This document shows positions 1 to 64,000 of a stretch of DNA of 64,000 bases, in pieces. The notes below the pieces were generated by a model. That model was not told where the DNA came from. It ran no database searches and saw nothing but the letters and a program-made list of their open reading frames with translations. Numbering within the stretch: position 1 is the first letter of the stretch; each line of letters opens with the position of its first letter. Source of the DNA: an endosymbiont of Galathealinum brachiosum (GTDB taxonomy: Bacteria; Pseudomonadota; Gammaproteobacteria; SZUA-229); the NCBI GenBank assembly GCA_003349885.1, contig QFXC01000002.1, forward strand, positions 3,850-67,849, written 5' to 3'. The translations under genes were made by a program, and so were the position numbers.

Positions 1-529
1 CAGACATCAATCGTTTCACTACCTGATTCTTTAGTTTTACTAAATGAATGAGCGACTTCTCTGGGAAACAACAGAATATCACCCGTAGAAGCTTTAATAT
101 GCTGAGAAGAATTATCAATATGTAACCAGCACTTTCCATGTGAAATCATATGGAAAGTAATGCCTTTGTATTCCTGATGAATAGACCAGTCACCATAATA
201 TTGGGCATTATGAAAAATAGAAGCAGAGAGACGAAATGTACTTAATAAATCACTTAATAAATCCATTAATCAATTCCAGAACAAAGACGAATTATCATAT
301 TTAGCCGATGTTTAATTATATCTATATGTTTAAATAGTTTTAACATACGTTTCTAATGAATTGTAGATTTATAATATATAAAAGCAAGCTTCTACAATAT
401 CGATACGATAAACCTCTGTAGTACTCAATAAAGACGATTAAACATAAAGCTTCGACGATCACACATAGAGCCAACCAGGTATAACTCATATTATTAAGTC
501 TAGTTAATAAACTACATGAGGCGATACCA

Positions 530-1171
530 ATGAAACACATCAATACACCATCATCCAGCAGAAAATTTAAGCGCAGTATTATTTCTGCTGCATTAATAAC
601 CATAACATCTTCATTTATTCTTCCATTAAATGCGATTGCAGATGATGGTATGGCGAAATATAACAGTAAGAATGAATTAATACGCCCATCAGGGTTTCGT
701 GAATGGATATATGTAGGTACCCCCCTTACGCCTAATGACATGAATAATGGGAAAGCCGCTTTTCCAGAATTTCACAATGTTTACATTTCACCTGACAGCT
801 GGAAACACTGGAAAAAAACTGGAAAATTCAAGGACGGCACAGTGATAATAAAAGAACTGGTTAGTGTTGGTAGTAAATCAGCAGCAAGTGGTAAAGGGTA
901 TTTCATGGGTGAATATCTGGGTTTAGAAGCCTTAATAAAAGACAGCAAGCGTTTCTCAAAAGAAGTGGGAAACTGGGCATTCTTTAGCTTCTCTTCACCT
1001 GACCATAAAACATTAGCTTCATCTGCCAAAGCTCAACCAGAAGCGAGCTGCAGCACCTGTCATCAGGCAAATGCCAATGATGACTTAGTGTTCACAAAGT
1101 ATTACCCCGTACTTCGTGCAGGTAAAGCAACAGGTGAAAAAGCGACCGGAGGAGTAGATTCAAAATTATAA
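530..1171 (+). CDS. cytochrome P460-family haem protein (periplasmic, signal peptide)
   Basis: N-terminal hydrophobic signal; single CSTCH haem-binding motif near C-terminus, ~190 aa mature length typical of cytochrome P460 family; identified by motif recall only. Confidence 0.5.
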   Translation: MKHINTPSSSRKFKRSIISAALITITSSFILPLNAIADDGMAKYNSKNELIRPSGFREWIYVGTPLTPNDMNNGKAAFPEFHNVYISPDSWKHWKKTGKFKDGTVIIKELVSVGSKSAASGKGYFMGEYLGLEALIKDSKRFSKEVGNWAFFSFSSPDHKTLASSAKAQPEASCSTCHQANANDDLVFTKYYPVLRAGKATGEKATGGVDSKL

Positions 1172-1191
1172 TTTTTTCTTAATTTAAAAAT

Positions 1192-1242
1192 AAGGATTTT
1201 ACGGATCATTCATGTAATGATTTGTAAAATCCTGCCTTTTTA
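1192..1242 (+). terminator. hairpin + T-run downstream of P460-like gene
   Basis: inverted repeat aggattttac...gtaaaatcct followed by cctttttaag directly after stop codon at 1171. Confidence 0.4.
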
Positions 1243-1261
1243 AGATAAAAAGGAGTAGATA

Positions 1262-2050
1262 ATGAAACTAGAAACTATAAAGTTATATTTAATATTAATC
1301 GCATTAATTACAGGCTTCAGCATTGGACTTTATCTGATTATTTTATTAAATACATCAGGTCTGACACCAGAAGCCTCACCCATTTCTACTGCAGCTAATT
1401 ACATGTTAGATAATCAGTGTAATAGCTGTCATTTTAATATTAAACAAAAAACAATAACAGCGGAGGATTACGCAGCGAACCATAATGATTTACACATAGA
1501 AAAAGAGTATTTAAATGCATATTTAACAGCCATTAAGGTTAGCAACAATCTGTCAGATAGAATAAAAAAAAGTAACAACTCACTAATAAAGGGAGAACAA
1601 CTTGCAGAAAAGCATCGCTGCTTTACCTGTCATGGTTTATATGGTCAGGGTGGACAGGCTAACAAAGGCGCATTAAAAAACTATATACCAGGCTGGTTCG
1701 GAAACGACTTTGATCTACTTACTAATACTGGCAATCATGAAAGCATTCGTGACTGGATTAAAAACGGAACAAATAATAATTTAATTAATGAACCATTTAC
1801 AGGATGGATTGCCAGATATTACCTAAATAAACAAGAAATAAAAATGCTTAAACTTTCAAATATAAACACAATAGATATCGAATTATTAGTCAATTATGTG
1901 AAAGCGATAAGAGAATACGGACCAATGGACGTAGAAACAATATTAGAATATGAAAAAGACTCTATTAAAACTAAATTAGTCAATAAAAACATAACCACGA
2001 AGTCTTTGGTTAATAACACGCCGAAAAATACACATTTTTCCATTTTTTAA
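1262..2050 (+). CDS. di-haem c-type cytochrome, membrane anchored
   Basis: N-terminal TM helix; two CxxCH motifs (CNSCH, CFTCH). Confidence 0.55.
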   Translation: MKLETIKLYLILIALITGFSIGLYLIILLNTSGLTPEASPISTAANYMLDNQCNSCHFNIKQKTITAEDYAANHNDLHIEKEYLNAYLTAIKVSNNLSDRIKKSNNSLIKGEQLAEKHRCFTCHGLYGQGGQANKGALKNYIPGWFGNDFDLLTNTGNHESIRDWIKNGTNNNLINEPFTGWIARYYLNKQEIKMLKLSNINTIDIELLVNYVKAIREYGPMDVETILEYEKDSIKTKLVNKNITTKSLVNNTPKNTHFSIF

Positions 2051-2061
2051 AGAGAAAAACC

Positions 2062-2445
2062 ATGATCACAAAGAAAAGCAATTTCAATGTAAGCACAACT
2101 ATAAATCGTCTTGAAAATATTTTAAATAAAAAAGGAATTAAAATAGTAGCAAAAATAGATCATACTACTGCAGCTGCATCTGTCGACATGGAATTGCGCC
2201 CAACTCAATTAATAATATTTGGTAACCCAAAAATTGGCACGCCATTAATGCAACACAATCAATTAACTGGTCTTGAATTACCAATGAAAGTTTTAGCGTG
2301 GGAAGATAAAGATGGTGACACATGGGTAGGATATCACCAAACTAAAAATATCATTAATAATCTGGGAATACAATACATCCCTGAGATAACCAATAAAATA
2401 TCATCAGCACTAGATAACCTGACTGATTATGCAATCAGAGACTAA
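2062..2445 (+). CDS. DUF302 domain protein
   Basis: KIDHTTAA...LIIFGNPKIGTPLM...LPMKVLAWEDKDG matches DUF302 signature from memory. Confidence 0.55.
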   Translation: MITKKSNFNVSTTINRLENILNKKGIKIVAKIDHTTAAASVDMELRPTQLIIFGNPKIGTPLMQHNQLTGLELPMKVLAWEDKDGDTWVGYHQTKNIINNLGIQYIPEITNKISSALDNLTDYAIRD

Positions 2446-2481
2446 ACACGGTAACTATAACGCTGATCAGGCATATCAAAA

Positions 2482-3162
2482 TTAAATTTCATTTTCAATC
2501 ACAGGTTTAAAGAATAGAGATGCAAATTTTATCGCATCCATTAAATTAAATACTTCTCTATTCTCTAAATCTTCATTCAACCAGCCAGAACAAACATCCT
2601 CTCCCTTTAGAAAAACCATCTCACCACACAAACTATTCGCGCAACAACAACTACCTGAAGCACTCCCCCAGTTGATACCAAAACACAGGTCTGTAACTTC
2701 ATCTAAGTTTAAAATATTAAATGCAGACTGTTTTACACAAACCCTTTCATCCGTTACATGGCATTTAGATGTAATTTCAACCGGTTTATTAAACATAGGG
2801 CTAACAGCTAAAGCATCTAATGCACACATACTGTTTAACTGATACCCGTTAACAGATAACTGATGAACACGTGACTCCATCGTAAATGGATAGGCCCCTA
2901 TCGGTTCACCTATCTCATCAAACACAACCAGATCTTTCTCTTTGAAAAGCTCAATCACTTCTTCAATACTGTCAACTCGACTTATTATTTCTGCCCGATT
3001 TAAACTACGCCCAATATCAATGTATGAAAATAAAATCTCCTGATATAGCCGATTCATTAATGGAGACAACGATAACTGACTTTGTTTAAGTGGCAGAATG
3101 TTATTAAGTCTTTTAACCGCAATATTTATTTTATCTTCACGGGCAGTAGAAAACCGGCTCAT
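2482..3162 (-). CDS. HTH + organomercurial lyase (MerB)-family protein
   Basis: NSMCALDALAV matches MerB active-site Cys96/Asp99 block (AWCALDTL); downstream Cys cluster GSCCCANS at position of MerB Cys159; collinear similarity to R831b MerB over ~120 aa. Confidence 0.55.
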   Translation of the reverse strand: MSRFSTAREDKINIAVKRLNNILPLKQSQLSLSPLMNRLYQEILFSYIDIGRSLNRAEIISRVDSIEEVIELFKEKDLVVFDEIGEPIGAYPFTMESRVHQLSVNGYQLNSMCALDALAVSPMFNKPVEITSKCHVTDERVCVKQSAFNILNLDEVTDLCFGINWGSASGSCCCANSLCGEMVFLKGEDVCSGWLNEDLENREVFNLMDAIKFASLFFKPVIENEI

Positions 3163-3165
3163 ATT

Positions 3166-4116
3166 TTAACTTCCAAACCAGAACGCCATATTTTTATCCA
3201 GAAACTCTTCATAACTCATATAATGTGAGCCATCACATGAAAAATTTAAACCCACCATTCCATTAACAACATTCAATGAAGCAGCACGTAAATAAATAGT
3301 TTCATCGGCAAAACGTAAGGCTTTAAACTGCTGAAATATCTGTGAAATTTTTTCTGGTTTTACAATGGCTTTGTCAAAATACTCCTGCTGACGATAAGCA
3401 AGACAAATATCCGGATCACTAAGCTCATCGAAATTTAATATATGATAACTATACGGATTATCAACTAACCAGAATGTGGCTCGACTACTTGAGAAATGCA
3501 ATTTTGCATGAAAAATTCCTCTGGTTAAAACAAGCTCTTCCACCAGACTCAGCACATCATCAATTTGTGCATCCATTGCACTTTGTGTACGCTGCTGTGA
3601 AAACAGGCCGCTTCGAATAGCCGGGTCACCTTTTACCTGTAACCAGATTTTTTCATCTTCTGACTCTTCAACGGTATGCGGTAATTCACGCAAATCAAAA
3701 TCAGCCCCCAGAAAACCGATTGCATTCCCATCTGCATCAACAATGGCCTTTACTGCAGTTAAAGATGGGCGTTTACGATTACGACTTATATACGCTTCTG
3801 ACAGGTAATAATCATCACCTTTTAAAGCACGCTGTAAGTAAGGCCGTGCGATACGGTCACGGCCAACTTGCCCGTCTTTAAAACCGGTGCGGGTAACATC
3901 TTCAGTTATCTGTATGCCGTGCTGATCAACAACCCATAAATACTTACAATATTGGGCTTTACCCATTTCTGCTGTAAGCAGGGTTTCCAGCGCTTTACGG
4001 TCATCCATAATGGAAGCGCAATCCGTCGCCATTTCTGACATTGAATCAAATAGTAATTCCGCAAGCATGTTTCGCTGCTTACTAACCGTTTTCTGTAGTG
4101 TGGTTTCGTTAATCAT
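3166..4116 (-). CDS. cytoplasmic Cache/PDC-like sensor domain protein
   Basis: YLSEAYISRNRKRPSLTAVKAIVDADGNAIGFLGADFDL resembles the Cache/PDC ligand-binding signature (Y.SdpYiS...P.it...pi.d..G..iGvlg.D.dl); stop/start 4 bp from MerB-like gene (operon). Confidence 0.45.
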   Translation of the reverse strand: MINETTLQKTVSKQRNMLAELLFDSMSEMATDCASIMDDRKALETLLTAEMGKAQYCKYLWVVDQHGIQITEDVTRTGFKDGQVGRDRIARPYLQRALKGDDYYLSEAYISRNRKRPSLTAVKAIVDADGNAIGFLGADFDLRELPHTVEESEDEKIWLQVKGDPAIRSGLFSQQRTQSAMDAQIDDVLSLVEELVLTRGIFHAKLHFSSSRATFWLVDNPYSYHILNFDELSDPDICLAYRQQEYFDKAIVKPEKISQIFQQFKALRFADETIYLRAASLNVVNGMVGLNFSCDGSHYMSYEEFLDKNMAFWFGS

Positions 4117-4258
4117 GGCTTATTCTAACCTGATTTATTTAAGCATACCCACATCTATTCCAGAATTTCTTATATCTGTGAAGGAGCAATCAACCGTAAT
4201 GATAGATTAACTCCGATTCATATGACTAAATTGAGATACGTCAATAACAACATTACAG

Positions 4259-5062
4259 TTAATCCACCCTTTCCATTCGCTCCCTCAGTTTAATCAGCAT
4301 CTTTTGAGTTTCAGCCAGTTCTTTCAACATTTCATCATGTGAAATTGGCTGACGCAGTTTTTCAAGCTGTTCAACTTTTGCTTCTTCCAGATTATTTAAT
4401 ACCACCGCTATAAATAAATTAACAATGACAAACGTACCAACAAATATGAAGCTAATAAAGTATACCCAGGCCCATTCATAATGTTCCATCGCGGTGTACA
4501 TTACATCTGTCCAGTCTTCCAGTGTAACCACTCGAAACAGGGTAAGCGCTGCAACTCCCAGATGCCCCCAGTGCTGAGGGTCATGAGTATGAAACAGGTG
4601 ATAACCTGCAATGGCATAAACATAAAAAATAATAGACATTAACAACATCACATGTCCCATGCTGGGAATACTGCGCATAAGTGTGGAAACAATCAGGCGT
4701 AGTTTCGGCAATGTTGATATTAACCTTAACACCCTGAGCAAACGAGCTAGCCGGGCAACCATCGCCAGCTCACCTGTTGCAGGGATTAATGAAAGCACTA
4801 TCACACTAAAATCAAACAGATTCCAGCCGTCACCAAAATACAGCTTCAGTCGTGGTACAACAGCGCTTATTTTTAACATTGCCTCAATAATAAACGACAT
4901 CAGAATAAACTGATGAGCCAATTCAAACCAGTATCCGTATTTACTTACCAAATCAGGATCAGTTTCCAAACCAAGAATAAGTGCATTTAATAGAATCAGG
5001 GAAATGATTATTTTTTCGAAAATGGCCGACTTGACCAGTTTATATATTTCAATTTGTAACAT
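4259..5062 (-). CDS. single-domain voltage-gated ion channel (BacNaV/NaChBac-like, Ion_trans family)
   Basis: 6-TM layout; S4 arginine ladder LARLLRVLRLISTLPKLR; pore helix/filter TLFRVVTLEDWTDVMY. Confidence 0.7.
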   Translation of the reverse strand: MLQIEIYKLVKSAIFEKIIISLILLNALILGLETDPDLVSKYGYWFELAHQFILMSFIIEAMLKISAVVPRLKLYFGDGWNLFDFSVIVLSLIPATGELAMVARLARLLRVLRLISTLPKLRLIVSTLMRSIPSMGHVMLLMSIIFYVYAIAGYHLFHTHDPQHWGHLGVAALTLFRVVTLEDWTDVMYTAMEHYEWAWVYFISFIFVGTFVIVNLFIAVVLNNLEEAKVEQLEKLRQPISHDEMLKELAETQKMLIKLRERMERVD

Positions 5063-5317
5063 AGGGGGTTCTAAATTAGTTGTTTCGTTAAATAGGGGTA
5101 TTTTTTATCGGAAAGATGGAAGCTTTAAACGCGCTAATCACTGCTTTACCAATAGATACTTTTCGAGAATGACGAGAATTTAAAAAATATAGATAAAATG
5201 AAATTTAGATGTCTTAATTCATGTTTTTATTCAATAAAATAATTAGCGACACTGTCATCCCCGGATGCGTCCATCGAAGATACAGTGCCCCTAAAACACA
5301 TTATATCTGCTTATAAA

Positions 5318-5989
5318 TTAATCATCCCCTCCCATTACTCCAAGCAAGTGAAGCAAACTGGTAAACAGATTAAATATAGAAACATATAATGTAACCGTAG
5401 CCATAATATAATTAGTTTCACCACCATGAATTAATTCACTGGTCTGATACAAAATAAGACCCGACATTAACAACACAAACATGGCCGATACGGTTAATGA
5501 TAAAGCGGGCATTTCTAAAAATACTGCCGCTAACCCGGTGAAGAAAGCCACTAGAATACCCACCATCAGAAAACCACTCATAAAACTAAAGTTTTTACGA
5601 CTGCTTAATGCATAAGCCGATAGAGATAGAAAAATAATGCCGGTTGCACCCATTGCTGTCATCACTATCTGCCCACCATTAGGTAATGCAAGATAACTAT
5701 TTAGAACAGGCCCCAGGGTGTATCCCATAAAACCGGTGAGAGCAAAGACAAAACCCAGACCTTTAGCACTATGACGAAATTTGGTGGTTAAAAACAACAG
5801 ACCAAAATACCCACCCAATGTTAATAACAACCCCGGGTGAGGTAAATTAAGCGACATAGAAACACCCGCCACCAATGCACTGAAAAGCAAAGTCATAGAC
5901 AGCAGGTTATATGTATTTCTAATAACTTTATTAGTCGCGAGCGTTGTGCTCTGGTTATAAGTTGCCGTGTTATTACTTACATCATTCAC
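5318..5989 (-). CDS. Bax inhibitor-1/YccA family inner-membrane protein
   Basis: 7 predicted TM helices, ~220 aa, C-terminal charged tail; family assignment by overall architecture. Confidence 0.5.
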   Translation of the reverse strand: MNDVSNNTATYNQSTTLATNKVIRNTYNLLSMTLLFSALVAGVSMSLNLPHPGLLLTLGGYFGLLFLTTKFRHSAKGLGFVFALTGFMGYTLGPVLNSYLALPNGGQIVMTAMGATGIIFLSLSAYALSSRKNFSFMSGFLMVGILVAFFTGLAAVFLEMPALSLTVSAMFVLLMSGLILYQTSELIHGGETNYIMATVTLYVSIFNLFTSLLHLLGVMGGDD

Positions 5990-5990
5990 T

Positions 5991-6380
5991 TTATAAACCC
6001 CTGTTCATTTCATTTACTGTTTCATCAGTAACCGGTTGCTCAATTTCAAATGCTTTTGTATTCGCCTGTTTTGATAATGTGTGCTGGCGATCAATTTTAC
6101 GTATCAGCGTTCTACCCGCTCGTTCAATCGCCCTGTTAATAGCAACATACATGTCAGACTCTGTATCTTCGATTACAACATCAGGCAATCCCGCAAGCAC
6201 GACCTGTACATGACAATGCATATCTGATCCCCCTCGTGGACCATTAACATCAGATAACCGCATTACAATTTTCTGTATATGCTCATCACAGCAGGTTAAT
6301 GTAAAACGTAATTTACGCTCAGCATGATTACGTAGAGCATCAGTCAGTGAAAAATGGCGTGCCTGTATATCAATTTGCAT
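5991..6380 (-). CDS. hpf: ribosome hibernation promoting factor (HPF/RaiA family); real start probably at MQIDIQ (6380), not 6422
   Basis: MQIDIQARHFSLTDALRNHAERKLRF parallels HPF N-terminus (MQLNITGHNVEITEALREYVETKFAKLERHF). Confidence 0.55.
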   Translation of the reverse strand: MQIDIQARHFSLTDALRNHAERKLRFTLTCCDEHIQKIVMRLSDVNGPRGGSDMHCHVQVVLAGLPDVVIEDTESDMYVAINRAIERAGRTLIRKIDRQHTLSKQANTKAFEIEQPVTDETVNEMNRGL

Positions 6381-6500
6381 ATAGCCCTCCTCAGAACTTG
6401 TTTTATGCCTAATATAAAACAATAATAATTTCCTTTGACAGTAAAGAAAATTCGATTAATATTGTAATTATGCTCGAAAATACCGAAGTGACTTACAGCT

Positions 6501-7403
6501 ATGGTTAATTACAAACATCTACATTATTTCTGGGCAGTTGCCCGTGAAGGCGGCGTTGCCCGTGCCAGTGAACGCCTGCACCTGACACCTCAAACGATTA
6601 GCGGACAACTTAACGTACTAGAGAAACACCTTGGTGTAGAGCTGTTTACACGGGTTGGTCGTAATCTGGAACTAACGGAAAATGGACGACTCGTCCTGAG
6701 TTATGCCAATGAGATTTTTTCCCTTGGTAGTGAGCTTGAGGAGGTTTTACATCAGTTACCTGATGAGCGCCCCCAGTTATTTCGTGTCGGGGTGGTCGAT
6801 GTATTGCCGAAGTCAATTGCCCATCAAATTTTAAAACCGGCTTTGCAAATGTCCGATCCCGTTCGCATGAACTGCCGTGAAGCCAGTTTGGATACACTAT
6901 TAGCAGAACTGGCTGTACATCATCTGGATCTGGTTCTGGCTGACTGCCCTATTCCATCAACCGTCAGTACACGGGGTTTCAGTCACAAACTTGGCGAGTG
7001 CGAGGTGAGTTTCTTTGCAACAGATAAAATCATAAAAACACTCAAGGGTGACTTTCCCCAGTGTCTGGATGGCGCTCCCATGCTTTTACCCAGCAGCGGA
7101 ACACAGTTACGATCGGGCATTGATAAGTGGCTGAATAAACTGCGAATTCATCCCCGTACAGTTGCCGAGTTTGACGATAGTGCATTAATGAAAGCCTTTG
7201 GAAAAGAAGGCTCCGGCATTTTCATTGCTCCGGCCGTTATTGAAAAGGAAGTAGAGTTACAGTATCAGGTTTCTTTAATTGGCAGAACGGATGAAGTTAA
7301 AGAACAATTTTATGCAATATCTGTAGAACGCAAAGTCAAACATCCAGTCGTTTGTGCCGTGATTGATGCGGCCAGTGAAAGGTTATTTATTAACCATAAA
7401 TAA
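6501..7403 (+). CDS. nhaR: LysR-family transcriptional regulator, NhaR-like
   Basis: N-terminal HTH NYKHLHYFWAVAREGGVARASERLHLTPQTISGQL closely parallels E. coli NhaR; immediately upstream of nhaA. Confidence 0.7.
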   Translation: MVNYKHLHYFWAVAREGGVARASERLHLTPQTISGQLNVLEKHLGVELFTRVGRNLELTENGRLVLSYANEIFSLGSELEEVLHQLPDERPQLFRVGVVDVLPKSIAHQILKPALQMSDPVRMNCREASLDTLLAELAVHHLDLVLADCPIPSTVSTRGFSHKLGECEVSFFATDKIIKTLKGDFPQCLDGAPMLLPSSGTQLRSGIDKWLNKLRIHPRTVAEFDDSALMKAFGKEGSGIFIAPAVIEKEVELQYQVSLIGRTDEVKEQFYAISVERKVKHPVVCAVIDAASERLFINHK

Positions 7404-7423
7404 TTAATTAGAGTTTAAAAATT

Positions 7424-8794
7424 ATGAAAATAAGAAATATGAAGACAGGTGTTTATAACGCTCGCTGGGAAAAAAGTTTTGATAAAATTTTAACTCCATT
7501 TGATGAATTTATTCATCGCCAGACAACCAGTGGATTACTCTTAATGGCAATGGCTGTAATCGCCCTTATACTGGCAAATGGCCCATTTGCAGATGCCTAT
7601 TTACATTTCATCCATACACCGGTCAGTGTTGAAGTTGGCAGCTGGTCATTAGGAATGAGCCTGCACCACTGGATTAACGATGCCCTGATGGCACTGTTTT
7701 TCTTTGTTGTCGGACTGGAATTGAAACGAGAATTACTGGTTGGAGAACTTGCAAAAATACGTAATGCCACATTACCTATTGCCGCGGCAATAGGTGGTAT
7801 GGTCGTACCTGCATTAATTTATTTTGCTATCAACCCATCAGGCGATGCGGCACTTGGCTGGGGTGTTCCCATGGCTACGGATATTGCATTCGCAATCGGC
7901 GCACTCGCATTACTGGCAAGTCGGGTTCCCAAAGCATTAATTACATTTTTAGTTGCACTGGCTATTGTAGATGACCTGGGCGCTGTGCTGGTTATTGCCA
8001 TATTCTACACTGAAACAATCTCAATGATGCCACTGGCAATAGCCGGTGGTATATTCCTCATGTTGATGATGTTAAATCTGGCTGGAATTCGTAAAACCAC
8101 GCCTTATTTTATTCTTGCAGCATTACTCTGGTATGCATTATTACAATCCGGTGTGCATGCAACGCTGGCAGGTATTTTGGGTGCGCTCTCGGTTCCAGCA
8201 ACGCCAAAATATAACCCAGAACGTTTCAGTCAACATGTTAGAGGTTTAATGCAACGCTTTGATGACAGCCACCAACCAGACAAAAGCATTATGACCAATG
8301 ATGCTTTACGCTCGGTAGTACGAACACTTGAAAACGGTGTGCACAGTGTGCAGGCACCTTTACAACGCCTGGAACATGACTGGCATATGCCGGTGGCTTA
8401 TTTAATTATTCCTATTTTTGCACTGGCCAATGCAGGCATACCTTTAGAAATGAGTTCACTCGGTGAAACTTTCAGTCACCCGGTAATGCTCGGTGTTTCT
8501 CTCGGACTTATTCTGGGTAAATTTATCGGTATTACAGGTGCCTGCTGGTTGGTCTTAAAAATGGGCATAGCAGAATTACCCAAGGATACTCGCTTCACTC
8601 AAATTGCCGGGGTTTCATTACTTGCAGGCATTGGTTTTACAATGTCTATCTTTGTCGCACAACTGGGTTTTTCACATAATGAAGATTTATTACTAATGGC
8701 CAAAACAGGCATTCTGTTTGCATCTTTATTAGCTGGTATTAGCGGTTATGTCTGGTTGTATCTGGTAAGTAAACCACAAGGCAACGAATCATAA
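7424..8794 (+). CDS. nhaA: Na+/H+ antiporter NhaA family
   Basis: ~12 TM helices, NhaA-like N-terminal block (ILANGPFADAYLHF), adjacent to nhaR homolog. Confidence 0.7.
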   Translation: MKIRNMKTGVYNARWEKSFDKILTPFDEFIHRQTTSGLLLMAMAVIALILANGPFADAYLHFIHTPVSVEVGSWSLGMSLHHWINDALMALFFFVVGLELKRELLVGELAKIRNATLPIAAAIGGMVVPALIYFAINPSGDAALGWGVPMATDIAFAIGALALLASRVPKALITFLVALAIVDDLGAVLVIAIFYTETISMMPLAIAGGIFLMLMMLNLAGIRKTTPYFILAALLWYALLQSGVHATLAGILGALSVPATPKYNPERFSQHVRGLMQRFDDSHQPDKSIMTNDALRSVVRTLENGVHSVQAPLQRLEHDWHMPVAYLIIPIFALANAGIPLEMSSLGETFSHPVMLGVSLGLILGKFIGITGACWLVLKMGIAELPKDTRFTQIAGVSLLAGIGFTMSIFVAQLGFSHNEDLLLMAKTGILFASLLAGISGYVWLYLVSKPQGNES

Positions 8795-9043
8795 ACTGGA
8801 ATTATTTATAATGTTTTTAAAAAGTTTAAGCTTTTTTTCTATTCGTTTTTATACTGTCTGGTTGTCGCTCTCCCCTTTATATCAATCTGGCTAAAAGCAA
8901 TGATTGAACAGGGGGGAGTTTTGTAAGACGTACGACGCGCTGAAGAAGGAAAAACTGGTTATTTTAATCTGTAGAACCGGTAAGCGAACCAGACAACTAT
9001 CAAGAATGCTAACTGGAAAATACGCTTACACTATAAGCACTGA

Positions 9044-10309
9044 CTATTTTTTCCGGGTTTTCATTAGTGATTCCATCTTTTGAATTAACTCAGGGCTATC
9101 CCACTCAATTGCCGCATTAACACCAAACTTTATCTCTCCATCCAGGCCGATAACAAAGGTAGATGGATAGGTAATAACCTTCCATTGCTTCGCAAAATCA
9201 CCATCATTATCCAGCAAAACAGGATATTCAACATTTACCTGTTTCATAAATCTGGCTATTTTATCTTTATCTTCAGCGTAATTAATTGAAATAAGCTCAA
9301 ACGGCAAGCCATCCATTTTTTCTTTTAAGCGATTTAAAGAGGGAATTTCTTCAACACAGGGCCCGCACCAGGTCGCCCAGAAATTAACCAGTGTAATCTG
9401 ATCTTTAAAATCTTTTTTAACTACCCTGTTGCCGTATACATCAGCAAGCTCAATCGCAATGGGTTTAACATTACCTTTAAACTCTTTAAGGTAAATATCA
9501 ATACCCGAGCCTGATTTGCTACGTGATGACAAAGCGACTGCATTGTCAGGCACTTTATGCTTATCCAGTACTGAAAGCATCTTTACAACATTACGAGGCA
9601 AAGGGCCAGCCTGTTTCAGCATCGCTTTAGAGGGCTCTTCTTTATAAAAAAGACTCATCACTTCAGGCACATATTTAGTGTAAACAGGGTTATCATTTTT
9701 TTGCAGCAATTCCAGTAACGAATCAAACTGACCAATTGCCCCGCTACCTTTTGCCTGATAAATCATAAGGGGAATATTGGTAGAAGAAATAACCGGCATA
9801 TATTCAGGCGCCATACCAAGTGAAGGAATATAAGCGTAGGTATAAGGTGAAAAAAGAATAGCCCCGACAAGATCAGCTTTCGTATTCACTCTTTTCTGCA
9901 ACTGATGCGCACCGGTCAATGCGGCTAAAGCACCATAAGAATCACCCGCCAGTATAATTTTTTTGCCTGTTGTTTTATGAGCATACTCAATAACATCAGC
10001 AATAAAACGACCATCAAGCGACCTTAAAGGTTCTGCCCCTCTAAGCATAAATAACGATTCGATAATATCTGCTTGCCAGACTTCAACACCTGATTCAGAT
10101 AATGACCGGGAAAATAAGGTGTGGGCTTTGCGAAAACCATATTCTGGTGGCAACCAGATAATTAAATATTTTCCATCCGCGGGAAAGGTGTTAACTAAAA
10201 TTTCAGAATCATCAGCTGACGGAACACTAAGCTCATCAGCAATGCTTATTTTGCTTTGAAAAAACAAACTGATAAAAACAAAAACACCCATTAATACAAC
10301 TTTATTCAT
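9044..10309 (-). CDS. secreted alpha/beta-hydrolase fused to C-terminal TlpA/ResA-like thioredoxin domain
   Basis: signal peptide; GDSYG nucleophile elbow; C-terminal LVNFWATWCGPCVEEIP thioredoxin CxxC block. Confidence 0.55.
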   Translation of the reverse strand: MNKVVLMGVFVFISLFFQSKISIADELSVPSADDSEILVNTFPADGKYLIIWLPPEYGFRKAHTLFSRSLSESGVEVWQADIIESLFMLRGAEPLRSLDGRFIADVIEYAHKTTGKKIILAGDSYGALAALTGAHQLQKRVNTKADLVGAILFSPYTYAYIPSLGMAPEYMPVISSTNIPLMIYQAKGSGAIGQFDSLLELLQKNDNPVYTKYVPEVMSLFYKEEPSKAMLKQAGPLPRNVVKMLSVLDKHKVPDNAVALSSRSKSGSGIDIYLKEFKGNVKPIAIELADVYGNRVVKKDFKDQITLVNFWATWCGPCVEEIPSLNRLKEKMDGLPFELISINYAEDKDKIARFMKQVNVEYPVLLDNDGDFAKQWKVITYPSTFVIGLDGEIKFGVNAAIEWDSPELIQKMESLMKTRKK

Positions 10310-10507
10310 AACGCCTCACATCAGGTAATACACATCATCTTAAAGTAATGTCGGCGCCTTGCCAAAGCTATTAAAACTGTCATTGAATTATTGTTATATG
10401 TAACAGTCCGGGTTACTTTATTATCTTATCAGGTATGACAGAACAGACTTTCCAGTAGTATTATAGTTCAATAATAAACTATCTCATAGGTGTTATAAAC
10501 GCGCCTG

Positions 10508-11482
10508 TTACCAGTCGACCTTATATTCATACATTTCATGTAATACAGTGACATCAACAATATCATTACATACTGCTTCATCGAAACGATTCCAGTAGGT
10601 TGAAGCGCGTTTTATTGCCACGACAATCGGAATGGCATCTTTATTTTCCATTTTTTTGTGAAAAGACTTTAAGGTATCACAGTAATATCCATTGCAGATA
10701 TCAGAGCGCAAATCCCGGCTTAATGCACAACCTGTTAATGTCTGATTGATGCATGAGTTCTCTATCGATTCTTCAGCTATATTATCGACATACATTTTTA
10801 ACAGTTCTTCAGATGATACTTGCGGGTTCTCATCCATATAACGACGAATAGAAAAAACCGATAAATAGGCATGCTCCTTACCCGACGCACAGCAGCCCCC
10901 TTTACACTGCCCGCATAACCGATCACTTATTTCCTTAAGGCCGGAAACAACCTCAAATCGCTGCTCAACGATAAGGTGCTTGCTTTGAGCATCATGATGC
11001 TCATCATAAACCAGCTCAGAAGCTTGATTATATTCACCAGCCTCTTCAATTATCGATTTCAGATGACTTATATATCCAGCCCTACGCTCATCAGTCACTG
11101 GTAATGTTAGAGAGCCACCTGAAGGAATAGTTAAAAATGATACGCTGGATTCAGAAATCGCTGGATTAGCACCTAACACGGTTTCCTTAATTGTATGTAA
11201 CTCCTGTAATTCTCTGGCCTGTATATCATCACGGCGTTTTTTTCTTGCTGCATCCCTCTTTCGCTGTTTCGTAATAATTTTACGATTAAACTCAAGATGT
11301 GATTGAAACATGTATTTGTTGAGTGTTGATTTCTTACTCATCACCCGCTGACATTCGGGTGATCGACATACAGAATATTTTATATCTCTGACATTAAATC
11401 CATCGAAGTTTAATACCTCAATATCACAGACTTCACATTTAGTTTTATTATTTAACGAGTGAGTAGCTAAAGACATAAACAA
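10508..11482 (-). CDS. hypothetical Cys-rich protein: N-terminal zinc ribbon + basic stretch + CxxCxxxCC (YkgJ/UPF0153-like) motif
   Basis: CEVCD...CRSPEC; RKRDAARKKRRDD; CGQCKGGCC. Confidence 0.35.
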   Translation of the reverse strand: MFMSLATHSLNNKTKCEVCDIEVLNFDGFNVRDIKYSVCRSPECQRVMSKKSTLNKYMFQSHLEFNRKIITKQRKRDAARKKRRDDIQARELQELHTIKETVLGANPAISESSVSFLTIPSGGSLTLPVTDERRAGYISHLKSIIEEAGEYNQASELVYDEHHDAQSKHLIVEQRFEVVSGLKEISDRLCGQCKGGCCASGKEHAYLSVFSIRRYMDENPQVSSEELLKMYVDNIAEESIENSCINQTLTGCALSRDLRSDICNGYYCDTLKSFHKKMENKDAIPIVVAIKRASTYWNRFDEAVCNDIVDVTVLHEMYEYKVDW

Positions 11483-11576
11483 TCCATTTCCTGTTTATTA
11501 ACTATAATTTTATGTTTTATTCTATACCTGATGATCTTTTATAATATGGTTATCTGTCACATTTTTATTATTGAAA

Positions 11577-11981
11577 TTAACCTCGTTTTTTACGATGAGT
11601 GAAATCTTTAATATCTCTGACAATTTCATTAAATGGAAAATTCGATACATCTCCATATTTCTGTTCAGCCAGATGTTTAACACCTAATACATCCGGCACC
11701 TCATCCAGCTGGTCAGACAATATTCGCTGCATTCCAAGAAGCCCACCACAACGAATTTTCATTAATTGCATGTGAGTTAAAGCCTGCTCGTGCTGGTTTA
11801 AACCCAGAATAAAGCGCGACTGCTCTTTAAAAACATCAACCAGATCATAACAATCGGAAATGTAATCATCGGCCTGTAAACAGGTCATTTTTCCGGCACA
11901 ACGATCATCCAGGTTAGCGTACTGGCATTTACACCAGTTGCCAATAATGGGCTTTGAAAATGGACATAGTGTTTTAATCAT
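11577..11981 (-). CDS. hypothetical Cys-rich protein
   Basis: ORF only; CPFS..WCKC..RCAGKMTC cysteines; no recognisable family. Confidence 0.3.
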   Translation of the reverse strand: MIKTLCPFSKPIIGNWCKCQYANLDDRCAGKMTCLQADDYISDCYDLVDVFKEQSRFILGLNQHEQALTHMQLMKIRCGGLLGMQRILSDQLDEVPDVLGVKHLAEQKYGDVSNFPFNEIVRDIKDFTHRKKRG

Positions 11982-12094
11982 AATGCAATATCAATATAAC
12001 GTACCTCACTGCTCTCCTATACAGATATTGGAAAGCAGCGACATAAACACTAAAAAAGCGAGAGCCCCGAAACAGGCATTCAGTGGGTGAAAAA

Positions 12095-12979
12095 CTATCT
12101 CGCAGCCTGCAACGCCGCAATACGTTCCTCTAAAGGCGGGTGACTCATAAACAGTTTACGAATACCACTTGCTACGCTGGCATTAATACCAAATGCTGCG
12201 AGCTGGTCCGGCATATGAGCCGGTTGATGAATACTCTGTAAACGCTGCAATGCAGCAACCATATTACCTGAGCCCGCTAAATGTGCTCCACCCGCGTCCG
12301 CTCTAAACTCTCGACGTCTGGAAAAATACATCACAATAGAACTGGCCAGAATACCAAAAACAATTTGCGCCACAATACTGGTTATGTAATAAGCAGGCCC
12401 ATAACCTCTTTGTGTTTTAAACACCACTCTATCAACCAGATGGCCCACTATACGGGAGAAGAAGATAACAAACGTATTAACAATGCCCTGCACCAGCGCC
12501 AGTGTAACCATATCACCATTGGCCACATGACTTACTTCGTGAGCTAATACGGCTTCTATTTCACCCTGCTTCATATTTGCCAGTAAACCGGTACTAACCG
12601 CAACTAACGCTGCATTTTTATTCATGCCGGTAGCAAAGGCATTTACATCGGCAGAATCAAAAATAGCCACTTCAGGCATTTTGATACCGGCCTGTTGAGC
12701 CTGTCTTTCAACCGTTTGTAATAACCAGCGCTGAGTATTATCTTTTGCATCAGTAATTACCACTGCACCCATCATACGCTTGGCAGACCACTTGGACATA
12801 GCCAGAGAGATAAACGATCCAGACATACCAATAACGGTAGACATGATTAACAATGCTTCAAGGTTTAGATCAACCCCGTTTTGAGCCAGCGTAGATTCGA
12901 GACCTAACAGACTGAAAACCAGACTGATAATTATCATGATTGCGATATTTGTTAATAAAAATAGACCAATACGTAACAT
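12095..12979 (-). CDS. htpX: zinc metalloprotease HtpX
   Basis: near-collinear similarity to E. coli HtpX incl. N-terminal MLRIGLFLLTN, HEVSHVANGDM HExxH, C-terminal MSHPPLEERIAAL. Confidence 0.9.
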   Translation of the reverse strand: MLRIGLFLLTNIAIMIIISLVFSLLGLESTLAQNGVDLNLEALLIMSTVIGMSGSFISLAMSKWSAKRMMGAVVITDAKDNTQRWLLQTVERQAQQAGIKMPEVAIFDSADVNAFATGMNKNAALVAVSTGLLANMKQGEIEAVLAHEVSHVANGDMVTLALVQGIVNTFVIFFSRIVGHLVDRVVFKTQRGYGPAYYITSIVAQIVFGILASSIVMYFSRRREFRADAGGAHLAGSGNMVAALQRLQSIHQPAHMPDQLAAFGINASVASGIRKLFMSHPPLEERIAALQAAR

Positions 12980-13201
12980 CTTTACCTCTAAAACTAATTA
13001 ATTTTAAAACGACACATGAGCCTGAAGACTCAATATATATGACTAAATATAAGGGTTATTACAAATATTTAAAGGGGAAATTTCTGCTTACGATGTAAAT
13101 TAGCGTTATAGCGTGCTTTTATATCTTGAATTAAACAACTTCAGGTATGCAACCAACAATTAATAACACATTACTAAGCCCAACAGTTTAAACTACCCCC
13201 C

Positions 13202-14332
13202 ATGAATATACTTGAAGCCCCTCAGGGCAAATTTACATTAAATCGTTACCCAATTCGCCCCAAAGACCAACTACGCGCCTGGGATGCGGCAGATGAATTT
13301 ATTTTAGTACATCTACATGAACAGGCATTACTGAACGAATCATCCAGGCCACTTATTTTAAATGATGCATTCGGCGCATTAAGTGTTTCACTTGCGCTCT
13401 ACAAACCCTGCACTATTTCAGATTCATTTATTTCACATCAGGGCATTATTGAAAATGCAAAAACGAATGAGATCAATGAAGGAAACATTACACTACAGAA
13501 TAATTTCCAGCCACTGCAAGGCACTTATGATCTTGTCATTATAAAAATACCGAAAAATCTGGCCATGCTCGAAGATGAGTTATACCGAATTCGTGATTAT
13601 TGCGATGAAAAAACCGTTATTCTTGCCGCCGCTATGAGCAAGCACATTCATAGCTCAACACTTAAATTATTTGAGCGTATTCTAGGAACAACCACAACAT
13701 CATTAGCCAGAAAAAAAGCGCGACTTGTTCACTGTAAATTCGATTCTGCACTTAAACCCGGCAAGTCACCCTATCCAACAAAATATAAAATAGATATAAC
13801 CGACGAAACATTTAGTAATCATGCTAATGTTTTCTCGCGTGAAAAATTAGATCTGGGCAGCCGGTTCATGCTGGAGTTCATTCCTCAATCGACAAAGTAT
13901 AGTCAGATACTCGATCTAGCCTGTGGCAATGGCGTGTTAGGTATAACTGCTGCGCACCTGAACCCAATGGCAAAAGTCAGTTTTGTAGATGAGTCTTATA
14001 TGGCTGTAGAATCTGCAAAAATAAATGTTAAGCAACTCGTTGAAGATGCTTCACGATGCGACTTTAAAGTGACGGACTGTTTGCAAGGTATAGATAATAA
14101 CTCACTGGATTTAATTATAAACAACCCACCCTTCCACCAGAATCATGTAGTGGGTGATTTTATTGCATGGCAAATGTTTAAAGAAGCCAAAGATAAACTT
14201 AAAACCGGCGGTGAAATTATAATCGTGGGCAATCGCCACCTTGGTTATCATATTAAATTGAAGAAACTATTCGGTCGTTGTGAAATGATTGCCAGTAATA
14301 AAAAGTTTGTTATTCTGAAAGCGGTTAAATAA
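13202..14332 (+). CDS. rlmG: 23S rRNA (guanine1835-N2)-methyltransferase RlmG-like
   Basis: ~376 aa, tandem MTase domains, IINNPPFH catalytic motif, DLACGNG SAM motif. Confidence 0.7.
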   Translation: MNILEAPQGKFTLNRYPIRPKDQLRAWDAADEFILVHLHEQALLNESSRPLILNDAFGALSVSLALYKPCTISDSFISHQGIIENAKTNEINEGNITLQNNFQPLQGTYDLVIIKIPKNLAMLEDELYRIRDYCDEKTVILAAAMSKHIHSSTLKLFERILGTTTTSLARKKARLVHCKFDSALKPGKSPYPTKYKIDITDETFSNHANVFSREKLDLGSRFMLEFIPQSTKYSQILDLACGNGVLGITAAHLNPMAKVSFVDESYMAVESAKINVKQLVEDASRCDFKVTDCLQGIDNNSLDLIINNPPFHQNHVVGDFIAWQMFKEAKDKLKTGGEIIIVGNRHLGYHIKLKKLFGRCEMIASNKKFVILKAVK

Positions 14333-14461
14333 ATATAACTGAATTCTGTCATCTGCGAATGTTTGTGTCGGATATCTAGTGCATTAAGTCTGTATAGTCG
14401 CTGGATTTCGACAAAAGCATTCGAAAATGACGATACAAGATTAAGCTAACAGGACAGTAAG

Positions 14462-15124
14462 TTATATTTTACACCTTTTACGTTTCGGTTTTTTAGACGC
14501 TCTGGGTGCATTAATTTTCGCTAGATAACGTTGATGATCCTCATTATCCTCTTCCCACAATGTGCATGTTAACGTAACGCGGGGCAGTTCATCTTTGGCT
14601 GATTTTCCCTTTACATACATTATTTCATAATAACGTTGCTTCTCACACGTTAGTGTTTCAAACATCAGTCCAAAATCATTTATCGCCAGATACTCTCGCA
14701 ATGCATTATGACTGGCACTGGGGCAAAAGATATAATCAACCTGTACATCAGGGTGATTTTGTTCAATGCCTGTCACTATCTCTACCGATGTCTCCCCGCC
14801 CACGCCAGCCAGTATCACAAGGTGACGTTGCTGAGCATCAAAACATAAATCGCCGGCATCAGCGGTTATTAATTCATAATTACCAATTTTGTCATTGTCC
14901 GTACAAAAAGGAGTTAACCTATTTGATAACTGCTCTATTAAGTGTGGCAACTGATCGACAAATACCAGTTTCTCACACAGGTTTTCACTAAGAATTTTAA
15001 TCCCAAGATAACCATGATCACAACAACAGTCCCATATACATGGATAAGGTTTATCCTGTTGTACACGTGTTATAAATTCAAGAATGGTATTAAGGCGCGG
15101 GCCCAGGCGAGATGACGGATTCAT
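14462..15124 (-). CDS. SAM-dependent tRNA (adenine22-N1)-methyltransferase TrmK-family protein
   Basis: IWDCCCDHGYLGI (D.G.DH.YL) and ILAGVGGE motifs parallel TrmK. Confidence 0.5.
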   Translation of the reverse strand: MNPSSRLGPRLNTILEFITRVQQDKPYPCIWDCCCDHGYLGIKILSENLCEKLVFVDQLPHLIEQLSNRLTPFCTDNDKIGNYELITADAGDLCFDAQQRHLVILAGVGGETSVEIVTGIEQNHPDVQVDYIFCPSASHNALREYLAINDFGLMFETLTCEKQRYYEIMYVKGKSAKDELPRVTLTCTLWEEDNEDHQRYLAKINAPRASKKPKRKRCKI

Positions 15125-15268
15125 ACTTCTAAAACGGCTTCATTGATTCAGGAAAATTAATTTACGCCATTATAAGGTAATTTGAACACAGGCAAACAAA
15201 TTAAGCCGAACGAATCCGACTTGATTGATGTAAAAGACGAGTTTTACTGTAACAAGTAAAGTTAACGC

Positions 15269-15595
15269 TTAATGATAAGGGTAATTATGCATCACAAGCA
15301 GCACTTCTTTACGTAAAATACTTTTTGGTAAAGGAGCATCAAGATGCAGGCAGACATAATTTCCCTCAGTGCGCACAACCTGCCCACCTAGCCCGAATTC
15401 TTTCCCATCTGAAAAATGAATAGTAGCCAGAAAAGAATCATCTACCATAAATTCCATATCATCTCCGGCGATAACTTTAACGCCGCACTCTGATACGTTT
15501 TCAATATCGTATTGATCATGATCCATGATAAGTTTGGGACAAACAGAATGTGGATAAGAAAGCCTGAAGTGAGAACGATTATTTTCATTTTGCAT
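15269..15595 (-). CDS. PilZ domain protein (c-di-GMP binding)
   Basis: HFRLSYP (RxxxR-like) and NVSECGVKV (D/NxSxxG) blocks. Confidence 0.45.
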   Translation of the reverse strand: MQNENNRSHFRLSYPHSVCPKLIMDHDQYDIENVSECGVKVIAGDDMEFMVDDSFLATIHFSDGKEFGLGGQVVRTEGNYVCLHLDAPLPKSILRKEVLLVMHNYPYH

Positions 15596-15844
15596 AATAC
15601 TGTCCTGTATAAGCTGCTGCTGACTGTATCAATATTACGTGCGACTTACTTTAGTAATAGCACATTCAAAGTATATTGTTCTGACATTTTATATAGAATT
15701 TTTTTATGAACGAGCACTACACATATTAAATACTAATAGTAAGCTTTTCACTAAACCGGCATTTATCTACAATCAATCTCAGAACAACACAATAAACCTT
15801 TGATATATATACATATTCAATGCATTTAAGAGTAATTATAAAAT

Positions 15845-16459
15845 CTAATTATCACTCATACTTTTCATAAACAGATCAAGTGTATCGCCTTCAACTCTGT
15901 CAATAACATATATACTTGATGTTAATACACCTTGAACAGTATCATCCTGTTCATCATAAAACCGGGTAATTAAACTCGTCAATTCATCATCAAATTCCTC
16001 AACTTCCTGCAGATAAGTTTCTGTATAACCACTATTTATTAAATATTCAATCACTCTACGTTCCTGTAAATCCTCATCAAGCCCATAATAGCGGCTCATC
16101 GCTCCTGCAAATAACGTTTTGCCATTATCAATCAGGTGAATTTCAGGCACATAATCTGTCAATTTTCCTAACTTAACATCCTCTTCATAACTTGTATCCG
16201 TTACATCAACTATTTCAATATTCACATATCGTGTTTCACCGTTATATGCGACATATTCAAAACCATCTTTAATTCCCAGATTCTTTAATGATTTTTTTAA
16301 TTCTAAACAGGGACCGCAATTATCAGAAGAATATATTTTTACATCAGAAACCTGGTGCAAAGCCTCTGCTTCATTAATGTTTGCTGATAAGTCAGACATC
16401 ACAGCGAATGAAGCAAAAGCAGCTATTAATGTTATTATATTTTTAAACATGGTAAACAC
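15845..16459 (-). CDS. secreted hypothetical protein
   Basis: signal peptide, acidic; CGPC thioredoxin-like dipeptide; no family recognised. Confidence 0.35.
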   Translation of the reverse strand: MFTMFKNIITLIAAFASFAVMSDLSANINEAEALHQVSDVKIYSSDNCGPCLELKKSLKNLGIKDGFEYVAYNGETRYVNIEIVDVTDTSYEEDVKLGKLTDYVPEIHLIDNGKTLFAGAMSRYYGLDEDLQERRVIEYLINSGYTETYLQEVEEFDDELTSLITRFYDEQDDTVQGVLTSSIYVIDRVEGDTLDLFMKSMSDN

Positions 16460-16679
16460 CCATAAGTTAGTTAAATTGAGTTTTATAAATATTTATAAAA
16501 CAGTTAATTAACAGGACGAGTGTTATGGAAAAACATCAGGGTATTATTTAAAAAAGATTAATATTATCCAGGTTTAAAGACCCGATAACGATCATATGCA
16601 AATATCTATATATTAACCCTGATACTTTATGAAAAAGTCAGTCTTATATAACTACTACTAGATAATTAAAGCTTAAAAT

Positions 16680-17024
16680 ATGATTGAAGTTGATAATAAT
16701 TCACCACTAACTGGCTGGTCTGAAGGCGTTATAGACCTGAAACCCGGACAACCTCATATTAATGTCACTTATGCTGAAAATATTGTAATTGCATACATCA
16801 TTAATCACCCTGAGCTGGACGAAGTAATCGTACAGTTTAATCCCGACAACCAGCAAGATGATATTATTAGAGAATTAATAAAAGGACAGAAAAGACTACT
16901 AGACTGTTTGTTTAATAGAGAAATGTTAATCAATAGATGGGAATATGCTATTTACCACTGCAATACAACAAGTAATGCTTATTCAAAAATAGACAATGAT
17001 GTTATCTGGTGCGATTACTTATAA
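16680..17024 (+). CDS. hypothetical protein
   Basis: ORF only. Confidence 0.3.
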   Translation: MIEVDNNSPLTGWSEGVIDLKPGQPHINVTYAENIVIAYIINHPELDEVIVQFNPDNQQDDIIRELIKGQKRLLDCLFNREMLINRWEYAIYHCNTTSNAYSKIDNDVIWCDYL

Positions 17025-17032
17025 TGGGTTTT

Positions 17033-18448
17033 CTAGTTAACTTCAAGCTGACCATACTCATCCACCTTCAAACTAAAGCCCCCACCCGAGCCTGAATTCA
17101 ACCTGGCTGTGTATTTATCTGCAGACACCTGATAGGAAATCACCTCATATCTCAGGCCGGCCTGTTTAAGCAGTTCTTTAAACTTCTGTTTATCCGGGTA
17201 CTCCCCCATCATCGCCTGATTCTGTCTCATATACATATGTATGGTATGTGCATGCATTTTGTACTGCGACGACACAACCGCATTCATTGCATGACTGGTA
17301 GTATGATGCTGATCTAGTTTTTGCTGTATTTCTCTGGTTCGCTGAAAGTCATGTTGATTATTTTTCAGGGCTTTCTTATATATAGTGTTAATTTGACTCA
17401 ACATTATTTTATCTTTACCCGTGCGGCTATACTTCTGAAAATCTCTCCCAAGATCAATAGCCAGAGCCTGTGCTTCAAACATGGGTAAAGAGTAATTTAA
17501 CTCATCCAGTATTAAACTACTCAAATCAGATGATATTGATAATCTCATCGCTTTAAGTAAATTATATTCAGCCTTTCTATATTTTTTAGATCGTTTAAAG
17601 TCCTGCGATTCATTATAAAGTTGCTGCGCTTTTTCATCGTCACGGCCGGGCTCAGCTTTACCGGATATTTTATTCTGACCTAATAACGGGTTTTCAATTA
17701 CATAACTCTGATTTACATTGATCTGAGTTGAGGGTTTATTATCTATTTTTTTACTTAGGGCTCCAACCTCAGTTAATACCTTATCTATTTTTACACCCTG
17801 CTTTTGAATATCTTCTTTTTTAGCCAGATCAGCATATGCATTTCTCATTGAAGATAATTCATTTAAAATAAACTCAAGTTTGGCTTCACTTCGAACAGAG
17901 TCATTTTCTGGTTGTTGTATGATTTTGTTATTAATATTGATTATCTGACTTTCCAGATAGCGTATTCGAGCCTGATCACGGGGATGAACTTTTATGTTAG
18001 CCACTGCTTGCGGATGCGACTCAAGTGTTTTTACTATTTTCTTACCCGCCATCTCCCCTGCTTTCTGAAACTGCTTATAAATTCCGTCAAAATCTTTATT
18101 CTTTAAAGATTCTGAATGGGTGCTGGAAACAGACTCACCTTCTACCTGTTGTAATAATATACTCACCGTCGCTGTTTCAGCCGCTTCAACAAGTTTGATA
18201 CTAATCTTTAATGTTCCGGTTTTTAAGCCTTGCTGAGAACTGGTAAAAAATGCAAAACGTCTGGTTTTCGATATTTCACTCAGAGCAGAGTCAACTGAAG
18301 CTGATTTAATCTTATTTTCAGGTAATGGTTGCCATGCGCCTATTTTAAAGCTGGTTTGTAATACAACAGGTGATACATTTGCCTGCGAGTTAACACTACT
18401 TAGTAATATAAAAAGAAATAAACACAGCTGATGAGTCCGTTTAAACAT
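17033..18448 (-). CDS. secreted coiled-coil-rich hypothetical protein
   Basis: signal peptide; long K/E/Q-rich helical regions. Confidence 0.4.
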   Translation of the reverse strand: MFKRTHQLCLFLFILLSSVNSQANVSPVVLQTSFKIGAWQPLPENKIKSASVDSALSEISKTRRFAFFTSSQQGLKTGTLKISIKLVEAAETATVSILLQQVEGESVSSTHSESLKNKDFDGIYKQFQKAGEMAGKKIVKTLESHPQAVANIKVHPRDQARIRYLESQIININNKIIQQPENDSVRSEAKLEFILNELSSMRNAYADLAKKEDIQKQGVKIDKVLTEVGALSKKIDNKPSTQINVNQSYVIENPLLGQNKISGKAEPGRDDEKAQQLYNESQDFKRSKKYRKAEYNLLKAMRLSISSDLSSLILDELNYSLPMFEAQALAIDLGRDFQKYSRTGKDKIMLSQINTIYKKALKNNQHDFQRTREIQQKLDQHHTTSHAMNAVVSSQYKMHAHTIHMYMRQNQAMMGEYPDKQKFKELLKQAGLRYEVISYQVSADKYTARLNSGSGGGFSLKVDEYGQLEVN

Positions 18449-18666
18449 GGCTTACCTTAATAAATTCATGAACATAGCGAATTTAGAATATTGCTGTATA
18501 TAAATCAACTTTTTATATTAATACGGATAATCGCGTCTTATATAATCAGTAACTGCCCCTCCTGCATCCAGGCTTCATAATCTATGTTTAGCTCGATTGA
18601 TTATTCACAATGACTTATCACGTATATCAGTAATATCATCTAATCAGGTCAACCACACTATAATCA

Positions 18667-19290
18667 ATGCGCAGCGTAATTATCTGTAAATCATTAATGA
18701 ATATTGAAATAATCAAACAACTTATCTATCGGCACCCCGGGATATACTCTATTTCCATAGCATTAATACTGATCAGCGCCTTTCAGATTGACTTTACTGA
18801 AGAAAAAATACGTGATGACAAAGGTAGAACCCCACTTTATCTAGCCGCTGAAAACAGTGATGTAAGCACAGTAGCATCACTCCTTGAAGAAATAGACAAC
18901 CCTGACCAGAGAGACTCCTGTGAATGGACTCCTTTGATGAGGTCAGCCCAGAACAAACACGGCGAAGTGGCAAAATTATTACTTGATGCCGGTGCAAATG
19001 TTAACGCTAAAGATAAGGGTGGATATTCAGTATTAATGGTGGCATCGGGTTCTGATAATGCAGGTATCATAAAATTACTGGCTGACAAGGGTGCCAATAT
19101 AAATGAACAGGAAAAAGATCTCGGCTGGAGCGCATTAATCTGGTCCGCAAAAGAAGGCCTTTACGATAATGTTGTGGCTCTGTTAGAAGCCGGCGCTGAT
19201 GTCAGCTTAAAAGATGCAACAGGCAAAACAGCTTATGACTGGGCAATTGAAAAAGGCTATGATGAAATTGCCAGAAAATTAACTGAGTAA
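18667..19290 (+). CDS. ankyrin-repeat protein with N-terminal hydrophobic segment
   Basis: four+ consecutive ANK repeats (TPLYLAAENSD.., TPLMRSAQNKHGEVAKLLLDAGANVNAKD.., YSVLMVAS.., SALIWSAKEG..). Confidence 0.8.
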   Translation: MRSVIICKSLMNIEIIKQLIYRHPGIYSISIALILISAFQIDFTEEKIRDDKGRTPLYLAAENSDVSTVASLLEEIDNPDQRDSCEWTPLMRSAQNKHGEVAKLLLDAGANVNAKDKGGYSVLMVASGSDNAGIIKLLADKGANINEQEKDLGWSALIWSAKEGLYDNVVALLEAGADVSLKDATGKTAYDWAIEKGYDEIARKLTE

Positions 19291-19312
19291 TTATTAATTA
19301 ACATCATAAATG

Positions 19313-19335
19313 TGCACCTGAAGGAGCACCTACAG
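19313..19335. repeat. short palindromic repeat D copy (gtgcacctgaaggagcacctaca)
   Basis: same 23-mer recurs as an inverted pair at 56871..56947. Confidence 0.6.
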
Positions 19336-19349
19336 AGTTTTAACTAAAT

Positions 19350-20837
19350 TTATGTTCCGCAGAATGTATTCTCAACAACTTCTTCCGGTTCGGGTGGCAA
19401 CATGTATTTATCCATGCCCTCCTGTAAACTAAACGGATTTTCTAATACTGAATGTAGTTCATGAAACAGAGTAAAGTCATTATTGTCTTCAGCCGCTCTT
19501 ATTACTGCTTCAATCAAATGATTACGAGGGATATAAACCGGATTAACTGTTTGCATATTAAGCTGGCGTTGCTCATTTGTTAACGATTCTTTAGTTAATC
19601 TTTCGCGCCACTTTGACAGCCAGGATTCTATCGATTCTGAATTATCAAATAACGCTTTAAATTTTTTATCTAAACTTGAATATTTCATATCAAGACGAGA
19701 AAGATAAAAGAAGGTAAGTGTAAAATCTGCTCGCTTCACATGCATGATTTCAAATAATGATTCAATGAGTCTTTTATCTTCTTCATTATTATCAGCGTCA
19801 GGTGTTAAACCCAACTTGTCACGCATCCCCGCTAACCAGGCATTATCATAACTGCCTTCATAAGATTGCAGCACAGACTTTGCTAGCTCAACTGCCTTAT
19901 CGGTATCATCAGAAAATAACGGCACCAATGTTTCAGCCAGTCGAGTTAAATTCCACAAACCAATAGAAGGTTGATTACTGTACGCATATCGACCTCCCCG
20001 ATCAATAAAGCTATATACCTGATTGCGATCAAATTCGTCCATAAAAGCACAGGGGCCGTAATCAATCGTCTCACCTGCTATCGACATATTATCCGTATTC
20101 ATCACACCATGAATAAAACCTAACTGCATCCACTGCGCAATTAATTTAGCCTGACGTTCAACTACAGATTTAAAAAATTCCAGATACTGATTATCTACGT
20201 CCTGAATAGCTTGATAATTTCGTTCAATCACATAATCGGCTAATTTCTTAATAGACTTAAGGTCACCACTAGAAGCAAAATACTGAAACGTACCCACACG
20301 AATAAAACTTGATGCAATACGTGTAAGAATGCCACCCGGTGTCAAACTTTCCCTTGCCACCTCTTCGCCGGTAGTAACCGCCGCCAGTGCTCGCGTAGTG
20401 GGCACATTTAATTTAAACATAGCCTCACTCACCAGATATTCACGTAAAACCGGTCCCAGTGCCGAGCGCCCGTCACCATTACGAGAATAAGCCGTTCGGC
20501 CTGAACCTTTTAACTGCATATCATAACAGTCACCATCCGGATGATTAACCTCGCCTAGATATATTGCACGCCCATCACCCAACTGGGGATTAAACTGCCC
20601 AAACTGAGACCCGGAATATGCCATCGCTAATGGCTCACAACTATCAAACAACTGGTTGCCTGAAAAAAACAATGCCGCATCAGATGAATAAAAATCATCC
20701 GAAGATAACCCCATCGTGGTTGCTAGATTTTCGTTATATTTAATTAATGTCGGTGCGCTAACAGGCACCGGGCGGCATTTATTATAAAATTGCCTGCCTA
20801 ATTCTAAAAAACGATTACTTAATGGAATATATTTCAA
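19350..20837 (-). CDS. selO: protein adenylyltransferase SelO/YdiU
   Basis: collinear similarity to E. coli YdiU (GDGRAIYLGE, HGVMNTDNMSI, NQPSIGLWNLTRLAETL blocks). Confidence 0.9.
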   Translation of the reverse strand: MKYIPLSNRFLELGRQFYNKCRPVPVSAPTLIKYNENLATTMGLSSDDFYSSDAALFFSGNQLFDSCEPLAMAYSGSQFGQFNPQLGDGRAIYLGEVNHPDGDCYDMQLKGSGRTAYSRNGDGRSALGPVLREYLVSEAMFKLNVPTTRALAAVTTGEEVARESLTPGGILTRIASSFIRVGTFQYFASSGDLKSIKKLADYVIERNYQAIQDVDNQYLEFFKSVVERQAKLIAQWMQLGFIHGVMNTDNMSIAGETIDYGPCAFMDEFDRNQVYSFIDRGGRYAYSNQPSIGLWNLTRLAETLVPLFSDDTDKAVELAKSVLQSYEGSYDNAWLAGMRDKLGLTPDADNNEEDKRLIESLFEIMHVKRADFTLTFFYLSRLDMKYSSLDKKFKALFDNSESIESWLSKWRERLTKESLTNEQRQLNMQTVNPVYIPRNHLIEAVIRAAEDNNDFTLFHELHSVLENPFSLQEGMDKYMLPPEPEEVVENTFCGT

Positions 20838-21633
20838 GTTTATATCTTCTTTTCGGTGTATAACCTAGTTTAGCGTGCATGTGATGTAAGATAGGCTTAG
20901 ATAACTTGTGGAATTATATAAATTAAAAGGGTACAACTATGATTTATTGATGTGTTAAAAGTATTCAGCTTATCAGCTATTACGGTATTTCAAGTACTCC
21001 GGTTGTATCCAGAAGAACGAAACTTTGAGTCGCATTTGATAACCAACCACCTTTATTCCATGAAAGATAACTATTGATTTATGATATTTATCAGACGAAA
21101 TTTGATCAGGGTAATTCAATAATCTGATTGTATAAGTTTATTTTAATCCCTATATTTTTAAAAGGTATAAATATAGAAGATAGATCATCTATACCATCAC
21201 CATTAAAATCAGCCTGTTGGATATTTGACACTTTAGAATTATCCAGTACTGCTTTTGATGAAACTATTTTTTAATCAGGTTATCAACAAGCTCAATATTC
21301 TTTTCAACTTTATATCCCGCATTGCAGATATGGAAAGTGTCGCAGAAATAATTTCTAAAACAAACAATCGATTTAAAAATTCTATTAACTATAACCTGCT
21401 CTCATTTAACTGTTGTACCGGATATTATACCTGAACCGCATGTGATATTTCACCACAATGCACAAGCATATCACATGGTGATATGCTCAGGTAAATAAAC
21501 ACATAACCAGCTATTTTGTGATACACCTCTACATTAAGGCCCAATTTCGTCTTAAAAACGTGAACCAGACTTAATTAAATAGTTAAAACATCTCTATACT
21601 TAGCAGAACAACCATCAACAGCGGTATTAAATT

Positions 21634-21825
21634 ATGGTAGCAGCAAAAAAAATCGAAACCACTGATTATTCACCACAGCACTCATCAAGACTTATGAGCC
21701 TTCTACTTGATAAAAATTATAAAAAAAGTACTCCGACCAACAGTAAAACACACACTGTAGAAATGAAATATTCACGTATAGAAGCAGAACATGAAATGGA
21801 AAAAGCATTTATTAATCTGCTTTAA
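21634..21825 (+). CDS. small ORF (63 aa) in long intergenic region; could instead be an sRNA locus
   Basis: only ORF in ~1.1 kb gap; followed by a clear intrinsic terminator. Confidence 0.2.
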   Translation: MVAAKKIETTDYSPQHSSRLMSLLLDKNYKKSTPTNSKTHTVEMKYSRIEAEHEMEKAFINLL

Positions 21826-21871
21826 TATCTAATAAATACCTATAATAAATAAAATAACAACAACATATTAA

Positions 21872-21903
21872 GACTGCTTTAAGCAAAGCGGTCTTTTTTA
21901 TGT
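21872..21903 (+). terminator. rho-independent terminator
   Basis: gactgctttaagcaaagcggtc hairpin followed by ttttttat. Confidence 0.5.
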
Positions 21904-22041
21904 CTGCATTTTAATCTCCCCCCTTAACATGCCTGAGACACTACAGTTTACAAGTTACAGGTGTTATCACGAGCAAAGTTAATAAATACGTCAAAAGTTT
22001 GCTATTATCTGTCTGCATTATCAACTTCTGGAGTATTTGTC

Positions 22042-22602
22042 ATGATTGGTAAAAAGAACATTGTTTTCGGTTTTTTCTATCTGGTTCTCACCGCAGCACT
22101 CGGCCCGGTTATGGTTGATATGTATAAAGACTATGGCGCTGCATCAGGCGAGAAACAGACAGCGGTTAGTCGAATTCAGTTATTGAAGCAAAATGACTTC
22201 GAGGAAGATCTTGAGCCATTAAACGGTGAGCAGATAGCAAAAGCAAACGTTGACACTATTTTAAGTTTAAACAAACTAATGCATATTGAATCATCTATAG
22301 ATCGCATCAAAGGCGGGGCTCATGCACATGGCAATTTAGAATCTTTATTAAATATTGTCACCGGCCTCGTTATAGGTTTTTTGGCAGTAGCCGTCTGGTT
22401 AAAACAGTTAATTAGCTGGTTATTTATTATCGGCACGATTATGCATTCCGGAATGTTATATTTATCTACTGTATTTGAATTAACATGGGCCAATACACTA
22501 CTTGAAACGGGCATAGGCCCTATTTTTATCCTGGCTGGATTATTAGTTGCCGGCATCGCAGCAGCTATTGGTTTTAAAGAACCAGCCACCAGCATTTCAT
22601 AA
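22042..22602 (+). CDS. membrane protein, hypothetical (start at MIGKKN preferred over 21961)
   Basis: GGAG RBS upstream of 22042 ATG; 4-5 TM helices. Confidence 0.4.
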   Translation: MIGKKNIVFGFFYLVLTAALGPVMVDMYKDYGAASGEKQTAVSRIQLLKQNDFEEDLEPLNGEQIAKANVDTILSLNKLMHIESSIDRIKGGAHAHGNLESLLNIVTGLVIGFLAVAVWLKQLISWLFIIGTIMHSGMLYLSTVFELTWANTLLETGIGPIFILAGLLVAGIAAAIGFKEPATSIS

Positions 22603-22617
22603 TTAAGCAAACTTAAC

Positions 22618-22662
22618 AGGGACGGAGGGATTAAAATTTAATCCCTCCGTCCCCTTTTTTTA
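22618..22662. repeat. repeat family A copy (ggggacggagggatt-loop-aatccctccgtcccc, A-run/T-run flanks)
   Basis: 16-bp perfect stem, AT loop, T-run; directly after stop of 22042..22602. Confidence 0.8.
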
Positions 22663-22671
22663 ATAAACCAG

Positions 22672-23319
22672 ATGGAACGCAAGATGATTTCAAAGATAAA
22701 TAAAGTCATATTTTTCGGCTTATTCACTGCATGCTCAATATTACTAAATGCTTGCAGCACGACACATTATATTGAAAACTGGAACGATCCGGACTACAAA
22801 GGCCCCGCTCTAAGTAAAATACTGGTTATTGGTGTGATTAATAAGGAAGAAAACAGACGCAAATTTGAAGATGAGTTTTCTGAGCTACTGACCACACAAA
22901 ATAGAACAGGCATTACTAGTTACTCACTAATACCAGATTTGAAAAACAATGGAAACAAGGAAACCGTCCTTGATGTGGTTGAAAAAGTAGGTGCTGATGG
23001 TGTGCTTATTGTCACCACACATGGTTTAATTCAGAAGGATCGTGTGACTGCAGGATCTGTTGATTATATTCCAAATATGGGACGAAATTATGGCATGTAT
23101 GGCTACTACAACCTGTCTCATTCGTTTGTTTATACTCAGGGAAACACGGTAACCGACTCTCTATTAAAAATAGATACAAAATTATATAACGTGTCTACTG
23201 AAAAAATGATCTGGTCAGCTAAAACAGAAAGTTTTAACCCGACTTCTACTGAAGAAATAATCGCAGAACTTGAAAATCTGGTAGTTAGTGATATGGAAGC
23301 AAGTAATATGATTAAATAA
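22672..23319 (+). CDS. lipoprotein, hypothetical
   Basis: lipobox LLNAC after signal. Confidence 0.4.
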   Translation: MERKMISKINKVIFFGLFTACSILLNACSTTHYIENWNDPDYKGPALSKILVIGVINKEENRRKFEDEFSELLTTQNRTGITSYSLIPDLKNNGNKETVLDVVEKVGADGVLIVTTHGLIQKDRVTAGSVDYIPNMGRNYGMYGYYNLSHSFVYTQGNTVTDSLLKIDTKLYNVSTEKMIWSAKTESFNPTSTEEIIAELENLVVSDMEASNMIK

Positions 23320-23368
23320 TTACGTAGGAGTTATCCAAATCTATCAACATGGGCTGACGATGTAAATT

Positions 23369-23414
23369 AAAAAGGGGACGGAGGGATTAAAAATTATTCC
23401 CTCCGTCCCCTTTA
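23369..23414. repeat. repeat family A copy
   Basis: aaaaggggacggagggattaaaaattattccctccgtcccc. Confidence 0.8.
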
Positions 23415-23487
23415 TTCTTATTTCGCATCGTTTTTTACTTTGTCAACTGAAGCTAACTCCTACAGTCACTCTGCTTTCCCCCCTCTT

Positions 23488-24498
23488 TTACCCTGGCTGC
23501 ATCCGACTGCCAAATTGTTGACGATAAGACTCCATTGTCATCTCCATCTGTTTTTTAAACAAACGCCTAAAACTACTTTCGTCTTTATACCCTACTTCAT
23601 AAACAATTTTAGTTGAGGGTAATTGTGTGAGTTCTAATAAATTGCATGCACGATTTATACGAATGGTTTGTAAATATTGTAAAGGCGAACATTGCAGTGA
23701 TTTTACAAAACGTCGAGTGAGTTGCCGGTCACTTATATTTAACATGTTTGACAGGCTGTTAAAATTTATTTCTTCATGGCTATGTTTTTCAATGTGGCGC
23801 TGTGCACGTAACACAAGCTCATCTGCATGATCGGTTGTTTCTACATTGGTTCTAAAAGCTTTTGTTGAAGGTGCATTTAAATGCATCATTAATAATTTTG
23901 ACGTATCAACTGCCGTGCGGTGCCCTGCAAAACGTTCTACTAGATGCATCACCATGAGTTCACATGACATACTGCCACCAATAACACTAATAATATTGCC
24001 GTAATCAGCAACCGCATTATGCGTATCTATTTTTAAACCGGGAAATAAACGTCGATAAAAGGCTTCACTCTTCCAGTGCATCAGTGCTGGCAGGTTATTC
24101 ATAAGGCCGGCTTTGGCTAACAGAAACGCCCCACTACAAATACTGATTAATAACCCACCTCGATCATAATGTTTCTGTATAACTGGAATAACGGGCTCAA
24201 CTGAAGTCAGAAAACCCTCTACTCTCTCAAATGCCGATAAAGACTGAAACACAGAAGGCAATATCCAGACATCAGGCTGGGTATCAAGATTCTGGTAATT
24301 TTCAAGACTGTAATCAGGCTGAATAGTCAGGCCATTAGTTGGTGTTATGGGGTTTCCATCGATGGAGACCGTATCCCATTCAAACAGCGGTTTATGGTTA
24401 GATTTAACCAACGTGTAATTGGTGGCGATGAGAGTATCTAAAATGCTGTGGATTCCACTACCAAAGCAATTATCCATGAGTAATATCGCGATTCGCAT
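23488..24498 (-). CDS. AraC-family regulator with N-terminal DJ-1/PfpI-like domain (GlxA-type); start at MRIAILL
   Basis: DJ-1 like MRIAILLMDNCFGSG...ICSGAFLLAKAG; C-terminal AraC HTH (RRFVKSLQCSPLQYLQTIRINRACNLL). Confidence 0.7.
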   Translation of the reverse strand: MRIAILLMDNCFGSGIHSILDTLIATNYTLVKSNHKPLFEWDTVSIDGNPITPTNGLTIQPDYSLENYQNLDTQPDVWILPSVFQSLSAFERVEGFLTSVEPVIPVIQKHYDRGGLLISICSGAFLLAKAGLMNNLPALMHWKSEAFYRRLFPGLKIDTHNAVADYGNIISVIGGSMSCELMVMHLVERFAGHRTAVDTSKLLMMHLNAPSTKAFRTNVETTDHADELVLRAQRHIEKHSHEEINFNSLSNMLNISDRQLTRRFVKSLQCSPLQYLQTIRINRACNLLELTQLPSTKIVYEVGYKDESSFRRLFKKQMEMTMESYRQQFGSRMQPG

Positions 24499-24566
24499 GA
24501 CGATGTCCAATTTCACCAGTATTAAGTCAAATATGACACTTATCAACACCTAAATCAACTGAGATA

Positions 24567-25556
24567 ATGAATTCCAGTCTAAAGACAAAAACTACAGCCA
24601 AACTACAGGATGGGTTCGAAATGTCACATCAAACACTAACCGTTGATAAAACCATGAAAACCAGAAAGCCTAAGTTAGCATCAGCATCACGCGATAAACG
24701 TGTTATTCCCTTTAGTTATCAAATGCTCGGCATCGTTTTAAATTTTGTTTCACACGTTAGAAACGAATGGGCAGCAAAAATCATCAGTGATATCTGGTTT
24801 ACCGTATTTAAAACCAAAGCCAAACCCTGGACAGTTAAGTTCTGGCAACAGGCTGATAGCTGCACAGAGGTTCAGGTAAAAGACAAAATAATACAGGTGC
24901 ATTTATGGGGCGAAGGCCCGCTGGTAGTCATGATGCACGGCTGGAGTGGCTCGGGCTTTCAGTTTCGTAAGTTCATACCCGGGCTGGTTAAAGCAGGTTA
25001 TCAGGTAGCCTCATTTGATGCACCGGCACACGGTGTTAACCCTGGCAAGCAAACTCACCTGCTTGAGTTTTGCGATACCCTGGTCGCCATTCAACAACAG
25101 ATAGGTAAGGTTGATACGGTAATGGCACATTCATTTGGAGGTATGGCTGCGGTTGTGGCAACACAACGTGGCTTTTCACCGAAACAGATGGTATTAATCG
25201 GGCCTCATCTCGATGCCCATGAAATGCACCAGACCTACAGTGATGTATTAAACCTTAACCCCAAATTAGCACAGCGTTTTCGCGATATTATTGAACAGCG
25301 AATGATCGATATTCTTGAGGTTGATGATGTCTGGAATTACCTGTCACCCGCCAGTTTATTAGAAGAGAACAACTGCAAAGGCATGTTAATTTATGACCTG
25401 AATGATGAAGAAATTCCGCAGCATCAGTTCAAAGCGGTAGATAAACACTGGACAGATTGTCAGACAATTGAAACCGAAGGGCTTGGACATCACCGCATAT
25501 TAAAAGATAAAAAAGTCATTGAAGACGTATTATTTTTTATGGGTGAGTCAGCTTAG
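24567..25556 (+). CDS. alpha/beta-fold hydrolase
   Basis: VMMHGWSGSG oxyanion region and AHSFGG nucleophile elbow; start may be internal. Confidence 0.55.
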   Translation: MNSSLKTKTTAKLQDGFEMSHQTLTVDKTMKTRKPKLASASRDKRVIPFSYQMLGIVLNFVSHVRNEWAAKIISDIWFTVFKTKAKPWTVKFWQQADSCTEVQVKDKIIQVHLWGEGPLVVMMHGWSGSGFQFRKFIPGLVKAGYQVASFDAPAHGVNPGKQTHLLEFCDTLVAIQQQIGKVDTVMAHSFGGMAAVVATQRGFSPKQMVLIGPHLDAHEMHQTYSDVLNLNPKLAQRFRDIIEQRMIDILEVDDVWNYLSPASLLEENNCKGMLIYDLNDEEIPQHQFKAVDKHWTDCQTIETEGLGHHRILKDKKVIEDVLFFMGESA

Positions 25557-25570
25557 ATAAAAACTGATAA

Positions 25571-25614
25571 ACAAAAAGGGCGGAGAGATTATTCTTTAAT
25601 CTCTCCGCCCCTTC
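25571..25614. repeat. repeat family A variant copy (gggcggagagatt...aatctctccgccc)
   Basis: compensatory changes keep the stem paired. Confidence 0.7.
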
Positions 25615-25631
25615 TTACACTCTTAATGAAT

Positions 25632-26186
25632 TTAGTTAGTAAATAAATTACCCAATGCAGACTCACAGGGTATCCACATATGGTTCGAGTCAAACACAAC
25701 CCAGTCCTCTTTATCTTTTATGAGTGAGAACAGTTCATTTGAAATAACCAGACCTTCAGTTGGTTCTATATCTACAATTTTTCCCTGCTCATTGTAAATA
25801 AGAAAATCATATAATTTACCTATTTCCCATCCCACCAAAGCGATTTGATATTTAGGCAGGTCCTTTATAAATTCATACATATGAAGACTAAGATTAAAAC
25901 ATTCCTTATCATCAACTTTATGCATAAAGTCACCATCATCAAACGGAACTGCTAAACCAACATTCTTAGGAATAATATTTAACTGATCCTCACATACACC
26001 GTCAATGCCATGAAATGCATTGTCTAAAGGGTGGAAATGAATATTTTTATAGGGTGTTACCTTTTCATCAAGAAGAGATGAAAACTCGTGAACATTAATG
26101 GTTTCGTCTAAAAAACTAATTTGCATGTCAAAACAGATAGCCATAACTTTCTCATTTATAGAACAGCCGTGCATGGGTAAAAACAA
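25632..26186 (-). CDS. hypothetical protein
   Basis: ORF only. Confidence 0.3.
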   Translation of the reverse strand: MFLPMHGCSINEKVMAICFDMQISFLDETINVHEFSSLLDEKVTPYKNIHFHPLDNAFHGIDGVCEDQLNIIPKNVGLAVPFDDGDFMHKVDDKECFNLSLHMYEFIKDLPKYQIALVGWEIGKLYDFLIYNEQGKIVDIEPTEGLVISNELFSLIKDKEDWVVFDSNHMWIPCESALGNLFTN

Positions 26187-26450
26187 ATCTAGTCAAACTA
26201 TATAGAAAAAATTAACACTTAAACCTGAACCAGTTCAAACATTGAAACTCCGTGCACGCTTATTTAATGATCAGCATAACCATAGAATTTTCTAATATTA
26301 GGAATTATTAAATTTGATACTGATTAAAGTATAAATACTATGAAGTCAGCGACCACAATGAACTGTTGAACATAAATTACAGCAAATAAAAAGCCGGTTA
26401 CATATAACACCGTTAAGTATCATTAGTAACCGGCCCTGAAAAATTAGCGC

Positions 26451-26870
26451 TTATACTTTTCTTGCCATTTTATCTGCTTCACGTTCAAGGCTTGCATCAT
26501 TCACAATATTAAGGCCGGATGAAGCAGCGTTAATGCGAATAACCTGAGCATCACTTGGCCCTGACATAGATGCCTGAACAGCGGTACCATTCATTTGGAA
26601 TGTTGGTTTTACCCTGCCCTGCTTTTGCTGCACAACATGCCAGGCTTCATGGGGTAAATATCTCTCCTGACCAGGCCCAATATGAATATCAGTTCCCTGC
26701 GCATACGCAAGCGCTCCAATTTGAGCTGGCTTAGGGCTATTATAATGAACTTTTACATTATCAAGACTTAAACCAGAAAGACTCTCCATGCCTGATTTAA
26801 GTTTATCAGGTAGACCCGTTTTGTTTTGCATTAGTACCCGCTCCTTATAATATAATGTCATTTGAAACAT
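26451..26870 (-). CDS. stand-alone DUF4157 (metallopeptidase-like HExxH) domain protein
   Basis: LPDKLKSGMESLSGLSLDNVKVHYNS...GTDIHIGPGQERYLPHEAWHVVQQ matches the DUF4157 signature normally found at N-termini of polymorphic toxins/eCIS cargo. Confidence 0.6.
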   Translation of the reverse strand: MFQMTLYYKERVLMQNKTGLPDKLKSGMESLSGLSLDNVKVHYNSPKPAQIGALAYAQGTDIHIGPGQERYLPHEAWHVVQQKQGRVKPTFQMNGTAVQASMSGPSDAQVIRINAASSGLNIVNDASLEREADKMARKV

Positions 26871-26890
26871 TAACTATACGCCATATTTAT

Positions 26891-26936
26891 AAAAAGGGGA
26901 CGGAGGGATTATAATATAATCCCTCCGTCCCCTTTT
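26891..26936. repeat. repeat family A copy
   Basis: aaaaaggggacggagggattataatataatccctccgtcccctttt. Confidence 0.8.
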
Positions 26937-26976
26937 CTAATAACCATGCCTGATCAATAAGGAATAAACGAAGCGG

Positions 26977-27609
26977 TCAAGCTGATTTCAAAGGTGGCAA
27001 ACAGTCTTTATATTCGCGCTGTATCTTACTTATTCGAGTAGCCGCACTTTTATCACCCGATACAATACCCAGCAACATGCCGCTCATAATTGATAAAGCA
27101 TTTGAGTTTTGTAAAATTTGAATGATGAGATGTATCGGGTAACCGGAATCATGTCGATTCACAGCATGTATGCCGCAATGCACAAATGAATTCATTGCTT
27201 TACCCGACACACCTTTAAACTCATTTAACATTTGAGTGGCCGGCCTGGGCGCTTTTTCATTAATCTGTTTAAGCATTAAACTGAGAATCGGCATATTACT
27301 CGCCTTCTGCTCAGTCTCTGGTGTTAACTCCACTGCTAATTTAGAAACAGCTGTATCACTTGCCGCATATAATAACCAGACAGCACGCACAATGGCTTCA
27401 TATTGTAAGCGCATCAAACCAATAGCAGATGTAAAATTACCCGCCTCTATTAATATCCTTGCACTATTCGCATACTCGAGTGAAATGCTACACACGGTGC
27501 GCGTAACCGTTAACCGGTCAGAGTCATCAAAGAGATCCATATCCAGAAACGGAACCAGGACTCTCTCAAGCTCAATAGAGCGCTCTATTATATGTTTAAT
27601 ATCTACCAT
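26977..27609 (-). CDS. hypothetical protein adjacent to DUF4157 gene
   Basis: ORF only. Confidence 0.3.
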   Translation of the reverse strand: MVDIKHIIERSIELERVLVPFLDMDLFDDSDRLTVTRTVCSISLEYANSARILIEAGNFTSAIGLMRLQYEAIVRAVWLLYAASDTAVSKLAVELTPETEQKASNMPILSLMLKQINEKAPRPATQMLNEFKGVSGKAMNSFVHCGIHAVNRHDSGYPIHLIIQILQNSNALSIMSGMLLGIVSGDKSAATRISKIQREYKDCLPPLKSA

Positions 27610-27752
27610 GTGTATTTAGCAAACGTTTACTTAACTGTTTTAATTTAAACTAATGTCTGATTCATCTAAAACCAGCTGACAACCATTATATTACTACTAT
27701 AAATGGGGCTAGATCCAATTTATTAACATCAATTACTTCACCACCAATCTCA

Positions 27753-28583
27753 TTAATTCTTTGATATTTTTTCTAACATACCTTCTATTTTAATTAATCG
27801 CTGATCCATCTCTCGCGTTCTTGCTTCTATGATATGCACTTCACCCGCTTCGCCTTCTCCATTTTCACGGTCATTTTTCTGATGCTCAGTTTGTAAGGTT
27901 TCTAATACTATTCCAATCATCATATTTAAAAAAACAAATGCAACAATAAAAATAAATGATAAATAAAATAACCAGCTAAGCGGGTAAACCTCCATTGTTT
28001 CATACATTACATCTGTCCAGTCTTCAAATGTAGCTATACGAAATAACGTCAACATTGATATAGAAATATTTTCCCAGAGCACAGGGTTAATATTTGCAAA
28101 AAATATACTGCCCATCGCGGCATATATATAGAAAAATATAAACATTAATAAAGAGACATATCCCATGCGCGGAATAGCCGTGACAAATGCTGCCAGTAAT
28201 ACTCGCAATTCAGGAATGATAGATATAAGCCTCAATACACGAAATATTCGTAACAGGCGGCCCAACATTGCAGCCTCTCCATTTTCTATCGGGAGAACAC
28301 TGGCCATCACAATTATAAAATCAAATACATTCCAGGCTTTACTAAAAAACCTGAACAGATTCTTTTCCGCTAACATGCGAATAACAATTTCAAAAAGAAA
28401 TATTGCGGTAACTGCAATATCTAAAACTTTTAACATATTAAGCGCAGCAGGTGAAATAGCATACGTTTTTGCGCCAATAACTAAAGCCGAAACAAGAATG
28501 ACGAGGATCACAAATGTTTCGAATATTTTATTCTCACGTAAATGAACTAAACGCGCTTGAAGGGCCTGAAAATCTAAAGACAT
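27753..28583 (-). CDS. single-domain voltage-gated ion channel, paralog of 4259..5062
   Basis: LGRLLRIFRVLRLISIIPELR S4; LTLFRIATFEDWTDVMYET pore; same architecture as first copy. Confidence 0.7.
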   Translation of the reverse strand: MSLDFQALQARLVHLRENKIFETFVILVILVSALVIGAKTYAISPAALNMLKVLDIAVTAIFLFEIVIRMLAEKNLFRFFSKAWNVFDFIIVMASVLPIENGEAAMLGRLLRIFRVLRLISIIPELRVLLAAFVTAIPRMGYVSLLMFIFFYIYAAMGSIFFANINPVLWENISISMLTLFRIATFEDWTDVMYETMEVYPLSWLFYLSFIFIVAFVFLNMMIGIVLETLQTEHQKNDRENGEGEAGEVHIIEARTREMDQRLIKIEGMLEKISKN

Positions 28584-28635
28584 ATAAAACTACAACTTAA
28601 CAATAAAAATGGGCGAATTATAACTGAAATAACAT

Positions 28636-28681
28636 AAAAAGGGGACGGAGGGATTATTTTTTAATCCCTCCGTCCCCTTTT
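28636..28681. repeat. repeat family A copy
   Basis: aaaaaggggacggagggattattttttaatccctccgtcccctttt. Confidence 0.8.
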
Positions 28682-28798
28682 ACATCTCCATCTTCAGTTT
28701 TTTTAGACAGATGTTTATTATCAAAATAACGCATCATACCTGCTGAACCAATCACAAATAATAGAGCCAGTGAAAATACAATGACAAACAGTTTCATA

Positions 28799-31000
28799 TT
28801 ATTTCTTCTTCCGCGGCGATAAACCCGTATGCTGGGTCAGAATTTTTTTACCCTTTCCTTTACTAGAATGGGGTCGGTGTTTATGCGCAGATGCAGAGTT
28901 TTTTCTGCGCGCGGCGGAGTAATCTTTATTAGACGCTGGCTGATCTTTTGGAATTAACTGCCGGTCTGCATCACCAATTAAATCGGCACGCCCCATTCGC
29001 TTGAGCGCCTCACGTAAGAGCGGCCAGTTTGCTGAATCGTGGTAACGCAAAAAAGCCTTATGTAATTTACGCTGCTCCGGGTCTTTAACACTCTCAACCG
29101 GTTCACTTTTATAACTAACACTACGTAACGGATTTTTACCTGTGTGATACATTGCCGTGGCCGTTGCCATAGGTGATGGATAAAATGCCTGCACCTGGTC
29201 TGCCTTAAAACCATTACGTTTTAACCACAACGCCAGGTTCATCATATCTTCATCGGTTGTGCCCGGGTGTGCCGCGATAAAATACGGAATCAAATACTGA
29301 TCTTTACCCGCCTGCTTCGTATATTTTTCAAACATACGTTTAAATTTATCGTAACTCCCCATGCCGGGTTTCATCATTTTCGATAATGGCCCGTCTTCTG
29401 AATGCTCGGGTGCAATTTTTAAACAACCACCCACATGGTGAGTAACTAACTCTTTCACATATTCCGGATCACGTATCGCCAGGTCATAACGCAAACCCGA
29501 TGCAATCAATACTTTTTTAACACCGGGCAAGTGACGTGCTTCTCGATAAATTTCCGTAAGTGCAGAATGATCGGTAATTAAGTTATGACAAATACCAGGG
29601 TAAACACAACTCGGTTTACGGCAAGCCGCTTCAATTTCGCGGGTTTTACAGGCAATACGATACATATTGGCCGTTGGCCCACCTAAATCTGAAATCACAC
29701 CGGTAAAACCCGGCACCTTGTCACGAATGTCTTCTATTTCATGAATAATAGATTCTTTAGAACGGTTTTGAACAATACGTCCTTCATGCTCGGTAATAGA
29801 GCAGAACGTGCAGCCACCAAAACAGCCACGCATTATGTTTATTGAAAAACGAATCATCTCGTAAGCAGGAATTTTTTCGCCCTGATATTGCGGGTGCGGC
29901 ACACGTGCAAATGGCATTGCAAACACATAATCCATTTCATCCATGGTGAGTGGAATGGGTGGTGAATTTAACCAGACATCAACCTTGCCATGTTTCTGCA
30001 CCAGCGCACGTGCATTGCCCGGGTTGGTTTCAAGGTGCAAAACACGATTGGCATGCGCATATAAAGACGCATCATTACTCACTTTTTCAAATGCAGGCAA
30101 ACGGATGACACTTTGACTGCGATCTAGTTTTATTTTCTTAAGCTCAACTTCCTCACCCTGCTCATTATACTGAGCACCATAAAAAGCATTATCACGGCGT
30201 TCACGTTCACAGTCGCTCATATCCTGCGTATTTATATATGGATTTACAATTTTATCTATTTTTCCCGGGCGATCGATGCGAGTAGAATCAATTTCCATCC
30301 AGCCTTCGGGGGTATCTCGTCGCACAAATGAGGTGCCGCGCACATCCGTAATCTGCTCAATACTCTCTCCCTGTGCAAGCCGATGGGCTACCTCAACAAT
30401 CGCCCGTTCCGCATTTCCGTATAACAACATGTCGGCGGTTGCATCCACCAGAATTGAGCGCCGCACTTTATCCTGCCAGTAATCATAATGCGCAATGCGA
30501 CGTAATGATGCTTCAATGCCACCCAGAATCACCGGCACGTCCGTCCAGGCCTCTTTGCAACGCTGCGCATACACAAGTGAAGAACGGTCAGGCCGTTTAC
30601 CACCGATATCACCAGGTGTATAAGCATCATCGTTACGAATTTTACGATCAGCCGTATAACGGTTAATCATCGAATCCATATTGCCCGCAGCCACACCAAA
30701 AAACAGATTAGGTTTGCCCAGCACTTCGAAAGCGTCTTTAGAGTCCCATTCAGGCTGTGAAATAATGCCAACACGAAAGCCCTGCCCTTCAAGCAGGCGG
30801 CCAATAATAGCCATGCCAAATGAGGGATGATCGACATAAGCATCCCCGGTAACAATTATAATGTCACATGAATCCCAGCCCAGTGCATCCATCTCAGCGC
30901 GGCTGGTTGGGAGAAAGTCGGCAGTGCCATAACACTCGGCCCAGTATTTTGGATAGTCGAACAGGGCTGTTCTGGCAACGGGGACGGAAATAGCGGACAT
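28799..31000 (-). CDS. ygiQ: YgiQ-family radical SAM protein (UPF0313)
   Basis: 733 aa; CFGGCTFCS radical SAM CxxxCxxC; N-terminal block collinear with E. coli YgiQ. Confidence 0.85.
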
Positions 31001-31283
31001 AGAGAAATTACTTAGTTGAAAGCGCTATTATACCAAGTAATGAGCTGAAAGCGGTATGGTGATTAATATACATAAGCCCCCTGCTCAGTTTATTCATTCA
31101 AACCTGCAAAATCACTGGTTAAAAATCGAACAAATAGACGACTGTTTATGAGTGTATTTTCACACAACCCGCATTAAACTATATAAGTCGATAGCAATGT
31201 AGGTTTATCTAGGCTAATCTACCGCCGCTGGCCTACAAAGCCCGACAAATGAATACTAAAGATTGAAGATTAATTGGTGATAA

Positions 31284-31814
31284 ATGATAAGTTTTTTAGA
31301 AAACCTGCGCAAAACCTCCGGTTTATTTAAAGAAGGTAAAGAAGTAACTCAGGAGACTTCAGCCGATGTTTCAAAGATAAATGCTGAAGTAAAAGCCTCT
31401 ACAAGCATGATTAACCGAATTCAACAGGGCCACAATTTTGGCATTGTTATTGGTTTAGATATAGAAACAGCCCTGTACCGCACGCCCCCTGAGCTAAAAA
31501 TAAATAACCTGATACAGCCTTTAAGGGAAACCTTCATATTTGAAGGCACGGGCATTAATGTTATTAACGGCGTGGCGCTACTACAACATATGCAGGATAC
31601 CGGTGAAACAGAATACCCATTTGCTATAGGCTCACTACCCGCTGTTTCAGATATTCAACAAGCTGAAATTAAAAAACAGCTAAGCAGAATTTTTAACCGA
31701 ATAAGCACTGTATATGATTTAATTTCAGATGAATCAGCACACAGTAATGATAACCCGGGTGCTTTTATAAAATTCATTGATAAAATCACACTCATCAAAC
31801 AACCTGAATCATAA
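31284..31814 (+). CDS. hypothetical protein
   Basis: ORF only. Confidence 0.3.
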   Translation: MISFLENLRKTSGLFKEGKEVTQETSADVSKINAEVKASTSMINRIQQGHNFGIVIGLDIETALYRTPPELKINNLIQPLRETFIFEGTGINVINGVALLQHMQDTGETEYPFAIGSLPAVSDIQQAEIKKQLSRIFNRISTVYDLISDESAHSNDNPGAFIKFIDKITLIKQPES

Positions 31815-31820
31815 AAAACA

Positions 31821-31866
31821 AAAAAGGGGACGGAGGGATTATTATTTAATCCCTCCGTCCCCTTTT
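31821..31866. repeat. repeat family A copy
   Basis: aaaaggggacggagggattattatttaatccctccgtccccttttt. Confidence 0.8.
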
Positions 31867-31879
31867 TACCTACAACAAC

Positions 31880-32323
31880 ATGAAAATAAAACCACTCATT
31901 GGCATTGATAACATCATACTCGGCAGCTCAAAAGAGATTATTTATAATCTTCTTGGCCAACCTGACTCGACTAACAGTGATGAATGGCCTGACGGCACTA
32001 TATCTGAGGCATGGTTATATACGTCGGCAGGTTTAACGCTTAATTTCGATTCAGACGACCACTACCGGTTATCAACCATCAACTCAAATTCAAAAGATAC
32101 GACACTGGATGATTTAAAAATTATTGGAATGGATATAAATACAGTTATTAAAAACCACCCTGATATTATAGTGGATGAAGATTTATCAGAAGATGTAAAA
32201 GACTATCTCTACCCAGAAAAAGAAATTTCATTCTGGGTTGTTAAAAACATCATTGAACACATCACGATTTTTCCCGAGTATGATAACTCAACAAATTTGC
32301 CTATATGGCCTGTTACGCAATAA
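31880..32323 (+). CDS. hypothetical protein
   Basis: ORF only. Confidence 0.3.
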   Translation: MKIKPLIGIDNIILGSSKEIIYNLLGQPDSTNSDEWPDGTISEAWLYTSAGLTLNFDSDDHYRLSTINSNSKDTTLDDLKIIGMDINTVIKNHPDIIVDEDLSEDVKDYLYPEKEISFWVVKNIIEHITIFPEYDNSTNLPIWPVTQ

Positions 32324-32355
32324 AAACAGACGATTTTTATTTTAAACAGGCCGGC

Positions 32356-32577
32356 CTATTCAGAAACGCCTGAGTCAACATCCACAGCTTTACTCTGTTC
32401 AGCAATATTTTCATTTGGTGAATTTTCTTCCTCCAGCAACGCTTCTGCTTTCGCCCTGTCAGCCTTCGAAATGTAACGCTTACGCTTAGGCCGTGTATCC
32501 AGCTTGGCACGCGCACGCTTGAGGCGTTTTTTGAATAAGCCTTCTATCTTCTTTTTACGGTTCATAACCACCTTCAA
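32356..32577 (-). CDS. small highly basic protein
   Basis: K/R-rich 73 aa ORF. Confidence 0.3.
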   Translation of the reverse strand: MKVVMNRKKKIEGLFKKRLKRARAKLDTRPKRKRYISKADRAKAEALLEEENSPNENIAEQSKAVDVDSGVSE

Positions 32578-32721
32578 CTTATCTTCGTTACGCTTTTTAA
32601 CCTCACTATTATATATCTATTACATTTAAGTATCAGCGCATATTTATCACTAATAATGATAGAGAAACGCGCTTAAATCCACTGTTTTTTAAGCTATTAT
32701 TCTCTGTAAAATTAAAGAATT

Positions 32722-32779
32722 AAAGGGGTCGGTGACAAATGTTAATACTAATAATTATCAATTGTCACCGACCCCTTTT
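32722..32779. repeat. repeat family B copy (ggggtcggtgacaa-loop taatactaataattatca-ttgtcaccgacccc)
   Basis: 14-bp stem, shared 18-nt loop core with copy at 43883. Confidence 0.7.
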
Positions 32780-32881
32780 ACTCGCTCACCTTTTACTCTC
32801 CTTTTACTCATTAAAATGATCGAATAAACAGTGTTTGAAAGCGAAGTAAATCAGGCGGACTAATTTACCAGCCACATGAGA

Positions 32882-33658
32882 TTAGTTACTTTTTTGATGT
32901 ATAGACGAGGCGATATTAATAAAAAACTGATCAACATCTGCCTGTACCGGACTAGCATCACCTAAACCAGCGGGATCTAATGAATCAAACCAGCTGTCAT
33001 AATTAACTGCTATTAAGACCTCTTCGCTAAGGTTAGTCGCGGATAAATCTAGCGGGGTTAGAAATAATAAATCCCGGCCAATTAATGTCACTGATTTAGA
33101 TATAATAAATGGATTGCCGTTATAGGTCCCACTCACATATAAACTTTTCCCTACCATATCAGGTTCACCGCTACCGATTGCAGGTAGATTGACAGCATCT
33201 TCATCTGCTACTGCCATATCAATACTAACGCCACATAGTTGATCAGTTATTAAGGTGATATTACCTAAATCAATTTCAGCTCCGTCCGCTAATAATAAAT
33301 TAATCACCACTGGTTCACCCGTCGAATTTTCTGTAGCTTCAGTATGCGCACTAGCTGCGGGTATAATAAAATTCAAGGCTTTTTCTGCCATCGCAACAAA
33401 TTGGGTATCGCACTCATCTGCAATGGTTAAATTTGAAAACACCAGATAAGCTTTATCTAAAACAACCGTTCCAAAACCACTTACATTAATTGTTTTTGGC
33501 CCCGCAACCGCATTCAAATTGCTAACCGTGTCTGGCGTAGCTGAAAAATCCACATGAATGCCTTCAGTGATACTATTTGAACCAATATCACATGCCGTTA
33601 ATAACAACATTGAGAGAGATAAAAATAATAATTTCATTTTAATGGGTATCAAAATCAT
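32882..33658 (-). CDS. lipoprotein, last gene of 4-gene periplasmic cluster
   Basis: lipobox LLTAC; overlaps upstream gene by 20 nt. Confidence 0.4.
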   Translation of the reverse strand: MILIPIKMKLLFLSLSMLLLTACDIGSNSITEGIHVDFSATPDTVSNLNAVAGPKTINVSGFGTVVLDKAYLVFSNLTIADECDTQFVAMAEKALNFIIPAASAHTEATENSTGEPVVINLLLADGAEIDLGNITLITDQLCGVSIDMAVADEDAVNLPAIGSGEPDMVGKSLYVSGTYNGNPFIISKSVTLIGRDLLFLTPLDLSATNLSEEVLIAVNYDSWFDSLDPAGLGDASPVQADVDQFFINIASSIHQKSN

Positions 33659-34547
33659 AAGTTACACCTAATGTTATAATCGTTCCTTCTTCATGATTAC
33701 CATTTAATTCCTTAACAACAGGCAACTTTATAATAAAATTTAGAAGCAAATCTTCTTGCAACGTATAGATTACCGCAGGTGCAATAAACGCAATAAAACC
33801 GCCCGAATTTGGATCTTCTACTGAGCTAAACTGATCTTTTTCACTCCAGCGCGCTTCTAATCCTAACTGAAATGCAAGCTCATAATCTTTCGCATATTGT
33901 CCAAAGGCATTAAACGTCCAGGCATCTCCAGCTTGAAATTCCTGAAAACCTTCACCAGATACAAAATAAGCTGTGCTGGTATACATCATCCAGGGAAATT
34001 CAAAATGCGCATACCAGGCTCCTACATTAACCGTGGTAGCACCTGTTCCAGGTTGAACATCAAAATCCAGTACCTGACCATTATTAAACTGTTCTTCTGC
34101 GGTTCCAAATCGAACACCACCTAACAATCCATACATGTGCGACTGAAAGCTATCATGCTCCTGTAAATAGTTTTTAAAATTTATACTAATATCACCAGGC
34201 GTACTAACACTTTCTTTTTCAAGTGTCGTTTTAGTTAGTTCACGATCTACCCAGGGCAAGCTTAGGCCAAACATCCAACGACGATTAGGTGCCCACGCTA
34301 AATTAAGATTGAGTCGATTTTCATCTATTATTTTTAAATCAACACCTTCAACCCCTATTTCTTCATCTCGATTTAAATAATCGACCGATAATCTTAATCT
34401 GTTTTCATAAGGTTTTTCTGCACCTAATGCGGTAAGTGTCGGGTCACCTACCAGACAGGTTGAACATGCAAAGCTGAGCTTAGGTAAAAATAAAACGATA
34501 CTTATAGATACAAGTATTAAATGAGGTTTTGTCATATATATTTTCAT
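33639..34547 (-). CDS. putative outer-membrane beta-barrel protein
   Basis: signal peptide, alternating hydrophobic pattern, aromatic-rich; CSTC near N-terminus. Confidence 0.35.
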   Translation of the reverse strand: MKIYMTKPHLILVSISIVLFLPKLSFACSTCLVGDPTLTALGAEKPYENRLRLSVDYLNRDEEIGVEGVDLKIIDENRLNLNLAWAPNRRWMFGLSLPWVDRELTKTTLEKESVSTPGDISINFKNYLQEHDSFQSHMYGLLGGVRFGTAEEQFNNGQVLDFDVQPGTGATTVNVGAWYAHFEFPWMMYTSTAYFVSGEGFQEFQAGDAWTFNAFGQYAKDYELAFQLGLEARWSEKDQFSSVEDPNSGGFIAFIAPAVIYTLQEDLLLNFIIKLPVVKELNGNHEEGTIITLGVTYDFDTH

Positions 34548-35783
34548 TTAAGGGCACGCCGTATGCATCGGAATATTTTCAAACGGATCAGATAATTCAG
34601 GATTACAAACAAAATCCATATCAGTTAATGATTTTAAAAATTCAATTAAATCCACTTCTTCTGCTGCAGTTAATATAAAACCGGAAATAAAACTACTCTT
34701 ATTCGGGTTTAAAGCACCATCCCCCTGATTTTCCCCTGTAGAAATTAATCGCCCTCCTCTTTTATAATGCGCGATGACCTCTTCAAGTGATGCAATACTT
34801 CCATCATGCATATAAGGTGCAGTCAGTTCTATATTACGTAAAGTCGGTGCTCTAAATTTTCCTTCGTCTTCCGCCGCTAAAGTAAACTCTATTAACCCTG
34901 GATTGTTGTCAGGAAAAGAACCATCACCATTTAAATTATATAATCCCGTATTGTGAAAGGGTTTAGAGTCAAGTGCGGTACCAGTATGATCTATTGAATC
35001 ACTAAAGTTGAAACCACCATGACAATGAAAACATTCAGTGCGTTCGCTAAAAAATATTTCACGCCCGCGTTTTGCAGAATCCGACATGGCATTAGCATCA
35101 CCACGTTGAGTTTTATCGAAAGCTGAATTGCCCGTTATCATCGTTGCACCAAAAGCGCCAATAGCTTCTGTGAACTTAAATATTGTAAATGGATCTGCTG
35201 CATCAGGAAATGCATTATTAAATAAGGTTGGGTAATCAATGGTTCCCGCAACAGGGTCAACTAATACCTGCCTGAATCGATTAGCAATTTCAATATCATT
35301 GCCTTCCCAGCCTAACTCAACTGGATCTTCATTTGTCAGAACGGCCAGTGCCTGTTCATGCAAATGAACAATGACATTATTGCTCCAGTTTTGAGTCGCA
35401 TTGTATACAACATTCCCCATACTCATTGAATTACGAGGATGAACCGCACCTTCAGAACCAATAGATGTTACCAGGCCATCTGTAAATGCTTTATCCTGCT
35501 GATGACAATCTGCACAGGACTGTGTTTGATTAAATGACATATTCCGGTCATAGAATAAAAAACGACCCAACTCAATTTTTGCGTTAGACAACCTGAAATC
35601 ACATGGAATACTGGGTTCAGGAAAATCTGCTGGATAGGAAACTAAACCATCTACACCACATTCAGTTTTGCTTAACGGTTCGTTATCTGAACCGGCTTCA
35701 CCGCCCCCACCACAACCTGTCAATAATGCAGAAAAGAATATTGATAGAATTGTGGCAGGTATTGTATTTAACAACTGTTTCAT
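34548..35783 (-). CDS. di-haem cytochrome c peroxidase family (CCP/MauG/MbnH-like) lipoprotein
   Basis: two CxxCH (CADCHQQDKAFTDG; CFHCHGGFNFSD) in CCP-typical context; lipobox LTGC. Confidence 0.7.
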   Translation of the reverse strand: MKQLLNTIPATILSIFFSALLTGCGGGGEAGSDNEPLSKTECGVDGLVSYPADFPEPSIPCDFRLSNAKIELGRFLFYDRNMSFNQTQSCADCHQQDKAFTDGLVTSIGSEGAVHPRNSMSMGNVVYNATQNWSNNVIVHLHEQALAVLTNEDPVELGWEGNDIEIANRFRQVLVDPVAGTIDYPTLFNNAFPDAADPFTIFKFTEAIGAFGATMITGNSAFDKTQRGDANAMSDSAKRGREIFFSERTECFHCHGGFNFSDSIDHTGTALDSKPFHNTGLYNLNGDGSFPDNNPGLIEFTLAAEDEGKFRAPTLRNIELTAPYMHDGSIASLEEVIAHYKRGGRLISTGENQGDGALNPNKSSFISGFILTAAEEVDLIEFLKSLTDMDFVCNPELSDPFENIPMHTACP

Positions 35784-35814
35784 ATTGACGCTCTACTATA
35801 AATATCAATAAAAA

Positions 35815-36714
35815 CTATTGTTTACTGAATAGTCTTTGTTCACCACTGTATGCAGAAGTGCTGCTACCGTTGCCATAGTTATAATCTAGACCAAGACGCG
35901 GCATTACTTCAATACAGTCATCATCATTCGCAAATGACTGGCAACCATGTTTGTTGTTAGTGCCACCTAGGGTAGTTGAAATATCAGATGCTTCTAATAC
36001 ATTCACCGGGTCGATAACAATCGTATCCGTATTTACATTCATATTTTGAACACAAACTTCAACTGTATTTGGAACCGTACAAGATTGAGTCGGTGCCACC
36101 GTTGCAGCACCCGTTCCACAATCACCTTGCGCGCCAAGATGAATATTAAATGGAAGGTTGGTTCCAGCTGGATCACCTACACCATCAATGCGTAAATATT
36201 TACGGCCAATTTTCCATGCCCATAACATACTCACATCGTTTAAAGGTGAAGCCGCTGTGCTGGCATCGGTATGGTTCATGTCTTCTGGCACACCCAGTGT
36301 AAAGCAAACTTCAGTATTACTTAAATCGACACTCTGAGGTGTTGTCACAGTACCCGCTATCATCGTATTTGTTTGAGTCGTGCCGGCATTACAGCCATTT
36401 TCAAAATCTAATAGAGCCAGTCCATCCAACTGGAATACACCATCCTGACTAAGCGCTACTTCGTACTCGACGCCACTTGCTTCATCATGAATATGAACGT
36501 CATGAACATATAATCTAAAATCTGTAACTGTATAGTCATTATTGTTTGTACCAACACCTGAATAGGTATCGCCACACACAAAATCCGTATTATTAACTTT
36601 TGCGGCAAAATCTAAGACTATAGGGGATTCACTGGATACGTCATTACTATCACATGCACTTACAAGGATAAGACAGCTTAAAATACTCAATACTGGGGTG
36701 ACTGATTTAATCAT
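35815..36714 (-). CDS. periplasmic lipoprotein immediately upstream of the di-haem peroxidase; possible MbnP-like partner
   Basis: lipobox LVSAC; gene order partner->peroxidase resembles mbnP-mbnH pairs (inference, not sequence-verified). Confidence 0.35.
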   Translation of the reverse strand: MIKSVTPVLSILSCLILVSACDSNDVSSESPIVLDFAAKVNNTDFVCGDTYSGVGTNNNDYTVTDFRLYVHDVHIHDEASGVEYEVALSQDGVFQLDGLALLDFENGCNAGTTQTNTMIAGTVTTPQSVDLSNTEVCFTLGVPEDMNHTDASTAASPLNDVSMLWAWKIGRKYLRIDGVGDPAGTNLPFNIHLGAQGDCGTGAATVAPTQSCTVPNTVEVCVQNMNVNTDTIVIDPVNVLEASDISTTLGGTNNKHGCQSFANDDDCIEVMPRLGLDYNYGNGSSTSAYSGEQRLFSKQ

Positions 36715-37395
36715 TACTTTCTCATTTAACTACTGGGGGTTAAATCAACTATAAGGGCTTCATTTGACACATACAATGCGACAAATTGACTCATGTCAAT
36801 TTGTCATAATTCAGCCGGCACTCTATTAACCTATTGAATTTACTGACAATTTCTTGTTACACCATTGAAAACCAGAAAAGAAACAGGTGCCAGTGACACA
36901 CTTACGGCATTCGGAATTAAACTTGCCACTCTTCCGTCTCCTACTAAAAGCACCACAACAAAGCTTAAAAATTTAGCTAAATTTGATACTAAATTAAAAT
37001 ATACACACTTTAATTTATAATATACATTCTGACCTTTACCTTGTTCTTTCATATAGACATTTTCAAACAGCTTTACCTGCTTTAGTAACCAGCTTAATGA
37101 TGGTTTAGGGTTCATTTGATAATTGGCAAACTGATTAATTAACCCAGCTGGTGTGAACAGAATACAGAATTACGCGTTTTCATTTCCCTGTTACCTTCAT
37201 AACGAAATTTAACAAAAGGTTTAAAATTCGAATAATCTGAAATAAAACCTGAAAACTCTTCCTGTATAAGCGTATTGTTTGAGCACGCTGATAAAGCCAT
37301 AAACAGTAAAAGGCTAAACAAGTGGCTGATTTATTTATCCATAAAGAGTCCTTTTTTATGCAACACAAAATATGGGATTAGAATAACAGCACTTT

Positions 37396-37447
37396 AAGGG
37401 GACGAAGGGGACGGAGGGATTATTTTTTAATCCCTCCGTCCCCTTTT
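37396..37447. repeat. repeat family A copy with partial internal duplication (aaggggacgaaggggacggaggg)
   Basis: extra gggacgaa half-arm before the full element. Confidence 0.75.
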
Positions 37448-37456
37448 ATTCAATAT

Positions 37457-37783
37457 TTAATTTAAAACAGCCAGAAGCACACTAACCACTGAAATAACAA
37501 TAGCAATAAAACTTAACCTTCTGAGAAACACTAACTCCTGTTGTAACTTAATAGCCGCAGCATCGACGCCTTCCATTGAGCCTTTAAGTTGCACTGCTAA
37601 TATTTTAACCGACTCAGCATTTTGAGTAGCGGCACTTTGTAATTCAGCTATCTGCTCTGGAATAATATCGTCGGTGTCTTTTTGAGTTGAGCGTGATGTA
37701 AATGCAGGTACTGCAATGGATAACACCTGAACCACATAAGGCATCGCTGATTTAATTAAAGGAATCCATGCTGCCATACTCAA
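37457..37783 (-). CDS. hypothetical protein with C-terminal TM helix
   Basis: ORF only. Confidence 0.3.
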   Translation of the reverse strand: MSMAAWIPLIKSAMPYVVQVLSIAVPAFTSRSTQKDTDDIIPEQIAELQSAATQNAESVKILAVQLKGSMEGVDAAAIKLQQELVFLRRLSFIAIVISVVSVLLAVLN

Positions 37784-37853
37784 CCTCTTTTTTGTTATTT
37801 ACTATTACCGAAGCCATTAAAATTATGTAACAATTGTTACCAGGCTCTGCTTA

Positions 37854-38198
37854 TCAATTTCCCATAGCGCTTATATGCTCTGAGAAATAAGTTTTATACA
37901 CCTCATCAGTTATACCAGTAACATCAAGATAAATTTCATCCGCATCAGGTATTGATATTAAGTTACCACCTGAAAACTCAACCACATTACCTGCTTCATC
38001 AAGCAAACTAAAATCTTTATTCAGGTCAATAAATACGACACCTTCATCTTCTTCACCACCTATACTTTTAATCCAGTTAGCCAGTGATTTAGATCCACCC
38101 ATATTATTGAATACACCCGATACTGCTCGAATTGAAGGGTCTCCTCTCTCAAGTTTACTGTTACCTACATTTTCGCCTTCATGGGTCAGTGTGTACAT
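37854..38198 (-). CDS. hypothetical protein
   Basis: ORF only. Confidence 0.3.
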   Translation of the reverse strand: MYTLTHEGENVGNSKLERGDPSIRAVSGVFNNMGGSKSLANWIKSIGGEEDEGVVFIDLNKDFSLLDEAGNVVEFSGGNLISIPDADEIYLDVTGITDEVYKTYFSEHISAMGN

Positions 38199-38325
38199 AA
38201 TTCATATTCCTTTTTATTATAAAAACAGTTAAATAGTATCAATTTTAATTAGTGCTATTTTGCTCTGACACCTATCAATATTATAGAAGAAACTGAGCTC
38301 TACTTCATTTATTATCAAAGCCCCA

Positions 38326-39177
38326 CTACTCAGTTTCTTTATTAATCGAGTTCAGACGAATACCATCAGACTCAATCGTAATTATTCTTTCTTTATATAA
38401 ACCACCAATGGCTTTTTTGAAGGCGGCTTTACTCATGCCAAATAGCTCAGTAATGACCTCGGGGTCCGTTCTGTCGTTCACCGTTGCAAAACCCTGCTGA
38501 GATTTTAAATAATCTAAAATAATGTGTTTGTTTTTAGTGCGGGTTTCATCACCGCCCTGCAAGCTTAAGTCTATTTTCCCATCCGGACGAACATGCTTAA
38601 TGAAACCTTTAATGCTTTGCCCAAAACTTAACTGCTTGAACACTTCATTTTTATACAGTACACCCCAGTGCTCATGATTAATAATGGCCTTGTAACCAAG
38701 TTGCGTGCTATTGGCAATAATAAGATCAACAGATTGTTGAGGTTTATAATTGTGAGGGGCATCATCATCCAGAAACTTATCTATTTTAGATGATGCTATG
38801 ATTCGTCCATCTATATCACTAACGTATAAATACACAAGATAAGATTTCCCAACCTCCATCGGTCTATGTTGCTCGGCAAAGGGAACCAGTATATCTTTAT
38901 CTAAACCCCAGTCTAAAAACGCACCTACATTAGTAACATCAACAACACGTAAATAGCAGAATTCTTCTACAGCTGCATAAGCTTCCTGAGTCGTTGCAAT
39001 AGGTAGGCCTTCAGAGTCAAGGTATAGAAAAACCTCAAGTTCATCTCCAATTTCCAGGTCATCTGGTGCAAATTTAATCGGCAATAATACCTCGCCAAGA
39101 TTATCGGCATCCAGGTAGTAACCAAAATCTACTTTTTTCACCACTTCTAAATCATAATAGTAGCCAATTTCAATCAT
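38326..39177 (-). CDS. CvfB/YitL-family S1-domain RNA-binding protein with C-terminal winged helix
   Basis: tandem S1-like repeats then KHIILDYLKSQQGFATVNDRTDPEV...FKKAIGGLYKERIITIESDGIRL wHTH. Confidence 0.6.
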   Translation of the reverse strand: MIEIGYYYDLEVVKKVDFGYYLDADNLGEVLLPIKFAPDDLEIGDELEVFLYLDSEGLPIATTQEAYAAVEEFCYLRVVDVTNVGAFLDWGLDKDILVPFAEQHRPMEVGKSYLVYLYVSDIDGRIIASSKIDKFLDDDAPHNYKPQQSVDLIIANSTQLGYKAIINHEHWGVLYKNEVFKQLSFGQSIKGFIKHVRPDGKIDLSLQGGDETRTKNKHIILDYLKSQQGFATVNDRTDPEVITELFGMSKAAFKKAIGGLYKERIITIESDGIRLNSINKETE

Positions 39178-39235
39178 GTTATATTCTCTGCACCAACGGT
39201 ACTATTTAATGGGGTGTTATATTCGGAATCGATAT

Positions 39236-39285
39236 CAGAGTCTAATATTCACTAATATTAGAAACAATTGCGCTCTGACACCTAT
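39236..39285. repeat. repeat family C copy
   Basis: cagagtctaatattcactaatattagaaacaattgcgctctgacacctat upstream of cvfB-like gene. Confidence 0.6.
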
Positions 39286-39835
39286 TTATATTTATACGTA
39301 AGAAATTCATTAAGCTTATAAAGAACAGTAATATAACATTTTAGCTAGTCTAGCGTTAAAAATATCCGCTTTGAAACTAGATTCTGAATTAATGTTTAAT
39401 GGGTTTATGCCTAATAATTAATCGGTGTCTGATACCTGTTTATATTTTTTCTTATCCTGATATTCTCAGTTCAAAACAGACCTATTCTTTTAAACGCAAA
39501 AATTCGATAGATACCTACATTATCAGTAAAGAAATAAAGCCCGTCATAATAGTGAGCATGTTTAAGCCTGACATAAACAATATCTATTAATTGCATATTT
39601 ATATTTAAAGATTAGCCTCACCTATAAAGTAAGCTTATTGATACAGATAAATAAATCTATAGAGCAGAATAAACGTTATTGATATAGATAAATAAAAACG
39701 TTCTTCAAAGTCATTTTGTTTATATTACGACTATTATTTGTAGTAACTGTGTACAGGTCATAGCTACCCTGTATAACCGCTGGTATACACGAATACCTAA
39801 CTATGAATTATTAGATTAATAAAGGATGCAATCAA

Positions 39836-40885
39836 ATGACTAACATCGAAGATCTGCTAGGTAAAGAAGCAAAGTCCCTTCTCTCTCATACCTGTAATGG
39901 AATACCCAAAGCTAATATACATATTCCGGGACCCGATTATATAAATAGAGTTGTTTCTAAAAAAAACCGTAAACCGAGTGTATTACGAAATCTAAGCGCA
40001 CTGTATAACCATGGCCGACTAGCGGGCACGGGTTATTTATCACTGTTACCGGTTGACCAGGGCGTAGAATATTCTGCCGGCGCTTCATTTGCACCTAACC
40101 CCGCTTTTTTTGATCCTGAAAACATAATTGAATTAGCCATTGAAGGCGGTTGCAATGCAGTCGCGTCAACAATGGGTGTACTTAATTCAATTGCCCGTGA
40201 CTACGCACATAAAATCCCTTTCATTGTTAAAATAAATCATAATGAATTGCTTACCTACCCGAATATTTATGACCAGACTTTATTTGCCAGTGTTAACCAG
40301 GCCTTTGATATGGGTGCTGCAGCAGTCGGTGCAACAATCTATTACGGCTCGCCTGAGTCACGTCGACAAATACAGGAAATATCAGAAGCATTTGAACATG
40401 CACATGAACTCGGTATGGTCACCGTATTATGGGCTTACTTGCGTAACAATGCATTTAAAAAAGGTGGTAACGATTACCATGTTGCCGCCGATCTTACCGG
40501 GCAGGCAAACCACCTTGCCGCCACAATTGACGCTGATATTATAAAACAGAAACAGGCACAGAATAATGGTGGATTTAATGCCATTAATTTTGGTAAAACC
40601 CACCCAGATGTATACAACAAACTGACCAGCGAACACCCTGTTGACCTGGTTCGTTACCAGGTTGCCAACTGTTTTATGGGGCGTGTGGGTATGATTAATT
40701 CCGGCGGCGCATCAGGTGATGATGATTTACACCAGGCGATACGTACTGCGGTAATAAATAAACGGGCCGGCGGCATGGGATTAATCTCAGGCCGTAAAGC
40801 ATTTCAGAAACCAGTGAAGGATGGCATTCATTTACTGAATGCTATTCAGGATGTTTATCTATCCAGTGATGTAACTATTGCCTAA
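39836..40885 (+). CDS. fbaB: fructose-bisphosphate aldolase class I (FbaB/DhnA type)
   Basis: nearly collinear with E. coli FbaB across the whole 349 aa (e.g. [45 protein letters not shown]). Confidence 0.9.
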
Positions 40886-41080
40886 GTTGTTTTATTAACA
40901 CACTAAATTGTAAACAGATCAGATTCTCGTACTATTTAATATTAATTAGATGTATTAATATATAGATTAACAATAAACCTGTGTTTTTATGGTTTATTGA
41001 TATAGATAAATAAACTATAAAAACACAACCACTATATTAACAGTGTTCACAATTACTTTTTATATAAAATATCAGGGGAA

Positions 41081-41479
41081 ATGACTATGCCAACTGTAAA
41101 AAAACCTGCCGTTAAAAAGAAGACTGTCGCGAAGAAGAAGACCGTTACTAAAAAGAAAAAAGCGATAACAAACCGTAAAGCGGCTCAAAATAAACGCAAA
41201 GCTTTAGCTAATAAGCTGAAAGATGATTTAAAAACCACTAAAAATGCACTCAAATTTGCTAAAAAAGCCGCTAAGGAAGAACTTAAACTTGCAAAAGAAG
41301 CAGCCAAAGCTGAAATTGATGTATTAAAAGATCAACTTAAAGCCACATTAAAACGTGAACAGGCACTACTTCAACTTGGAGAAAAGAAAGCCAAAATGAT
41401 GTTGGCAGCTGGTGAACGCTGGGAAAAACAACAAATTGCTAAAATCAAAAAACTGGCTGTAAAAAAACGTCGAAAATAA
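41081..41479 (+). CDS. lysine/alanine-rich histone H1-like protein
   Basis: KKPAVKKKTVAKKKTVTKKKK... low-complexity basic repeats. Confidence 0.5.
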   Translation: MTMPTVKKPAVKKKTVAKKKTVTKKKKAITNRKAAQNKRKALANKLKDDLKTTKNALKFAKKAAKEELKLAKEAAKAEIDVLKDQLKATLKREQALLQLGEKKAKMMLAAGERWEKQQIAKIKKLAVKKRRK

Positions 41480-41647
41480 ATATAAAAAAATCAGGGTCAG
41501 ACAGTAATTTTCGCTAACATTAGAAAACACTACTCTCTAACCCTGTTTTTCGATTTTCCATCGACCCCATTAATTATTTACCCTTTTAATTTCTTAATCA
41601 TATGGCAAAGAAGCTGTTAATAACTTAATACTCTATCAATATATTTA

Positions 41648-42112
41648 TTAATATAGAATGTACGGGCCACCAGCAATCGCAATAACCACACAAAGCCCTA
41701 GTAACATATTAATTAAGCCTAGAATACGTATAACACGTAAATGCCCCTCTGCTCTCTCATGCGCATGACTTTGAATAGAACGCTTGAATTTCTGGTAAAA
41801 AATAAAATATATCAATAAAAAAACGACTATCATCAGCACGCCCAAACATGCCATTACAAGAATATAAACAGGAGCATTCATAAAATCATTAAAACGGTAA
41901 ATAAGCATACCAATCCCCGAGCTCAGCAAGGTCAATACAGCCAGCCATACCCAAAAGAAAAAAGACTTTAGAATATTAACCCACACTGCAAGTTGCTGCT
42001 CCTGGTCCAGCATGCTAATTGCAGGTCCTGACACCACTATAAGAAAAAACATTCCTCCAACCCATATATTAATGGCTATTAAGTGAATGATGATAGCTAT
42101 AGCATTAAGCAT
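41648..42112 (-). CDS. small integral membrane protein
   Basis: 4 TM helices. Confidence 0.4.
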   Translation of the reverse strand: MLNAIAIIIHLIAINIWVGGMFFLIVVSGPAISMLDQEQQLAVWVNILKSFFFWVWLAVLTLLSSGIGMLIYRFNDFMNAPVYILVMACLGVLMIVVFLLIYFIFYQKFKRSIQSHAHERAEGHLRVIRILGLINMLLGLCVVIAIAGGPYILY

Positions 42113-42361
42113 AATATTTACCTAAATGAATAATTATAGGGGCGATGATAAATTATAACGACAATAATTCTCAGTTGTTACCTACCCATTTTATTTCCAT
42201 ATACATTATATAAATCACTAATATCATCAATACAATTTGATAATAATTGGTGCAAGAGAAAAACATCCACTGCTATTAATAATAATTTCGCTCTGACACC
42301 TATTAACTAATTTAAAATAATTATTTATCTTTTACTCTGAACTCAATCATTATTTAAAAAT

Positions 42362-43687
42362 TTATACGTCATGTTTTTTATTTGTAAATTTAATAATTAA
42401 CCAGGTTGAGCTTATAGCAAATATCAATATAGCCGCTGCCGCTACAACATTACTTAACAATTGCGGTGACACAACTAACAACGTTCCCAACATCAGCATC
42501 ATTACACCTGATAACAATTTTAATACAATGCCTTCCTGTTGAGATAATTTTCTTGAACCCAGTTTTATAGTAAATAAAACAACAATAGCTAATAAAGGCA
42601 ATATATAAACCACGTTATACAACATTAGATATAAGTAATAACTTTCTACAGGCAATGATTTTAACGTCAATATTCGGGTGTACACCATCGGAAAGCCAGC
42701 CGTGCATAACAATTCATAGCTATTTGCCACAATAGCTAACACGACTGTAGCCAGAACAACTACCACTATTGAATCAAGACGTAACAGGTATCGGATACGA
42801 TCAAATATTTTAGGCTTTGCATTTTCAGACAAACTTAGTGATACACCTTTTTTAAACCAGAAATAATCTTTAATATTTATAAGTGAAATAACAATAGCAA
42901 CAGCACCTGCTATTAGTGTAATTAGACGTAATTCACCTAAATATATAAACAGGTTAAGCCAGGCAGACATAAACAGGAAATAGATAGCGCCTGAAAAGAA
43001 CACAAAAATACCACCTATCAATGCCATTCTGCTCCGACTCTGACCATGAACCATCATACTCAGCAAAAATAACAAAACAAAAAAAGCACAGGGATTTAAT
43101 GCATCCATACCTGCAATAAAAATGGTTAACATCAGTAGTGAATAATCATCTGTTGATATATCACCCAATATAGGAATATCAACTGATGTTAAATATTTTG
43201 GATCTAATACAAATTTAGTTGTATTGTCTGGATTATTTTCTTTGGCAAATTGATAACATGCTTGCAAATAAGATTTTAATAATTTACCTGTTGTAGCTTT
43301 ACTATCATAACCACTAATCAAATTTCCACAAAACATAAACGTGGGTACGCTGCGCGCATCATTTCCAAACCTTTCAGCCATATCAATATAGGTTTGTACA
43401 TTTTCTGGGTAATTTACTAATTCGAGTGAATGTAATTTTAACCAGGGAAGTTGCTGATCTATTTCATCAATATCAGGCCGTGCTACCTGGCAATGGGGGC
43501 ATTTTTCTGACCAGAAAAAATATAAATGAATAATTGGCTGATCATTTGTGTTTTTCTCATACCAAAGGGGTTCATCTAATGCAAATGCATCCGCCACTGG
43601 CAACATAAGAAAAAACAGCATTAATAGATAACTAATATTTTTTTCTATTCTATTCATTACCTTTCGTTTATCCATCATTATTAGCAA
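42362..43687 (-). CDS. periplasmic thioredoxin-fold domain (CPHC) fused to polytopic DsbD/CcdA-like membrane domain
   Basis: FFWSEKCPHCQVARPD; then 8+ TM helices with Cys in TM segments (NPCAFF, LLCTAGFP). Confidence 0.45.
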   Translation of the reverse strand: MLIMMDKRKVMNRIEKNISYLLMLFFLMLPVADAFALDEPLWYEKNTNDQPIIHLYFFWSEKCPHCQVARPDIDEIDQQLPWLKLHSLELVNYPENVQTYIDMAERFGNDARSVPTFMFCGNLISGYDSKATTGKLLKSYLQACYQFAKENNPDNTTKFVLDPKYLTSVDIPILGDISTDDYSLLMLTIFIAGMDALNPCAFFVLLFLLSMMVHGQSRSRMALIGGIFVFFSGAIYFLFMSAWLNLFIYLGELRLITLIAGAVAIVISLINIKDYFWFKKGVSLSLSENAKPKIFDRIRYLLRLDSIVVVVLATVVLAIVANSYELLCTAGFPMVYTRILTLKSLPVESYYLYLMLYNVVYILPLLAIVVLFTIKLGSRKLSQQEGIVLKLLSGVMMLMLGTLLVVSPQLLSNVVAAAAILIFAISSTWLIIKFTNKKHDV

Positions 43688-43882
43688 TAATTTCTATAAT
43701 CATGCTAACAAAGCACGGGAGGTATCTCCATCAAATATTTTGTGATCCTGATAATTCTTCTCACACCTGCAGCTTGTTATGCTGAGTCTCAAGGTATTGT
43801 GTTAAAAGGAGACTTTCCCCTATAATCGGTCAACTCGACTCATAACAACCCGTCCTGGCCCAATAGTAGACGCCTGAGTATT

Positions 43883-43934
43883 AAAGGGGGCGTGACAATT
43901 GTAAATACTAATAATTATCAGCAGTCACCGACCC
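43883..43934. repeat. repeat family B copy
   Basis: gggggcgtgacaattgtaaatactaataattatcagcagtcaccgacccc. Confidence 0.7.
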
Positions 43935-44105
43935 CATTAATTCACCTCATATTATTATATTATGTCAGCGCAAAAACCGTGACATAATAACCTTATGTTA
44001 CTAACCACTACTCTAGAGACTCTGAAGTGAAACAATCTATAAAACCCAGAACAAAGGCCACTGCCCTGCAGGCATTCTATGGTAATGCAATCTTACGATT
44101 AAGGT

Positions 44106-44834
44106 GTGCTGATAATGCGTGAGCCAATACGACTGGATAAACGTTGTGTTGAGCTGTTTGATTGCTCACGTGGCGATGCAGTGAAGTACATTCAAGGTGG
44201 CTGGGTGCTGGTAGATGGCGAAGTAGAAGAACGCCCTCAGTTTAAAGTGCAGAATCAGCAGATAGAACTGCATGAAAATGCGTCGTTAGAGCCAATTGAA
44301 CCGGTAACGCTACTGCTCAATTTGCCCGATGGGTTTGGTACCGATGATTCAACTGAAATGCAGCAATTAATCACCACCGAGAGCCATTGTGATGAAGATT
44401 ACTCCGGTGTGCACATGCTCAACAAACATTTTTATGATCTTAAACCCGCTTCAATTCTACAGAATGGAGCTTCGGGTTTAATGGTATACAGCAAAGACTA
44501 CAAGGTGATACGCGTACTACTTGAAAATGACAAAAAGAAAGAAGAGGAATACATCGTAGAATTTAGTGACGAGTATACGTCCGAGACACTAGAGAAACTA
44601 AACTGGCTTGCGCATAGTAAAGATGAATCACTTCCTAAATACAAAGCCAGCAAGCAAAGCGAAAAATGCATGCGTTTTGTAATTGAGTTTGCAGACCCCG
44701 ATCAAATTGAAACCCTGTGTAAACGTTTCAACTTAACTATTGTAGCGATGAAACGGATTAGAATAGGTCGGGTTTCTATGAAAAAATTACCGTCTGGTCA
44801 GTGGCGCTATTTATCCAGAAAGGCTATGTTTTGA
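44106..44834 (+). CDS. RsuA-family pseudouridine synthase-like protein lacking catalytic Asp
   Basis: S4 domain (LDKRCVELFDCSRGDAVKYIQGGWVLVDGE) and RsuA-like C-terminus (IRIGRVSM..LPSGQWRYL) but motif II reads ILQNGASGL instead of RLDxDTTGL. Confidence 0.5.
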   Translation: MLIMREPIRLDKRCVELFDCSRGDAVKYIQGGWVLVDGEVEERPQFKVQNQQIELHENASLEPIEPVTLLLNLPDGFGTDDSTEMQQLITTESHCDEDYSGVHMLNKHFYDLKPASILQNGASGLMVYSKDYKVIRVLLENDKKKEEEYIVEFSDEYTSETLEKLNWLAHSKDESLPKYKASKQSEKCMRFVIEFADPDQIETLCKRFNLTIVAMKRIRIGRVSMKKLPSGQWRYLSRKAMF

Positions 44835-44863
44835 GAATATAACTCTAAGAAGAATTGGTATTG

Positions 44864-44907
44864 GAGTGCACACTCTCTAAACATTAGAAACAATTGTGCT
44901 CTGGACT
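44864..44907. repeat. repeat family C copy
   Basis: gagtgcacactctctaaacattagaaacaattgtgctctggac. Confidence 0.6.
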
Positions 44908-44967
44908 TCCCCCTATTATCTTACGCGCTAATGGGTGTTGCTGAGATTAATACAATTATTCAGTAAA

Positions 44968-46077
44968 TTAGGATAATTCCTTAAATTGATTGTAGGCTTT
45001 TTCTAGTCGATCATCTTTTACTTTATTTAAACTAAAAATGGTATCGCATTTATCTGCGGAAGCAAAATCAATCATAATTATATTCGGAAAGAAAGCTTTC
45101 ATACGCATTTTTTGATTAGATTTTCGTTTCAAAATTTTATCCAACGAGAGCTGATGATCGATAGATGCCTCCAGGCCACAGCGCCACAGCTCATCCATTT
45201 TATTAACGCCTGTATTCTTCGACCACAGCAGATTATTTCTGCTCTTGATACTGCTAAGTGATCCCGTAGCAGTCCAATACATCATACCTAATACATAGGG
45301 TGATTGAAGGTCATCGGCATTAGCCATTTGTAACATAAGCTTCTTTTGCTTTTTAAAATTTTCACTCATTTTGCTTTTATTTGTTTTCCAGAAAGCCCCA
45401 GCTGATGTTCCGCCTTTTCCAAAATATTGAAGCCCTTTGTAACCAATAGTATAGGCTTTAGCTGGCCCCTTTTTAGCCTTAAGAGACCTAAAGCCCAGGA
45501 TGCCATCTTTAGCACCTTGCGTTATATCTTTAAGGGCTTTATCGTTAAATACGCAAATCACTTTTCTAGAAACTTCGTCAAGTGTAAGCCTGCCGAAATC
45601 TTTACCCTGATCTACAAATATACTGCTACCAAGAATATTGATACAGTAATCAGCTATCAGCTGATAGTTTGTACACTTATCAAACTTTAAAATAAGAAAC
45701 TCTTTTGAATTACCACGAGTAACAAATGATTTTGCCTGTTTAAGCATGTTGGACAATTTAAGTCCCGTCACTCCATACTTCATACCACTACTAACATTAA
45801 CACTGTAGTCATCCTTGGCATGGCTGCTTTGTAGCTGGACATTAGATGTACTTTTTCCTTTACCATGGTATCCAACTAATGAAGCGCCGTTTTTACCACC
45901 CTGAGCAAGAATACGTAGATCAAATAGACGAATACCGGCATTTGCTTGTTTCCCTATATCGAGATCCTGTGTTTGAACAGCTTTACCCCCATTTGTGATA
46001 GAGGCATCATGACTTCCTGCAAAAATAATTTCGCTTAATCGCTTACCGCCGCCTAGTTGGTGATAGTTAATTCCCAT
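44968..46077 (-). CDS. PI-PLC X-domain-like phosphodiesterase (PLC-like TIM barrel)
   Basis: AGSHDASIT / RLFDLRI / GYHG match bacterial PI-PLC blocks PGTHDSGT / RIFDIRG / LHHGP; lysine-rich C-terminal half. Confidence 0.5.
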   Translation of the reverse strand: MGINYHQLGGGKRLSEIIFAGSHDASITNGGKAVQTQDLDIGKQANAGIRLFDLRILAQGGKNGASLVGYHGKGKSTSNVQLQSSHAKDDYSVNVSSGMKYGVTGLKLSNMLKQAKSFVTRGNSKEFLILKFDKCTNYQLIADYCINILGSSIFVDQGKDFGRLTLDEVSRKVICVFNDKALKDITQGAKDGILGFRSLKAKKGPAKAYTIGYKGLQYFGKGGTSAGAFWKTNKSKMSENFKKQKKLMLQMANADDLQSPYVLGMMYWTATGSLSSIKSRNNLLWSKNTGVNKMDELWRCGLEASIDHQLSLDKILKRKSNQKMRMKAFFPNIIMIDFASADKCDTIFSLNKVKDDRLEKAYNQFKELS

Positions 46078-46126
46078 AATTACATCCTTTATTTATGTCA
46101 ATTTTTATGGATTATAGTCCTTTAAA

Positions 46127-46166
46127 TGAAAGAGGAGCTAATTTTTAATCCCTCCTTTCCTTTTTT
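46127..46166. repeat. degenerate repeat family A copy
   Basis: gaaagaggagctaatttttaatccctcctttcctttttt; right arm intact, left arm decayed. Confidence 0.5.
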
Positions 46167-46213
46167 CACCTTTTTCAAGGCTGCACTCCACCACAAGCCT
46201 ATACATCCCTAAT

Positions 46214-46507
46214 ATGAATGCCGTACTCACAACTTCAGAGCAGCAAAACTGGCTTGCACATAGCAAAAACGAATTACTGCCAAAATACAAAGCCAGCAAG
46301 AAAAGTGAAAAATGCATGCGTTTTGTAATTGAGTTTGCAGACCCCGATCAAATTGAAACCCTGTGTAAACGTTTCAACTTAACTATTGTAGCGATGAAAC
46401 GGATTAGAATAGGCCGGGTATCTATGAAAAAATCACCTCGGGTCAGTGGCGCTATTTATCCAGAAAGGCTATGTTTTGAGAATATACGCCTGTTATTTAT
46501 TAATTAA
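46214..46507 (+). pseudogene. frameshifted duplicate of the 3' end of the RsuA-like gene
   Basis: 46247..46486 ~95% identical to 44601..44841 at nucleotide level with 1-nt indel (attaccgtctggtcag vs atcacctcgggtcag). Confidence 0.6.
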
Positions 46508-46707
46508 ATAAGCGCATTAGCCCTTAAATCAGAACGGGAAATCGGAACGGAAAACAATTTTGTTTTATGCCCGACTCATAGACTGTACAATACTCACACT
46601 GCAGCAACTATATCGACACTTGAAAACCATAATATAAGTATGTTACCAAAATAAATGTACCAGTAACCTGAACTACATTAACAACTCTACCAAAAACAGG
46701 ATGCACA

Positions 46708-47106
46708 ATGTCTGAACAAATTGCCAAACAATGGCTAGAAGAAGCAATCTCTACAGCCGCGAATAAAGATCATGCTGCACATATGAATCTCATATCAAAA
46801 AAAGTGACCTTACAGGGCATGGCTGATTTTGAAAACATTGGTTATGATGACTGGGCCGCACAAACGCAACACGAATTTGAAAACAATGTATTGAAAAGCA
46901 TTAGTTACAAAGGTTTTAAACCACTCAAAAGCACACAAACCCACATTATGTTTAAAACATTTGAAACGGTAGAAGCCAATGACGGCACGGTAAATGCTCA
47001 AGGCATAGAAATACTATTAGAAAAAGAAAATGATGAACAATGGAGACTGGTGCAGGAGCGGATATTACCTGAAGAAGAAGCAAGTCATGATGGACTTGTT
47101 GCTTAA
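46708..47106 (+). CDS. hypothetical protein (possibly SnoaL/NTF2-like)
   Basis: ORF; weak fold guess only. Confidence 0.3.
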   Translation: MSEQIAKQWLEEAISTAANKDHAAHMNLISKKVTLQGMADFENIGYDDWAAQTQHEFENNVLKSISYKGFKPLKSTQTHIMFKTFETVEANDGTVNAQGIEILLEKENDEQWRLVQERILPEEEASHDGLVA

Positions 47107-48284
47107 CGCCTTTTTTTAGGTACGTAATTCAAAATAGAAACAGGCACCACTTTTTTAACATCAAAGCCCTCGAATTCTTTTCGTACAATAATATGCCCCA
47201 GACGACTTTCGATAGCACAAAGATTTTTAAAATCATTTTTTGTTACAAATGATACAGCTTCACCGCAAGCACCCGCACGACCGGTACGACCAATTCGATG
47301 AATATAATCTTCAGTCTGGTATGGCAAATCATAATTAATGACACGAGTAAGGTTATCGATATCAATACCGCGAGCAGCTATACCTGTAGCCACTAAAAAT
47401 TTTAGCTCACCTGATTTAAATTCGCCCAGCACTCTTTCACGAGAAGCCTGACTTCTGCCGCCATGAATGGCCTCAGCTTTAATGCCGCGCTTTTCAAGCT
47501 GACTAACCAGCTTGGCACAGGCATGTTTTTTCTCAATAAAAATAAGCGCCTGTTCCCATTGCAGATCTTTAATTAAATGGCTTATTAATGCAGACTTCCT
47601 GTCTTTATCTACCGTGACCAGCCACTGATCAATTTTCGGTGTAGTAGCAGACCCGGGAGATACCGATATTTCTACCGCATCGTCGTTAACGGTATCGGCT
47701 AAAAAACGCACATCATTCGTTAGCGTGGCTGAAAACAATAAACTCTGACGTTGTTCAGGCAAACGATCAATAATATTATTGATATCGTCAATAAAGCCCA
47801 TATCCAGCATTCTGTCGGCTTCATCCAGCACCAGCACTTCAAGCTCATCAAAATGTATCGACCTTTGATGTGCCAAATCTATCAGCCGCCCCGGGGTGGC
47901 AACCAGAATATCAATACCTTCCAGTAACCGTTGTTTTTGAGCCTCGGTATCAACACCACCAAACATAGCCATTGAGCTAAGGTTTAAATACTTGCCGTAC
48001 TGTGCAACATTTGACTCAACCTGCACTGCAAGCTCACGAGTGGGCACAAGAATGAGCGCACGTATACGCTTGCCACGCAGCGTGCATTCGGTATTTAACA
48101 ACTCGAGTATCGGCAATACAAAACTGGCCGTTTTACCTGTACCCGTTTGCGCAGCGGCAACCAGATCTTTACCCGACAAGATAACCGGGACTGCCTGTTT
48201 CTGTATCGCTGTGGGCTCGGTATAACCAAGCTCATCCACCGCTTTTAAAATAGAATCACTTAATCCAGGCATTGAAAATGGCAT
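47103..48284 (-). CDS. rhlE: DEAD-box ATP-dependent RNA helicase, RhlE-like
   Basis: AQTGTGKTASF, PTRELA, DEAD, SAT, HRIGRTGRAG motifs; collinear with E. coli RhlE core. Confidence 0.8.
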   Translation of the reverse strand: MPFSMPGLSDSILKAVDELGYTEPTAIQKQAVPVILSGKDLVAAAQTGTGKTASFVLPILELLNTECTLRGKRIRALILVPTRELAVQVESNVAQYGKYLNLSSMAMFGGVDTEAQKQRLLEGIDILVATPGRLIDLAHQRSIHFDELEVLVLDEADRMLDMGFIDDINNIIDRLPEQRQSLLFSATLTNDVRFLADTVNDDAVEISVSPGSATTPKIDQWLVTVDKDRKSALISHLIKDLQWEQALIFIEKKHACAKLVSQLEKRGIKAEAIHGGRSQASRERVLGEFKSGELKFLVATGIAARGIDIDNLTRVINYDLPYQTEDYIHRIGRTGRAGACGEAVSFVTKNDFKNLCAIESRLGHIIVRKEFEGFDVKKVVPVSILNYVPKKRR

Positions 48285-48555
48285 ATAAAATCTCAGGTGT
48301 ATAAATAATGGAAATTAACAACGAACGGCTCAGGACACTATGGCAGGATTGTGCAAATAACTGATCGCGAGAAAGAGCAAAGACGCCAAGTATAACAGTA
48401 AGCCTTATTATTAAGTCAGCTAAGAAGATAGATACCGAAAATATTTAGCTGGGGTAAATTAGAAACATATCGCTCTTTAAAGGGTTTTATGACAATGACT
48501 GGTGTGAATATTTATCACTTGTCATCACCCCTTCAGTTTAGCGTAGAACTCTCTA

Positions 48556-48789
48556 TTAAAAATGCTCTTCCACACGAATAGACTCGAAGCCAATATCACG
48601 TCCCACCTCGGTCACCTGCTTCAAAGTATGATAGAGGCGTTCGTGCCCTGAGTGATCAGTTAACATTTCTATTTTTCCAGTTGGTGTATGAAACAACAAA
48701 TGCCAACCATTGCCCTTTTCAGATGGTTCAGCTGCCGCACCTGTCAGATGGCCAGCTTCAAATTCTGCTTGCGCATGCATAAGATCCAT
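48556..48789 (-). CDS. small hypothetical protein
   Basis: ORF only. Confidence 0.25.
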   Translation of the reverse strand: MDLMHAQAEFEAGHLTGAAAEPSEKGNGWHLLFHTPTGKIEMLTDHSGHERLYHTLKQVTEVGRDIGFESIRVEEHF

Positions 48790-48974
48790 ATCTATCTCCT
48801 GCGTTTTTTGTCATTACCTCAAAGTCTAGCGCACCCTGAATAACACCCATAATAATAAAATTTAAGCTTAATAATTAACTCTATTTATCATTTCTATAAA
48901 CAGGACGAGCTGCACCCACAAACAGTGGTTTATAAGCTATAAAATAAATAGCCAAATGACAAAAGGAGATCGCT

Positions 48975-49547
48975 ATGCAACACCAACAAACAATCGATCC
49001 TGCACGTCTTGGCCCCCTCTCCCAGCTAGTTGGTTCATGGGAAGGAGACACAGGCCATGACGATTATTCCAGTATCACAACCAACCCCGTAGAAACCAAA
49101 TACCGTGAGACCACCACTTTTGAACCTGTCGGCCCTATAAAAAATGGTTCGCGTGAACTGTATGGTTTACGTTATACCACTAGCGCCTGGCCAACCGGTG
49201 AAGACAGGCCATTTCATCAGGAACTGGGATACTGGCTATGGTCTCCAAAAGACCATCAAATTGTACGTTGTTTTACCAATCAAAATGGTGTCACCATCCA
49301 TGCCGGTGGTCACTGTGAAGACGATTCTCATCATATAGAAATGATGGCAAACGCAGAATCAGATGAATACGGTATTTCATCCAGCCCATCTTTAAATGAA
49401 GGTCATAAAATGCTGTCATATAAATTCGAGCTAGATATGTTAAATGATAAGCAATTTAGCTATACGGAAGAAACACATTTAAAAAATGGTGCCAATGAAG
49501 ACGTACTTGTACATAAAGATAGAAATGCAATGACTAAACTTTTTTAA
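48975..49547 (+). CDS. hypothetical protein, possibly DUF1794/nitrobindin-like beta-barrel
   Basis: LGPLSQLVGSWEGDTG resembles the nitrobindin N-terminal motif (LxxLLGTWRGEG); weak. Confidence 0.35.
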   Translation: MQHQQTIDPARLGPLSQLVGSWEGDTGHDDYSSITTNPVETKYRETTTFEPVGPIKNGSRELYGLRYTTSAWPTGEDRPFHQELGYWLWSPKDHQIVRCFTNQNGVTIHAGGHCEDDSHHIEMMANAESDEYGISSSPSLNEGHKMLSYKFELDMLNDKQFSYTEETHLKNGANEDVLVHKDRNAMTKLF

Positions 49548-49588
49548 GCACATGACTATCTGCCTGTAACAAAGGTCACTTCACACAA

Positions 49589-50305
49589 GTGACCTTTTTT
49601 AATGAAGTAAATAATATGAAAATAATTGTTTTTATCATCCTGATTTTTACAATAACATTTAGTTTAAATAGTGTTGCTGAGATAGCGCCCACTAACAGCG
49701 AGCTTGAAAAATGGTTTAATAGTGATGACGAACTATCAACCGAGCATGTCAATGAAGGCGAATTAAATTTTCTGGAAAAAACCCCGGAAATACCCAACTT
49801 TCATTCTATAAATCGACTTTCTATTAGTCAGGAAAGCTTAATAACAGGCTGGGTACTACTCGAGCAATGTTACGAGAATCTTGACCCTGTCCCAGTAACT
49901 GACATTGAGTATCAATATAAATCAATACGTAATTTACGCATAACAACACAACAGAATATTGAAGCGGCAACCGTTGATAATAAGACTATTCATCTTGATA
50001 CCGTAAATAAAAATGCAAAACTCTGCATTAAAGCCGAAGTAAAAATTTTAAAAAAAATGAACAACACTCATTTTAGTTTAACTAACGGTCCATTTCATCG
50101 ACAGTTTCTGGATGGTTACTACCCATACCATTTAAGCCTACAGATAAATTACCCATCATCAATTCTGCAGCTTGCATCAACCTCACCCAGAAATCAAAAA
50201 GGTTTCATAGTAAAAAAAGAAGTTGATATGCTTTATATTGAAAGTCACTTCGAAGGCAAACTGATAATACATTTTATGTTTAATAAAATAATCGCTAACT
50301 CATAA
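49589..50305 (+). CDS. secreted hypothetical protein
   Basis: signal peptide. Confidence 0.35.
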   Translation: MTFFNEVNNMKIIVFIILIFTITFSLNSVAEIAPTNSELEKWFNSDDELSTEHVNEGELNFLEKTPEIPNFHSINRLSISQESLITGWVLLEQCYENLDPVPVTDIEYQYKSIRNLRITTQQNIEAATVDNKTIHLDTVNKNAKLCIKAEVKILKKMNNTHFSLTNGPFHRQFLDGYYPYHLSLQINYPSSILQLASTSPRNQKGFIVKKEVDMLYIESHFEGKLIIHFMFNKIIANS

Positions 50306-50316
50306 AAAACGTAGCC

Positions 50317-50802
50317 CTACATATTATTTTTTAAAGCTGTAAGCGCCCGAAGAAAATTTTCTGAATTGTCACAGGGTATACGACAGTCGATGGTGCCCTT
50401 CCACCCCTCCTGAAAAGCGGCGGCATCTATCACTATTCGAAGTCGCGCTTTTTCATCAAGACTAATATCAAATGCCTTAAACGATTCGTGTGAGACAGGC
50501 ACGTGAAAAACAGGCGGGATAACGTTTCCTCGGAAGCACGCAAAACTATTTTTTGTAAGAACAACCGAACCCATAATCAATGAGATTTTTCGGCCATAAT
50601 ACACATAAGGTGCACGGAAGTTTCTGTATCTAACCACAATGGACAGCCCTTCATCCTGAAGTATAATACCTTCTTTTTCCATGTCACTGCGATATCGTTC
50701 TGGGATTTTTCCAAATCCGAACCAGCGATAGAGAATCGATTTCGCCATGTATATTTCTAACCTTGTATCTGAGTTTATATTTGAGCTTAATGAATTAAAC
50801 AT
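50317..50802 (-). CDS. hypothetical protein
   Basis: ORF only. Confidence 0.3.
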   Translation of the reverse strand: MFNSLSSNINSDTRLEIYMAKSILYRWFGFGKIPERYRSDMEKEGIILQDEGLSIVVRYRNFRAPYVYYGRKISLIMGSVVLTKNSFACFRGNVIPPVFHVPVSHESFKAFDISLDEKARLRIVIDAAAFQEGWKGTIDCRIPCDNSENFLRALTALKNNM

Positions 50803-50828
50803 GAGTAATCGTATTTACTGAAGAGTTA

Positions 50829-51470
50829 TTAAGCCCTACGGGTTTTAATATCAACGACGGTATCGGATGATTTTCTCTTCAAGTGTATATTCATATCAAA
50901 CAGCTCAGCAATAGAACGGCTTTGCTGTAAACGGCGTCTGAGAAATTCACGGGTATTGCGCTGATTTTGAGAACGATCCATAACCCAGTAGCTAAAGGTA
51001 AGTAGATAGAGAGACGTCAGACCTATCTCCTCAGCAATACGCGAAAGATGGGTTGTCTGGCTATGTGCTGCTTCAAGAAACCACTGCACAGTACGGCTAA
51101 CCCTCAAAACACCCAGAACCTGCAAGTGTAAATGGGCAGGCTCAAGCTTATATAACAACATATCTCTGGAAACGGTTTTGTGTTTCGCAAGCTCATCTAA
51201 CCAGGCCATGATAAGCGAATGAATGCGACTGGCTTTGTTCAGGTTCAGAAAATCAGCAGGTTCAGCCGTCTTCAACATGGACTGATCTGCCCTGTCATAC
51301 CAGGCCTCAACCAAATCATCTTTCTGACGGTAAAACATATGAAGACGACTCAACGGAATATCAATCCGCTCTGCTACATCGTGTAACCGTAAAGACTCCC
51401 AGCCACAATTGTCTGCCAGGAGTAAAGCCGTATCCAGAATCATATCTGCCTGATTATGCGATCTGCTCAT
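50829..51470 (-). CDS. TetR/AcrR-family transcriptional regulator
   Basis: N-terminal HTH ILDTALLLADNCGWESLRLHDVAERIDIPLSRLHMFYRQKDDL. Confidence 0.7.
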   Translation of the reverse strand: MSRSHNQADMILDTALLLADNCGWESLRLHDVAERIDIPLSRLHMFYRQKDDLVEAWYDRADQSMLKTAEPADFLNLNKASRIHSLIMAWLDELAKHKTVSRDMLLYKLEPAHLHLQVLGVLRVSRTVQWFLEAAHSQTTHLSRIAEEIGLTSLYLLTFSYWVMDRSQNQRNTREFLRRRLQQSRSIAELFDMNIHLKRKSSDTVVDIKTRRA

Positions 51471-51569
51471 GGTGGTTAACCTCTATGCTTATATAAATAA
51501 GAATAGCTCAGATGTGATGAATAAAGTTAATGAACGGATAACTGGTTGTGCCTTAAGCGTGAATTGCTA

Positions 51570-51613
51570 GCAGAGCACAATACTCTCTAATATTAGAAAC
51601 AATTGTGCTCTGG
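51570..51613. repeat. repeat family C, most complete copy (cagagcacaat-actctctaatattagaaa-caattgtgctctg)
   Basis: 13-bp inverted repeat arms around an AT-rich core; in promoter region of TetR gene. Confidence 0.7.
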
Positions 51614-51643
51614 CATCTATTTTCAGCGAGCACTTAAACTAAT

Positions 51644-52603
51644 TTATAGCGACTGCAATTGCCGTTTTTCACTGTATCGTTTGCATTCACTGAAGTATTT
51701 TTTTGTACTTACAGGCATTGGTGTTCTGGCACGGGTAATAAATGCAATTAACCTGCAGCCGTGCTTCATCAGATATTTAATATCGAATTCACGCATCAGT
51801 GAATGGTTTATTGCAGCCTCTTCTGTTACAGACGAAAAGTCAATAATCGCTTCACCAGCCACCACAAAGTCTGACCAGACATCCAGCACATTGTCATCAG
51901 TACGCAGGGTTTCGCATTTGTATTTAGCGGTTTGCGCATAGTTTAAAATTAGCGGCTCTAAACCGGCAAAACGGCGATCTTCTTTTATGCTATCCGTCAT
52001 ATATGCGGCAACCTGATCAAGATTTTTCATGGTCATTGCGATTTTTACATAACGACTTTCATAGAATTCTTCTATGGGCATAATAAATGCTTTAAAAGGT
52101 TCTCCCCAAAGCTCATCAATACCTTCATCACCATTGCGGTGTTTAACCATTTTTCCATATTCCAGTGCCTGCTGAAGGCACTTGCCACAGGTTCTCATTA
52201 AATCATTGTCTGGTTTAATTTCTACACCTTTGGCCTCCAACTCTACAAGACTGGTAAAGATGTCAGCGGCTCGATTAAACAGAGCCCCTGCTAACATGGC
52301 ACCCTTTACCCGTTTTTTACTCTGATCGGTTTCTGCTTCATACACGTCAAACACTTCTTCAAGCAATCTGCCCGGAATATTAATGCCGTGTTCCATATGA
52401 TTAAATAAGCGGCGTGTTAATGACTGTATCAGATCTTTTTTAGCGGTCAGGTTATCTACAGGAGGCTTATAACATTTTACCCAGTAGCCATCGTAATAGA
52501 CGGAAGTAACCCCATCATTTTCTTTACGTAAGCCATTTTTTACGGTGTCTTTCATGCTTAATTCGCTATCACTAATTTTATTATTCTCTACAAACAAACC
52601 CAA
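51644..52603 (-). CDS. hypothetical protein
   Basis: ORF only; no family recognised. Confidence 0.35.
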   Translation of the reverse strand: MGLFVENNKISDSELSMKDTVKNGLRKENDGVTSVYYDGYWVKCYKPPVDNLTAKKDLIQSLTRRLFNHMEHGINIPGRLLEEVFDVYEAETDQSKKRVKGAMLAGALFNRAADIFTSLVELEAKGVEIKPDNDLMRTCGKCLQQALEYGKMVKHRNGDEGIDELWGEPFKAFIMPIEEFYESRYVKIAMTMKNLDQVAAYMTDSIKEDRRFAGLEPLILNYAQTAKYKCETLRTDDNVLDVWSDFVVAGEAIIDFSSVTEEAAINHSLMREFDIKYLMKHGCRLIAFITRARTPMPVSTKKYFSECKRYSEKRQLQSL

Positions 52604-52749
52604 ACTTTGCTCATGTATTAATTATAGCGCTAAAAAATCTTCTATTGTTACTTTATCAAAGACAAAAAAACTAATTATTTAGCAGATTTAGAGTAACGAG
52701 TGATAACGGCAGTTAAGCCATTATCGCCTTCTTTGTATATTTAATTAAT

Positions 52750-52794
52750 TAGTGCCAGAGCACAATACTCTTCAATCATAGAAACAATTATGCC
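52750..52794. repeat. repeat family C copy
   Basis: gccagagcacaatactcttcaatcatagaaacaattatgcccag. Confidence 0.6.
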
Positions 52795-52849
52795 CAGCCG
52801 TAAGCACTCGAAGAAAACTTTCAATATAAAACAAATAATCTGGGGGGGT

Positions 52850-53413
52850 TCACTCTGACACTTTTTTACTTTTTAATTTAACATCAGATTTTAAGAGTTT
52901 TTTCAAAAAACCTATATAAACAGGACTCATCCATTCGCGCCCACCAATAGCCTGATACTTCACTTCACCTTTAGGGTTTATCAAAAATGATGTGGGTAAA
53001 CCTCGAGGCTTCCATACTTCGGTAACCAGCCCATCAACATCCATCAAACTATTCAAATCAACATTTATAGAACCTAAAAACTCAAAAACGGTATCTTCAT
53101 CTTCAGCCGTATTAACCATTACAATTTGAAATGCTTCACCCTTCATTTTATCAGCTAACTCTTGTATCACCGGCATCTCTTCTCTACAAGGACCACACCA
53201 GCTTGCCCAGAAGTGAAGAAAAACCCAGCGCCCTTTTGAATCATTTAATTCAAATGGCTCACCATCAATATCATTTAAGGTAAAGTTTTGTGCACTACCA
53301 ATATCATAATGCCGTATACCAAAGGGCACCTCTGAGCTACTTGCATTTATCGATAAGTTTACAAATACGCCAAGCACAAAAACCATTAGTGTTAATACTT
53401 GTTTTATACTCAT
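52850..53413 (-). CDS. TlpA/ResA-like periplasmic thiol:disulfide oxidoreductase (start at MSIKQV)
   Basis: signal peptide; FLHFWASWCGPCREEMP. Confidence 0.7.
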   Translation of the reverse strand: MSIKQVLTLMVFVLGVFVNLSINASSSEVPFGIRHYDIGSAQNFTLNDIDGEPFELNDSKGRWVFLHFWASWCGPCREEMPVIQELADKMKGEAFQIVMVNTAEDEDTVFEFLGSINVDLNSLMDVDGLVTEVWKPRGLPTSFLINPKGEVKYQAIGGREWMSPVYIGFLKKLLKSDVKLKSKKVSE

Positions 53414-53952
53414 TCTGCATTCTCTTGCGCATCTTCGGCACAATATAATTTATCTGTGGTAATCACTATTTGTTCACCTTGTTTATTCTCACCGGTCGCG
53501 AACGTTGCAGTAACGCTTATCGGCTGATCACTAAAGGGCAATAGAATATTACCCCCTTCATGCTCACCTGGCAGGTAATCCAGTGTTTCAGGAATTAACG
53601 TCCAGCGAAATGTAGACTGCTTACTCAACGGCACACCCATGTTTTGCCAGCGTTGTTTCCAGTAGTCGCGATGTTCTCGTATTATGGGTTTACCACCCGC
53701 GGTAAATTTCCAGTTACTCATATCTAACCAGATTTTTTTATTACTTGTATTGTGTATGCCAATAGTGATGAAACATTGTTGTTTAATCACATCACGCATC
53801 TCTTTAGGAAACCCACGCGCTTCATAAAACGAGCCCATTTGGTTCGCTGATCTCGGCGTAAAGTTTACTTCCATTTCTGGTGTTTTTACGATAACAGGCT
53901 GAACAGCTTGCATACTTGTAACGACTAGACCTAGTGTGATTAATTTAAACAT
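53410..53952 (-). CDS. periplasmic hypothetical protein, co-transcribed with TlpA-like gene
   Basis: signal peptide; ATGA overlap with downstream gene. Confidence 0.4.
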   Translation of the reverse strand: MFKLITLGLVVTSMQAVQPVIVKTPEMEVNFTPRSANQMGSFYEARGFPKEMRDVIKQQCFITIGIHNTSNKKIWLDMSNWKFTAGGKPIIREHRDYWKQRWQNMGVPLSKQSTFRWTLIPETLDYLPGEHEGGNILLPFSDQPISVTATFATGENKQGEQIVITTDKLYCAEDAQENAE

Positions 53953-54020
53953 TATTGACCGTGTGTTATGTTTATTTAAAAATTATTAAATTAATTGATG
54001 CCCACTCTGGCACCTGTTAA

Positions 54021-54818
54021 TTATACATCTACAACTAAACTTACATCAAACCCAACTACATTCTCACCCGGATACCCCGCCTGATTTGAAAGAATCCGTG
54101 TATCACTAATAACCCTGTCTAAATTTGCATGAGTATGCCCGTAAATCCACAGGTTAATATCAAACATTTCAATCAACGAGCTTAAGTCTGAGTGAAAAGC
54201 CGCAGTCAACTCATCTACCGGAAATGCCGGATGCTGACAAACAGGATGAGGCCCATGATGAGTAACAATAACGGTTTTACCCTTAAACGGCTCAGACAGT
54301 TTTTGCTTCAACCAGTTTAATTCGATATTGTGTTGTGTGAGTGCATGGTGAGGTTTAAATTTTAGATAACGTCCATCTGAATTGAAACGTATTTTTCGAT
54401 GATCGGCCAACACATTTTCTATACTCAGCATTACCCGCTCTTTTGGTATAGCCGTGAATGCTTTGTAATCTGTCCATAACGTAGCACCCAGAAACCGAAC
54501 ATCATCTACAATGCATTCACCATAATCTAAACATGAGACCTGTGTACCTTCACAAAGCTTTTGTATTTTATCTTTCAGGTGATTAAACTCATGCCCATAA
54601 TATTCATGGTTACCTGATACATAAATAATTTTTTTAGATAACCGCTCAGCTTCAGAAATAGCCCACTCTACCCCATGAACACCTGTATCAATATCACCCG
54701 CCAATACAATAATATCTGTATCGGTTTCTGGTAAACGACCAGACCATTTATGCAAAGGGTCAAACTTACCACTTCTTAAAAACTCATTATGTAAATCACT
54801 GAGAATATGTATTTTCAT
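54021..54818 (-). CDS. calcineurin-like metallophosphoesterase
   Basis: MKIHILSDLHNEF, GDIDTGVHG, GNHEYYG, GHTH motifs. Confidence 0.7.
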   Translation of the reverse strand: MKIHILSDLHNEFLRSGKFDPLHKWSGRLPETDTDIIVLAGDIDTGVHGVEWAISEAERLSKKIIYVSGNHEYYGHEFNHLKDKIQKLCEGTQVSCLDYGECIVDDVRFLGATLWTDYKAFTAIPKERVMLSIENVLADHRKIRFNSDGRYLKFKPHHALTQHNIELNWLKQKLSEPFKGKTVIVTHHGPHPVCQHPAFPVDELTAAFHSDLSSLIEMFDINLWIYGHTHANLDRVISDTRILSNQAGYPGENVVGFDVSLVVDV

Positions 54819-54953
54819 AGTTATTTATCAGGTTTTATAAATAATTTAAAATTAAACGAGTTCCAGAATAGTAACTAACTACATATAATATTGGCTAGAC
54901 CTGAAGCATTCTGGGTCATTTATTATGTTCGTATCTACCTGTTACAACTGTAC

Positions 54954-55385
54954 CTACTTATTAATAAATAACTGATTGATTTCATCAGATTTAAGAATAG
55001 CCGCTAATTTATACGCTTGCCCTGTTTCCTGAATCAATACTTCAGCAGGTATACCTAAGCCTTGATGTAACTTACGAATCATACTTAAACTTAATGGTCG
55101 TTTTCCATTAAGCACTTCTGATACTTTTGATGCAGAACCAAAATATTTAAGCATATCTTTTTGCTGCAACCCCTGCTGCTCCATACGAAATTTAATAGCT
55201 TCAAGAGGCACAGGTTTATCGACAGGAAACTGTTCACGCTCATAGTGTTCAATTAGCACTGACAACACTTCCAGCTCATTCTCTTCATTAGAACCAGATG
55301 CAGGATTCAAATGCATTAATGCCATCAATCGTTCAACAGCCAATTTATGCTCAGCTTTAGACTTAATTACTTTTAGAATAGACAT
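54954..55385 (-). CDS. higA: HigA antitoxin (E. coli YgjM type, C-terminal HTH)
   Basis: GSASKVSEVLNGKRPLSLSMIRKLHQGLGIPAEVLI parallels E. coli HigA GSKSMVSRVLSGKRKLTLEHAKKLATRFGISPALFI. Confidence 0.8.
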   Translation of the reverse strand: MSILKVIKSKAEHKLAVERLMALMHLNPASGSNEENELEVLSVLIEHYEREQFPVDKPVPLEAIKFRMEQQGLQQKDMLKYFGSASKVSEVLNGKRPLSLSMIRKLHQGLGIPAEVLIQETGQAYKLAAILKSDEINQLFINK

Positions 55386-55396
55386 TAACCATCTCC

Positions 55397-55681
55397 TTAA
55401 AACTTTTGCTTATCATACTCAGCATGCGTACCAACCCATTCAATAACGACGATTCCATTCTGATACCTCACTTTCACTACAAGGCGATAGTGATTACCTT
55501 TAATATTAAAAATTACCCGGTTATCTGCCAGAAAATCAGCGGAGTTATACCTGTTTTTAATATCCTGCGGTGTAACCCATTGAGCTCTGTTCGCCTCATC
55601 AAACCATGCGTCTAATGCGCCTTTGCCGTGATTATGCTTTTTTGAGAACTTATCAAGTATGTCACGTCCTATGACTCTCAT
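55397..55681 (-). CDS. higB: HigB toxin (RelE/ParE superfamily, E. coli YgjN type)
   Basis: NRVIFNIKGNHYRLVVKVRYQNGIVVIEWVGTHAEYD parallels E. coli HigB HYVFNVGGNELRVVAMVFFESQKCYIREVMTHKEYD; toxin-first order. Confidence 0.8.
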   Translation of the reverse strand: MRVIGRDILDKFSKKHNHGKGALDAWFDEANRAQWVTPQDIKNRYNSADFLADNRVIFNIKGNHYRLVVKVRYQNGIVVIEWVGTHAEYDKQKF

Positions 55682-55691
55682 ATAGATCTAC

Positions 55692-55735
55692 CTTCCCATT
55701 TTGGGAATTATACACTCATTTCCCAAAATGGGAAG
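55692..55735. promoter_or_regulatory. perfect 16-bp inverted repeat in higBA promoter (putative HigA operator)
   Basis: cttcccattttgggaa ... ttcccaaaatgggaag, 12-bp spacer, 11 bp upstream of higB start. Confidence 0.55.
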
Positions 55736-56870
55736 ATTAAATATAATTTATGTCCTTAGATTTAACTTATTTATAACCTCTAAGCTAACATATTGATATA
55801 TATGGATTATATTTCAAAGTTAGCGATATAAATCTTCAGCTTTAGCAAGTGAACCGTATATAAGCACCAGTACTATTTGCTCATTTACTGACGTAATGCT
55901 GCCTTAATTACATCTACAATGGCAAACGTTTTTCGAATCATATTTAACAACTCACTGTAGGAGTTATCTTCAGATGACGATACAAAAGCGATGCGAAGCG
56001 AGCCATGTAACTTACACAACACACACCGCTTAGTAACAACCATCACAACTCATAACAAACCCCAGTCTCTTTAACCTCCCCACTCCCATCACCACCAACA
56101 TCATCACGCACCAACTGCTGCTCAATAAACTCATCAAGCGCATCACCATGCACCAGATAAACCCCTTTACGAAGCCGATACAAAAACCGCGTGCGACTCA
56201 TTTCAACCCGCCCTGGCTCAATAGTTGAAGCCGGTAAAAATGAATTATTGTAATCAGTAGTCACATCAGAAAAATAAGCCTTAAACTGTTTAAGCGTAAC
56301 CACCACACCCCTGTCTTCAATAGAACCCAACTCCCCCTTAACCACCGCATCTAAAAACCGCTGCTTTAAAGTGATGATAAATCCTTATCAAATTTAATTA
56401 CCAAACTCACAACACACAACTCGCACCTAAACCCAACGCTTCACTACTCGTTCCCACGGTCCCCCTTGGTAACGCATACCAAACTCAAAGTACGATACAA
56501 ACCCAAAACATCATTCCTTCTCCTTACCACCCACCTGATTCATCTCAAAAATTCCACTAATAATTTCCCCCATCACCCACAAATAATTATCAACCTGCTC
56601 ATGAAACACATCAGGGTGAACATCATCACCACAACACACAGGTTTAAACACAGGCGGGTTATCAAGCAAATGAACAAGATGCCCCGTATAACGAATCAAG
56701 CGCACCTTATACTGAGTATCATTAAACCTGGTGGGTAAACCTTGCTCATCATCCACATCAAAAGAATGAAACCGCAACGGAATTTCAACCAGCTTAGCTG
56801 GCTTAGAAGAAGACTTTTCAAATTGATCATCACACATAAAAACACTCCCTATTAAAAGTTAACCATCTCT

Positions 56871-56947
56871 TGTAGGTGCTCCTTCAGGTGCACATCTTTT
56901 GTAGTTTCATAACCATTATGTTTAGTGCACCTAAAGGAGCACCTACA
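56871..56947. repeat. inverted pair of repeat D 23-mers forming a long hairpin
   Basis: tgtaggtgctccttcaggtgcac ...31 nt... gtgcacctaaaggagcacctaca. Confidence 0.6.
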
Positions 56948-57711
56948 AAGTAAAACGTCATACCTGCGAAGGCAGGTACCCAGCGACTTAAAATCAAATA
57001 TAAAAGGAAACCAGAACCCCAAACGAGGCTCCAGCAAGTTCAACCACCCATGACTAATACACACTGCCAAAACACAAAACCCACCCACAGCAAAACCTCA
57101 ACAACACACAATCTCGCAGTCGAATTAAAGCAGGCCTGATCAAAAAACGAACAATAACGCCCGTGGTTTCCAATAAACCGAACAGATAAAGTGAAATCAA
57201 AGAATAAAAGCGCCGAAACTCACCTGAGAATACAGAAAAATGCACAGGTAAAAACGCAGGGTGTGAAGAAAAATAACGGATTGCCGAAAAAAAACTACCG
57301 GCAATAGGGTGTCCTAGCTTAGAATGTGTCTCAGCCATATTCAACTCGTTATAGTTGGTTGTGGTTAGCAGGCTTTCGGTGTTACAGCACCTTGGGTCTG
57401 CGATTTTTTATTTTATAAAGTTAGTTAGCCGATAGATCTCTCCTGTTGTTTTCTGTAGTTATTAAAACCACATATATTAAAAATAGATAATGAAGCGCAC
57501 GTTGTTAATGCTCGCTTATTGAGTGTATGCAAGGTGGAAGATAGTTGTCAAATTAATATTTTATAGAACTACAGATGTGATTTTATACTTTTCAGACTAC
57601 TACTTAAAATCATTTATATTTATAAGCATTAAGAAAATAAACATGAAGCAACTAACGTACTACTTGAAGCTATCATGACCCTATATATTTATTTACTTAC
57701 ACTAAAACAGG

Positions 57712-57996
57712 TTAAGTTATATTATGACTTGAAGGCAATGAGACTTGATAACGAGAGCCAACTTTGAAATATTCAATACGCCCTTCATTAACTAACTTTT
57801 CCATCATTACCGACATCAACCAGCCTTTCTGACCATCTTCTGTAGGACTATAAGACAGCAAATCAAGACCAAGATCTTTTTTTAGAACAGCGGCTTTAAC
57901 TGAAGCTTGACCATCATTAGATTGCAATCTAATATAATCTATAATTACGTCACCAATAGAATTAAGATGATTTTCTATATTTTTCTTATGATTCAC
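57712..57996 (-). CDS. small hypothetical protein downstream of the 3-gene cassette
   Basis: ORF only; 188 bp downstream of the REC gene on the same strand. Confidence 0.3.
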   Translation of the reverse strand: MNHKKNIENHLNSIGDVIIDYIRLQSNDGQASVKAAVLKKDLGLDLLSYSPTEDGQKGWLMSVMMEKLVNEGRIEYFKVGSRYQVSLPSSHNIT

Positions 57997-58184
57997 TCAA
58001 CACCTTCCAATCCTCTTCATTCGATTTATACCATCCATTTATTACTTGCTATTTATAGAACAATGCTCAACACATCCTATTATTAGGAATAATTTCGTAC
58101 TGACAATTGATAATGGCATATTGAAATTTAAAACCATAATAATTTTCATTCTGAACTGCCTGATAAATTGTATTCTAATTAGAT

Positions 58185-59090
58185 TTAGTTTATAAACTTT
58201 TTAAAATCCGACTGAATTTTTAATAGCTGCATTCGAAGTCGCTTAAACTCATCAAAATTATATTCTTTTTCATCACCACCATGTGAATGCAGAATCAATT
58301 TACCTTCATCTGTTAGCTTAGCATGTTGATGTGCCAATTTATTCCTTTCTGATTGTGTTTTACATAAATTGGAACCTTCAGACAAAAACTCGTGCTGAGC
58401 CGATCCTTCTTCAAAGAGCTTTTTGAAGGCAACACGAATAACTTGAAATTCAGTCAAAAAAGGATCCTTAATTGCATCTTCTACACATGTTATTTTTTCA
58501 ACTTTTACGGATTGATTAAAAACTTTATCTTTTAATTTCTCCTTTATATATTCTAGGAGCTCAGACCGCTTAATAGGATCGAGTGCTGTACATGCCTTGT
58601 TAAAGGAATCTCTCATTTTTACATCTGTGTGACTCATAGATGACATAACCACACCACGGATATTATTAATATCTGATATTTTTTTTATATGATCTTCAAT
58701 TAAAGCCTCAACTTGATCATTAAATATTTCTCTATCAATAATAAAGACTCCATCAACCTTAGAATCATAAAGTTTTTTTCTAAGGACATTTTGCTTGGTT
58801 CCACTATAGAATATTAAGTCAGTGTAAATCTGTCTACGCAACTCCTTCGCTATAGTAAGCCCATCCTCACTATCACCGCCCAGATCATAGTCAAATATAA
58901 TTAAATCATAAGGATTATAATTAGATAATGTTGATGCAAGCTTTCGAATATCATCATAACTAATTTTTGTTTCTTTTTCTATTTCAGGAATAAACCCGTG
59001 AGAGGAGACAAAATCCTCAACATTAGAAACTGATTCTTTAACGTTTTCAAACTGATCTTCAAACCATAATATTTTATATGTTAATTTCAT
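58185..59090 (-). CDS. receiver (REC) domain protein with unrecognised ~180-aa C-terminal domain (cassette gene C)
   Basis: KILWFEDQ (acidic pair E11/D12), DLIIFDYDLGGD (candidate phospho-Asp D66/D68), IFYSGTK (S/T + K); overlaps upstream gene by 4 nt. Confidence 0.6.
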   Translation of the reverse strand: MKLTYKILWFEDQFENVKESVSNVEDFVSSHGFIPEIEKETKISYDDIRKLASTLSNYNPYDLIIFDYDLGGDSEDGLTIAKELRRQIYTDLIFYSGTKQNVLRKKLYDSKVDGVFIIDREIFNDQVEALIEDHIKKISDINNIRGVVMSSMSHTDVKMRDSFNKACTALDPIKRSELLEYIKEKLKDKVFNQSVKVEKITCVEDAIKDPFLTEFQVIRVAFKKLFEEGSAQHEFLSEGSNLCKTQSERNKLAHQHAKLTDEGKLILHSHGGDEKEYNFDEFKRLRMQLLKIQSDFKKFIN

Positions 59091-61462
59091 AATTTTTTTA
59101 CATTTATAGTTAACCCTAACCCTCTATCAGGTTGATTATCTGATAGAGATATTTCACCACCCATTTTTTCTAACTGTTTTCTTATATGATATAAACCCAA
59201 ACCAGAGCCTCTTGTGGTCGTATATCCTTTTTCAAATATTCTCTGTGGTTCGATTACTTTACTATCTAAACCGTTACCATTGTCAACCACTTCAATATTT
59301 AACACATTATTTAAAGCAGAAGAAATAATAAAATCAACCCTTGAAGCACGTGCTTTATTCGAATTATTCACAATATTATCAAGAATAACACCCAATTCTA
59401 TTGGTGTGAAATTTGTAACAAATCCTTTTGTATTATTAATAACATTTATATTAATACCATGGTGATATGATGTAGTTATTTTATCTAGATATTGTTCAAT
59501 ATGTTGACATATATCAGCATGTACTTTTTCTGAATCTAACTTATAGTTAGCTAAAGTAGCGAACCTAGAGGTGGTGATTATTTTTTCAATTAACACCAAT
59601 AGCTCATCAAGAATATCTCTAACTGTATCACTAGAAATTTCTTCAGTTTTATTTAAAGAGAAATACTTCCTAAAGGCATTTTTTAGTTTTTGTCTATTTT
59701 CAACAGCGTAAATGATAATTTGGTGCATAAAGCTCTCAAGCTGATCTTTATCACGTGATTCACTGGATGTTAAATATAAACTCCTCTTTTTCTCGTCTTC
59801 GTAAGCCGTGCTAATTTTTTCTTTTTCAGTCTCAGCAGCAACCCTTCCTTGGCGTTCAGAACTCTCTCTGTGTTCAGCCTTTATTCGCGCTTCAATTTCT
59901 TGCTCTGCTATCTTTAAAGCGTCATCTTTTTCTTTCTCTAATTTCTCATACTCTCTGCGTGCAGATGAAACAGCTTTTTTTAAATTCACATCATTTGAGT
60001 CTTTAGCAAGTGACTCTAAATTATTAATTGATTTTTCAAAATATACTGATTTTTCATTTAATACTGAAACTATATCTTTATTATATTCAAGAAGATCGAG
60101 GTTATCAGACTTTGAAAGACTTTCAATCAATTTGATGATTTTCGTTCTATTTTCATCAAGTCCAAGTCGCTCAGCAGTCTCATGTATTTTATCTAACTTA
60201 TCTTTCCAATTCACGCCCACCACATAGCTTTCGAAACGTCTAAGGCATTTATTTTTAACACACTCCTGCAATTGATCTGACGCGATAGTTTCTACCAAAC
60301 CTTTATCTCGACTAGAAGATTCTTTAAATTTGAATTCTTCTCCAGCAATATCAACTCGACCCAGTATATCTCGTGTACCTAGATAACGACTGTATCCTTG
60401 TTGTTTTCGAACATCGATTTTCCAATAATCATTACCTGGCTCACCAACAGGAAATACTCTAAAGCCATTACGAAACAAAAACAAAGAACCAAAACTAACT
60501 ACAGACAAAGCCATTTGTTTTTTAAATGTTAATTTTGCAGAATTATTCAAATAAAACAACTGACAATTAAAACCGCTATCTAACAATTCATCGTATTCAG
60601 GTATTTTTTCTCTAATTTTATATATCAACGTACCACGATCAATCAGATCACTGTAAAGCCAACCATCAGACTTAAGATAAACATGCAACCATGTAGTTTT
60701 TTCCCTTAAAGTTTCAAGAATGTAGTTTTTAACAATTCCATTTACTAATTCTGCCTGTCTATTTTTATTACCCAACTTCTTTTTTTCTTTTAAATCACCA
60801 CTTTCTTCCAAACTACTATGCAAGAAAACATCTAAGCTGTTGCCATCTTCACCAAATGGATTAATTAACTTAGTAAGATGTCTTTTAAGTGATAATAATT
60901 TTTTTCTGTCCCATGATTTTTTTTCTCTTAAATTTGAAATCTCTACTACTACACCACTACTAATAGCGTCAACTTCTTTAGGAAAATCAAAGTCTTCAGA
61001 TTCATTATGAAAAACAGCGATATCGCCAAATAACTCAGTAGAATCTTTTTCAAAACTCCCCCAGTCGACATCTAAAATATCAACATGATCCATACCCTTA
61101 GTTTTTGCCTGAATCCTAAGCTCACCACCTAATCTATCACATGAAAAACGACCTACTCCCTTGTTTCCAGCATATGTTCTATTTTTATCTTGATCCTCTG
61201 TCCCATCTCTTTTTGCTGAATAAGCTACAAAAAGCCATTTATTAGTAAAATCATCAAAATCCATTCCTTTACCATTATCAATCACATAAATTTTTTCGAC
61301 ATCTCTTCCATCGTATTTAAATACTATATCCACACGGCTAGCATTTGCATCAAATGAATTCTTTACCAACTCAAATATTGCAACGTAGTCATTAGTAATA
61401 AGATCACGTCCAATAACTGATTTTAAAGAAGAACTTACTTTAAAATTCAATAACTCTGTCAA
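59087..61462 (-). CDS. dual GHKL protein: N-terminal MORC-like HATPase_c_3 + coiled-coil + C-terminal histidine-kinase-type HATPase_c (cassette gene B)
   Basis: N-term: IFELVKNSFDANA (N-box), VIDNGKGMD (G1), SAKRDG..GNKGVGRFS (G2/G3); C-term: ILDNIVNNSNKA (N-box), VVDNGNGLD (G1), GSGLGLYHIRK (G2); central E/K/R-rich coiled coil with candidate His in LESFMHQIIIYAVEN. Confidence 0.7.
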   Translation of the reverse strand: MTELLNFKVSSSLKSVIGRDLITNDYVAIFELVKNSFDANASRVDIVFKYDGRDVEKIYVIDNGKGMDFDDFTNKWLFVAYSAKRDGTEDQDKNRTYAGNKGVGRFSCDRLGGELRIQAKTKGMDHVDILDVDWGSFEKDSTELFGDIAVFHNESEDFDFPKEVDAISSGVVVEISNLREKKSWDRKKLLSLKRHLTKLINPFGEDGNSLDVFLHSSLEESGDLKEKKKLGNKNRQAELVNGIVKNYILETLREKTTWLHVYLKSDGWLYSDLIDRGTLIYKIREKIPEYDELLDSGFNCQLFYLNNSAKLTFKKQMALSVVSFGSLFLFRNGFRVFPVGEPGNDYWKIDVRKQQGYSRYLGTRDILGRVDIAGEEFKFKESSSRDKGLVETIASDQLQECVKNKCLRRFESYVVGVNWKDKLDKIHETAERLGLDENRTKIIKLIESLSKSDNLDLLEYNKDIVSVLNEKSVYFEKSINNLESLAKDSNDVNLKKAVSSARREYEKLEKEKDDALKIAEQEIEARIKAEHRESSERQGRVAAETEKEKISTAYEDEKKRSLYLTSSESRDKDQLESFMHQIIIYAVENRQKLKNAFRKYFSLNKTEEISSDTVRDILDELLVLIEKIITTSRFATLANYKLDSEKVHADICQHIEQYLDKITTSYHHGININVINNTKGFVTNFTPIELGVILDNIVNNSNKARASRVDFIISSALNNVLNIEVVDNGNGLDSKVIEPQRIFEKGYTTTRGSGLGLYHIRKQLEKMGGEISLSDNQPDRGLGLTINVKKL

Positions 61463-61498
61463 CTTATATACTCCTTAGGTTTCTGTTTGGATTTTTCA

Positions 61499-63967
61499 TC
61501 ATTTAGTATTGTCTTTTTTAATAACTTCGAAAAATGGATTAGCACGTATAACTTGTCCATCCACACCAAGCGTCTTATACAAACACTCATGACATTCCAA
61601 AGATTTAATCGAATCAACAACATCTGAATTAACAGCCGTCAACCCTATACCTTCAAGCTCTTTTATCGTTACATTTGGTACTTTATGTACAAACCAGGTT
61701 AGAAGTGGCTCCAAATAATTCTCATGCGAAGTCTTAAAATGAGATAAGTACTGTGAAGCAAGCAATACTCCAACCCCAAACTCTCTACCCTGCAACAAAA
61801 TCTTTTTCAAAACATCAAATTCATATTGCATGATGTTATCAGCTTCATCAACAAGCAACATAGTATCAACAAATCTCAATTTAGGATCTTCACCAATAAA
61901 TGGCTTTTTCTCAATTCTAAGCATATGCTCATAAAACAAGTTCAAAAATATAACAACGAGCATATTCTTTGTTCTATCATCTTGCCCTATTTCTGATAAA
62001 TCGATGACTACTACACCTGTAAGAAACTCTGAAAATGGAATAACATCCTTACTATCTGATACAAAGTAACCACCATCTACTAGATCATCCATAATATTGT
62101 ATGGTGTATCTGGTGACTTAATTGCTTCTTTATAACAATCAAAAACGTCATTAATTGTTGGTGCTATTTTTCCATTAGCATTTGTTATTTCGTACGACTC
62201 TTTAACTGCAGCCTTTATGCGTGAACGCTGAACAGGCCCTATACCTGGATAAATTTTATCTAATACATCTATGAAGAATTTTGTTCTCTCAAGCCATGCC
62301 CTGCCTTTTTGAGAGCTATCTCGAATATCAAACAAATTTAACGGTATATCAAAAGGTGAAACTACTTTTGCACCTGTTGCTTTAACAAAGTCATCTTTTG
62401 AATAGTCTCGCTTGTAGTCAAATATTAATATATTTGGCCTTTTACCCCTATTCATATCAGGTTTAGCACCCATTTGTTGAACAAGCGCTTGGATTAACTG
62501 TGTTTTGCCTGTTCCTAAATCACCTACAATACCGACATTAAGCTGATTTAACGCTGTATTACCAGGAAAAAAGAACAATTCTTCATTAGTAAACTTATTT
62601 ACTGTTTCACCAACACTAAATTTAATACCTTCTGGTGATGGATCACTAGTAATTATTTCATCTTTATCTGTTTCTTTTGCCTTTTCAACTTCTGCTTCTA
62701 CTTTGGCTACAGAATCATCTACTAAGATTTCTTTTTCCGTGGGTTCACCCGTTTCTACTTCGGGCAATACTGTTGTCTCTACTTTTGTTTCTACATCAGG
62801 TGATATTTCTGGATTTGTTTTTGGTTCAGTCTTTGGCTTTATATCTAATGTATCTTTCGAGTCTAGCTCAGGTAATAGCTGCCAATTACCCATCTTAGAG
62901 TTTATAGATTTAGAAAAAGCACTATCACATCTAGCTAACACTGAAAAAGCTTCAGCATGTGTTAGATGCATGGTTTCATTAAAACCATCTTTATCTATAT
63001 CTTGTAGCGATTCATTCTCTGAGCTATCTATGACAATAAGCCTTCCTCGTGTATCTATATCTATATCCAATTCATTATTTGCAATTGATTTTAATATAGA
63101 TGAATGCTGCTGCGCCCATTCTTTCTGATTCATGAACTGTTCGAGCTGACCGTATACTCTAAAACCATAATCTAGCATGGTTGCTAGAAGATTACGCCAT
63201 GCGATACCCCACAAATCAAATTCTTTTGCTTTTGTTTGTATATCATGAAGAAATTCTGAAAAATGACTAGCCTGACACAAAGCTGCCTCTCGCTCATTAG
63301 GTGACATGGTGCCACCTCTTGCTTTAACTTCTACAGGCGTTATACGCATTTGAATTGGCTCACCTGAAACAAACTGCATACTCAAAACTAAAAGATCTGG
63401 ACGCTCACCATATTTAAAGCCTATAGCTGTGCGTAAATCATCGAAGTGTTTCTGGAATGGATCAGCAGAGATAATCAGGTTTAATGTATCATCATCCTTA
63501 ACTGGTAATAACCCTGTTGCTGTAGCACCCCGCTCAAAGTCAGATTGAAAAATACGAAGCGCAGTTAACATTCCAATTTCTCCAAGTGACATTGAGCCAC
63601 CTGCAGTTAAACGCTTTAGTGTTGGCATACCCCTACGTGATATTTCTTCTAATATTTCAGAAATTCTTTCATCAGTTAATTCACTATTCTCACCTAATAA
63701 TATAAGAGCTGATCTAACAGCTTGCAGCATTCCAGGTGATTCTTTTGCCAGTAGGTAATAACCACTATTCTCACCTGCACGACGCGCATATGATGGTAAC
63801 TCATAATCCCAAAGATAAGCCTTTTCTGTGGAACCAAAAAAACAGGCTGCATCAACATCTGTTGATGACAATGCTGTATAACGTGAACCGCCAACAACAT
63901 CTGCTAACTTAGCCATATCAGGTGCAAAAACATAACTGTCAAAATCTTCTTTACATTGACGCTCCAC
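61499..63967 (-). CDS. PD-(D/E)xK-like nuclease domain + low-complexity linker + HerA/FtsK-like P-loop ATPase (cassette gene A); N-terminus probably beyond window edge
   Basis: RPDLLVLS...ITPVEVKARGG (PD..E.K); linker KPKTEPKTNPEISPDVETKVETTVLPEVETGEPTEKE; Walker A GIVGDLGTGKTQL, HerA-like ILIFDYKRDY, Walker B MLLVDEADN; called start is GTG and frame stays open to position 64000. Confidence 0.65.
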   Translation of the reverse strand: MERQCKEDFDSYVFAPDMAKLADVVGGSRYTALSSTDVDAACFFGSTEKAYLWDYELPSYARRAGENSGYYLLAKESPGMLQAVRSALILLGENSELTDERISEILEEISRRGMPTLKRLTAGGSMSLGEIGMLTALRIFQSDFERGATATGLLPVKDDDTLNLIISADPFQKHFDDLRTAIGFKYGERPDLLVLSMQFVSGEPIQMRITPVEVKARGGTMSPNEREAALCQASHFSEFLHDIQTKAKEFDLWGIAWRNLLATMLDYGFRVYGQLEQFMNQKEWAQQHSSILKSIANNELDIDIDTRGRLIVIDSSENESLQDIDKDGFNETMHLTHAEAFSVLARCDSAFSKSINSKMGNWQLLPELDSKDTLDIKPKTEPKTNPEISPDVETKVETTVLPEVETGEPTEKEILVDDSVAKVEAEVEKAKETDKDEIITSDPSPEGIKFSVGETVNKFTNEELFFFPGNTALNQLNVGIVGDLGTGKTQLIQALVQQMGAKPDMNRGKRPNILIFDYKRDYSKDDFVKATGAKVVSPFDIPLNLFDIRDSSQKGRAWLERTKFFIDVLDKIYPGIGPVQRSRIKAAVKESYEITNANGKIAPTINDVFDCYKEAIKSPDTPYNIMDDLVDGGYFVSDSKDVIPFSEFLTGVVVIDLSEIGQDDRTKNMLVVIFLNLFYEHMLRIEKKPFIGEDPKLRFVDTMLLVDEADNIMQYEFDVLKKILLQGREFGVGVLLASQYLSHFKTSHENYLEPLLTWFVHKVPNVTIKELEGIGLTAVNSDVVDSIKSLECHECLYKTLGVDGQVIRANPFFEVIKKDNTK

Positions 63968-64000
63968 TTCATCAACACAACTTAATAATTTGCCTGTTAT

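Follow-up and report, generated by a model that had tools for sequence, protein, structure and literature searches.

Family C, a palindromic intergenic repeat in an endosymbiont of Galathealinum brachiosum, as a probable gene-less derivative of a Y1-transposase element

Family C copies in the window

The window, the whole 64-kb stretch of endosymbiont DNA that was analyzed, contains an intergenic element with inverted-repeat arms, termed family C. We found that family C is a genuine repeat consisting of six palindromic doublets of about 65 bp and one solo arm. A profile derived from the copies recovered the six full copies with nhmmer (E 3e-17 to 2e-12), and the + strand scored best for all of them, while an arm-only profile recovered the solo arm. 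The 18-mer AGAAACAATTGYGCTCTG occurred five times with up to three mismatches, compared with 0.10 occurrences expected from shuffles. A sequence-only reading of this DNA had described such an element as clustered in the 38-58 kb stretch, which was borne out: all seven supported copies lie within 38.2-52.85 kb, a region holding 30% of the window's intergenic DNA (p about 2e-4, a post-hoc value).

The best preserved doublet, which retains both arms and the CTAATATTAG centre, is located at 51559..51625 (+; nhmmer E 2.9e-17). It follows the stop of 51644..52603(-) by 19 bp and precedes the start of 50829..51470(-) by 89 bp. The most complete copy had been correctly placed here (51570..51613), but with arms of 13 bp; the perfect arms span 11 bp, CAGAGCACAAT and ATTGTGCTCTG, and sit in an imperfect palindrome of about 60 nt (51562-51621) that is 80% self-complementary. 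As single-stranded DNA, this doublet has a predicted fold of -12 kcal/mol (z -3.7 for the + strand and -4.3 for the - strand). The doublet at 39224..39287 (+; nhmmer E 4.9e-16; fold z -3.3) occupies the divergent gap between a cvfB-like gene, 38326..39177(-), and an aldolase gene, 39836..40885(+). The doublet at 41486..41553 (+; nhmmer E 1.8e-12; fold z -3.1) lies between convergent gene ends, 7 bp past the stop of 41081..41479(+) and 95 bp past that of 41648..42112(-).

The remaining three doublets are decayed. At 42241..42307 (+; nhmmer E 4.9e-13), the right arm (GCTCTGACACCTATT) is intact, the left arm is degraded and the fold is weak (z -2.2). Conversely, the doublet at 52743..52810 (+; nhmmer E 3.2e-13), 40 bp past the stop of 52850..53443(-), has an intact left arm (TTAGTGCCAGAGCACAAT) and a degraded right arm, and showed no significant hairpin (z -0.9). 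The doublet at 44849..44914 (+; nhmmer E 9.8e-14), between convergent gene ends and 15 bp past the stop of 44106..44834(+), has lost the outer end of its right arm and also showed no significant hairpin (z +0.4). A duplication (44591-44841 and 46237-46486) stops 8 bp short of this doublet. The solo arm, ATTAGTGCTATTTTGCTCTGACACCTAT, is found at 38248..38275 (+; arm profile E 0.0045), 51 bp past the stop of the cvfB-like gene. Copies previously listed at 38246 (the solo arm), 39236, 41505, 42281, 44864, 51570 and 52750 were thus recovered, whereas two others were not. No match to the full-copy or the arm-only profile was present at 48456, and the very degenerate arm proposed at 58089 is unsupported (58082..58105, +; arm profile E 7.1); by eye, it resembles the arm at 42276 at 22 of 32 positions.

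Each doublet is composed of two arms of about 30 nt that meet head-to-head at CTAATATTAG. An A-rich outer flank and a foot of the GGGGTCAG type (GGTGTCAG in the window) pair with CTGACCCC and a T-rich flank, and between the outer and inner stems lies an asymmetric internal loop of 3-5 nt. The family consensus has GGGGTCAG as its outer end, from which the feet of the window copies differ by one or two bases, reading GGTG, AGTG or GATG rather than GGGG (GGTGTCAG, AGTGCCAG and GATGCCAG).

Genomic setting and arm pairing

The same element was found in about 40 loci of uncultured Gammaproteobacteria, labelled mostly Thiotrichaceae or Thiohalomonadales. Each MAG contained 1-5 exact 18-mers, and loci L006, L042, L043, L045 and L057 carried 2-4 family C copies each. 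Although called ORFs make up about 81% of the DNA, 39 of the 43 classifiable copies were intergenic, and the four "inside" copies fall in small, dubious ORFs. The 39 intergenic copies, drawn from many genomes, were distributed over tandem gaps in either orientation (9 same, 12 opposite), divergent gaps (7) and convergent gaps (11, a mild excess over the about 7 expected from gap length). Family C loci also contain a DDE insertion sequence (IS) whose ends (GAATGGCAC...) are unlike the arms; the arms are its insertion target, not its own termini.

The window copies had been called promoter-proximal, which describes one side of their position. Distances to the nearest minus-strand start are indeed 46, 89, 129 and 140-188 bp, but copies close to minus-strand starts also sit 19, 55 and 40 bp past the stop codon of the next gene. 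We weighed a shared operator or promoter element, in which the palindrome is bound by a dimeric regulator (the local TetR-like protein, for instance) that co-regulates the downstream minus-strand genes. The palindromic form, the two window copies preceding minus-strand starts by 46 and 89 bp and the CTGACA of the arm's outer end, which is like a -35 hexamer in two or three copies, agree with this proposal. Nevertheless, we consider it extremely improbable. Eleven of the 39 intergenic copies occupy convergent gaps, which contain no promoter, and the copies show no gene-orientation bias, a result that the sequence-only reading had itself named as refuting its proposal. A transcription-factor operator should be confined to promoters and conserved at orthologous ones; the copy upstream of cvfB is missing from four orthologous loci (L139-L142), and four other loci, orthologous to that of the 319-aa gene, lack the copies on either side of it, making eight relatives in all. 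In addition, the element is about 60 bp long with a conserved centre, and it flanks a transposase gene elsewhere. Promoter-like matches in the region numbered 42 versus 55 expected, and promoter- or terminator-like consensus sites overlapped copies no more often than by chance. The TetR label is itself weak, as Pfam gave only COQ9 (27.8 bits) and a sub-threshold match to TetR_C_23. The data do not support a promoter or operator role for family C.

The outer stem covaries between genomes (GGGGTC/GACCCC, GGTGTC/GACACC and GGTTCC/GGAACC). Changes on both sides were observed in 16 of 28 pairs, and the observed values were reached by none of 500 shuffles; this covariation could stem from two-fold recognition of duplex DNA instead of a hairpin. 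Predicted folds pair arm with arm, and a single arm has no internal stem longer than 3 bp. Stem mismatches of the G:T and A:C types were equally frequent (46 versus 46), and neither strand is therefore favoured as RNA.

These data bear on a host-serving RNA hairpin of the sort proposed for some REPs, a 3'-UTR stabilizer or terminator kept for its effect on the transcript and not mobile, which we regard as unlikely. It would suit the copies 7-55 bp past stop codons and the mild enrichment in convergent gaps, and REPs are located mostly downstream of ORFs (Di Nocera 2013, PMC3733652). However, the mismatches are balanced, the copies are oriented without regard to the upstream gene, 7 copies occupy divergent gaps, and three of the six window doublets no longer fold. 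An intrinsic terminator, in which a T-run comes immediately after a G+C-rich stem, was rejected: no T-run follows the stem, the copy tails reading CTATTT or CTATTA, and the nine terminator-like sites in 38-53.5 kb all lie outside the copies. A known structured RNA family was also rejected, as the Rfam 15 covariance models gave no match at gathering thresholds in the window and none at E up to 1 in 38-53.5 kb.

Homology with relatives breaks off 0-40 bp from doublet edges, and that of L140 and L141 ends at 39223, the exact edge of the doublet at 39224. Moreover, a 1.06-kb block (51640-52703) lies between two same-orientation doublets, and its gene occurs in four different contexts among relatives. 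Such features would be expected if the doublets were recombination or cassette-boundary sites bracketing exchanged gene-sized blocks, in the manner of integrons or of IS200-like "left end/right end" pairs. We find this very doubtful, because intergenic DNA diverges fast anyway and synteny in this lineage is poor throughout; no relative has the same gene bracketed by a matching doublet pair, attC-type core sites are not visible in the sequence, and few junctions were sampled. Since no clean filled-versus-empty site was found among the related loci compared, the mobility of family C is deduced from its distribution rather than observed.

A Y1 transposase between separated arms

In L002, a Thiohalomonadales MAG, inverted family C arms at 1406-1437 and 2219-2252 surround an ORF at 1431..2144; the arm-to-arm spacing in gene-bearing elements is about 750 bp. 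The 237-aa product matched Pfam Y1_Tnp (E 3.5e-15), and its best NCBIfam match was REP_Tyr_transpos, with 65.7 bits, below the equivalog cut-off of 80 bits. It contains the motifs NHVH (...MTNHVHLL...), WE (...LWEGRY...) and YIELNP (...YRYIELNP...), whose residues are invariant among 11 homologues. Its profile similarity to solved Y1 transposases was marginal (E 0.02-0.2), including a weak match to ISDra2 TnpA (2xm3).

A metagenome scan with the L002 protein yielded 80 loci. Of the closest homologues, about 13 (L069, L082 and others within L055-L065) carry family-C-like arms that face outward beside the gene, on both sides in nine of them. Among the 59 loci with both flanks available, 49 had a flanking inverted repeat of 16 nt or more. 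These repeats mostly begin with (G)GGGTCAG, GGGGACAG or GGGGTCGG; both arms strictly fitted GGGGWSAS in 21 of the 49, and most others read GGGTCAG. The left doublet arm corresponds to the arm at the 3' end of the transposase gene and the right doublet arm to that at the 5' end, and gene-bearing elements and doublets have a common arm polarity. The right arm of the doublet at 39224..39287 equals the transposase-flanking arm of L002 at 30 of 31 positions.

Wherever separated family C arms enclosed a gene, in L002 and in about nine metagenomic loci, that gene encoded a Y1 transposase. This bears on the proposal that family C is a classical DDE-transposon MITE, derived for instance from a Tn3-family element. 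Family C is short, intergenic and multi-copy with terminal inverted repeats (TIRs), and its GGGGTC start recalls the ends of Tn3-family elements, which also begin with GGGG. We judge a DDE origin highly improbable, as the copies are bordered by inverted flanks (AAAAnn / nnTTTT) rather than by direct target duplications, and the DDE IS of these loci does not have family C ends. A MITE with direct target-site duplications and ends in common with a DDE IS was accordingly rejected.

We conclude that family C very probably represents gene-less doublets of the TIRs of a TIRtron, an element with a Y1/HUH transposase of the TIRYT type (RAYT Group 1, TnpA-Y1 subclass 2.1). Because the same arms flank the Y1 transposase in related genomes, the window copies are read as gene-less fusions of the element's two ends. 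The suggestion of a REP or MITE remnant was right in kind, although its promoter association did not hold. The doublets are presumably REPIN-like, non-autonomous passengers that are mobilized in trans in the form of single-strand hairpins. Once the DNA is single-stranded, the two arms would fold into a hairpin whose foot may be recognized by a transposase supplied in trans; in analogy to TnpA-REP of E. coli, which acts on REP/BIME, and to IS608/ISDra2, the enzyme would cut and rejoin single strands, and the doublet would be copied or moved. Because no transposase gene was detected in the 64-kb window (tblastn), the cognate enzyme of this organism is assumed to be encoded elsewhere in the source genome. 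Any effects on neighbouring genes, such as 3' UTR hairpins or rearrangement hot spots, would be a by-product, and the RNA-hairpin proposal is compatible with the TIRtron origin.

Comparison with known systems

Correia, ERIC and other DDE-derived MITEs are small, intergenic, palindromic and multi-copy, as is family C. They differ in having target-site duplications and DDE-transposase parents, neither of which was seen for family C. IS200/IS605 elements (IS608 and ISDra2), with their palindrome-associated miniature derivatives, belong to the same enzyme superfamily (Pfam Y1_Tnp), and a single-strand hairpin is the expected substrate. In contrast to family C, their ends are two different subterminal hairpins rather than inverted repeats, their Y motif is Y---Q, and they are multi-copy autonomous elements.

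Family C also resembles E. coli REP/BIME with TnpA-REP and Pseudomonas REPIN-RAYT (Bertels and Rainey 2011, PMC3116915; Messing et al. 2012, PMC3479197). These systems also have extragenic palindromic doublets that form a long bulged hairpin, a Y1 transposase gene with these repeats on its flanks, family-specific repeats of which a genome holds several families, and a dedicated IS that inserts into the repeats. Unlike the canonical REP/REPIN of RAYT Groups 2 and 3, the family C foot lacks GT[AG]G: no GTAG or GTGG was present at the foot in a 37-copy alignment, where it reads (A/T)nGGGGTCAG or AATAGGTGTCAG. Whereas each canonical REP unit is an imperfect palindrome of 20-40 nt, a single family C arm is not self-complementary. 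The transposase is also of a different subclass with a C-terminal extension, and the copy number per genome is probably in the tens, not hundreds, judging from the exact 18-mers per MAG.

The best agreement was with the TIRYT type, which is TnpA-Y1 subclass 2.1 (Quentin et al. 2018, PMC6006769) and corresponds to RAYT Group 1 (Bertels et al. 2017, PMC5581495). The subclass signature of about 238 aa, NHVH as the HuH motif, W[EQ] and YIELNP as the Y motif (Table 1, PMC6006769) is matched by the L002 transposase. TIRYT genes are flanked by TIRs sharing GGGGWSAS, and TIR families are moderately abundant and often dimeric (Di Nocera, De Gregorio and Rocco 2013, PMC3733652). Likewise, long inverted repeats with GGGGTCAG as the outer end flank the gene in related genomes, outside the window, and dispersed singles, dimers and clusters occur at moderate abundance, the window holding six dimers and one single. 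In the cultured Pseudoalteromonas sp. THAF3, a 52%-identical homologue of the L002 transposase (plasmid pTHAF3_a 663598-664266, NZ_CP045419.1) is flanked by AAAGGGTCAGAGTTGTTGA arms, with a single copy upstream of the gene and four in inverted orientation downstream of it. Its inner arm sequence is not that of family C, and the downstream arms form a tandem array rather than a single end. Some differences from described TIRYT systems were also present. Quentin et al. (PMC6006769) found no REP-like structures beside subclass 2.1 genes; the hosts are uncultured Gammaproteobacteria of the sulfur-oxidizer type; and the window feet have GGTG, AGTG or GATG for GGGG. The family C arm sequence is new, with no match in the literature searched, while the kind of element is already known, and the family C doublet joins both ends exactly, head to head, and preserves their 5'/3' polarity.

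Family C doublets and their fold

A profile search of the window, with the profile built from the copies, revealed six full-length family C copies, each a doublet of two ~30-nt arms arranged head to head. These were located at 39224-39287, 41486-41553, 42241-42307, 44849-44914, 51559-51625 (foot GGGGTCAG) and 52743-52810, with the + strand outscoring the - strand in each. An arm-only profile revealed a solo arm at 38248-38275 (E 0.0045), and its alignment replaced an initial description of the copy at 38246 as a doublet with an internal deletion. With the same profile, 58082-58105 reached E 7, which is no support, and 48456 gave no match. The profiles thus supported seven of the nine places listed in the sequence-only reading, where the observation is therefore real, but not the copies at 48456 and 58089. 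The best copy, at 51570-51613, had the sequence previously described for it; however, its perfect arms (CAGAGCACAAT / ATTGTGCTCTG) were 11 bp rather than 13 bp long, and they sat within an imperfect palindrome of ~60 nt centered on CTAATATTAG. The window arms represent the GACACCTATT variant of the family C arm. A diagnostic family C 18-mer (up to 3 mismatches) occurred 5 times in the window, against 0.10 expected, and all supported copies were confined to 38.2-52.85 kb, a segment with 30% of the intergenic DNA of the window. The repeat family is real.

Scanning one genome per species for the exact pattern returned 54 stretches, ~40 of them with the whole element; the family C consensus is aaNAAtN-GGGGTCAGAGCACAAT-(T/A)T(T/A)(C/T)C-TCTAATATTAGA-AACA-ATTGTGCTCTGACCCC-NNTTTT. 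Nearly all were from uncultured Gammaproteobacteria, either unclassified or carrying the label Thiotrichaceae, Thiohalomonadales or Ectothiorhodospiraceae. The closest relative of the window by CvfB identity (91%), the Thiotrichaceae MAG CAZHEA01, also carried family C (L048). Full doublets were also observed in bins assigned to an archaeal class (Halobacteria: L013, L031, L040) and to distant phyla (Chlorobiota, L025; Flavobacteriaceae, L026); these are probably mis-binned gammaproteobacterial contigs, horizontal spread being the alternative. Both matches in viral contigs were to an unrelated conserved coding 18-mer.

When 37 doublets were aligned without gaps, 76.8% of the cells paired, compared with ~38-40% when the 3' partners were slid, and both sides had changed in 16 of the 28 pairs of the doublet stem. 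The stem foot covaried between genomes (for example, 20 sequences had GC at columns 11-58 and 11 had UA), and columns 25-29 / 40-44 formed an asymmetric internal loop that was mostly unpaired. Within the window, only the doublets at 51559, 39224 and 41486 folded significantly better than shuffled sequences; the other three (42241, 44849 and 52743) were decayed and had no significant fold. G:T and A:C mismatches in the stem were equally frequent (46 vs 46), so neither strand stood out as the transcribed one. Neither a tRNA scan nor Rfam, at gathering thresholds and with E relaxed to 1, gave a match. All six window doublets were located on the C-rich (+) strand, which would fit lagging-strand targeting, but this bias was not reproduced in the other loci, where family C orientation relative to local GC skew was 24:15 (not significant).

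Transposase-flanking arms and related palindromes

The arms that form the window doublets were found around a transposase gene in other genomes. In a Thiohalomonadales MAG (L002), left and right family C arms ~750-800 bp apart enclosed a single ORF of 237 aa, the stop codon of which lay within the CTAAT of the arm. The encoded protein matched Pfam Y1_Tnp (E 3.5e-15), and its top NCBIfam match was the REP-associated tyrosine transposase, at 65.7 bits and under the 80-bit equivalog cut-off. Its NHVH, WE and YIELNP motifs and its length are the defining features of TnpA-Y1 subclass 2.1. A PDB search with the single protein sequence gave no match, and a profile search gave only marginal matches, to ISDra2 TnpA and E. 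coli TnpA-REP.

Comparison of the L002 protein with metagenomes revealed 80 loci at 52-62% identity. Outward-facing family-C-like arms, of the form ...TATATTAGAAACAATTGCTCTCTGACCCGGTTTT, adjoined the transposase gene in ~13 loci among the closest (L069, L082 and others within L055-L065), on both sides in nine of them. More generally, 49 of the 59 loci with both flanks available were flanked by an inverted repeat 16 nt or longer, mostly beginning with (G)GGGTCAG, GGGGACAG or GGGGTCGG. The same architecture was present in the cultured Pseudoalteromonas sp. THAF3, in which a homologue 52% identical to the L002 protein was flanked by AAAGGGTCAGAGTTGTTGA arms, one upstream and four tandem inverted arms downstream. 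This homologue (L145, NZ_CP045419.1 663598-664266, replicon pTHAF3_a) was absent from the distributed gene table.

The left arm of the doublet (CAAT-TTCYC-TCTAAT) corresponded to the arm at the 3' end of the transposase gene and the right arm (ATTAGAAACAATTG) to that at its 5' end; the window doublets thus retain the parent element's polarity. No Y1 transposase gene was found in the 64-kb window. Since the same arms flank a Y1 transposase elsewhere, the window copies are the two element ends fused head to head, minus the gene. We consider it highly likely that family C consists of TIRYT/RAYT-associated palindromic doublets, that is, gene-less fused TIRtron ends. The earlier suggestion of a REP or a MITE remnant was essentially right.

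Two other palindrome families were present in the window. Family B (AAAGGGGTCGGTGACAAWTG...CAATTGTCACCGACCCCTTT) was observed at 32723-32783, 42136-42196 and 43883-43943; its arms flanked further genes for TIRYT-type transposases in the metagenomic loci L071, L118 and L119, so family B is a sister TIR-doublet family. Family A was located at 22608-22664, 23364-23420, 26886-26942, 28631-28687, 31816-31872 and 37397-37453, with variants at 25583-25622 and 46132-46171, and was also present in L028, L043 and L094. Its 16-bp stem (GGGGACGGAGGGATTA) is nearly perfect and, together with its A-run and T-run, resembles a bidirectional terminator. In L003 (about 7060-7125), a GGGGGACGGAG arm was found upstream of a TIRYT-like ORF that lies at the locus edge, and family A is a candidate transposase-end family.

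Inside GGGG-foot arms we also observed an insertion sequence that encodes a DDE_Tnp_1 transposase and has GAATGGCACTWAGTTAAG ends (L141 8286-9840; L036 3483-3692). Single ends of this element were found in L016, L044, L055, L071, L118 and L139, a gene-less form of ~210 bp was inserted in a family C doublet, and none was found in the window. It appears to target GGGG-foot repeats, which recalls IS1397 and ISPpu9, whose targets are REPs.

Gene context and turnover between lineages

The sequence-only reading had placed family C near promoters and had offered a shared operator as one of three possibilities. The window copies were indeed 46-188 bp upstream of minus-strand starts, but they were nearer to stop codons (7-55 bp), and two lay between convergent gene ends. 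Among 43 classifiable copies, 39 were intergenic and 4 were in small, dubious ORFs, with ~81% of the DNA in called ORFs. The intergenic copies were distributed among tandem genes in the same orientation as the element (9) or opposite to it (12), convergent gene ends (11) and divergent gene starts (7), a split that indicates neither association with promoters nor bias in orientation relative to genes. Consensus scans for promoter-like and terminator-like sites revealed no enrichment, nor did such sites coincide with the copies beyond chance.

The copy upstream of cvfB was missing at four orthologous loci (84-87% nucleotide identity), and both flanking copies were absent beside four orthologues of the 319-aa gene at 51644..52603(-) (82-93%). 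At the same post-stop positions, relatives carried other arms with a GGGG foot, of family B (L135, L137 and L142) or of family C (L141). Occupancy therefore turns over between lineages, which is expected of mobile repeats and not of operators. Taken with the convergent copies and the lack of orientation bias, this absence at orthologous loci argues against a shared operator or promoter, and annotation of the window should mask the motif as repetitive rather than take it for a regulatory site.

Pfam confirmed the CvfB-like protein (38326..39177(-)) and a DeoC/LacD-family aldolase (39836..40885(+)); the gene described as TetR matched COQ9, with only a sub-threshold TetR_C match. A 21-nt direct repeat, TTATTGATATAGATAAATAAA, occurred twice upstream of the aldolase gene (39635-39655 and 39676-39696) and once downstream (40994-41014), and makes a stronger candidate for an operator than family C does. 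The 3' end of an S4-domain gene (44106..44834) was duplicated at 93% identity (44591-44841 and 46237-46486), the second copy being a 97-aa fragment ORF (46214..46507). This duplication stopped 8 bp before the doublet at 44849, and the downstream sequence was unrelated. An adjacent pair of small genes (54954-55385 and 55397-55681) resembled HigB/HigA-type toxin-antitoxin genes from the translations only, and toxin-antitoxin pairs adjoined the 319-aa gene in L137 and L138. The end of the public Logan contig of L137 (about 4984-5005) was Illumina adapter (AGATCGGAAGAGCGTCGTGTAG), an assembly artefact.

Mobility and comparison with known systems

We observed the anatomy of family C, its identity with transposase-flanking ends, its strictly intergenic distribution and its lineage-specific presence. 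By analogy with the biochemistry of E. coli TnpA-REP and IS608/ISDra2, both arms would fold into a hairpin on single-stranded DNA, the hairpin and foot would be recognized by a trans-acting Y1 enzyme, and cutting and rejoining of single strands by this enzyme may copy the doublet. No clean filled/empty site pair was alignable among the orthologues of the 319-aa gene (L135-L138) and cvfB (L139-L142), because synteny was broken at every flank examined.

Gene neighbourhoods around family C sites differed in every relative examined, and homology stopped 0, 8, 15 and 40 bp from doublet edges (homology end/doublet edge: 39223/39224, 44841/44849, 51640/51625 and 52703/52743). These stops are perhaps trivial and perhaps rearrangement junctions, the latter having a low probability. 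The 1.06-kb block 51640-52703 was bracketed by two doublets, and its gene context was different in each of four relatives. It is conceivable, though very improbable, that the doublets and the sister GGGG-foot families serve as junctions for Y1 excision and re-insertion of gene-sized blocks, two same-orientation hairpins around a host gene acting like the left and right ends of IS200/IS605. If true, this would explain the shifting context of 51640-52703, the homology stops 0-40 bp from the edges and the different arm families at the same post-stop position across genomes. Integron attC sites were rejected: no RYYYAAC / GTTRRRY ends were visible, and core genes (cvfB, aldolase and DEAD-box helicase) were interspersed.

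A literature search for the family C arm sequence returned unrelated primer matches only. In known TIRtrons/TIRYTs, the TIRs share the consensus GGGGWSAS and form families of moderate abundance, often as dimers (Di Nocera et al. 2013, PMC3733652). TIRYT corresponds to subclass 2.1 and to Bertels' RAYT Group 1 (Quentin et al. 2018, PMC6006769), in which flanking 16-mers have ~12 occurrences per replicon (PMC5581495). Surveys of subclass 2.1 disagree, one reporting no repeat structures by the genes (PMC6006769) and the other inverted repeats (PMC3733652). This group is the largest and least understood of the REP-type tyrosine transposases. As fused, gene-less element ends, family C provides a clean case of subclass 2.1 ends spreading as doublets in intergenic DNA, with the parent polarity kept, the foot of the stem covarying and an insertion sequence of their own attracted. 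The arm, foot and internal loop offer concrete substrates for probing subclass 2.1 enzymes. The overall arrangement, with the gene between TIRs and the TIRs also present as dimers, is that of the TIRtrons/TIRYTs of Di Nocera et al. 2013.

What the first reader, a model, noticed from the sequence alone, without database searches (positions are those of the whole stretch)
44601..46486. PI-PLC-like gene bracketed by ~240-bp near-identical direct repeats derived from the 3' end of the neighbouring gene
Positions 44601..44841 (the last ~70 codons of the RsuA-like gene plus 7 nt) recur at 46247..46486. Only a handful of substitutions separate the copies, plus one 1-nt indel that frameshifts the second copy. 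The ~1.4 kb between the copies carries a minus-strand gene with bacterial PI-PLC signature blocks (AGSHDASIT, RLFDLRI, GYHG) and a degenerate family-A palindrome. Immediately upstream of the second copy the sequence is still homologous to copy 1 but much more diverged, so an older duplication was partly homogenised by gene conversion. I see no recombinase or IS, so the mechanism is unclear. The PI-PLC-like protein has no obvious signal peptide.
Basis: seen in the sequence. Interest (0 to 1): 0.65.

Follow-up and report, generated by a model that had tools for sequence, protein, structure and literature searches.

The report
Inserted phospholipase-C-like gene, displaced gene end
A single gene for a phospholipase-C-like enzyme was inserted just after a conserved RNA-binding-protein gene in a tubeworm symbiont, leaving the old end of that gene behind as a decaying duplicate; this is a tidy example of a known kind of genome scar, not a new mechanism.

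Summary
Window 44591-44841 recurs at 46237-46486 with 93% identity: 16 substitutions and a 1-nt deletion that frameshifts copy 2. The 1395 nt between the copies carry one minus-strand gene. Its predicted fold and catalytic motifs are PI-PLC-like, although it falls below Pfam detection.

Two relatives (L015, L016) have the empty site: rsuA-like gene, then a 132-aa gene, then a DEAD-box helicase. So this is an insertion into a slot that varies among relatives. Copy 2 sits where the original gene end sat. It is a pseudogene fragment, with substitutions at three residues conserved in at least 116 of 117 homologues plus the frameshift.

The repeat is a mosaic. A 107-nt block and a 46-nt tail are identical, while two patches differ by about 18%, as much as between species. 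That points to gene conversion on an older or foreign duplicate.

No recombinase, IS or tRNA lies nearby.

Best reading: incoming DNA carrying its own copy of the gene end recombined in, rebuilding the gene and displacing the resident end, as prophage e14 does at icd/icdC. The recombination route is unresolved. Known kind; modest interest.

The parts
44115..44834 (+). Intact RsuA/RluF-like gene: 239 aa from the ATG at 44115. The ORF opens at GTG 44106. It has an S4 domain plus a pseudouridine-synthase-like domain that lacks the catalytic Asp.
   Evidence: ORF. Pfam S4 scores 26.5 bits (cut-off 22.8) and PseudoU_synth_2 scores 17.6 (below its cut-off). RluF 3dh3 aligns at E 1.2e-8 with Gln at the GRLD Asp position. 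Orthologues of 76-89% identity are all 239 aa.
44591..44841 (+). Repeat copy 1 (c1): the functional last 81 codons of the gene plus 7 nt. Novel junction with the insert at 44841|44842.
   Evidence: All 6-7 c1-specific changes are third-codon-position changes to T or A. c1's downstream flank is not collinear with any orthologue.
44842..46236 (.). Unique inserted segment S (1395 nt). It is absent from all eight related loci examined.
   Evidence: BLAST of the window against the loci. Empty-site arrangement in L015 and L016. GC 0.377 and GC3 0.32 match neighbouring genes.
44853..44915 (+). Degenerate copy of a ~55-nt REP-like intergenic repeat (the 'D5' family). Other copies are at 39226, 41488, 42244, 51561 and 52747.
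   Evidence: No stable hairpin (z = -0.4). The family also matches relative L014.
44968..46077 (-). 369-aa PI-PLC-like (PLC-like TIM-barrel) phosphodiesterase gene with no N-terminal signal-like stretch. It is the cargo of the insert.
   Evidence: 100% identical to DIZ80_00290 of the 'endosymbiont of Galathealinum brachiosum' MAG, with 634 homologues. AF2 model pLDDT 93.6. Foldseek PDB top hits are Listeria, S. aureus and B. cereus PI-PLC and eukaryotic PLCs. Profile versus PDB gives E 2.5e-7 and aligns GSHD and RxFDxR. H23, D24, R50, D53, R55, H71 and D337 are invariant in 43 homologues. 18 of 43 homologues hit PF00388 weakly.
46132..46171 (+). Degenerate copy of the 'family A' palindrome (GGGGACGGAGGGATTA...TAATCCCTCCGTCCCC), lying between the PI-PLC-like start codon and copy 2.
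   Evidence: 78% to the reference copy. Not a stable hairpin.
46237..46486 (+). Repeat copy 2 (c2): the displaced, decaying 3' end of the RsuA/RluF-like gene, sitting in the ancestral position next to the ancestral downstream flank. Novel junction at 46236|46237. A 1-nt deletion lies between 46437 and 46438.
   Evidence: c2-specific changes include L162Q, Q181K and L225S at residues conserved in at least 116 of 117 homologues, plus D170N, S172L and the frameshift. Sequence just past the repeat (ACGCCTG) matches orthologues L007 and L001.
44661..44767 (+). 107-nt block that is 100% identical between the copies (partner 46307-46413). Probably a gene-conversion or crossover tract. A second identical block is 44796-44841 / 46441-46486.
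   Evidence: Identity verified. Longest-run test gives P about 0.001. Both copies differ from the orthologues by 13-20 nt in this block.
46708..47106 (+). 132-aa SnoaL-like gene. It is the ancestral downstream neighbour of the RsuA/RluF-like gene.
   Evidence: 92% aa identity to the gene directly after the rsuA-like gene in L015 and L016. The upstream 65 nt are also conserved. Weak Pfam SnoaL_3 hit.
47103..48284 (-). DEAD-box helicase gene, a syntenic anchor on the far side of the slot.
   Evidence: Pfam DEAD and Helicase_C. 85-92% nt identity to L013, L014, L015 and L016 in the same relative position.

Best explanation
This is a one-gene genomic islet in a variable slot, and it is immobile today.

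Shown:
- The ancestral order was rsuA/rluF-like gene, then a 132-aa gene, then a DEAD-box helicase.
- In this lineage a 1646-nt unit was added: a copy of the last ~250 nt of the rsuA-like gene plus 1395 nt carrying a PI-PLC-like gene.
- The copy joined to the gene body (c1) keeps the gene intact.
- The copy left next to the ancestral downstream flank (c2) is a pseudogene fragment.

Inferred:
- The incoming DNA came from a related bacterium and carried its own version of the gene end.
- It recombined with the resident gene through that homology. The route could have been Campbell-type integration of a circle, one-sided homologous recombination plus an illegitimate join, or a site-specific integrase that has since been lost.
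- The topology matches prophage e14 at icd/icdC in E. coli.
- Later gene conversion between the two copies made a 107-nt block identical, and perhaps the last 46 nt as well.

The cargo is a cytoplasmic, or non-classically exported, PLC-like phosphodiesterase of unknown substrate. It is probably transcribed on the minus strand from the 159-nt spacer 46078-46236.

Because c2 carries L225S and a frameshift 3' of the identical block, RecA-mediated loss of the insert through that block would damage the rsuA-like gene. This may help to keep the insert in place.
For: - Repeat anatomy and sharp right boundary.
- Empty sites in relatives: L015 and L016 have rsuA-like, then ~172 nt, then the 132-aa gene (92% aa identity), then the helicase. 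L013 and L014 share the helicase anchor but hold other genes in the slot.
- c2 occupies the ancestral position. Its 3' flank continues collinear with L007 and L001, and the 132-aa gene follows it.
- c2 is decaying, with changes at residues L162, Q181 and L225 (116-117 of 117 homologues conserved) plus a frameshift.
- c1 changes are all synonymous.
- In the unconverted patches (97 nt), c1 and c2 differ at 17 sites. That compares with c1-L001 at 15 and c1-L011 at 12, which is between-species level. The 107-nt core is identical, while differing from every orthologue by 13-20 sites. The longest-run test gives P about 0.001.
- c2 has only about 10 private changes in 97 nt. Continuous neutral decay since the c1/c2 split would predict 15-26 (rates). 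This suggests the two ends diverged as functional genes in separate lineages before being joined.
- No integrase, transposase or tRNA lies within 38-53.5 kb.
- PI-PLC-like fold and motifs.
- e14/icd/icdC precedent: PMC13626634.
Against: - No recombinase or mobility gene is present, and S has no terminal inverted repeats.
- S carries two repeat families native to this genome and its relatives, and its composition is host-like. There is therefore no direct sign of foreign origin.
- The rate argument for 'diverged before joining' rests on about 100 nt and is borderline (P 0.006-0.1 depending on the neutral rate assumed).
- No donor arrangement (rsuA-like gene followed directly by the PI-PLC-like gene) was found. 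PI-PLC homologues sit in unrelated contexts without flanking repeats.
- The assembly used 2x100-nt Illumina reads (PMC6194059), which are shorter than the 107-nt identical block. Phasing of the patches across it depends on read pairs.
Confidence: 0.55

Rival explanations
1. In-situ duplication. The insertion event itself duplicated about 250 nt of the resident gene end, either as a long target duplication at a staggered break or as a tandem duplication with S captured at the joint. The two initially identical copies then diverged over a long time: c1 only at synonymous sites, c2 neutrally. A later gene-conversion tract re-homogenised the core.
For: - Both copies show AT-biased private changes, as expected for evolution in the same AT-rich genome.
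- Within the patches, 7 of 32 third positions changed in c1 and 10 of 97 sites in c2. These numbers are small; no formal test of the two rates was run.
- S contains native repeat families and has host-like composition.
- No recombinase is present.
Against: - It needs a duplication about as old as the split from the nearest sampled relatives (c1-c2 = 17 versus c1-L011 = 12 in 97 nt).
- A neutral c2 should then carry 15-26 private changes rather than about 10.
- A 250-nt target duplication, or an insertion exactly at a tandem-duplication joint, has no well-established bacterial mechanism.
Confidence: 0.3
2. The R-S-R arrangement is ancestral for the clade. The relatives with a single gene end (L015, L016 and others) lost the PI-PLC-like gene by recombination between the repeats.
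For: Direct repeats with a 107-nt identical block would allow such deletions. The high patch divergence shows the repeat is old.
Against: - None of eight related loci has the PI-PLC-like gene or a second gene-end fragment.
- The slot holds different unrelated genes in different relatives.
- The nearest PI-PLC homologue is only 65% identical and sits in unrelated genomes.
Confidence: 0.06
3. Assembly artefact. Two co-existing strains, one with and one without the insert, were chained by MetaPlatanus from 100-nt reads, so copy 2 is really the other strain's allele.
For: The MAG was built from 2x100 Illumina reads with a haplotype-merging assembler. The identical core (107 nt) exceeds the read length.
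Against: - c2 has a frameshift and substitutions at three family-invariant residues, so it is not a functional allele of a second strain.
- The left junction 46236|46237 shares no k-mer-length overlap with the gene.
- The assembly has 76x coverage, 14 contigs and a single ribotype.
Confidence: 0.04
4. Transposon-, IS- or MITE-mediated, or integron-cassette-type, insertion of the PI-PLC-like gene.
For: REP-like repeats lie near both ends of S.
Against: - There is no transposase or integrase and no terminal inverted repeats. Only an 8-nt chance-level match was seen by eye.
- A 250-nt duplication is far longer than any transposon target duplication.
- The two REP-like copies belong to different families and are degenerate.
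- No Rfam or attC-like structure was found.
Confidence: 0.02

Closest known systems
Prophage e14 (and phage 21) integrated in icd of E. coli K-12, with the icdC C-terminal pseudogene
   Same: - An intact host gene runs into the inserted DNA.
- A homologous C-terminal fragment of the same gene lies at the far end of the insert, next to the original downstream flank.
- The two ends differ mainly by synonymous or conservative changes.
- Recombination between them would remove the insert and create a chimeric gene (PMC13626634).
   Different: - e14 is 15 kb and encodes its own site-specific recombinase with a short core. Here the insert is 1.4 kb with one cargo gene and no recombinase.
- The displaced fragment here is frameshifted.
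- The homology is mosaic, with a 107-nt identical tract.
Integrase-less remnants of integrative elements (cis-mobilisable elements or decayed genomic islets at the 3' ends of protein genes)
   Same: A short cargo segment bracketed by direct repeats derived from the 3' end of a housekeeping-type gene, without its own integrase. This comparison rests on my own knowledge and was not tested.
   Different: Typical att repeats are tens of nt and identical. No cognate integrase or related full-length element was found in the window or in relatives.
Homology-facilitated illegitimate recombination, or Campbell-type RecA integration, of foreign DNA
   Same: It needs only one homologous anchor (the gene end) and no dedicated recombinase. 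It can leave a partial duplication of the anchor around the foreign segment. This is general knowledge and was not tested here.
   Different: These routes are known mainly from transformation experiments. Here the donor, a circular intermediate and the competence of this symbiont are all unknown.
Bacterial PI-PLC (Listeria PlcA, B. cereus and S. aureus PI-PLC; Pfam PF00388 PI-PLC-X)
   Same: - Same TIM-barrel fold (Foldseek E 6e-9 to 1e-8; TM 0.54-0.65 on the target).
- Aligned GSHD and RxFDxR motifs.
- Invariant His, Asp, Arg and His.
   Different: - About 14% identity.
- No signal peptide.
- About 70 extra residues: a beta-hairpin region at 56-107 and a long C-terminal helix.
- No Pfam hit.
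- The substrate is unknown.

Membership tests
Integrative element with gene-end-restoring duplication (e14/icd type) | Target gene remains intact, and a homologous 3' fragment of it is displaced to the far end of the insert | tested here: met
   c1 completes the 239-aa ORF. c2 lies at 46237-46486 next to the ancestral flank.
Integrative element with gene-end-restoring duplication (e14/icd type) | Empty (uninterrupted) site in related genomes | tested here: met
   L015 and L016 have rsuA-like, then the 132-aa gene, then the helicase, with a single gene end.
Integrative element with gene-end-restoring duplication (e14/icd type) | Element-encoded site-specific recombinase (integrase, with or without excisionase) | tested here: not met
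   S holds only the PI-PLC-like ORF. No integrase or transposase Pfam hit in ORFs across 38-53.5 kb. No tRNA.
Integrative element with gene-end-restoring duplication (e14/icd type) | Short identical core at which strand exchange occurs; excision and re-integration | not testable with these tools
   There is a 107-nt identical block, but no way to tell crossover from later conversion. There are no population data.
PI-PLC-like phosphodiesterase superfamily (PF00388 PI-PLC-X) | PLC-like TIM-barrel fold | tested here: met
   AF2 model with pLDDT 93.6 and pTM 0.93. All of the first 50 Foldseek PDB hits are PI-PLCs or PLCs, best E 6e-9.
PI-PLC-like phosphodiesterase superfamily (PF00388 PI-PLC-X) | Catalytic His/Asp, phosphate-binding Arg and second His | tested here: met
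   H23-D24 and R50 align to GSHD and RFFDIR of S. aureus PI-PLC. H23, D24, R50, H71 and D337 are invariant in 43 homologues. Equating H71 and D337 with the general acid and the triad Asp is an inference.
PI-PLC-like phosphodiesterase superfamily (PF00388 PI-PLC-X) | Passes the curated Pfam/NCBIfam model | tested here: not met
   No Pfam or NCBIfam hit for this protein. 18 of 43 homologues hit PF00388 weakly, best E 8.4e-6.
PI-PLC-like phosphodiesterase superfamily (PF00388 PI-PLC-X) | Secreted enzyme cleaving PI or GPI anchors | not testable with these tools
   The N-terminus MGINYHQLGGGKRLSEIIFAGSHD has no hydrophobic signal-like stretch (inspection). Activity is unknown.
RsuA/RluF pseudouridine synthases (the gene that supplies the repeat) | S4 domain plus pseudouridine-synthase catalytic domain with the conserved Asp (GRLD) | tested here: not met
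   S4 passes its cut-off, but PseudoU_synth_2 is below its cut-off. The RluF Asp position is Gln here, and Q or E in 117 of 117 homologues.
Ectopic gene conversion between direct repeats | Mosaic identity: an identical tract flanked by much more diverged homologous sequence | tested here: met
   0 of 107 sites differ in the core versus 17 of 97 in the patches. Longest-run test P about 0.001.
Transposon / IS / MITE insertion | Transposase or terminal inverted repeats with a short target-site duplication | tested here: not met
   No transposase. No terminal inverted repeats among the pairs. The duplication is 250 nt.

The most novel reading that the evidence does not exclude
The unit could be a recombinase-free 'homology-carrying cassette': a single cargo gene that travels between related bacteria together with a copy of a conserved gene end. 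It would insert by host RecA at that gene, making the rsuA-like/helicase slot a recurrent exchange point. The cargo, a cytoplasmic or non-classically exported PI-PLC-like enzyme, could be a factor acting on host phosphoinositides or GPI anchors in the tubeworm symbiosis.
Probability: 0.08. Interest if true: 0.55.

Novelty: new member of a known kind. Interest (0 to 1): 0.3.

Why it matters
The locus gives a clean, datable example of how a horizontally transmitted animal symbiont gains a single gene. The insertion site, the empty sites in relatives, the displaced gene end and a gene-conversion tract are all visible.

It also flags a large family of about 370-aa PI-PLC-like proteins (more than 600 members) that lacks a signal peptide, is not covered by Pfam, and might be relevant to life inside host cells.

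It does not point to a new mobility mechanism. The topology is the one known from e14 at icd.

Tried and rejected
- **Homology upstream of copy 2.** The local alignment is no better than shuffles and no offset gives a signal. Rejected.
- **Database hits for the 369-aa protein.** Pfam, NCBIfam and PADLOC return nothing. It is not a recognised defence protein.
- **Is the PI-PLC family itself mobile with flanking repeats?** Homologues in Microbulbifer (L004) and two metagenome contigs (L009, L010) are solitary, in unrelated contexts and without flanking repeats. None is in viral contigs. The gene-end core pattern is also absent from viral contigs.
- **Independent assemblies of the same locus.** The exact PI-PLC protein is not on record in the contig index. 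The closest rsuA-like orthologue is only 89% identical, so no same-species comparison was possible.
- **Recombinase, tRNA or RNA element nearby.** None found.
- **Promoter/terminator scan.** Fewer promoter-like sites than in shuffles; uninformative.
- **Folding of the two REP-like remnants in S.** Not more stable than shuffles.
- **Compositional foreignness of S.** None.
- **Polarising the 17 differences to decide which copy is foreign.** c1 carries the derived synonymous states and c2 the derived non-synonymous states plus the indel. About 100 informative nt are too few to separate 'imported gene end' from 'old in-situ duplication'.
Full report
**Source.** The 369-aa protein is 100% identical to DIZ80_00290 of the MAG 'endosymbiont of Galathealinum brachiosum' on a 294-kb contig. 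The RsuA-like protein is identical to that MAG's 'RNA-binding protein'. That genome is 3.77 Mb, 38.9% GC and 14 contigs. It was assembled with MetaPlatanus from 2x100 Illumina reads at 76x coverage (PMC6194059; PMC10300362).

**Observation.** The repeat finder and MAFFT show a direct repeat at 44591-44841 and 46237-46486 with offset 1646.
- There are 16 substitutions and one 1-nt deletion (c1 G44792 is missing in c2), giving 93.2% identity.
- Both copies end at the same base, 7 nt after the TGA stop.
- Homology starts at 44591-44601.
- Copy 1 (c1) is the last 81 codons of an intact 239-aa gene. Copy 2 (c2) is frameshifted.
- It is the only long repeat in the window.
The best local alignment of 46078-46236 to the gene scores 18, against 17.2 +/- 2.3 for shuffles, and no alternative offset helps.

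**The enclosed gene.** ORF 44968-46077 (minus strand, 369 aa) has no Pfam, NCBIfam or PADLOC hit.
- It has 634 homologues of about 350-390 aa in Microbulbifer, Verrucomicrobiae, Luteimonas, Kinneretia, Agaribacter and many metagenomes. A few are labelled PI-PLC-X.
- A 43-sequence profile hits S. aureus PI-PLC at E 2.5e-7 and aligns AGSHDA with PGSHDS and GVRLFDLR with GVRFFDIR.
- H23, D24, R50, D53, R55, H71 and D337 are invariant.
- 18 of 43 members hit PF00388 weakly.
- The AlphaFold model is confident (pLDDT 93.6, pTM 0.93). Its Foldseek PDB hits are exclusively PI-PLCs and eukaryotic PLC catalytic domains. The best are 1aod at E 6e-9 with TM 0.65 on the target, and 4s3g at 1e-8.
- It is therefore a divergent member of the PLC-like phosphodiesterase superfamily. 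It has extra beta-hairpins (residues 56-107) and a C-terminal helix, and no signal-like N-terminus (inspection). Its substrate is unknown.
- Homologues are solitary genes in unrelated neighbourhoods, never next to an rsuA-like gene, without flanking repeats, and absent from viral contigs.

**It is an insertion.** Orthologues of the RsuA-like gene at 76-89% aa identity were retrieved with their flanks.
- L015 (JGI Ga0063040_1001970) and L016 (DRLB01000449.1) have the rsuA-like gene, then ~172 nt, then a 132-aa gene, then a DEAD-box helicase.
- The 132-aa protein is 92% identical to window 46708-47106. The 65 nt upstream of it and the helicase also align.
- The window has the same order, except that c1 + S precede c2.
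- L013/L001 have a 357-aa gene between the rsuA-like gene and the helicase. L014 has four other genes there. L007/L008, L006 and L002 have yet other neighbours.
- None of these loci has a PI-PLC-like gene or a second gene-end fragment.
- The space just after the rsuA-like gene is therefore a variable slot, and the window's content is lineage-specific.
- c2, not c1, sits in the ancestral position. Beyond the repeat, c2 continues ...TATACGCCTG, like L007 (TACACGCCTG) and L001 (TATACGCG). c1 continues with unrelated sequence.

**State of the two copies.** I polarised the 17 differences with eight orthologues.
- The 6-7 c1-specific states are all third-codon-position changes to T or A.
- The c2-specific states include L162Q, D170N, S172L, Q181K and L225S plus the deletion.
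- L162, Q181 and L225 are conserved in 116-117 of 117 full-length homologues.
- c2 is therefore a decaying fragment and c1 is under purifying selection.
- This also argues against c2 being a mis-assembled allele of a co-occurring strain.

**Mosaic structure.** All differences lie in 44595-44660 (12 in 66 nt) and 44768-44795 (5 in 28 nt). None lies in 44661-44767 (107 nt) or 44796-44841 (46 nt).
- A difference-free run of at least 107 nt has P about 0.001 under uniform placement.
- In the patches, c1 and c2 differ at 17 of 97 sites. That is as much as c1 versus L001 (15) or L011 (12), and c2 versus L001 (15).
- In the core they are identical but differ from every orthologue by 13-20 sites.
- The tail is also identical to L015 and L016, so conservation may explain it.
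- The repeat is therefore old or heterologous, with a later conversion or crossover tract.

**Which history?** At sites conserved among outgroups, the window lineage changed 16% of third positions in the 5' part of the gene and 27% in the c1 patches. c2 changed about 11% of all positions.
- If c2 had been neutral ever since it split from c1, 15-26 private changes would be expected in 97 nt. About 10 are seen (P roughly 0.006-0.1).
- This leans towards the two ends having diverged as functional genes in different lineages. They would then have been joined by an insertion that brought its own gene end, after which the displaced resident end decayed.
- That is the topology of e14 in icd, with the icdC pseudogene (PMC13626634).
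- The numbers are small, however, and an in-situ duplication followed by long divergence is not excluded.
- The recombination route is unknown: a site-specific integrase since lost, a RecA Campbell-type event, or one-sided homologous plus illegitimate recombination.
- There is no integrase, transposase or tRNA within 38-53.5 kb, no Rfam hit and no terminal inverted repeats.
- S has host-like composition, with GC3 of 0.32 against 0.27-0.41 for neighbours.
- S contains degenerate copies of two REP-like families that occur elsewhere in the window and in relative L014. Any donor was therefore a relative, or the insert has been resident for a long time.

**Consequence.** A RecA crossover within the 107-nt identical block would delete S but attach c2's L225S and frameshifted tail to the gene, giving ...RVSMKKSPRVSGAIYPERLCFENIRLLFIN*. 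Only a crossover in the last 46 nt would restore the normal protein. This may slow loss of the insert (inference).

**Verdict.** The feature is real and well resolved. It is a one-gene islet with a displaced gene-end pseudogene and a gene-conversion tract, sitting in a variable slot. It belongs to a known kind of scar and does not require a new mechanism. The PI-PLC-like family is uncharacterised and mildly interesting for a symbiont.

Confidence is about 0.85 in the general account (insertion, displaced end, conversion). It is about 0.55 that the gene end was imported with the insert rather than duplicated in situ.

Noticed in passing
window 44115-44834: The 'RsuA/RluF-like' protein lacks the catalytic aspartate. 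In the alignment to E. coli RluF (3dh3), the GRLD Asp corresponds to Gln (SILQNG). Across 117 full-length homologues this position is Q (74) or E (43), never D. This looks like a conserved family of S4-domain proteins with a pseudouridine-synthase fold that are probably not synthases.
   Followed up: partly
window 22608-37453 (seven copies) and 46132-46171: A family of about 40-nt perfect palindromes, GGGGACGGAGGGATTA-N5-7-TAATCCCTCCGTCCCC, flanked by A and T runs. They are REP-like or bidirectional-terminator-like and lie in intergenic regions. The copy inside the insert is degenerate.
   Followed up: partly
window 39226, 41488, 42244, 44853, 51561, 52747 (D5 family); 32723, 42136, 43883 (D6 family): Two further intergenic hairpin-repeat families of about 55-60 nt. 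Both also match relative L014 (at 1748-1798 and 214-277), so they are shared across this Thiotrichaceae-like clade.
   Followed up: partly
window 39178-44105: In relatives L014, L007 and L011 the CvfB gene lies directly upstream of the rsuA-like gene. In the window, 4.9 kb of other genes (DeoC-type aldolase, a 132-aa ORF, a CopD-like protein and a DsbD-like membrane thioredoxin) lie between them, separated by REP-like repeats. This is a second variable stretch.
   Followed up: no
L001 (contig end 1.2 kb after the gene), L007 (0.64 kb), L011 (0.16 kb): Three metagenomic contigs of relatives end shortly downstream of the rsuA-like gene. This may reflect strain-level variation at the same slot, or it may be chance.
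   Followed up: no
window 4497-4537 and 28003-28043: A 41-nt direct repeat at 85% identity, 23.5 kb apart.
   Followed up: no
window 46214-46507: A 97-aa ORF starting at ATG 46214 covers c2 and reads through the frameshift into the spacer. There is no obvious ribosome-binding site, and it is probably not a gene.
   Followed up: no

What the first reader, a model, noticed from the sequence alone, without database searches (positions are those of the whole stretch)
58185..64000. Three-gene cassette: nuclease/HerA-like ATPase + tandem-GHKL histidine-kinase-like protein + REC-effector, a candidate undescribed signalling-type defence system
Three co-directional minus-strand genes are packed with a 36-bp gap and a 4-nt overlap. 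The three products are:
- A large protein (at least 822 aa) with a PD-(D/E)xK-like signature, a K/E/T/P low-complexity linker, and a HerA/FtsK-type P-loop domain (Walker A, the HerA-like FDYKRDY block after it, and a DEAD-like Walker B).
- A 791-aa protein with two Bergerat-fold ATPase domains: a MORC-like HATPase_c_3 at the N-terminus and a classical His-kinase HATPase_c at the C-terminus, separated by a coiled coil carrying a candidate phosphoacceptor His.
- A 301-aa receiver-domain protein whose C-terminal half matches nothing I recognise and could be an effector.

The logic resembles two-component-based defence such as Detocs: sensor kinase, then receiver, then effector. The parts differ, however. 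There is no Hpt protein. The GHKL module is MORC-like. A nuclease is coupled to a HerA-like motor, as in the NurA/HerA, SIR2-HerA and DUF4297-HerA families. The cassette sits in an accessory neighbourhood next to higBA and a decayed, compositionally odd 2-kb region. I cannot match the architecture to a named system from memory.
Basis: partly seen in the sequence, partly recalled or inferred. Interest (0 to 1): 0.9.

Follow-up and report, generated by a model that had tools for sequence, protein, structure and literature searches.

The report
Methylase-linked kinase-to-RNase defence pair beside DndH
The "three-gene cassette" is two things side by side: the tail end of a giant DndH-like restriction gene, and a widespread, apparently undescribed two-gene module (a MORC-like histidine kinase plus a receiver-HEPN RNase) that elsewhere almost always sits next to a cytosine DNA methylase, so it looks like a restriction-modification system that signals by phosphorylation and attacks RNA.

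Summary

- **Gene A.** It is cut by the window edge. It corresponds to roughly the last 850 of about 1,850 residues of a DndH/DptH-like protein (REase plus HerA/FtsK ATPase). In 46 of 80 related loci that protein sits in an operon C5-methylase / ~710-aa protein / ~510-aa protein / DndH-like, often followed by Vsr.
- **Genes B and C.** They form a separate conserved pair. In 80 metagenomic loci, C follows B in 67 of 70 assessable cases, and a C5 DNA methylase is directly adjacent in 69 of 80. A DndH-like gene is adjacent in only 3 of 80.
- **B.** MORC/MutL-like GHKL plus transducer, a coiled coil, then a DHp hairpin (invariant H580) and a histidine-kinase CA domain.
- **C.** A true receiver domain (invariant D67) plus an all-helical domain with an invariant R-N-x-L-A-H motif, best read as a HEPN RNase.

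Most likely mechanism (inferred): B detects unmethylated DNA, autophosphorylates and passes the phosphate to C. This switches on RNA cleavage and causes growth arrest. The methylase marks self DNA.

No methylase lies in the window. It probably sits upstream with the rest of the DndH-like operon and may be shared by both modules. PADLOC has no model for C, and I found no paper describing the pair.

The parts
61499..64000 (-). Gene A fragment: the 3' 833 codons of a DndH/DptH-like gene. The frame is open to the window edge, and roughly 1,000 codons lie outside the window.
   Evidence: Frame open to base 64000. tblastn aligns it to residues 1003-1850 of the 1859-aa L011 protein at 59% identity. 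PADLOC DndH E 4e-80, profile positions 1108-1714 of 1715. Intact homologues are about 1,790-1,950 aa.
63101..63583 (-). PD-(D/E)xK (REase) core of gene A. Catalytic candidates: D202 (63395-63397), E224 (63329-63331), K226 (63323-63325).
   Evidence: R200, D202, E224, K226 and R228 are invariant in 27 homologues. Codons verified. A REase domain before the ATPase is described for DndH in PMC10853773. The domain boundaries given here are my approximation.
62657..62845 (-). K/E/T/P-rich low-complexity linker of gene A (aa 386-448 of the 833-aa fragment).
   Evidence: Read directly from the translation.
61499..62600 (-). HerA/FtsK-type P-loop ATPase domain of gene A. Walker A GTGKT at 62501-62515, FDYKRDY at 62402-62422, Walker B VDEAD at 61838-61852.
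   Evidence: Pfam TrwB_AAD_bind E 6e-6 and DUF87 E 1e-4. G498, K499 and T500 are invariant; D718 and E719 are nearly invariant. Coordinates verified.
61463..61498 (-). 36-bp A-B spacer with an AAGGAG ribosome-binding site 8 nt upstream of the TTG start of B. No terminator-like site was found.
59087..61462 (-). Gene B: 791-aa cytoplasmic MORC-like GHKL / histidine-kinase fusion.
   Evidence: 100% identical to an NCBI protein of the MAG 'endosymbiont of Galathealinum brachiosum'. More than 100 full-length homologues at 45-62% identity. AF2 mean pLDDT 79.
60083..61462 (-). N-terminal GHKL ATPase of B (aa 1-200; N-box E31/N35/D38, G1 D62-x-G64-x-G66, G2 G99/G102/G104) plus an alpha/beta transducer-like middle domain (aa 211-460).
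59798..59989 (-). Long coiled-coil helix of B (aa 492-555) linking the MORC-like half to the kinase core.
   Evidence: AF2 secondary structure.
59543..59749 (-). DHp-like helical hairpin of B (aa 572-640). Candidate phospho-acceptor H580 at codon 59723-59725.
59096..59524 (-). Histidine-kinase catalytic (CA) domain of B (aa 647-789). N-box E689/N696/N700, G1 D727-x-G729-x-G731, G2 G752/G754/G756.
   Evidence: Pfam HATPase_c E 7e-20. PDB profile hits to ZraS, WalK, HK853 and others at E 6e-11 to 3e-7. Motif residues invariant.
58185..59090 (-). Gene C: 301-aa receiver-HEPN protein. Its start overlaps the stop codon of B by 4 nt.
   Evidence: AF2 mean pLDDT 92.6.
58734..59090 (-). Receiver (REC) domain of C (aa 1-119). 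Acidic pair E11/D12, phospho-acceptor candidate D67 (58890-58892), S96, and a basic residue R120 in the place of the CheY lysine.
58188..58733 (-). All-helical C-terminal domain of C (aa 120-301), read as a HEPN RNase. R249-N-K-L-A-H254 (58329-58346) forms an Rx4H motif; R145, G146 and R286 are also conserved.
   Evidence: R145, R249 and H254 are invariant in a 69-member set with 22% mean column identity. The only PDB sequence hit of the domain profile is the HEPN domain of Csm6 (6tug), E 0.11, aligning 'eRNkLAH' with 'lRNKVAH'. Besides receiver families, the families matched by three or more members are all HEPN: HEPN_Swt1 7 (best 2.6e-4), HEPN_RiboL-PSP 5, Abi_2 4; HEPN_Apea is matched by 2.

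Best explanation
The region holds two methylation-linked restriction-type modules placed back to back.

**(1) Gene A.** It is the 3' part of a DndH/DptH-like giant (REase plus HerA/FtsK ATPase). The rest of the gene lies beyond base 64000. By analogy with related loci, its two partner genes and a C5 cytosine methylase probably lie there too.

**(2) Genes B and C.** They form a self-contained two-component effector module that elsewhere is almost always coupled to a C5 DNA methylase.

**Proposed mechanism for B-C (inferred, not shown).**
1. The methylase marks host DNA.
2. B dimers use their MORC/MutL-like GHKL-transducer half as an ATP-driven DNA clamp or sensor.
3. Engagement with unmethylated (foreign) DNA is transmitted through the coiled coil to the DHp-CA kinase core.
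4. The core autophosphorylates H580 and transfers the phosphoryl group to D67 of C.
5. Phosphorylated receiver domains dimerise and assemble the composite HEPN active site (R249/H254).
6. C then cleaves RNA, causing growth arrest or abortive infection.

Accessory genes seen in other loci fit this picture. Vsr and HhH-GPD would repair 5mC deamination damage. HAD-PNKP phosphatase would heal 3'-phosphate or cyclic-phosphate RNA ends, or reset the phospho-Asp.

**In this window.** B-C has no methylase of its own and follows the DndH-like gene after 36 bp with no terminator. It is therefore probably co-transcribed with that operon and relies on its methylase: one mark read by two effectors.
For: **Shown: anatomy.**
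- B has an intact N-terminal GHKL domain and an intact kinase CA domain, joined by a coiled coil and a DHp hairpin.
- C is a REC domain plus an Rx4H helical domain.

**Shown: B-C linkage.**
- C lies directly downstream of B in 67 of 70 assessable metagenomic loci.
- The same order, with overlapping stop and start codons, is seen in Pectobacterium, Vibrio, Desulfonema and other genomes.

**Shown: methylase linkage.**
- A PF00145 C5 methylase is adjacent in 69 of 80 B loci: 39 upstream co-directional, 27 convergent after C, 3 downstream co-directional. Only one locus with enough flank on both sides lacks it.
- Vsr is present in 20 of 80 loci, and HAD_PNKP (E 4e-30) in several.

**Shown: gene A family.**
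- The operon methylase / cl2 / cl3 / DndH-like is complete in 46 of 80 loci, and Vsr is present in 28.
- Methylases next to B-C are up to 73% identical to methylases of DndH-type loci.
- The two modules are adjacent in 3+3 further loci, in several different arrangements. One is L061, with the order DndH-like / Vsr / B and a 10-bp gap. Another is L050, where the only C5 methylase detected by similarity to the reference set in the ~22-kb locus heads the DndH-like operon.

**Shown: this window.**
- No C5 methylase is present.
- GC falls to 0.30-0.34 across the cassette, against 0.35-0.43 for most of the rest of the profiled region.

**Established knowledge.**
- HEPN domains are dimeric, metal-independent RNases with an Rx4-6H motif (PMC3710099).
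- MORC/paraMORC GHKL proteins occur in RM operons together with DCM and Vsr (PMC2292703).
Against: - No biochemical or phage data exist for any family member.
- Pfam detects no HisKA domain. H580 lies about 22 residues before the hairpin loop, which by my recollection is further than in HisKA-type kinases.
- The conserved lysine of CheY is replaced by R/K one position later.
- Nothing shows that B binds DNA or reads methylation. Its similarity to the BbrUII/HgiDII enzymes covers only the ATPase domain.
- The methylase presumed upstream of the window was not seen.
- Gene A has no identical entry in the protein database although B and C do. It may therefore be annotated as a pseudogene in the source MAG.
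Confidence: 0.55

Rival explanations
1. A, B and C are one obligate three-gene system. The DndH-like nuclease/motor would be the executioner, controlled by the kinase-receiver pair.
For: The three genes are co-directional with a 36-bp gap, a ribosome-binding site and no terminator. L061 has DndH-like / Vsr / B in one string with a 10-bp gap. The two modules are adjacent in 6 other loci, far more often than two rare systems should meet by chance.
Against: B-C occurs without any DndH-like gene in 77 of 80 loci, and DndH-like occurs without B in 77 of 80. The nearest relatives of B have the order methylase-B-C. Where both modules occur, their arrangement varies between co-directional and convergent. 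C carries its own effector domain.
Confidence: 0.1
2. Guard model (PrrC-like). B-C does not read DNA. It monitors the methylase, the partner restriction complex, or a phage anti-restriction protein, and fires the RNase when that partner is inhibited.
For: The linkage to a methylase is tight, yet B has no recognisable DNA-recognition domain. There is a precedent in the RM-linked HEPN-type anticodon nuclease PrrC, held latent by EcoprrI (my own knowledge; HEPN families are reviewed in PMC3710099). HAD-PNKP in some loci recalls the tRNA-repair counter-measure.
Against: The MORC/MutL/SMCHD1-like module is typically a DNA-acting clamp. Most loci contain only methylase + B + C, so there is no restriction complex to guard.
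Confidence: 0.15
3. B-C is a regulatory two-component pair and not an immune effector. It might control methylase expression or epigenetic switching, or C might process cyclic-phosphate ends as proposed for cRec domains.
For: C's receiver gives weak cREC_REC hits in 52 of 65 close homologues. cRec domains are proposed to be phosphoesterases (PMC7824862). HAD-PNKP is a neighbour in some loci.
Against: cREC scores are below the Pfam threshold (19 versus 27 bits). cRec is defined as never occurring with histidine kinases, whereas here a kinase is always adjacent. The broader family matches classical Response_reg (51 of 69, E 2.7e-10). C has no DNA-binding output domain. The loci sit in mobile or defence contexts with integrases, Tn3, AbiEii, MmeI-type RM and BrxC/D.
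Confidence: 0.1
4. B-C is a conventional ATP-dependent restriction enzyme in two subunits. C's helical domain would cut DNA or be non-catalytic, and the second GHKL of B would be a structural or ATPase domain with no phosphotransfer.
For: The operon logic is classic RM: methylase first, overlapping genes, Vsr. B's N-terminus is related to the BbrUII/HgiDII REase family.
Against: Neither B nor C has any recognisable DNase motif. The DHp hairpin with an invariant His, plus an intact REC acidic pocket, are hard to explain without phosphotransfer. Rx4H is an RNase signature.
Confidence: 0.1

Closest known systems
DndFGH / DptFGH restriction module (DndH subunit)
   Same: Gene A has the C-terminal REase + HerA/FtsK-type ATPase arrangement described for DndH (PMC10853773). 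It matches seven PADLOC DndH profiles, with E down to 4e-80. Its homologues are giants of about 1,800 aa, each preceded by two large partner genes.
   Different: Only the last ~600 profile positions align. NCBIfam returned no DptH-named model among its hits. The partner genes have no Pfam domains and no PADLOC or NCBIfam DptF/DptG hits; the only match is SspF at E 2.6e-4. The operon carries a C5 methylase and Vsr; the conserved-neighbour analysis recovered nothing else recurrent.
Detocs (two-component-based anti-phage system)
   Same: The logic is the same: a kinase senses infection, a receiver domain is phosphorylated, and a fused effector domain is unleashed.
   Different: There is no Hpt buffer protein and no receiver on the kinase. 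The sensor is a MORC-like GHKL rather than TPR. The effector is HEPN rather than PNP. The system is coupled to a DNA methylase. Neither B nor C matched any PADLOC model other than REase_II and MzaB. The Detocs features are from my own knowledge.
MORC / paraMORC GHKL ATPases of restriction-modification operons (Iyer, Abhiman, Aravind 2008; PMC2292703)
   Same: An N-terminal GHKL plus transducer module, with operon association to cytosine methylases and Vsr.
   Different: The described paraMORC1-5 families carry REase, TIR or unknown C-terminal domains and work with helicases or nucleases. None has a DHp-CA kinase core or a receiver partner.
RM-linked or signal-activated HEPN RNases (PrrC with EcoprrI; Csm6/Csx1 of type III CRISPR)
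   Same: A latent HEPN RNase acts as a second-line or abortive effector and is switched on by a sensor. C's Rx4H motif aligns with the catalytic motif of Csm6.
   Different: Activation here would be by Asp phosphorylation of a fused receiver. PrrC is activated by a peptide/GTP switch and Csm6 by cyclic oligoadenylate binding to a CARF domain.
BbrUII/HgiDII family type II restriction enzymes
   Same: A homologous N-terminal HATPase_c_3 domain (NCBIfam E 6e-19) and pairing with a C5 methylase.
   Different: The score of 68 bits is far below the family cut-off of 550. Only 184 of 659 profile positions align. The nuclease part is absent.

Membership tests
DndFGH/DptFGH (gene A as DndH) | Full-length match to DndH/DptH models | tested here: not met
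   PADLOC DndH profiles match only positions ~1108-1715, both for the window fragment and for the full-length 1798-aa homologue L009. NCBIfam returned no DptH-named model.
DndFGH/DptFGH (gene A as DndH) | C-terminal REase domain followed by a HerA/FtsK ATPase | tested here: met
   Invariant D202, E224 and K226, then Walker A/B with DUF87 and TrwB hits. The architecture is as described in PMC10853773.
DndFGH/DptFGH (gene A as DndH) | Partner genes DndF and DndG upstream | tested here: inconclusive
   The upstream region is outside the window. Homologous loci have two conserved upstream genes (~710 and ~510 aa), but these give no DptF/DptG hits; the only match is SspF at E 2.6e-4.
Classical two-component system (B as histidine kinase, C as response regulator) | DHp hairpin with a conserved His, plus a CA domain with N, G1 and G2 boxes | tested here: met
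Classical two-component system (B as histidine kinase, C as response regulator) | Receiver domain with an acidic pocket and a phospho-acceptor Asp | tested here: met
Classical two-component system (B as histidine kinase, C as response regulator) | His-to-Asp phosphotransfer actually occurs | not testable with these tools
   Needs [gamma-32P]ATP autophosphorylation and transfer assays.
Detocs | Three genes: hybrid kinase DtcA, Hpt protein DtcB, receiver-PNP effector DtcC | tested here: not met
   There is no third small gene between or after B and C in the window or in 80 loci. The effector is HEPN-like. PADLOC returned only REase_II and MzaB for B and nothing for C.
HEPN superfamily (C-terminal domain of C) | Rx4-6H motif in an all-alpha domain | tested here: met
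   R249-N-K-L-A-H254 is invariant across 69 divergent members. AF2 shows a mainly helical domain, eight helices plus a short three-stranded insert.
HEPN superfamily (C-terminal domain of C) | Statistically significant sequence or fold match to a known HEPN family | tested here: inconclusive
   The only PDB hit is the Csm6 HEPN domain at E 0.11. Pfam HEPN_Swt1, RiboL-PSP, Abi_2 and Apea hits recur but are weak, best 1.9e-4 and 2.6e-4. A fold search of the isolated domain was not possible.
MORC/paraMORC RM-associated GHKL ATPases | GHKL + S5-like transducer, in operons with DNA methylase and Vsr | tested here: met
cRec (cyclic-phosphate-processing receiver) | Pfam PF20274 above threshold, and never associated with histidine kinases | tested here: not met
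   19.2 bits against a gathering score of 27. A histidine-kinase-like gene is always adjacent. The definition is from PMC7824862.

The most novel reading that the evidence does not exclude
Methylase-B-C would be a new class of restriction-modification-like immunity. In it, DNA methylation status is read by a MORC-like ATPase fused to a histidine-kinase core. The output is a His-to-Asp phosphorelay that activates a HEPN RNase (abortive infection), not DNA cleavage. The same C5-methylation mark can also be shared with a second, DndH-like DNA-targeting module in one operon, as in this window. That would give a two-tier system: cut the invader's DNA, and if that fails, shut down the cell's RNA.
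Probability: 0.35. Interest if true: 0.85.

Novelty: new variant of a known kind. Interest (0 to 1): 0.66.

Why it matters
Only one two-component-based anti-phage system (Detocs) has been characterised, as far as I know. RM systems are thought of as DNA cutters.

A widespread module would link epigenetic self-marking to bacterial phosphorelay signalling and RNA-level abortive infection. The C-type domain alone has 575 clusters at 50% identity with E <= 1e-10. More than 500 B loci matched in a capped metagenome scan. The family occurs in Vibrio, Pectobacterium, Serratia, Photobacterium, Desulfonema and symbionts.

It would also give a prokaryotic example of a MORC-like ATPase acting as a signalling sensor, which bears on how eukaryotic MORC and SMCHD1 read chromatin state.

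The recurrent docking of B-C and the DndH-like operon around closely related methylases suggests that restriction modules are exchanged, or stacked, on a common methylase-Vsr core.

Culturable hosts carry the system, so it is directly testable.

Tried and rejected
- **Source contig not recovered.** Exact-product look-ups for B, C and P0001 found nothing. The genome-contig scan returned relatives only, best 59% identity. The ~3 kb of gene A and everything upstream therefore remain unseen.
- **Vsr-like hit in the window.** A weak tblastn hit at 30308-30643 lies inside a radical-SAM (YgiQ-like) gene and was dismissed as chance.
- **Rfam scan of 55000-64000.** Only sub-threshold hairpin matches.
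- **Other collections.** No close full-length homologue of B in plasmids or phages; only paralogues sharing the N-terminal ~400 aa at 24-29% identity. No match in complete E. coli genomes at the DNA level.
- **Literature.** A search for 'DptH' alone returned noise. The HEPN superfamily paper, the MORC paper and the CoCoNuT paper do not describe a kinase / receiver-HEPN pair. The DefensePredictor paper (PMC13092281) lists a predicted, unvalidated system with HATPase and REC domains in a figure legend. I could not tell whether it is this one.
- **Families rejected.** Detocs, cRec and a BbrUII-type REase were all considered and rejected; see the membership tests.

Full report
**1. Observation**

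The three minus-strand ORFs exist as described:
- C: 58185-59090, 301 aa.
- B: 59087-61462, 791 aa, TTG start.
- A: from 61499 upward.

B and C overlap by 4 nt. A and B are separated by 36 bp containing AAGGAG 8 nt upstream of the TTG. The consensus scan found no terminator-like site between the genes.

The reading frame of A is still open at base 64000, so the window cuts the gene. GC content falls to 0.30-0.34 over the cassette, against 0.35-0.43 for most of the rest of the profiled region. B and C are 100% identical to proteins of the MAG 'endosymbiont of Galathealinum brachiosum'. No identical protein exists for A; the best hit is 70%. A may therefore be annotated as a pseudogene there. 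I could not check this.

**2. Gene A is the tail of a DndH-like giant**

- PADLOC matches seven DndH profiles, with E down to 4e-80. Only profile positions ~1108-1715 align.
- The window fragment aligns to residues 1003-1850 of an 1859-aa protein.
- An alignment of 27 homologues shows invariant R200/D202 ... E224-x-K226 (PD-(D/E)xK) and a HerA/FtsK-type P-loop (GTGKT, FDYKRDY, VDEAD).
- This is the REase + HerA/FtsK C-terminal architecture published for DndH (PMC10853773).

I fetched 80 genomic loci encoding relatives and clustered their ORFs. The DndH-like ORF is about 1,790-1,950 aa when intact. It sits in a conserved string:

C5 methylase (51/80) / ~710-aa protein (57/80) / ~510-aa protein (51/80) / DndH-like, often followed by Vsr (28/80).

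All four core genes are present in 46 of 80 loci, and many of the other loci are truncated contigs. The two partner proteins have no Pfam, NCBIfam or PADLOC identity apart from a weak SspF hit at 2.6e-4. The closest full-length relative (56% identity) shows the same context with a convergent methylase.

Gene A therefore belongs to a divergent DndFGH-like restriction module whose recurrent neighbours are a C5 methylase and Vsr. The conserved-neighbour clustering recovered no other recurrent gene, and most of that module lies outside the window.

**3. Genes B and C form an independent, conserved pair tied to a C5 methylase**

Seven look-ups of full-length B homologues all gave the order PF00145 methylase / B / ~297-300-aa protein, then Vsr, HAD_PNKP or nothing. 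The hosts were Pectobacterium, Vibrio tubiashii, Desulfonema limicola, an unnamed 1-Mb contig, and the two closest relatives of B at 62% and 56% identity. One cassette is bracketed by integrase genes next to a Tn3 transposase.

In the best 80 loci:
- C is directly downstream and co-directional in 67 of 70 loci with enough flank.
- A C5 methylase is directly adjacent in 69 of 80: 39 upstream, 27 convergent after C, 3 downstream co-directional.
- Only one locus with room on both sides lacks an adjacent methylase.
- Vsr is present in 20 loci.
- A DndH-like gene is adjacent in 3.

The constant third gene is a methylase, and none is present in the 64-kb window.

**4. What B is**

- *N-terminal ATPase.* Pfam finds HATPase_c_3 (aa 27-143). 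All Bergerat motifs are invariant in 59 homologues.
- *Kinase domain.* Pfam finds HATPase_c (aa 688-786), also with invariant motifs.
- *Overall layout.* The AF2 model (pLDDT 79) shows GHKL (1-200), an alpha/beta middle domain (211-460), a 64-residue helix (492-555), a two-helix hairpin (572-640) and the CA domain (647-789).
- *Candidate phospho-acceptor.* H580 is the only invariant histidine in the hairpin segment. Its role is inferred.
- *Relation to restriction enzymes.* The N-terminal ATPase is related to that of the BbrUII/HgiDII restriction enzymes (E 6e-19), but only over 184 of 659 positions.

The published paraMORC families of RM operons also associate with DCM and Vsr, but none carries a kinase core (PMC2292703).

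**5. What C is**

The AF2 model is confident (pLDDT 92.6).

- *Broader family.* Found with a profile of the C-terminal domain, it has 1039 cluster representatives at E <= 1e-3 and 575 at E <= 1e-10. Almost all are ~300 aa with the domain at ~115-300. Of 69 sampled members, 51 match classical Response_reg, best E 2.7e-10.
- *cREC hit.* The match on the window protein is below threshold (19 versus 27 bits). cRec is defined as never occurring with kinases (PMC7824862). C is therefore not a cRec.
- *Residues 120-301* are mainly helical, with a short three-stranded insert.
  - R145, R249 and H254 are invariant across the divergent set. R249-N-x-L-A-H254 is an Rx4H HEPN motif.
  - The only PDB sequence hit of the domain profile is the HEPN domain of Csm6, E 0.11, with the catalytic motifs aligned.
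  - Besides receiver families, every Pfam family matched by three or more members is a HEPN family: Swt1, RiboL-PSP and Abi_2; Apea is matched by two.

I read this domain as a HEPN RNase with moderate confidence. No single score is significant after multiple testing, but the evidence converges.

**6. Mechanism (inferred)**

The methylase marks self DNA. B's MORC-like half engages unmethylated DNA in an ATP-dependent way, and the coiled coil couples this to the kinase core. The steps are then H580~P, transfer to D67~P, receiver-driven dimerisation of C, assembly of the HEPN active site, RNA cleavage, and dormancy or abortive infection.

Vsr and HhH-GPD are ordinary companions of C5 methylases. 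HAD-PNKP (E 4e-30) suggests healing of 3'-phosphate or cyclic-phosphate RNA ends, or dephosphorylation of C.

*Shown:* the domain anatomy, the residue conservation and the gene linkage.

*Not shown:* DNA binding, methylation sensing, phosphotransfer, RNase activity and defence.

**7. Why the two modules are neighbours here**

Adjacency recurs in several arrangements:
- Window: A / B / C.
- L061: DndH-like / Vsr / B (10-bp gap) / decayed C, then a convergent methylase.
- L050: methylase ... DndH-like / Vsr, convergent with B / C. No other C5 methylase was detected in that locus.
- L018: DndH-like ... B-like / REC protein / PNKP.
- L130, L131, L138: B / C, convergent with methylase / Vsr / DndH-like.

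Methylases next to B-C are up to 73% identical to methylases of DndH-type loci.

The simplest reading is that both modules read the same kind of C5 mark, and that they are stacked or exchanged on a shared methylase-Vsr core. In the window, B-C would then depend on the methylase of the upstream operon.

**8. Comparison with known systems, and novelty**

- Gene A is a new member or variant of the DndH family, whose architecture is already described.
- B-C with its methylase is not Detocs. It has no Hpt, a different sensor and a different effector. PADLOC returned only REase_II and MzaB for B and nothing for C.
- It is not one of the described paraMORC families, not a cRec system and not a BbrUII-type enzyme.
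- I found no paper describing a kinase / receiver-HEPN pair.
- A 2026 machine-learning survey shows an unvalidated predicted system with HATPase and REC domains. That may or may not be this one.

I rate B-C as a new variant of known kinds (RM logic + two-component signalling + HEPN abortive effector). Its interest is moderate to high because it is widespread, coherent and directly testable.

**9. Caveats**

- The mechanism is entirely inferred.
- The HEPN call is not statistically decisive.
- The upstream half of the story lies outside the window.
- The literature library is incomplete.

Noticed in passing
window 54954-55735: A higB (HigB_toxin, E 7e-31) and higA (HTH_3) pair lies on the minus strand. 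A perfect 16-nt inverted repeat (55692-55707 / 55720-55735) sits just upstream and is a likely operator.
   Followed up: partly
window 55700-57700: About 2 kb with only short ORFs that have no family hits, strong GC skew (down to -0.42) and AT skew. It contains a 24-nt-arm hairpin (56870-56948, 96% complementary). Rfam gave only sub-threshold matches. The nature of this stretch is unexplained.
   Followed up: partly
window 57712-57996 (-): A 94-aa ORF lies 188 bp downstream of C on the same strand and has no Pfam hit. In other loci this position holds Vsr, HAD-PNKP or HhH-GPD. Whether the ORF is a real gene or linked to B-C was not tested.
   Followed up: no
L171 6304-13240 (also L172): The methylase / B / C / HAD-PNKP cassette is bracketed by two Phage_integrase genes and lies next to a Tn3-family transposase. 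This suggests the module moves as a mobile cassette.
   Followed up: no
L009, L011, L050, L066, L088, L089 (upstream of the DndH-like gene): The two conserved partner proteins of the DndH-like gene (~710 and ~510 aa) have no Pfam, NCBIfam or PADLOC identity apart from SspF at E 2.6e-4. The operon C5-methylase / these two / DndH-like / Vsr may itself be an undescribed methylation-coupled relative of DndFGH.
   Followed up: partly
plasmid hits H3-H15, e.g. NZ_CP095070.1 52333-53463: Many plasmid genes annotated 'sensor histidine kinase' or 'ATP-binding protein' share only B's N-terminal ~400 aa (24-29% identity). One lies next to an N-6 DNA methylase. This hints at a wider superfamily of MORC-like kinases coupled to other methylase types.
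   Followed up: no
window 28799-31000 (-): A 733-aa radical-SAM protein (Radical_SAM_N E 4e-134, DUF3362), of YgiQ type. A weak Vsr-like tblastn hit inside it (30308-30643) is a chance match.
   Followed up: yes
L061 4695-5249: In the Sphingomonas locus that has the order DndH-like / Vsr / B, the C homologue aligns over only ~195 aa and no intact C ORF was called there; only short unrelated ORFs (71 and 80 aa) overlap the region. The effector gene appears decayed there.
   Followed up: no

What the first reader, a model, noticed from the sequence alone, without database searches (positions are those of the whole stretch)
59087..61462. Gene B: two different GHKL ATPase modules in one polypeptide, MORC-like plus histidine-kinase-like
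The N-terminal 140 aa has all four Bergerat motifs in HATPase_c_3 (MORC/paraMORC) style: ELVKNSFDANA, IDNGKGMD, SAKRDG and GNKGVGRFS. The last ~110 aa form a canonical sensor-kinase catalytic domain with N, G1 and G2 boxes (ILDNIVNNSNKA, VVDNGNGLD, GSGLGLYHI). Between them lies about 250 aa of predicted coiled coil (EKLEKEKDDALKIAEQEIEARIKAEHRESSERQ...). This could act as a DHp-like dimerisation/phosphotransfer element. The only nearby His in an H-box-like context is LESFMHQIII. A prokaryotic MORC-type ATPase wired to a two-component output has not, to my knowledge, been described.
Basis: partly seen in the sequence, partly recalled or inferred. Interest (0 to 1): 0.8.

Follow-up and report, generated by a model that had tools for sequence, protein, structure and literature searches.

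The report
MORC-like kinase paired with predicted RNase regulator
Gene B really does join a MORC-like ATPase to a histidine-kinase core, but the design was described by computer analysis in 2021 and a related system was shown to stop phages in 2025, so this is a new member of a known, little-studied family of defence-type signalling pairs that sit beside DNA methylases.

Summary
Gene B (59087-61462, minus strand, 791 aa) has an N-terminal HATPase_c_3 module (E 1.3e-21) and a C-terminal HATPase_c module (E 7e-20). Between them lie a coiled coil and a DHp-like helical hairpin carrying His580, which is invariant in 164 of 164 homologues.

The novelty claim is wrong. Bellieny-Rabelo et al. 2021 described this architecture, its receiver-like partner and its link to C5 DNA methylases. 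The Ambrosia system (bioRxiv 2025) has a homologous double-GHKL protein, AbrB, and is validated against phages.

In my census of 163 related loci:
- Gene C follows B wherever there is room, usually with a 4-bp overlap.
- A C5 methylase flanks the pair in 153 of 154 complete loci.

I add two points.
- Gene C is a true receiver domain fused to a helical domain whose only invariant motif is RNxxAH. That domain gives consistent sub-threshold HEPN matches, so the output is probably an RNase, not a transcription factor.
- In the window the methylase slot is taken by gene A. Gene A is the large ATPase of a separate methylase-linked three-gene module, and its frame runs off the window.

Verdict: a new member of a known kind, of moderate interest.

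The parts
59087..61462 (-). Gene B, 791 aa: a soluble paraMORC-type GHKL ATPase fused to a histidine-kinase core (DHp + CA).
60863..61462 (-). B aa 1-200: the N-terminal Bergerat-fold ATPase (HATPase_c_3). It carries catalytic Glu31, Mg-binding Asn35, D62xGxG, and the lid G99xKGxGR105.
   Evidence: Pfam E 1.3e-21. NCBIfam resemblance to the N-terminus of BbrUII/HgiDII restriction enzymes, and to MutL, MzaB and sacsin. These residues are invariant in 162-164 of 164 sequences. The region is 31% identical to the Ambrosia AbrB N-terminus, E 6e-24.
60053..60862 (-). B aa 201-470: an alpha/beta middle domain following the GHKL module. It may be a transducer or clamp domain like those of MORC, SMCHD1 and Hsp90.
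59771..60040 (-). B aa 475-564: coiled-coil linker. A short helix (aa 475-488) leads into one long helix (aa 492-564).
   Evidence: AF2 DSSP. Its length varies between homologues, with insertions of up to about 45 aa in the Vibrio, Pectobacterium and Enterovibrio homologues.
59552..59749 (-). B aa 572-637: a DHp-like helical hairpin with the predicted phospho-accepting His580 (codon 59723-59725). The motif is [LF]-x-H-Q-[VI]-x-I-Y-A.
59090..59524 (-). B aa 647-791: the histidine-kinase catalytic (CA) domain with N, G1, F and G2 boxes.
   Evidence: Pfam HATPase_c E 7.1e-20. NCBIfam matches to the C-termini of DcuS, PrsK, VirA, PmrB and EnvZ. Box residues are invariant.
58185..59090 (-). Gene C, 301 aa: the response-regulator partner. 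It is translationally coupled to B through an ATGA stop/start overlap.
   Evidence: C is adjacent to B in 157 of the 163 loci counted, which covers all 154 loci with room downstream of B. AF2 model has pLDDT 87.7.
58731..59090 (-). C aa 1-120: the receiver (REC) domain. Residues are E11-D12, acceptor Asp67 (codon 58890-58892), Ser96, and Arg120 in place of the usual Lys.
58188..58730 (-). C aa 121-301: an all-helical output domain with an invariant R249-N-x-x-A-H254 motif (58329-58346). It is predicted to be a HEPN-type RNase.
   Evidence: R249 and H254 are present in 155 of 155 sequences and N250 in 150 of 155. Among 44 diverse C-terminal domains, the only Pfam families hit by more than one member are HEPN_RiboL-PSP (6, best 3e-5), HEPN_Swt1 (5) and Abi_2 (4, best 1e-5). 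One match spans aa 35-182 of a 185-aa slice. All of these matches are below Pfam gathering scores.
61499..64000 (-). Gene A, at least 833 aa, with a reading frame open to the window end. It is the FtsK/HerA-type ATPase (DndH C-terminal-like) of a separate, C5-methylase-linked three-gene F-G-H module. It is a neighbour of B-C, not a conserved part of it.
   Evidence: PADLOC DndH match covers only the C-terminal half, E 4e-80. The frame is open to position 64000. A aligns to residues 1039-1843 of the 1843-aa L035 protein and to 1021-1811 of the S. fredii protein.

Best explanation
**What B and C are**
- Genes B and C are a cytoplasmic two-component pair of the paraMORC-kinase family (the HEF_HK / Response_reg_2 family of Bellieny-Rabelo et al. 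2021).
- In nearly all genomes this pair forms a three-gene cassette with a C5 DNA cytosine methyltransferase.

**Proposed mechanism**
1. (Inferred) The N-terminal MORC-like GHKL ATPase and its middle domain act as the input. By analogy with MORC, MutL and paraMORC proteins in restriction-modification contexts, this is most likely an ATP-driven clamp that probes DNA, with the partner methylase marking self DNA.
2. (Inferred) The signal passes along the coiled coil to the DHp-CA core.
3. (Inferred from invariant residues and fold) The CA domain phosphorylates His580.
4. (Inferred. The acceptor Asp is needed for defence in the related Ambrosia system.) The phosphoryl group moves to Asp67 of gene C.
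5. (Inferred) Phosphorylation of the receiver switches on C's own C-terminal domain. I predict this domain to be a HEPN-type RNase (invariant RNxxAH). The result would be RNA cleavage and growth arrest or abortive infection, not a transcriptional response.

**The window's copy**
- The pair has no methylase gene beside it.
- It lies directly downstream of gene A, the ATPase of a different methylase-linked F-G-H module.
- Both effector modules therefore probably share one methylase located beyond the window end (inferred).
For: **Architecture**
- Both GHKL modules are significant.
- All ATP-binding and catalytic residues of both modules, and His580, are invariant in 164 homologues.
- The AF2 model shows a helical hairpin plus CA domain.

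**Partner gene C**
- C is the next gene in 157 of 163 loci, which is every locus with room. Most show a 4-bp overlap, and the window has an ATGA overlap.
- C's N-terminal domain has the REC fold and an invariant Asp67.

**Output domain**
- Rx4H is the only invariant motif in the C-terminal domain.
- 16 member-hits fall on four HEPN-clan Pfam families. No other family is hit by more than one member.

**Methylase link**
- A C5 methylase is adjacent in 153 of 154 complete loci.

**Prior description and experimental precedent**
- The family was described in PMC8011034.
- Ambrosia AbrB has the same Pfam composition and its N-terminus is homologous (E 6e-24, profile E 1.6e-41).
- AbrB N40A, which aligns with B's Asn35, abolishes phage defence. 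So does AbrC D60A, the acceptor Asp.
- The paraMORC3-type GHKL-nuclease VcSduA also defends against phage and needs its GHKL Glu (PMC12137116).
Against: **No biochemistry**
- There is no biochemical data for this family.

**Departures from canonical two-component residues**
- The His is followed by Gln (159 of 164), not the acidic residue used by HisKA kinases (PMC8011034 reports Glu/Asp there).
- The receiver has Arg where CheY-like receivers have Lys.
- C gives weak Pfam hits to cREC_REC, and its Pectobacterium homologue hits iREC (inactive receiver).

**Weak support for HEPN**
- HEPN matches are all below gathering thresholds.
- The window protein itself gives none.
- A profile search of PDB sequences found no HEPN protein.
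- I could not fold-search the C-terminal domain alone.

**Unsupported steps**
- No evidence here bears on what B senses.
- No methylase is present in the window, so the shared-methylase idea is untested.

**Points against a defence role**
- PADLOC recognises neither B nor C as part of a named system.
- Full-length B relatives are almost absent from plasmid and phage collections.

**A different published model**
- The Ambrosia authors favour a transcriptional model for their system.
Confidence: 0.6

Rival explanations
1. B-C is a regulatory two-component system. It controls transcription of neighbouring restriction-modification genes and is not itself an effector. This is the speculation of Bellieny-Rabelo et al. 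2021 and the working model for Ambrosia.
For: - PMC8011034 proposes signalling that controls R-M systems.
- In Ambrosia, reporter genes placed in the cluster are induced on infection, and AbrC is said to carry a winged-helix domain.
Against: - Gene C gives no HTH or winged-helix match above noise. The one such hit, DUF2089-HTH at E 0.0056, falls inside the REC domain.
- Its C-terminal domain's only invariant feature is an Rx4H motif with HEPN-family affinities.
- The conserved cassette is only methylase + B + C, with no conserved nuclease gene to regulate.
- AbrC (209 aa) is not detectably similar to C and lacks this domain.
Confidence: 0.15
2. No phosphorelay takes place. B is an ATP-driven restriction-type machine in which both GHKL modules only bind and hydrolyse ATP. 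C is a pseudo-receiver adaptor or effector subunit that binds B.
For: - The His is followed by Gln, not Asp or Glu.
- The REC domain has Arg120 instead of Lys.
- There are weak Pfam hits to cREC_REC (E 0.002) and iREC (E 0.025).
- The N-terminal GHKL is closest to that of BbrUII/HgiDII-family restriction enzymes.
Against: - His580 (164 of 164) and Asp67 (155 of 155) are strictly invariant, as are E/D11, D12 and S96.
- The His-to-N-box spacing (116 aa) and the DHp-CA fold match true kinases.
- Mutating the acceptor Asp abolishes defence in Ambrosia.
Confidence: 0.15
3. The cassette is mainly a selfish addiction module that kills cells after loss of the methylase, and not an anti-phage system.
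For: - The link to a C5 methylase is tight.
- Addiction behaviour of R-M systems is discussed in PMC8011034.
Against: - Full-length relatives are nearly absent from 72,556 plasmid records, which is odd for an addiction element.
- The sibling system Ambrosia protects against phage.
- This reading is not exclusive of the best explanation.
Confidence: 0.1

Closest known systems
HEF_HK / Response_reg_2 two-component-like family (Bellieny-Rabelo, Pretorius & Moleleki, Genome Biol Evol 2021; PMC8011034)
   Same: - It has the same three-part kinase-like protein: HATPase_c_3, a DHp-like His region and HATPase_c. This is their 'group 1', 174 of 222 proteins.
- It is soluble.
- An adjacent receiver-like gene has no other Pfam domain.
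- A C5 methylase lies next door.
- It is derived from paraMORCs.
- A Pectobacterium homologue (P0036) is 53% identical over the full length and sits in the same triad.
   Different: - The Pfam copy used here returns no PF19191 or PF19192 hit for the window proteins or for the Pectobacterium homologues.
- The paper reports an acidic residue after the His. I find Gln in 159 of 164 sequences.
- The paper does not assign the receiver protein's C-terminal domain. I predict HEPN.
- The window copy has no adjacent methylase.
Ambrosia defence system, AbrR/A/B/C/D (bioRxiv 10.1101/2025.09.30.679545)
   Same: - AbrB (747 aa) carries HATPase_c_3 + HATPase_c with coiled-coil matches.
- Its N-terminal 200 aa are homologous to B (31% identity, E 6e-24).
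- It pairs with a receiver protein and a DNA methylase.
- Both the N-terminal GHKL Asn and the receiver Asp are needed for phage defence.
   Different: - Ambrosia has an N6-adenine methylase, a separate HNH nuclease and an XRE regulator.
- AbrC is a 209-aa receiver without the Rx4H domain and is not detectably similar to C.
- The authors' model is transcriptional control.
paraMORC families of restriction-modification loci (Iyer, Abhiman & Aravind 2008; PMC2292703), including paraMORC3/VcSduA Shedu (PMC12137116)
   Same: - They have an N-terminal GHKL with intact motifs followed by a further domain.
- They sit beside cytosine methylases and Vsr.
- Their effector modules are swappable (RE-fold nuclease, TIR).
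- The GHKL catalytic Glu is needed for defence in VcSduA.
   Different: - None of paraMORC1-5 as described has a histidine-kinase core or a receiver partner.
- In those families the effector is fused to the ATPase. It is not reached by phosphotransfer.
Detocs (defensive two-component system)
   Same: From my own knowledge, it follows the same concept: a kinase senses infection and phosphorylates a receiver fused to an effector.
   Different: - PADLOC finds no Detocs model matching B or C.
- From my own knowledge, Detocs has a different sensor, an extra buffer receiver and a nucleosidase effector, and it is not linked to a methylase.
BbrUII/HgiDII-family type II restriction enzymes
   Same: This is the best NCBIfam match for B's N-terminal 180 aa (E 5.8e-19).
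   Different: - The match covers only the GHKL module. The score of 68 bits is far below the family cutoff of 550.
- The rest of B is a kinase core, not a nuclease.

Membership tests
HEF_HK / Response_reg_2 family (PMC8011034) | N-terminal HATPase_c_3 and C-terminal HATPase_c in one soluble protein | tested here: met
   Pfam E 1.3e-21 and 7.1e-20. The same pair is precomputed for all 120 listed homologues.
HEF_HK / Response_reg_2 family (PMC8011034) | Match to the Pfam models HEF_HK (PF19191) and Response_reg_2 (PF19192) | tested here: inconclusive
   There is no hit at E <= 10 for B or C. There is also none for the Pectobacterium versatile homologues P0036 and P0147, which come from the genus in which the family was defined. 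Either the models are absent from this Pfam copy or they are very narrow.
HEF_HK / Response_reg_2 family (PMC8011034) | DHp-like two-helix region with a conserved His next to the CA domain | tested here: met
HEF_HK / Response_reg_2 family (PMC8011034) | Adjacent receiver-like gene with conserved acceptor Asp | tested here: met
   Adjacent in 157 of 163 loci and in the window. REC fold. Asp67 is present in 155 of 155 sequences.
HEF_HK / Response_reg_2 family (PMC8011034) | Neighbouring C5 DNA methylase | tested here: not met
   The family as a whole meets this in 153 of 154 complete loci. The window holds no C5 methylase (tblastn with 84 queries). One may lie beyond position 64000. This feature is frequent in the family but not strictly defining.
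Canonical HisKA-type sensor histidine kinase | H box with His followed by Asp/Glu, and a match to a HisKA-type Pfam model | tested here: not met
   The motif is H-Q. No HisKA, HisKA_2, HisKA_3 or HWE_HK hit at E <= 10.
Canonical HisKA-type sensor histidine kinase | Autophosphorylation on His and transfer to the receiver Asp | not testable with these tools
   Needs biochemistry.
MORC family proper (Iyer et al. 2008) | GHKL + S5 domain with the MORC-specific motif | tested here: inconclusive
Ambrosia (AbrR-AbrA-AbrB-AbrC-AbrD) | Five-gene set: XRE regulator, N6 methylase, double-GHKL protein, receiver, HNH nuclease | tested here: not met
   Only the AbrB-like protein is shared. There is no HNH gene, N6 methylase or dedicated XRE next to B-C. 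AbrC is not similar to C.
HEPN superfamily (C-terminal domain of gene C) | All-helical domain with a conserved Rx4-6H motif | tested here: met
   R249-N-K-L-A-H254. R and H are present in 155 of 155 sequences. The AF2 model is helical with one beta-hairpin insert.
HEPN superfamily (C-terminal domain of gene C) | Significant match to a HEPN family model or fold | tested here: inconclusive
   HEPN_RiboL-PSP, HEPN_Swt1, Abi_2 and HEPN_Cthe2314 are hit by 16 member-matches (best 1e-5 to 3e-5). All are below gathering scores. The PDB profile search was negative. A fold search of the domain alone was not possible.
DndFGH restriction module (gene A) | DndH full-length match with DndF and DndG partners and a dnd modification cluster | tested here: not met
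   Only the C-terminal ATPase matches DndH models. The partner proteins give no PADLOC or Pfam hit. Relatives sit beside C5 methylases and Vsr, not dnd genes.

The most novel reading that the evidence does not exclude
The methylase-B-C cassette is a distinct kind of restriction-modification-like immunity.
- A MORC-like ATPase reads the methylation state of DNA.
- The system does not cut that DNA. It sends a His-Asp phosphoryl signal that directly switches on a HEPN RNase fused to the receiver.
- The window shows that this signalling module can be plugged in behind a second, unrelated effector module (F-G-H). One methylase would then guard two different responses.
Probability: 0.35. Interest if true: 0.65.

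Novelty: new member of a known kind. Interest (0 to 1): 0.35.

Why it matters
- The family is widespread. About 500 of 185,579 species representatives matched on two peptide patterns alone.
- Its gene order is very regular.
- No biochemical work has been done on this family, and no member of the C5-methylase-B-C branch has been tested experimentally. The related Ambrosia cluster has been tested genetically.
- If the predicted chain holds (DNA-probing GHKL ATPase, then His-Asp relay, then HEPN RNase), it would connect three themes usually studied apart: MORC-type ATPases, two-component signalling, and abortive-infection RNases.
- It would also give a clean system for asking what prokaryotic MORC-like ATPases sense.
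- For this window specifically, the finding is an ordinary member of that family in an unusual neighbourhood.

Tried and rejected
**Attempts to see the source contig beyond position 64000**
- The exact-protein look-up for B found nothing on record.
- The source genome was not among the GTDB representatives. The best locus was 61% identical.
- As a result I could not see the region upstream of gene A.

**Searches that gave nothing for B or C**
- PADLOC gave no system-level assignment. It hit only the N-terminal GHKL, under a type II REase model and MzaB.
- Pfam at E <= 10 gave no HisKA-type, HEF_HK or Response_reg_2 hit.

**Attempts to identify C's C-terminal domain**
- A profile search of PDB sequences gave only coiled-coil or repeat noise.

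**The idea that gene A is a conserved third component**
- I rejected this idea.
- A-like proteins occur in only 1 of 163 B-C loci.
- They have their own conserved methylase-F-G-H operon elsewhere.

**The idea that A marks a phosphorothioate (Dnd) link**
- I rejected this idea.
- Only the ATPase half resembles DndH.
- The partners and contexts are 5mC-type.

**Other negative scans**
- The tRNA and Rfam scans of the window found nothing.
- The promoter scan gave no more sites than shuffled sequence, 34 against 34.3.
- The phage and plasmid collections gave only partial matches.

**Literature checks**
- The HEPN survey (PMC3710099) does not describe a REC-HEPN protein in this context.
- The CoCoNuT paper does not either.
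- A further search for such a protein found nothing.


Full report
**1.

The minus-strand ORF 59087-61462 encodes 791 aa. It starts at a TTG with an AAGGAG ribosome-binding site 8 nt upstream. Pfam finds two GHKL modules:
- HATPase_c_3 at residues 27-143 (E 1.3e-21).
- HATPase_c at residues 688-786 (E 7.1e-20).

NCBIfam splits the protein the same way. The N-terminal 180 residues resemble the N-terminus of BbrUII/HgiDII-family restriction enzymes, MutL, MzaB and sacsin. The C-terminal 150-190 residues resemble the catalytic ends of DcuS, PrsK, VirA, PmrB and EnvZ.

An AlphaFold2 model (mean pLDDT 74) gives this layout:
- GHKL fold, aa 1-200.
- An alpha/beta middle domain, aa 200-470.
- A short helix (aa 475-488) and one very long helix (aa 492-564).
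- A helical hairpin, aa 572-602 and 611-637.
- A CA domain, aa 647-791.

**2. It is a large, conserved family, not a one-off.**

A search of 5.8 billion proteins returned more than 100 full-length relatives at 45-62% identity. All carry the same two Pfam domains and are 775-846 aa long. They come from Vibrio, Enterovibrio, Pectobacterium, Serratia, Desulfonema, Thiomicrorhabdus and many metagenomes. The 100% match names the source as a MAG, 'endosymbiont of Galathealinum brachiosum'.

I collected 80 species-representative loci and 80 metagenome loci. Across 164 sequences:
- His580 is invariant, and it is followed by Gln in 159.
- Every nucleotide-binding residue of both GHKL modules is invariant or nearly so.
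- This includes the catalytic Glu31 and Mg-binding Asn35 of the N-terminal module.

Both modules therefore look active.

**3. Gene C is the constant partner, and it is a receiver.**

Gene C (58185-59090) starts with an ATG that overlaps B's TGA. Of the 163 loci counted (all fetched loci except two near-duplicates of L002 and L004):
- A C homologue directly follows B in 157. That covers every locus with room, and most show a 4-bp overlap.
- A C5 DNA methyltransferase is adjacent in 153 of 154 loci with sequence on both sides. It lies upstream on the same strand in 60 and downstream and convergent in 91.

- The acceptor Asp67 is invariant.
- Position 11 is E or D in 154 of 155 sequences, and position 12 is D in 133 and N in 21.
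- Ser96 is kept in 154 of 155.
- The usual Lys is replaced by Arg120 (Lys in 7).

**4. This has been described before.**

Bellieny-Rabelo, Pretorius and Moleleki (2021, PMC8011034) started from a Pectobacterium gene with both HATPase domains and its unannotated neighbour. Their main points were:
- They defined HEF_HK (PF19191, DHp-like) and Response_reg_2 (PF19192).
- They found 91.6% linkage across 644 regions.
- They found C5 methylases upstream.
- They proposed that the family branched from the paraMORCs of Iyer et al. 2008.

The Pectobacterium versatile homologue in my set is 53% identical to B over its full length and lies in the same methylase-B-C triad.

Two mismatches should be recorded:
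- The Pfam copy available here gives no PF19191 or PF19192 hit, even for the Pectobacterium proteins. I could not confirm membership through those models.
- The paper reports an acidic residue after the His, whereas I find Gln.

A 2025 preprint (10.1101/2025.09.30.679545) validates a related five-gene system, Ambrosia:
- AbrB (747 aa) carries HATPase_c_3 + HATPase_c.
- The first 200 residues of AbrB align to B at 31% identity (E 6e-24; profile E 1.6e-41).
- AbrB N40A, which corresponds to B's Asn35, abolishes phage defence.
- AbrC D60A, the receiver Asp, also abolishes phage defence.

Ambrosia differs in the rest of its parts. It has an N6 methylase, an HNH nuclease, an XRE regulator and a short receiver protein that is not detectably similar to C.

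**5. What I can add: the likely output.**

The 2021 paper reports no other known domain in the receiver protein and does not mention HEPN or RNases.

In 44 diverse C-terminal domains (mean identity 22%), the only invariant residues are R and H of an R-N-x-x-A-H motif. An R-G pair and one further Arg are nearly invariant.

I scanned those 44 domains one by one against Pfam. Only three families are hit by more than one member:
- HEPN_RiboL-PSP: 6 members, best E 3e-5.
- HEPN_Swt1: 5 members.
- Abi_2: 4 members, best E 1e-5.

HEPN_Cthe2314 is hit once. In one member the RiboL-PSP match spans residues 35-182 of the 185-residue slice, which includes the motif.

All of these matches are below Pfam's thresholds. 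The window protein itself gives none, and a profile search of PDB sequences was negative. I therefore rate the HEPN assignment at about 0.7.

If it is right, the receiver controls its own RNase domain. This fits the absence of any HTH in C and the absence of a conserved nuclease gene in the triad.

**6. The window's neighbourhood is unusual, and gene A is not part of the pair.**

No C5 methylase is detectable anywhere in the window (tblastn with 84 methylase queries). Gene A ends 36 bp upstream of B's start.

What gene A is:
- Its reading frame is open right up to position 64000, so it is cut by the window edge.
- It matches only the C-terminal ATPase of DndH models.
- It aligns to residues 1039-1843 of an 1843-aa protein in L035 (Massilia).

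L035 is the single locus of 154 that also lacks a methylase. There the A-like gene lies convergent to B-C.

Relatives of A occur on Sinorhizobium, Rhizobium and Pseudoalteromonas plasmids and in metagenome contigs. They lie in a conserved operon:
- a C5 methylase;
- a ~700-aa protein;
- a ~510-aa protein;
- the large ATPase, either whole or split as 1089 + 757 aa;
- often Vsr.

The two genes upstream of the L035 ATPase are 54-57% identical to the Sinorhizobium ones. None of these partners matches DndF, DndG or any Pfam family.

So gene A belongs to a second, separate 5mC-linked module. The simplest reading is that in the window and in L035 the two effector modules share one methylase lying beyond the sequence I could see. 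That is an inference from two loci.

**7. Wider relatives.**

A Stenotrophomonas plasmid carries a C5 methylase followed by a 711-aa double-GHKL relative. B's residues 1-487 and its CA domain match that relative separately. A 212-aa receiver-like ORF follows it. The design therefore seems to vary in its output end.

Full-length B relatives are otherwise nearly absent from 72,556 plasmid and 50,697 phage records.

**8. Verdict.**

The two-component reading is reasonable and supported by conservation, fold and a mutational precedent in a sibling system. The novelty claim fails.

This is a new member of a known but biochemically untouched family. It has two modest additions: a predicted HEPN output, and a composite arrangement with an F-G-H module.

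My confidence in each step of the mechanism is:

| Step | Confidence |
|---|---|
| Family membership | high |
| Phosphorelay | about 0.75 |
| HEPN output | about 0.7 |
| Defence role | about 0.7 |
| DNA-methylation sensing | about 0.4 |

Noticed in passing
window 61499-64000 (minus strand); L166 4054-14908; L167 3059-13926; L168 3828-14236; L170; L171: Gene A belongs to a conserved, apparently unnamed module. It consists of a C5 methylase, a ~700-aa protein, a ~510-aa protein and a 1600-1850-aa protein with a DndH-like FtsK/HerA ATPase at its C-terminus (sometimes split 1089 + 757 aa), often with Vsr. The two smaller proteins match nothing in Pfam or PADLOC. It looks like a DndFGH-style restriction module keyed to 5mC, not to phosphorothioate.
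   Followed up: partly
window 63967-64000: The ORF list shows gene A as a complete 822-aa ORF starting at a GTG. The frame has no stop codon up to the window edge, so the gene is truncated by the window.
   Followed up: yes
L035 9947-22340 (Massilia sp.): This is the only one of 154 complete B-C loci without an adjacent methylase. It has the same F-G-H module convergent to B-C, and it lies beside TraG/T4SS coupling-protein and LPD7 genes, so it is probably on a conjugative element.
   Followed up: partly
L169 4751-10116 (Stenotrophomonas rhizophila plasmid): A shorter (711 aa) double-GHKL relative lies directly after a C5 methylase. It is followed by a 212-aa receiver-like ORF (DD...D...S pattern), a 226-aa ORF, and a convergent 216-aa ORF with CxxC...CPKC cysteine pairs. 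None of these is annotated in the plasmid table. It may be a variant with a different output.
   Followed up: partly
window 54954-55681 (minus strand): A HigB toxin (Pfam E 7e-31) and its HTH_3 antitoxin lie 2.5 kb downstream of gene C. A calcineurin-like phosphoesterase lies at 54021-54818.
   Followed up: partly
window 56350-57700: This ~1.3-kb stretch has only short overlapping ORFs with no family matches. It holds two terminator-like hairpins (57010-57035, 57147-57164) and lies between the HigBA pair and a 94-aa ORF (57712-57996) of unknown function just downstream of gene C. It may be decayed sequence at an island boundary.
   Followed up: no
window 58001-62000: G+C is 0.31-0.32 across genes C and B and the start of A, against 0.33-0.43 elsewhere in the window. 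This is consistent with horizontally acquired DNA.
   Followed up: no
B residue 581 and C residue 120, across 164 and 155 homologues: The phospho-His is followed by Gln (159 of 164), not the Asp/Glu reported in the 2021 paper and used by HisKA kinases. The receiver has Arg (148 of 155) where CheY-type receivers have Lys. Both are unusual for an active phosphorelay and remain unexplained.
   Followed up: partly
Pfam library used: PF19191 (HEF_HK) and PF19192 (Response_reg_2) never appear, even for Pectobacterium homologues at E <= 10. A 2026 preprint still lists PF19191 as a Pfam HisKA-type entry. The models may be narrow or missing from this copy.
   Followed up: partly
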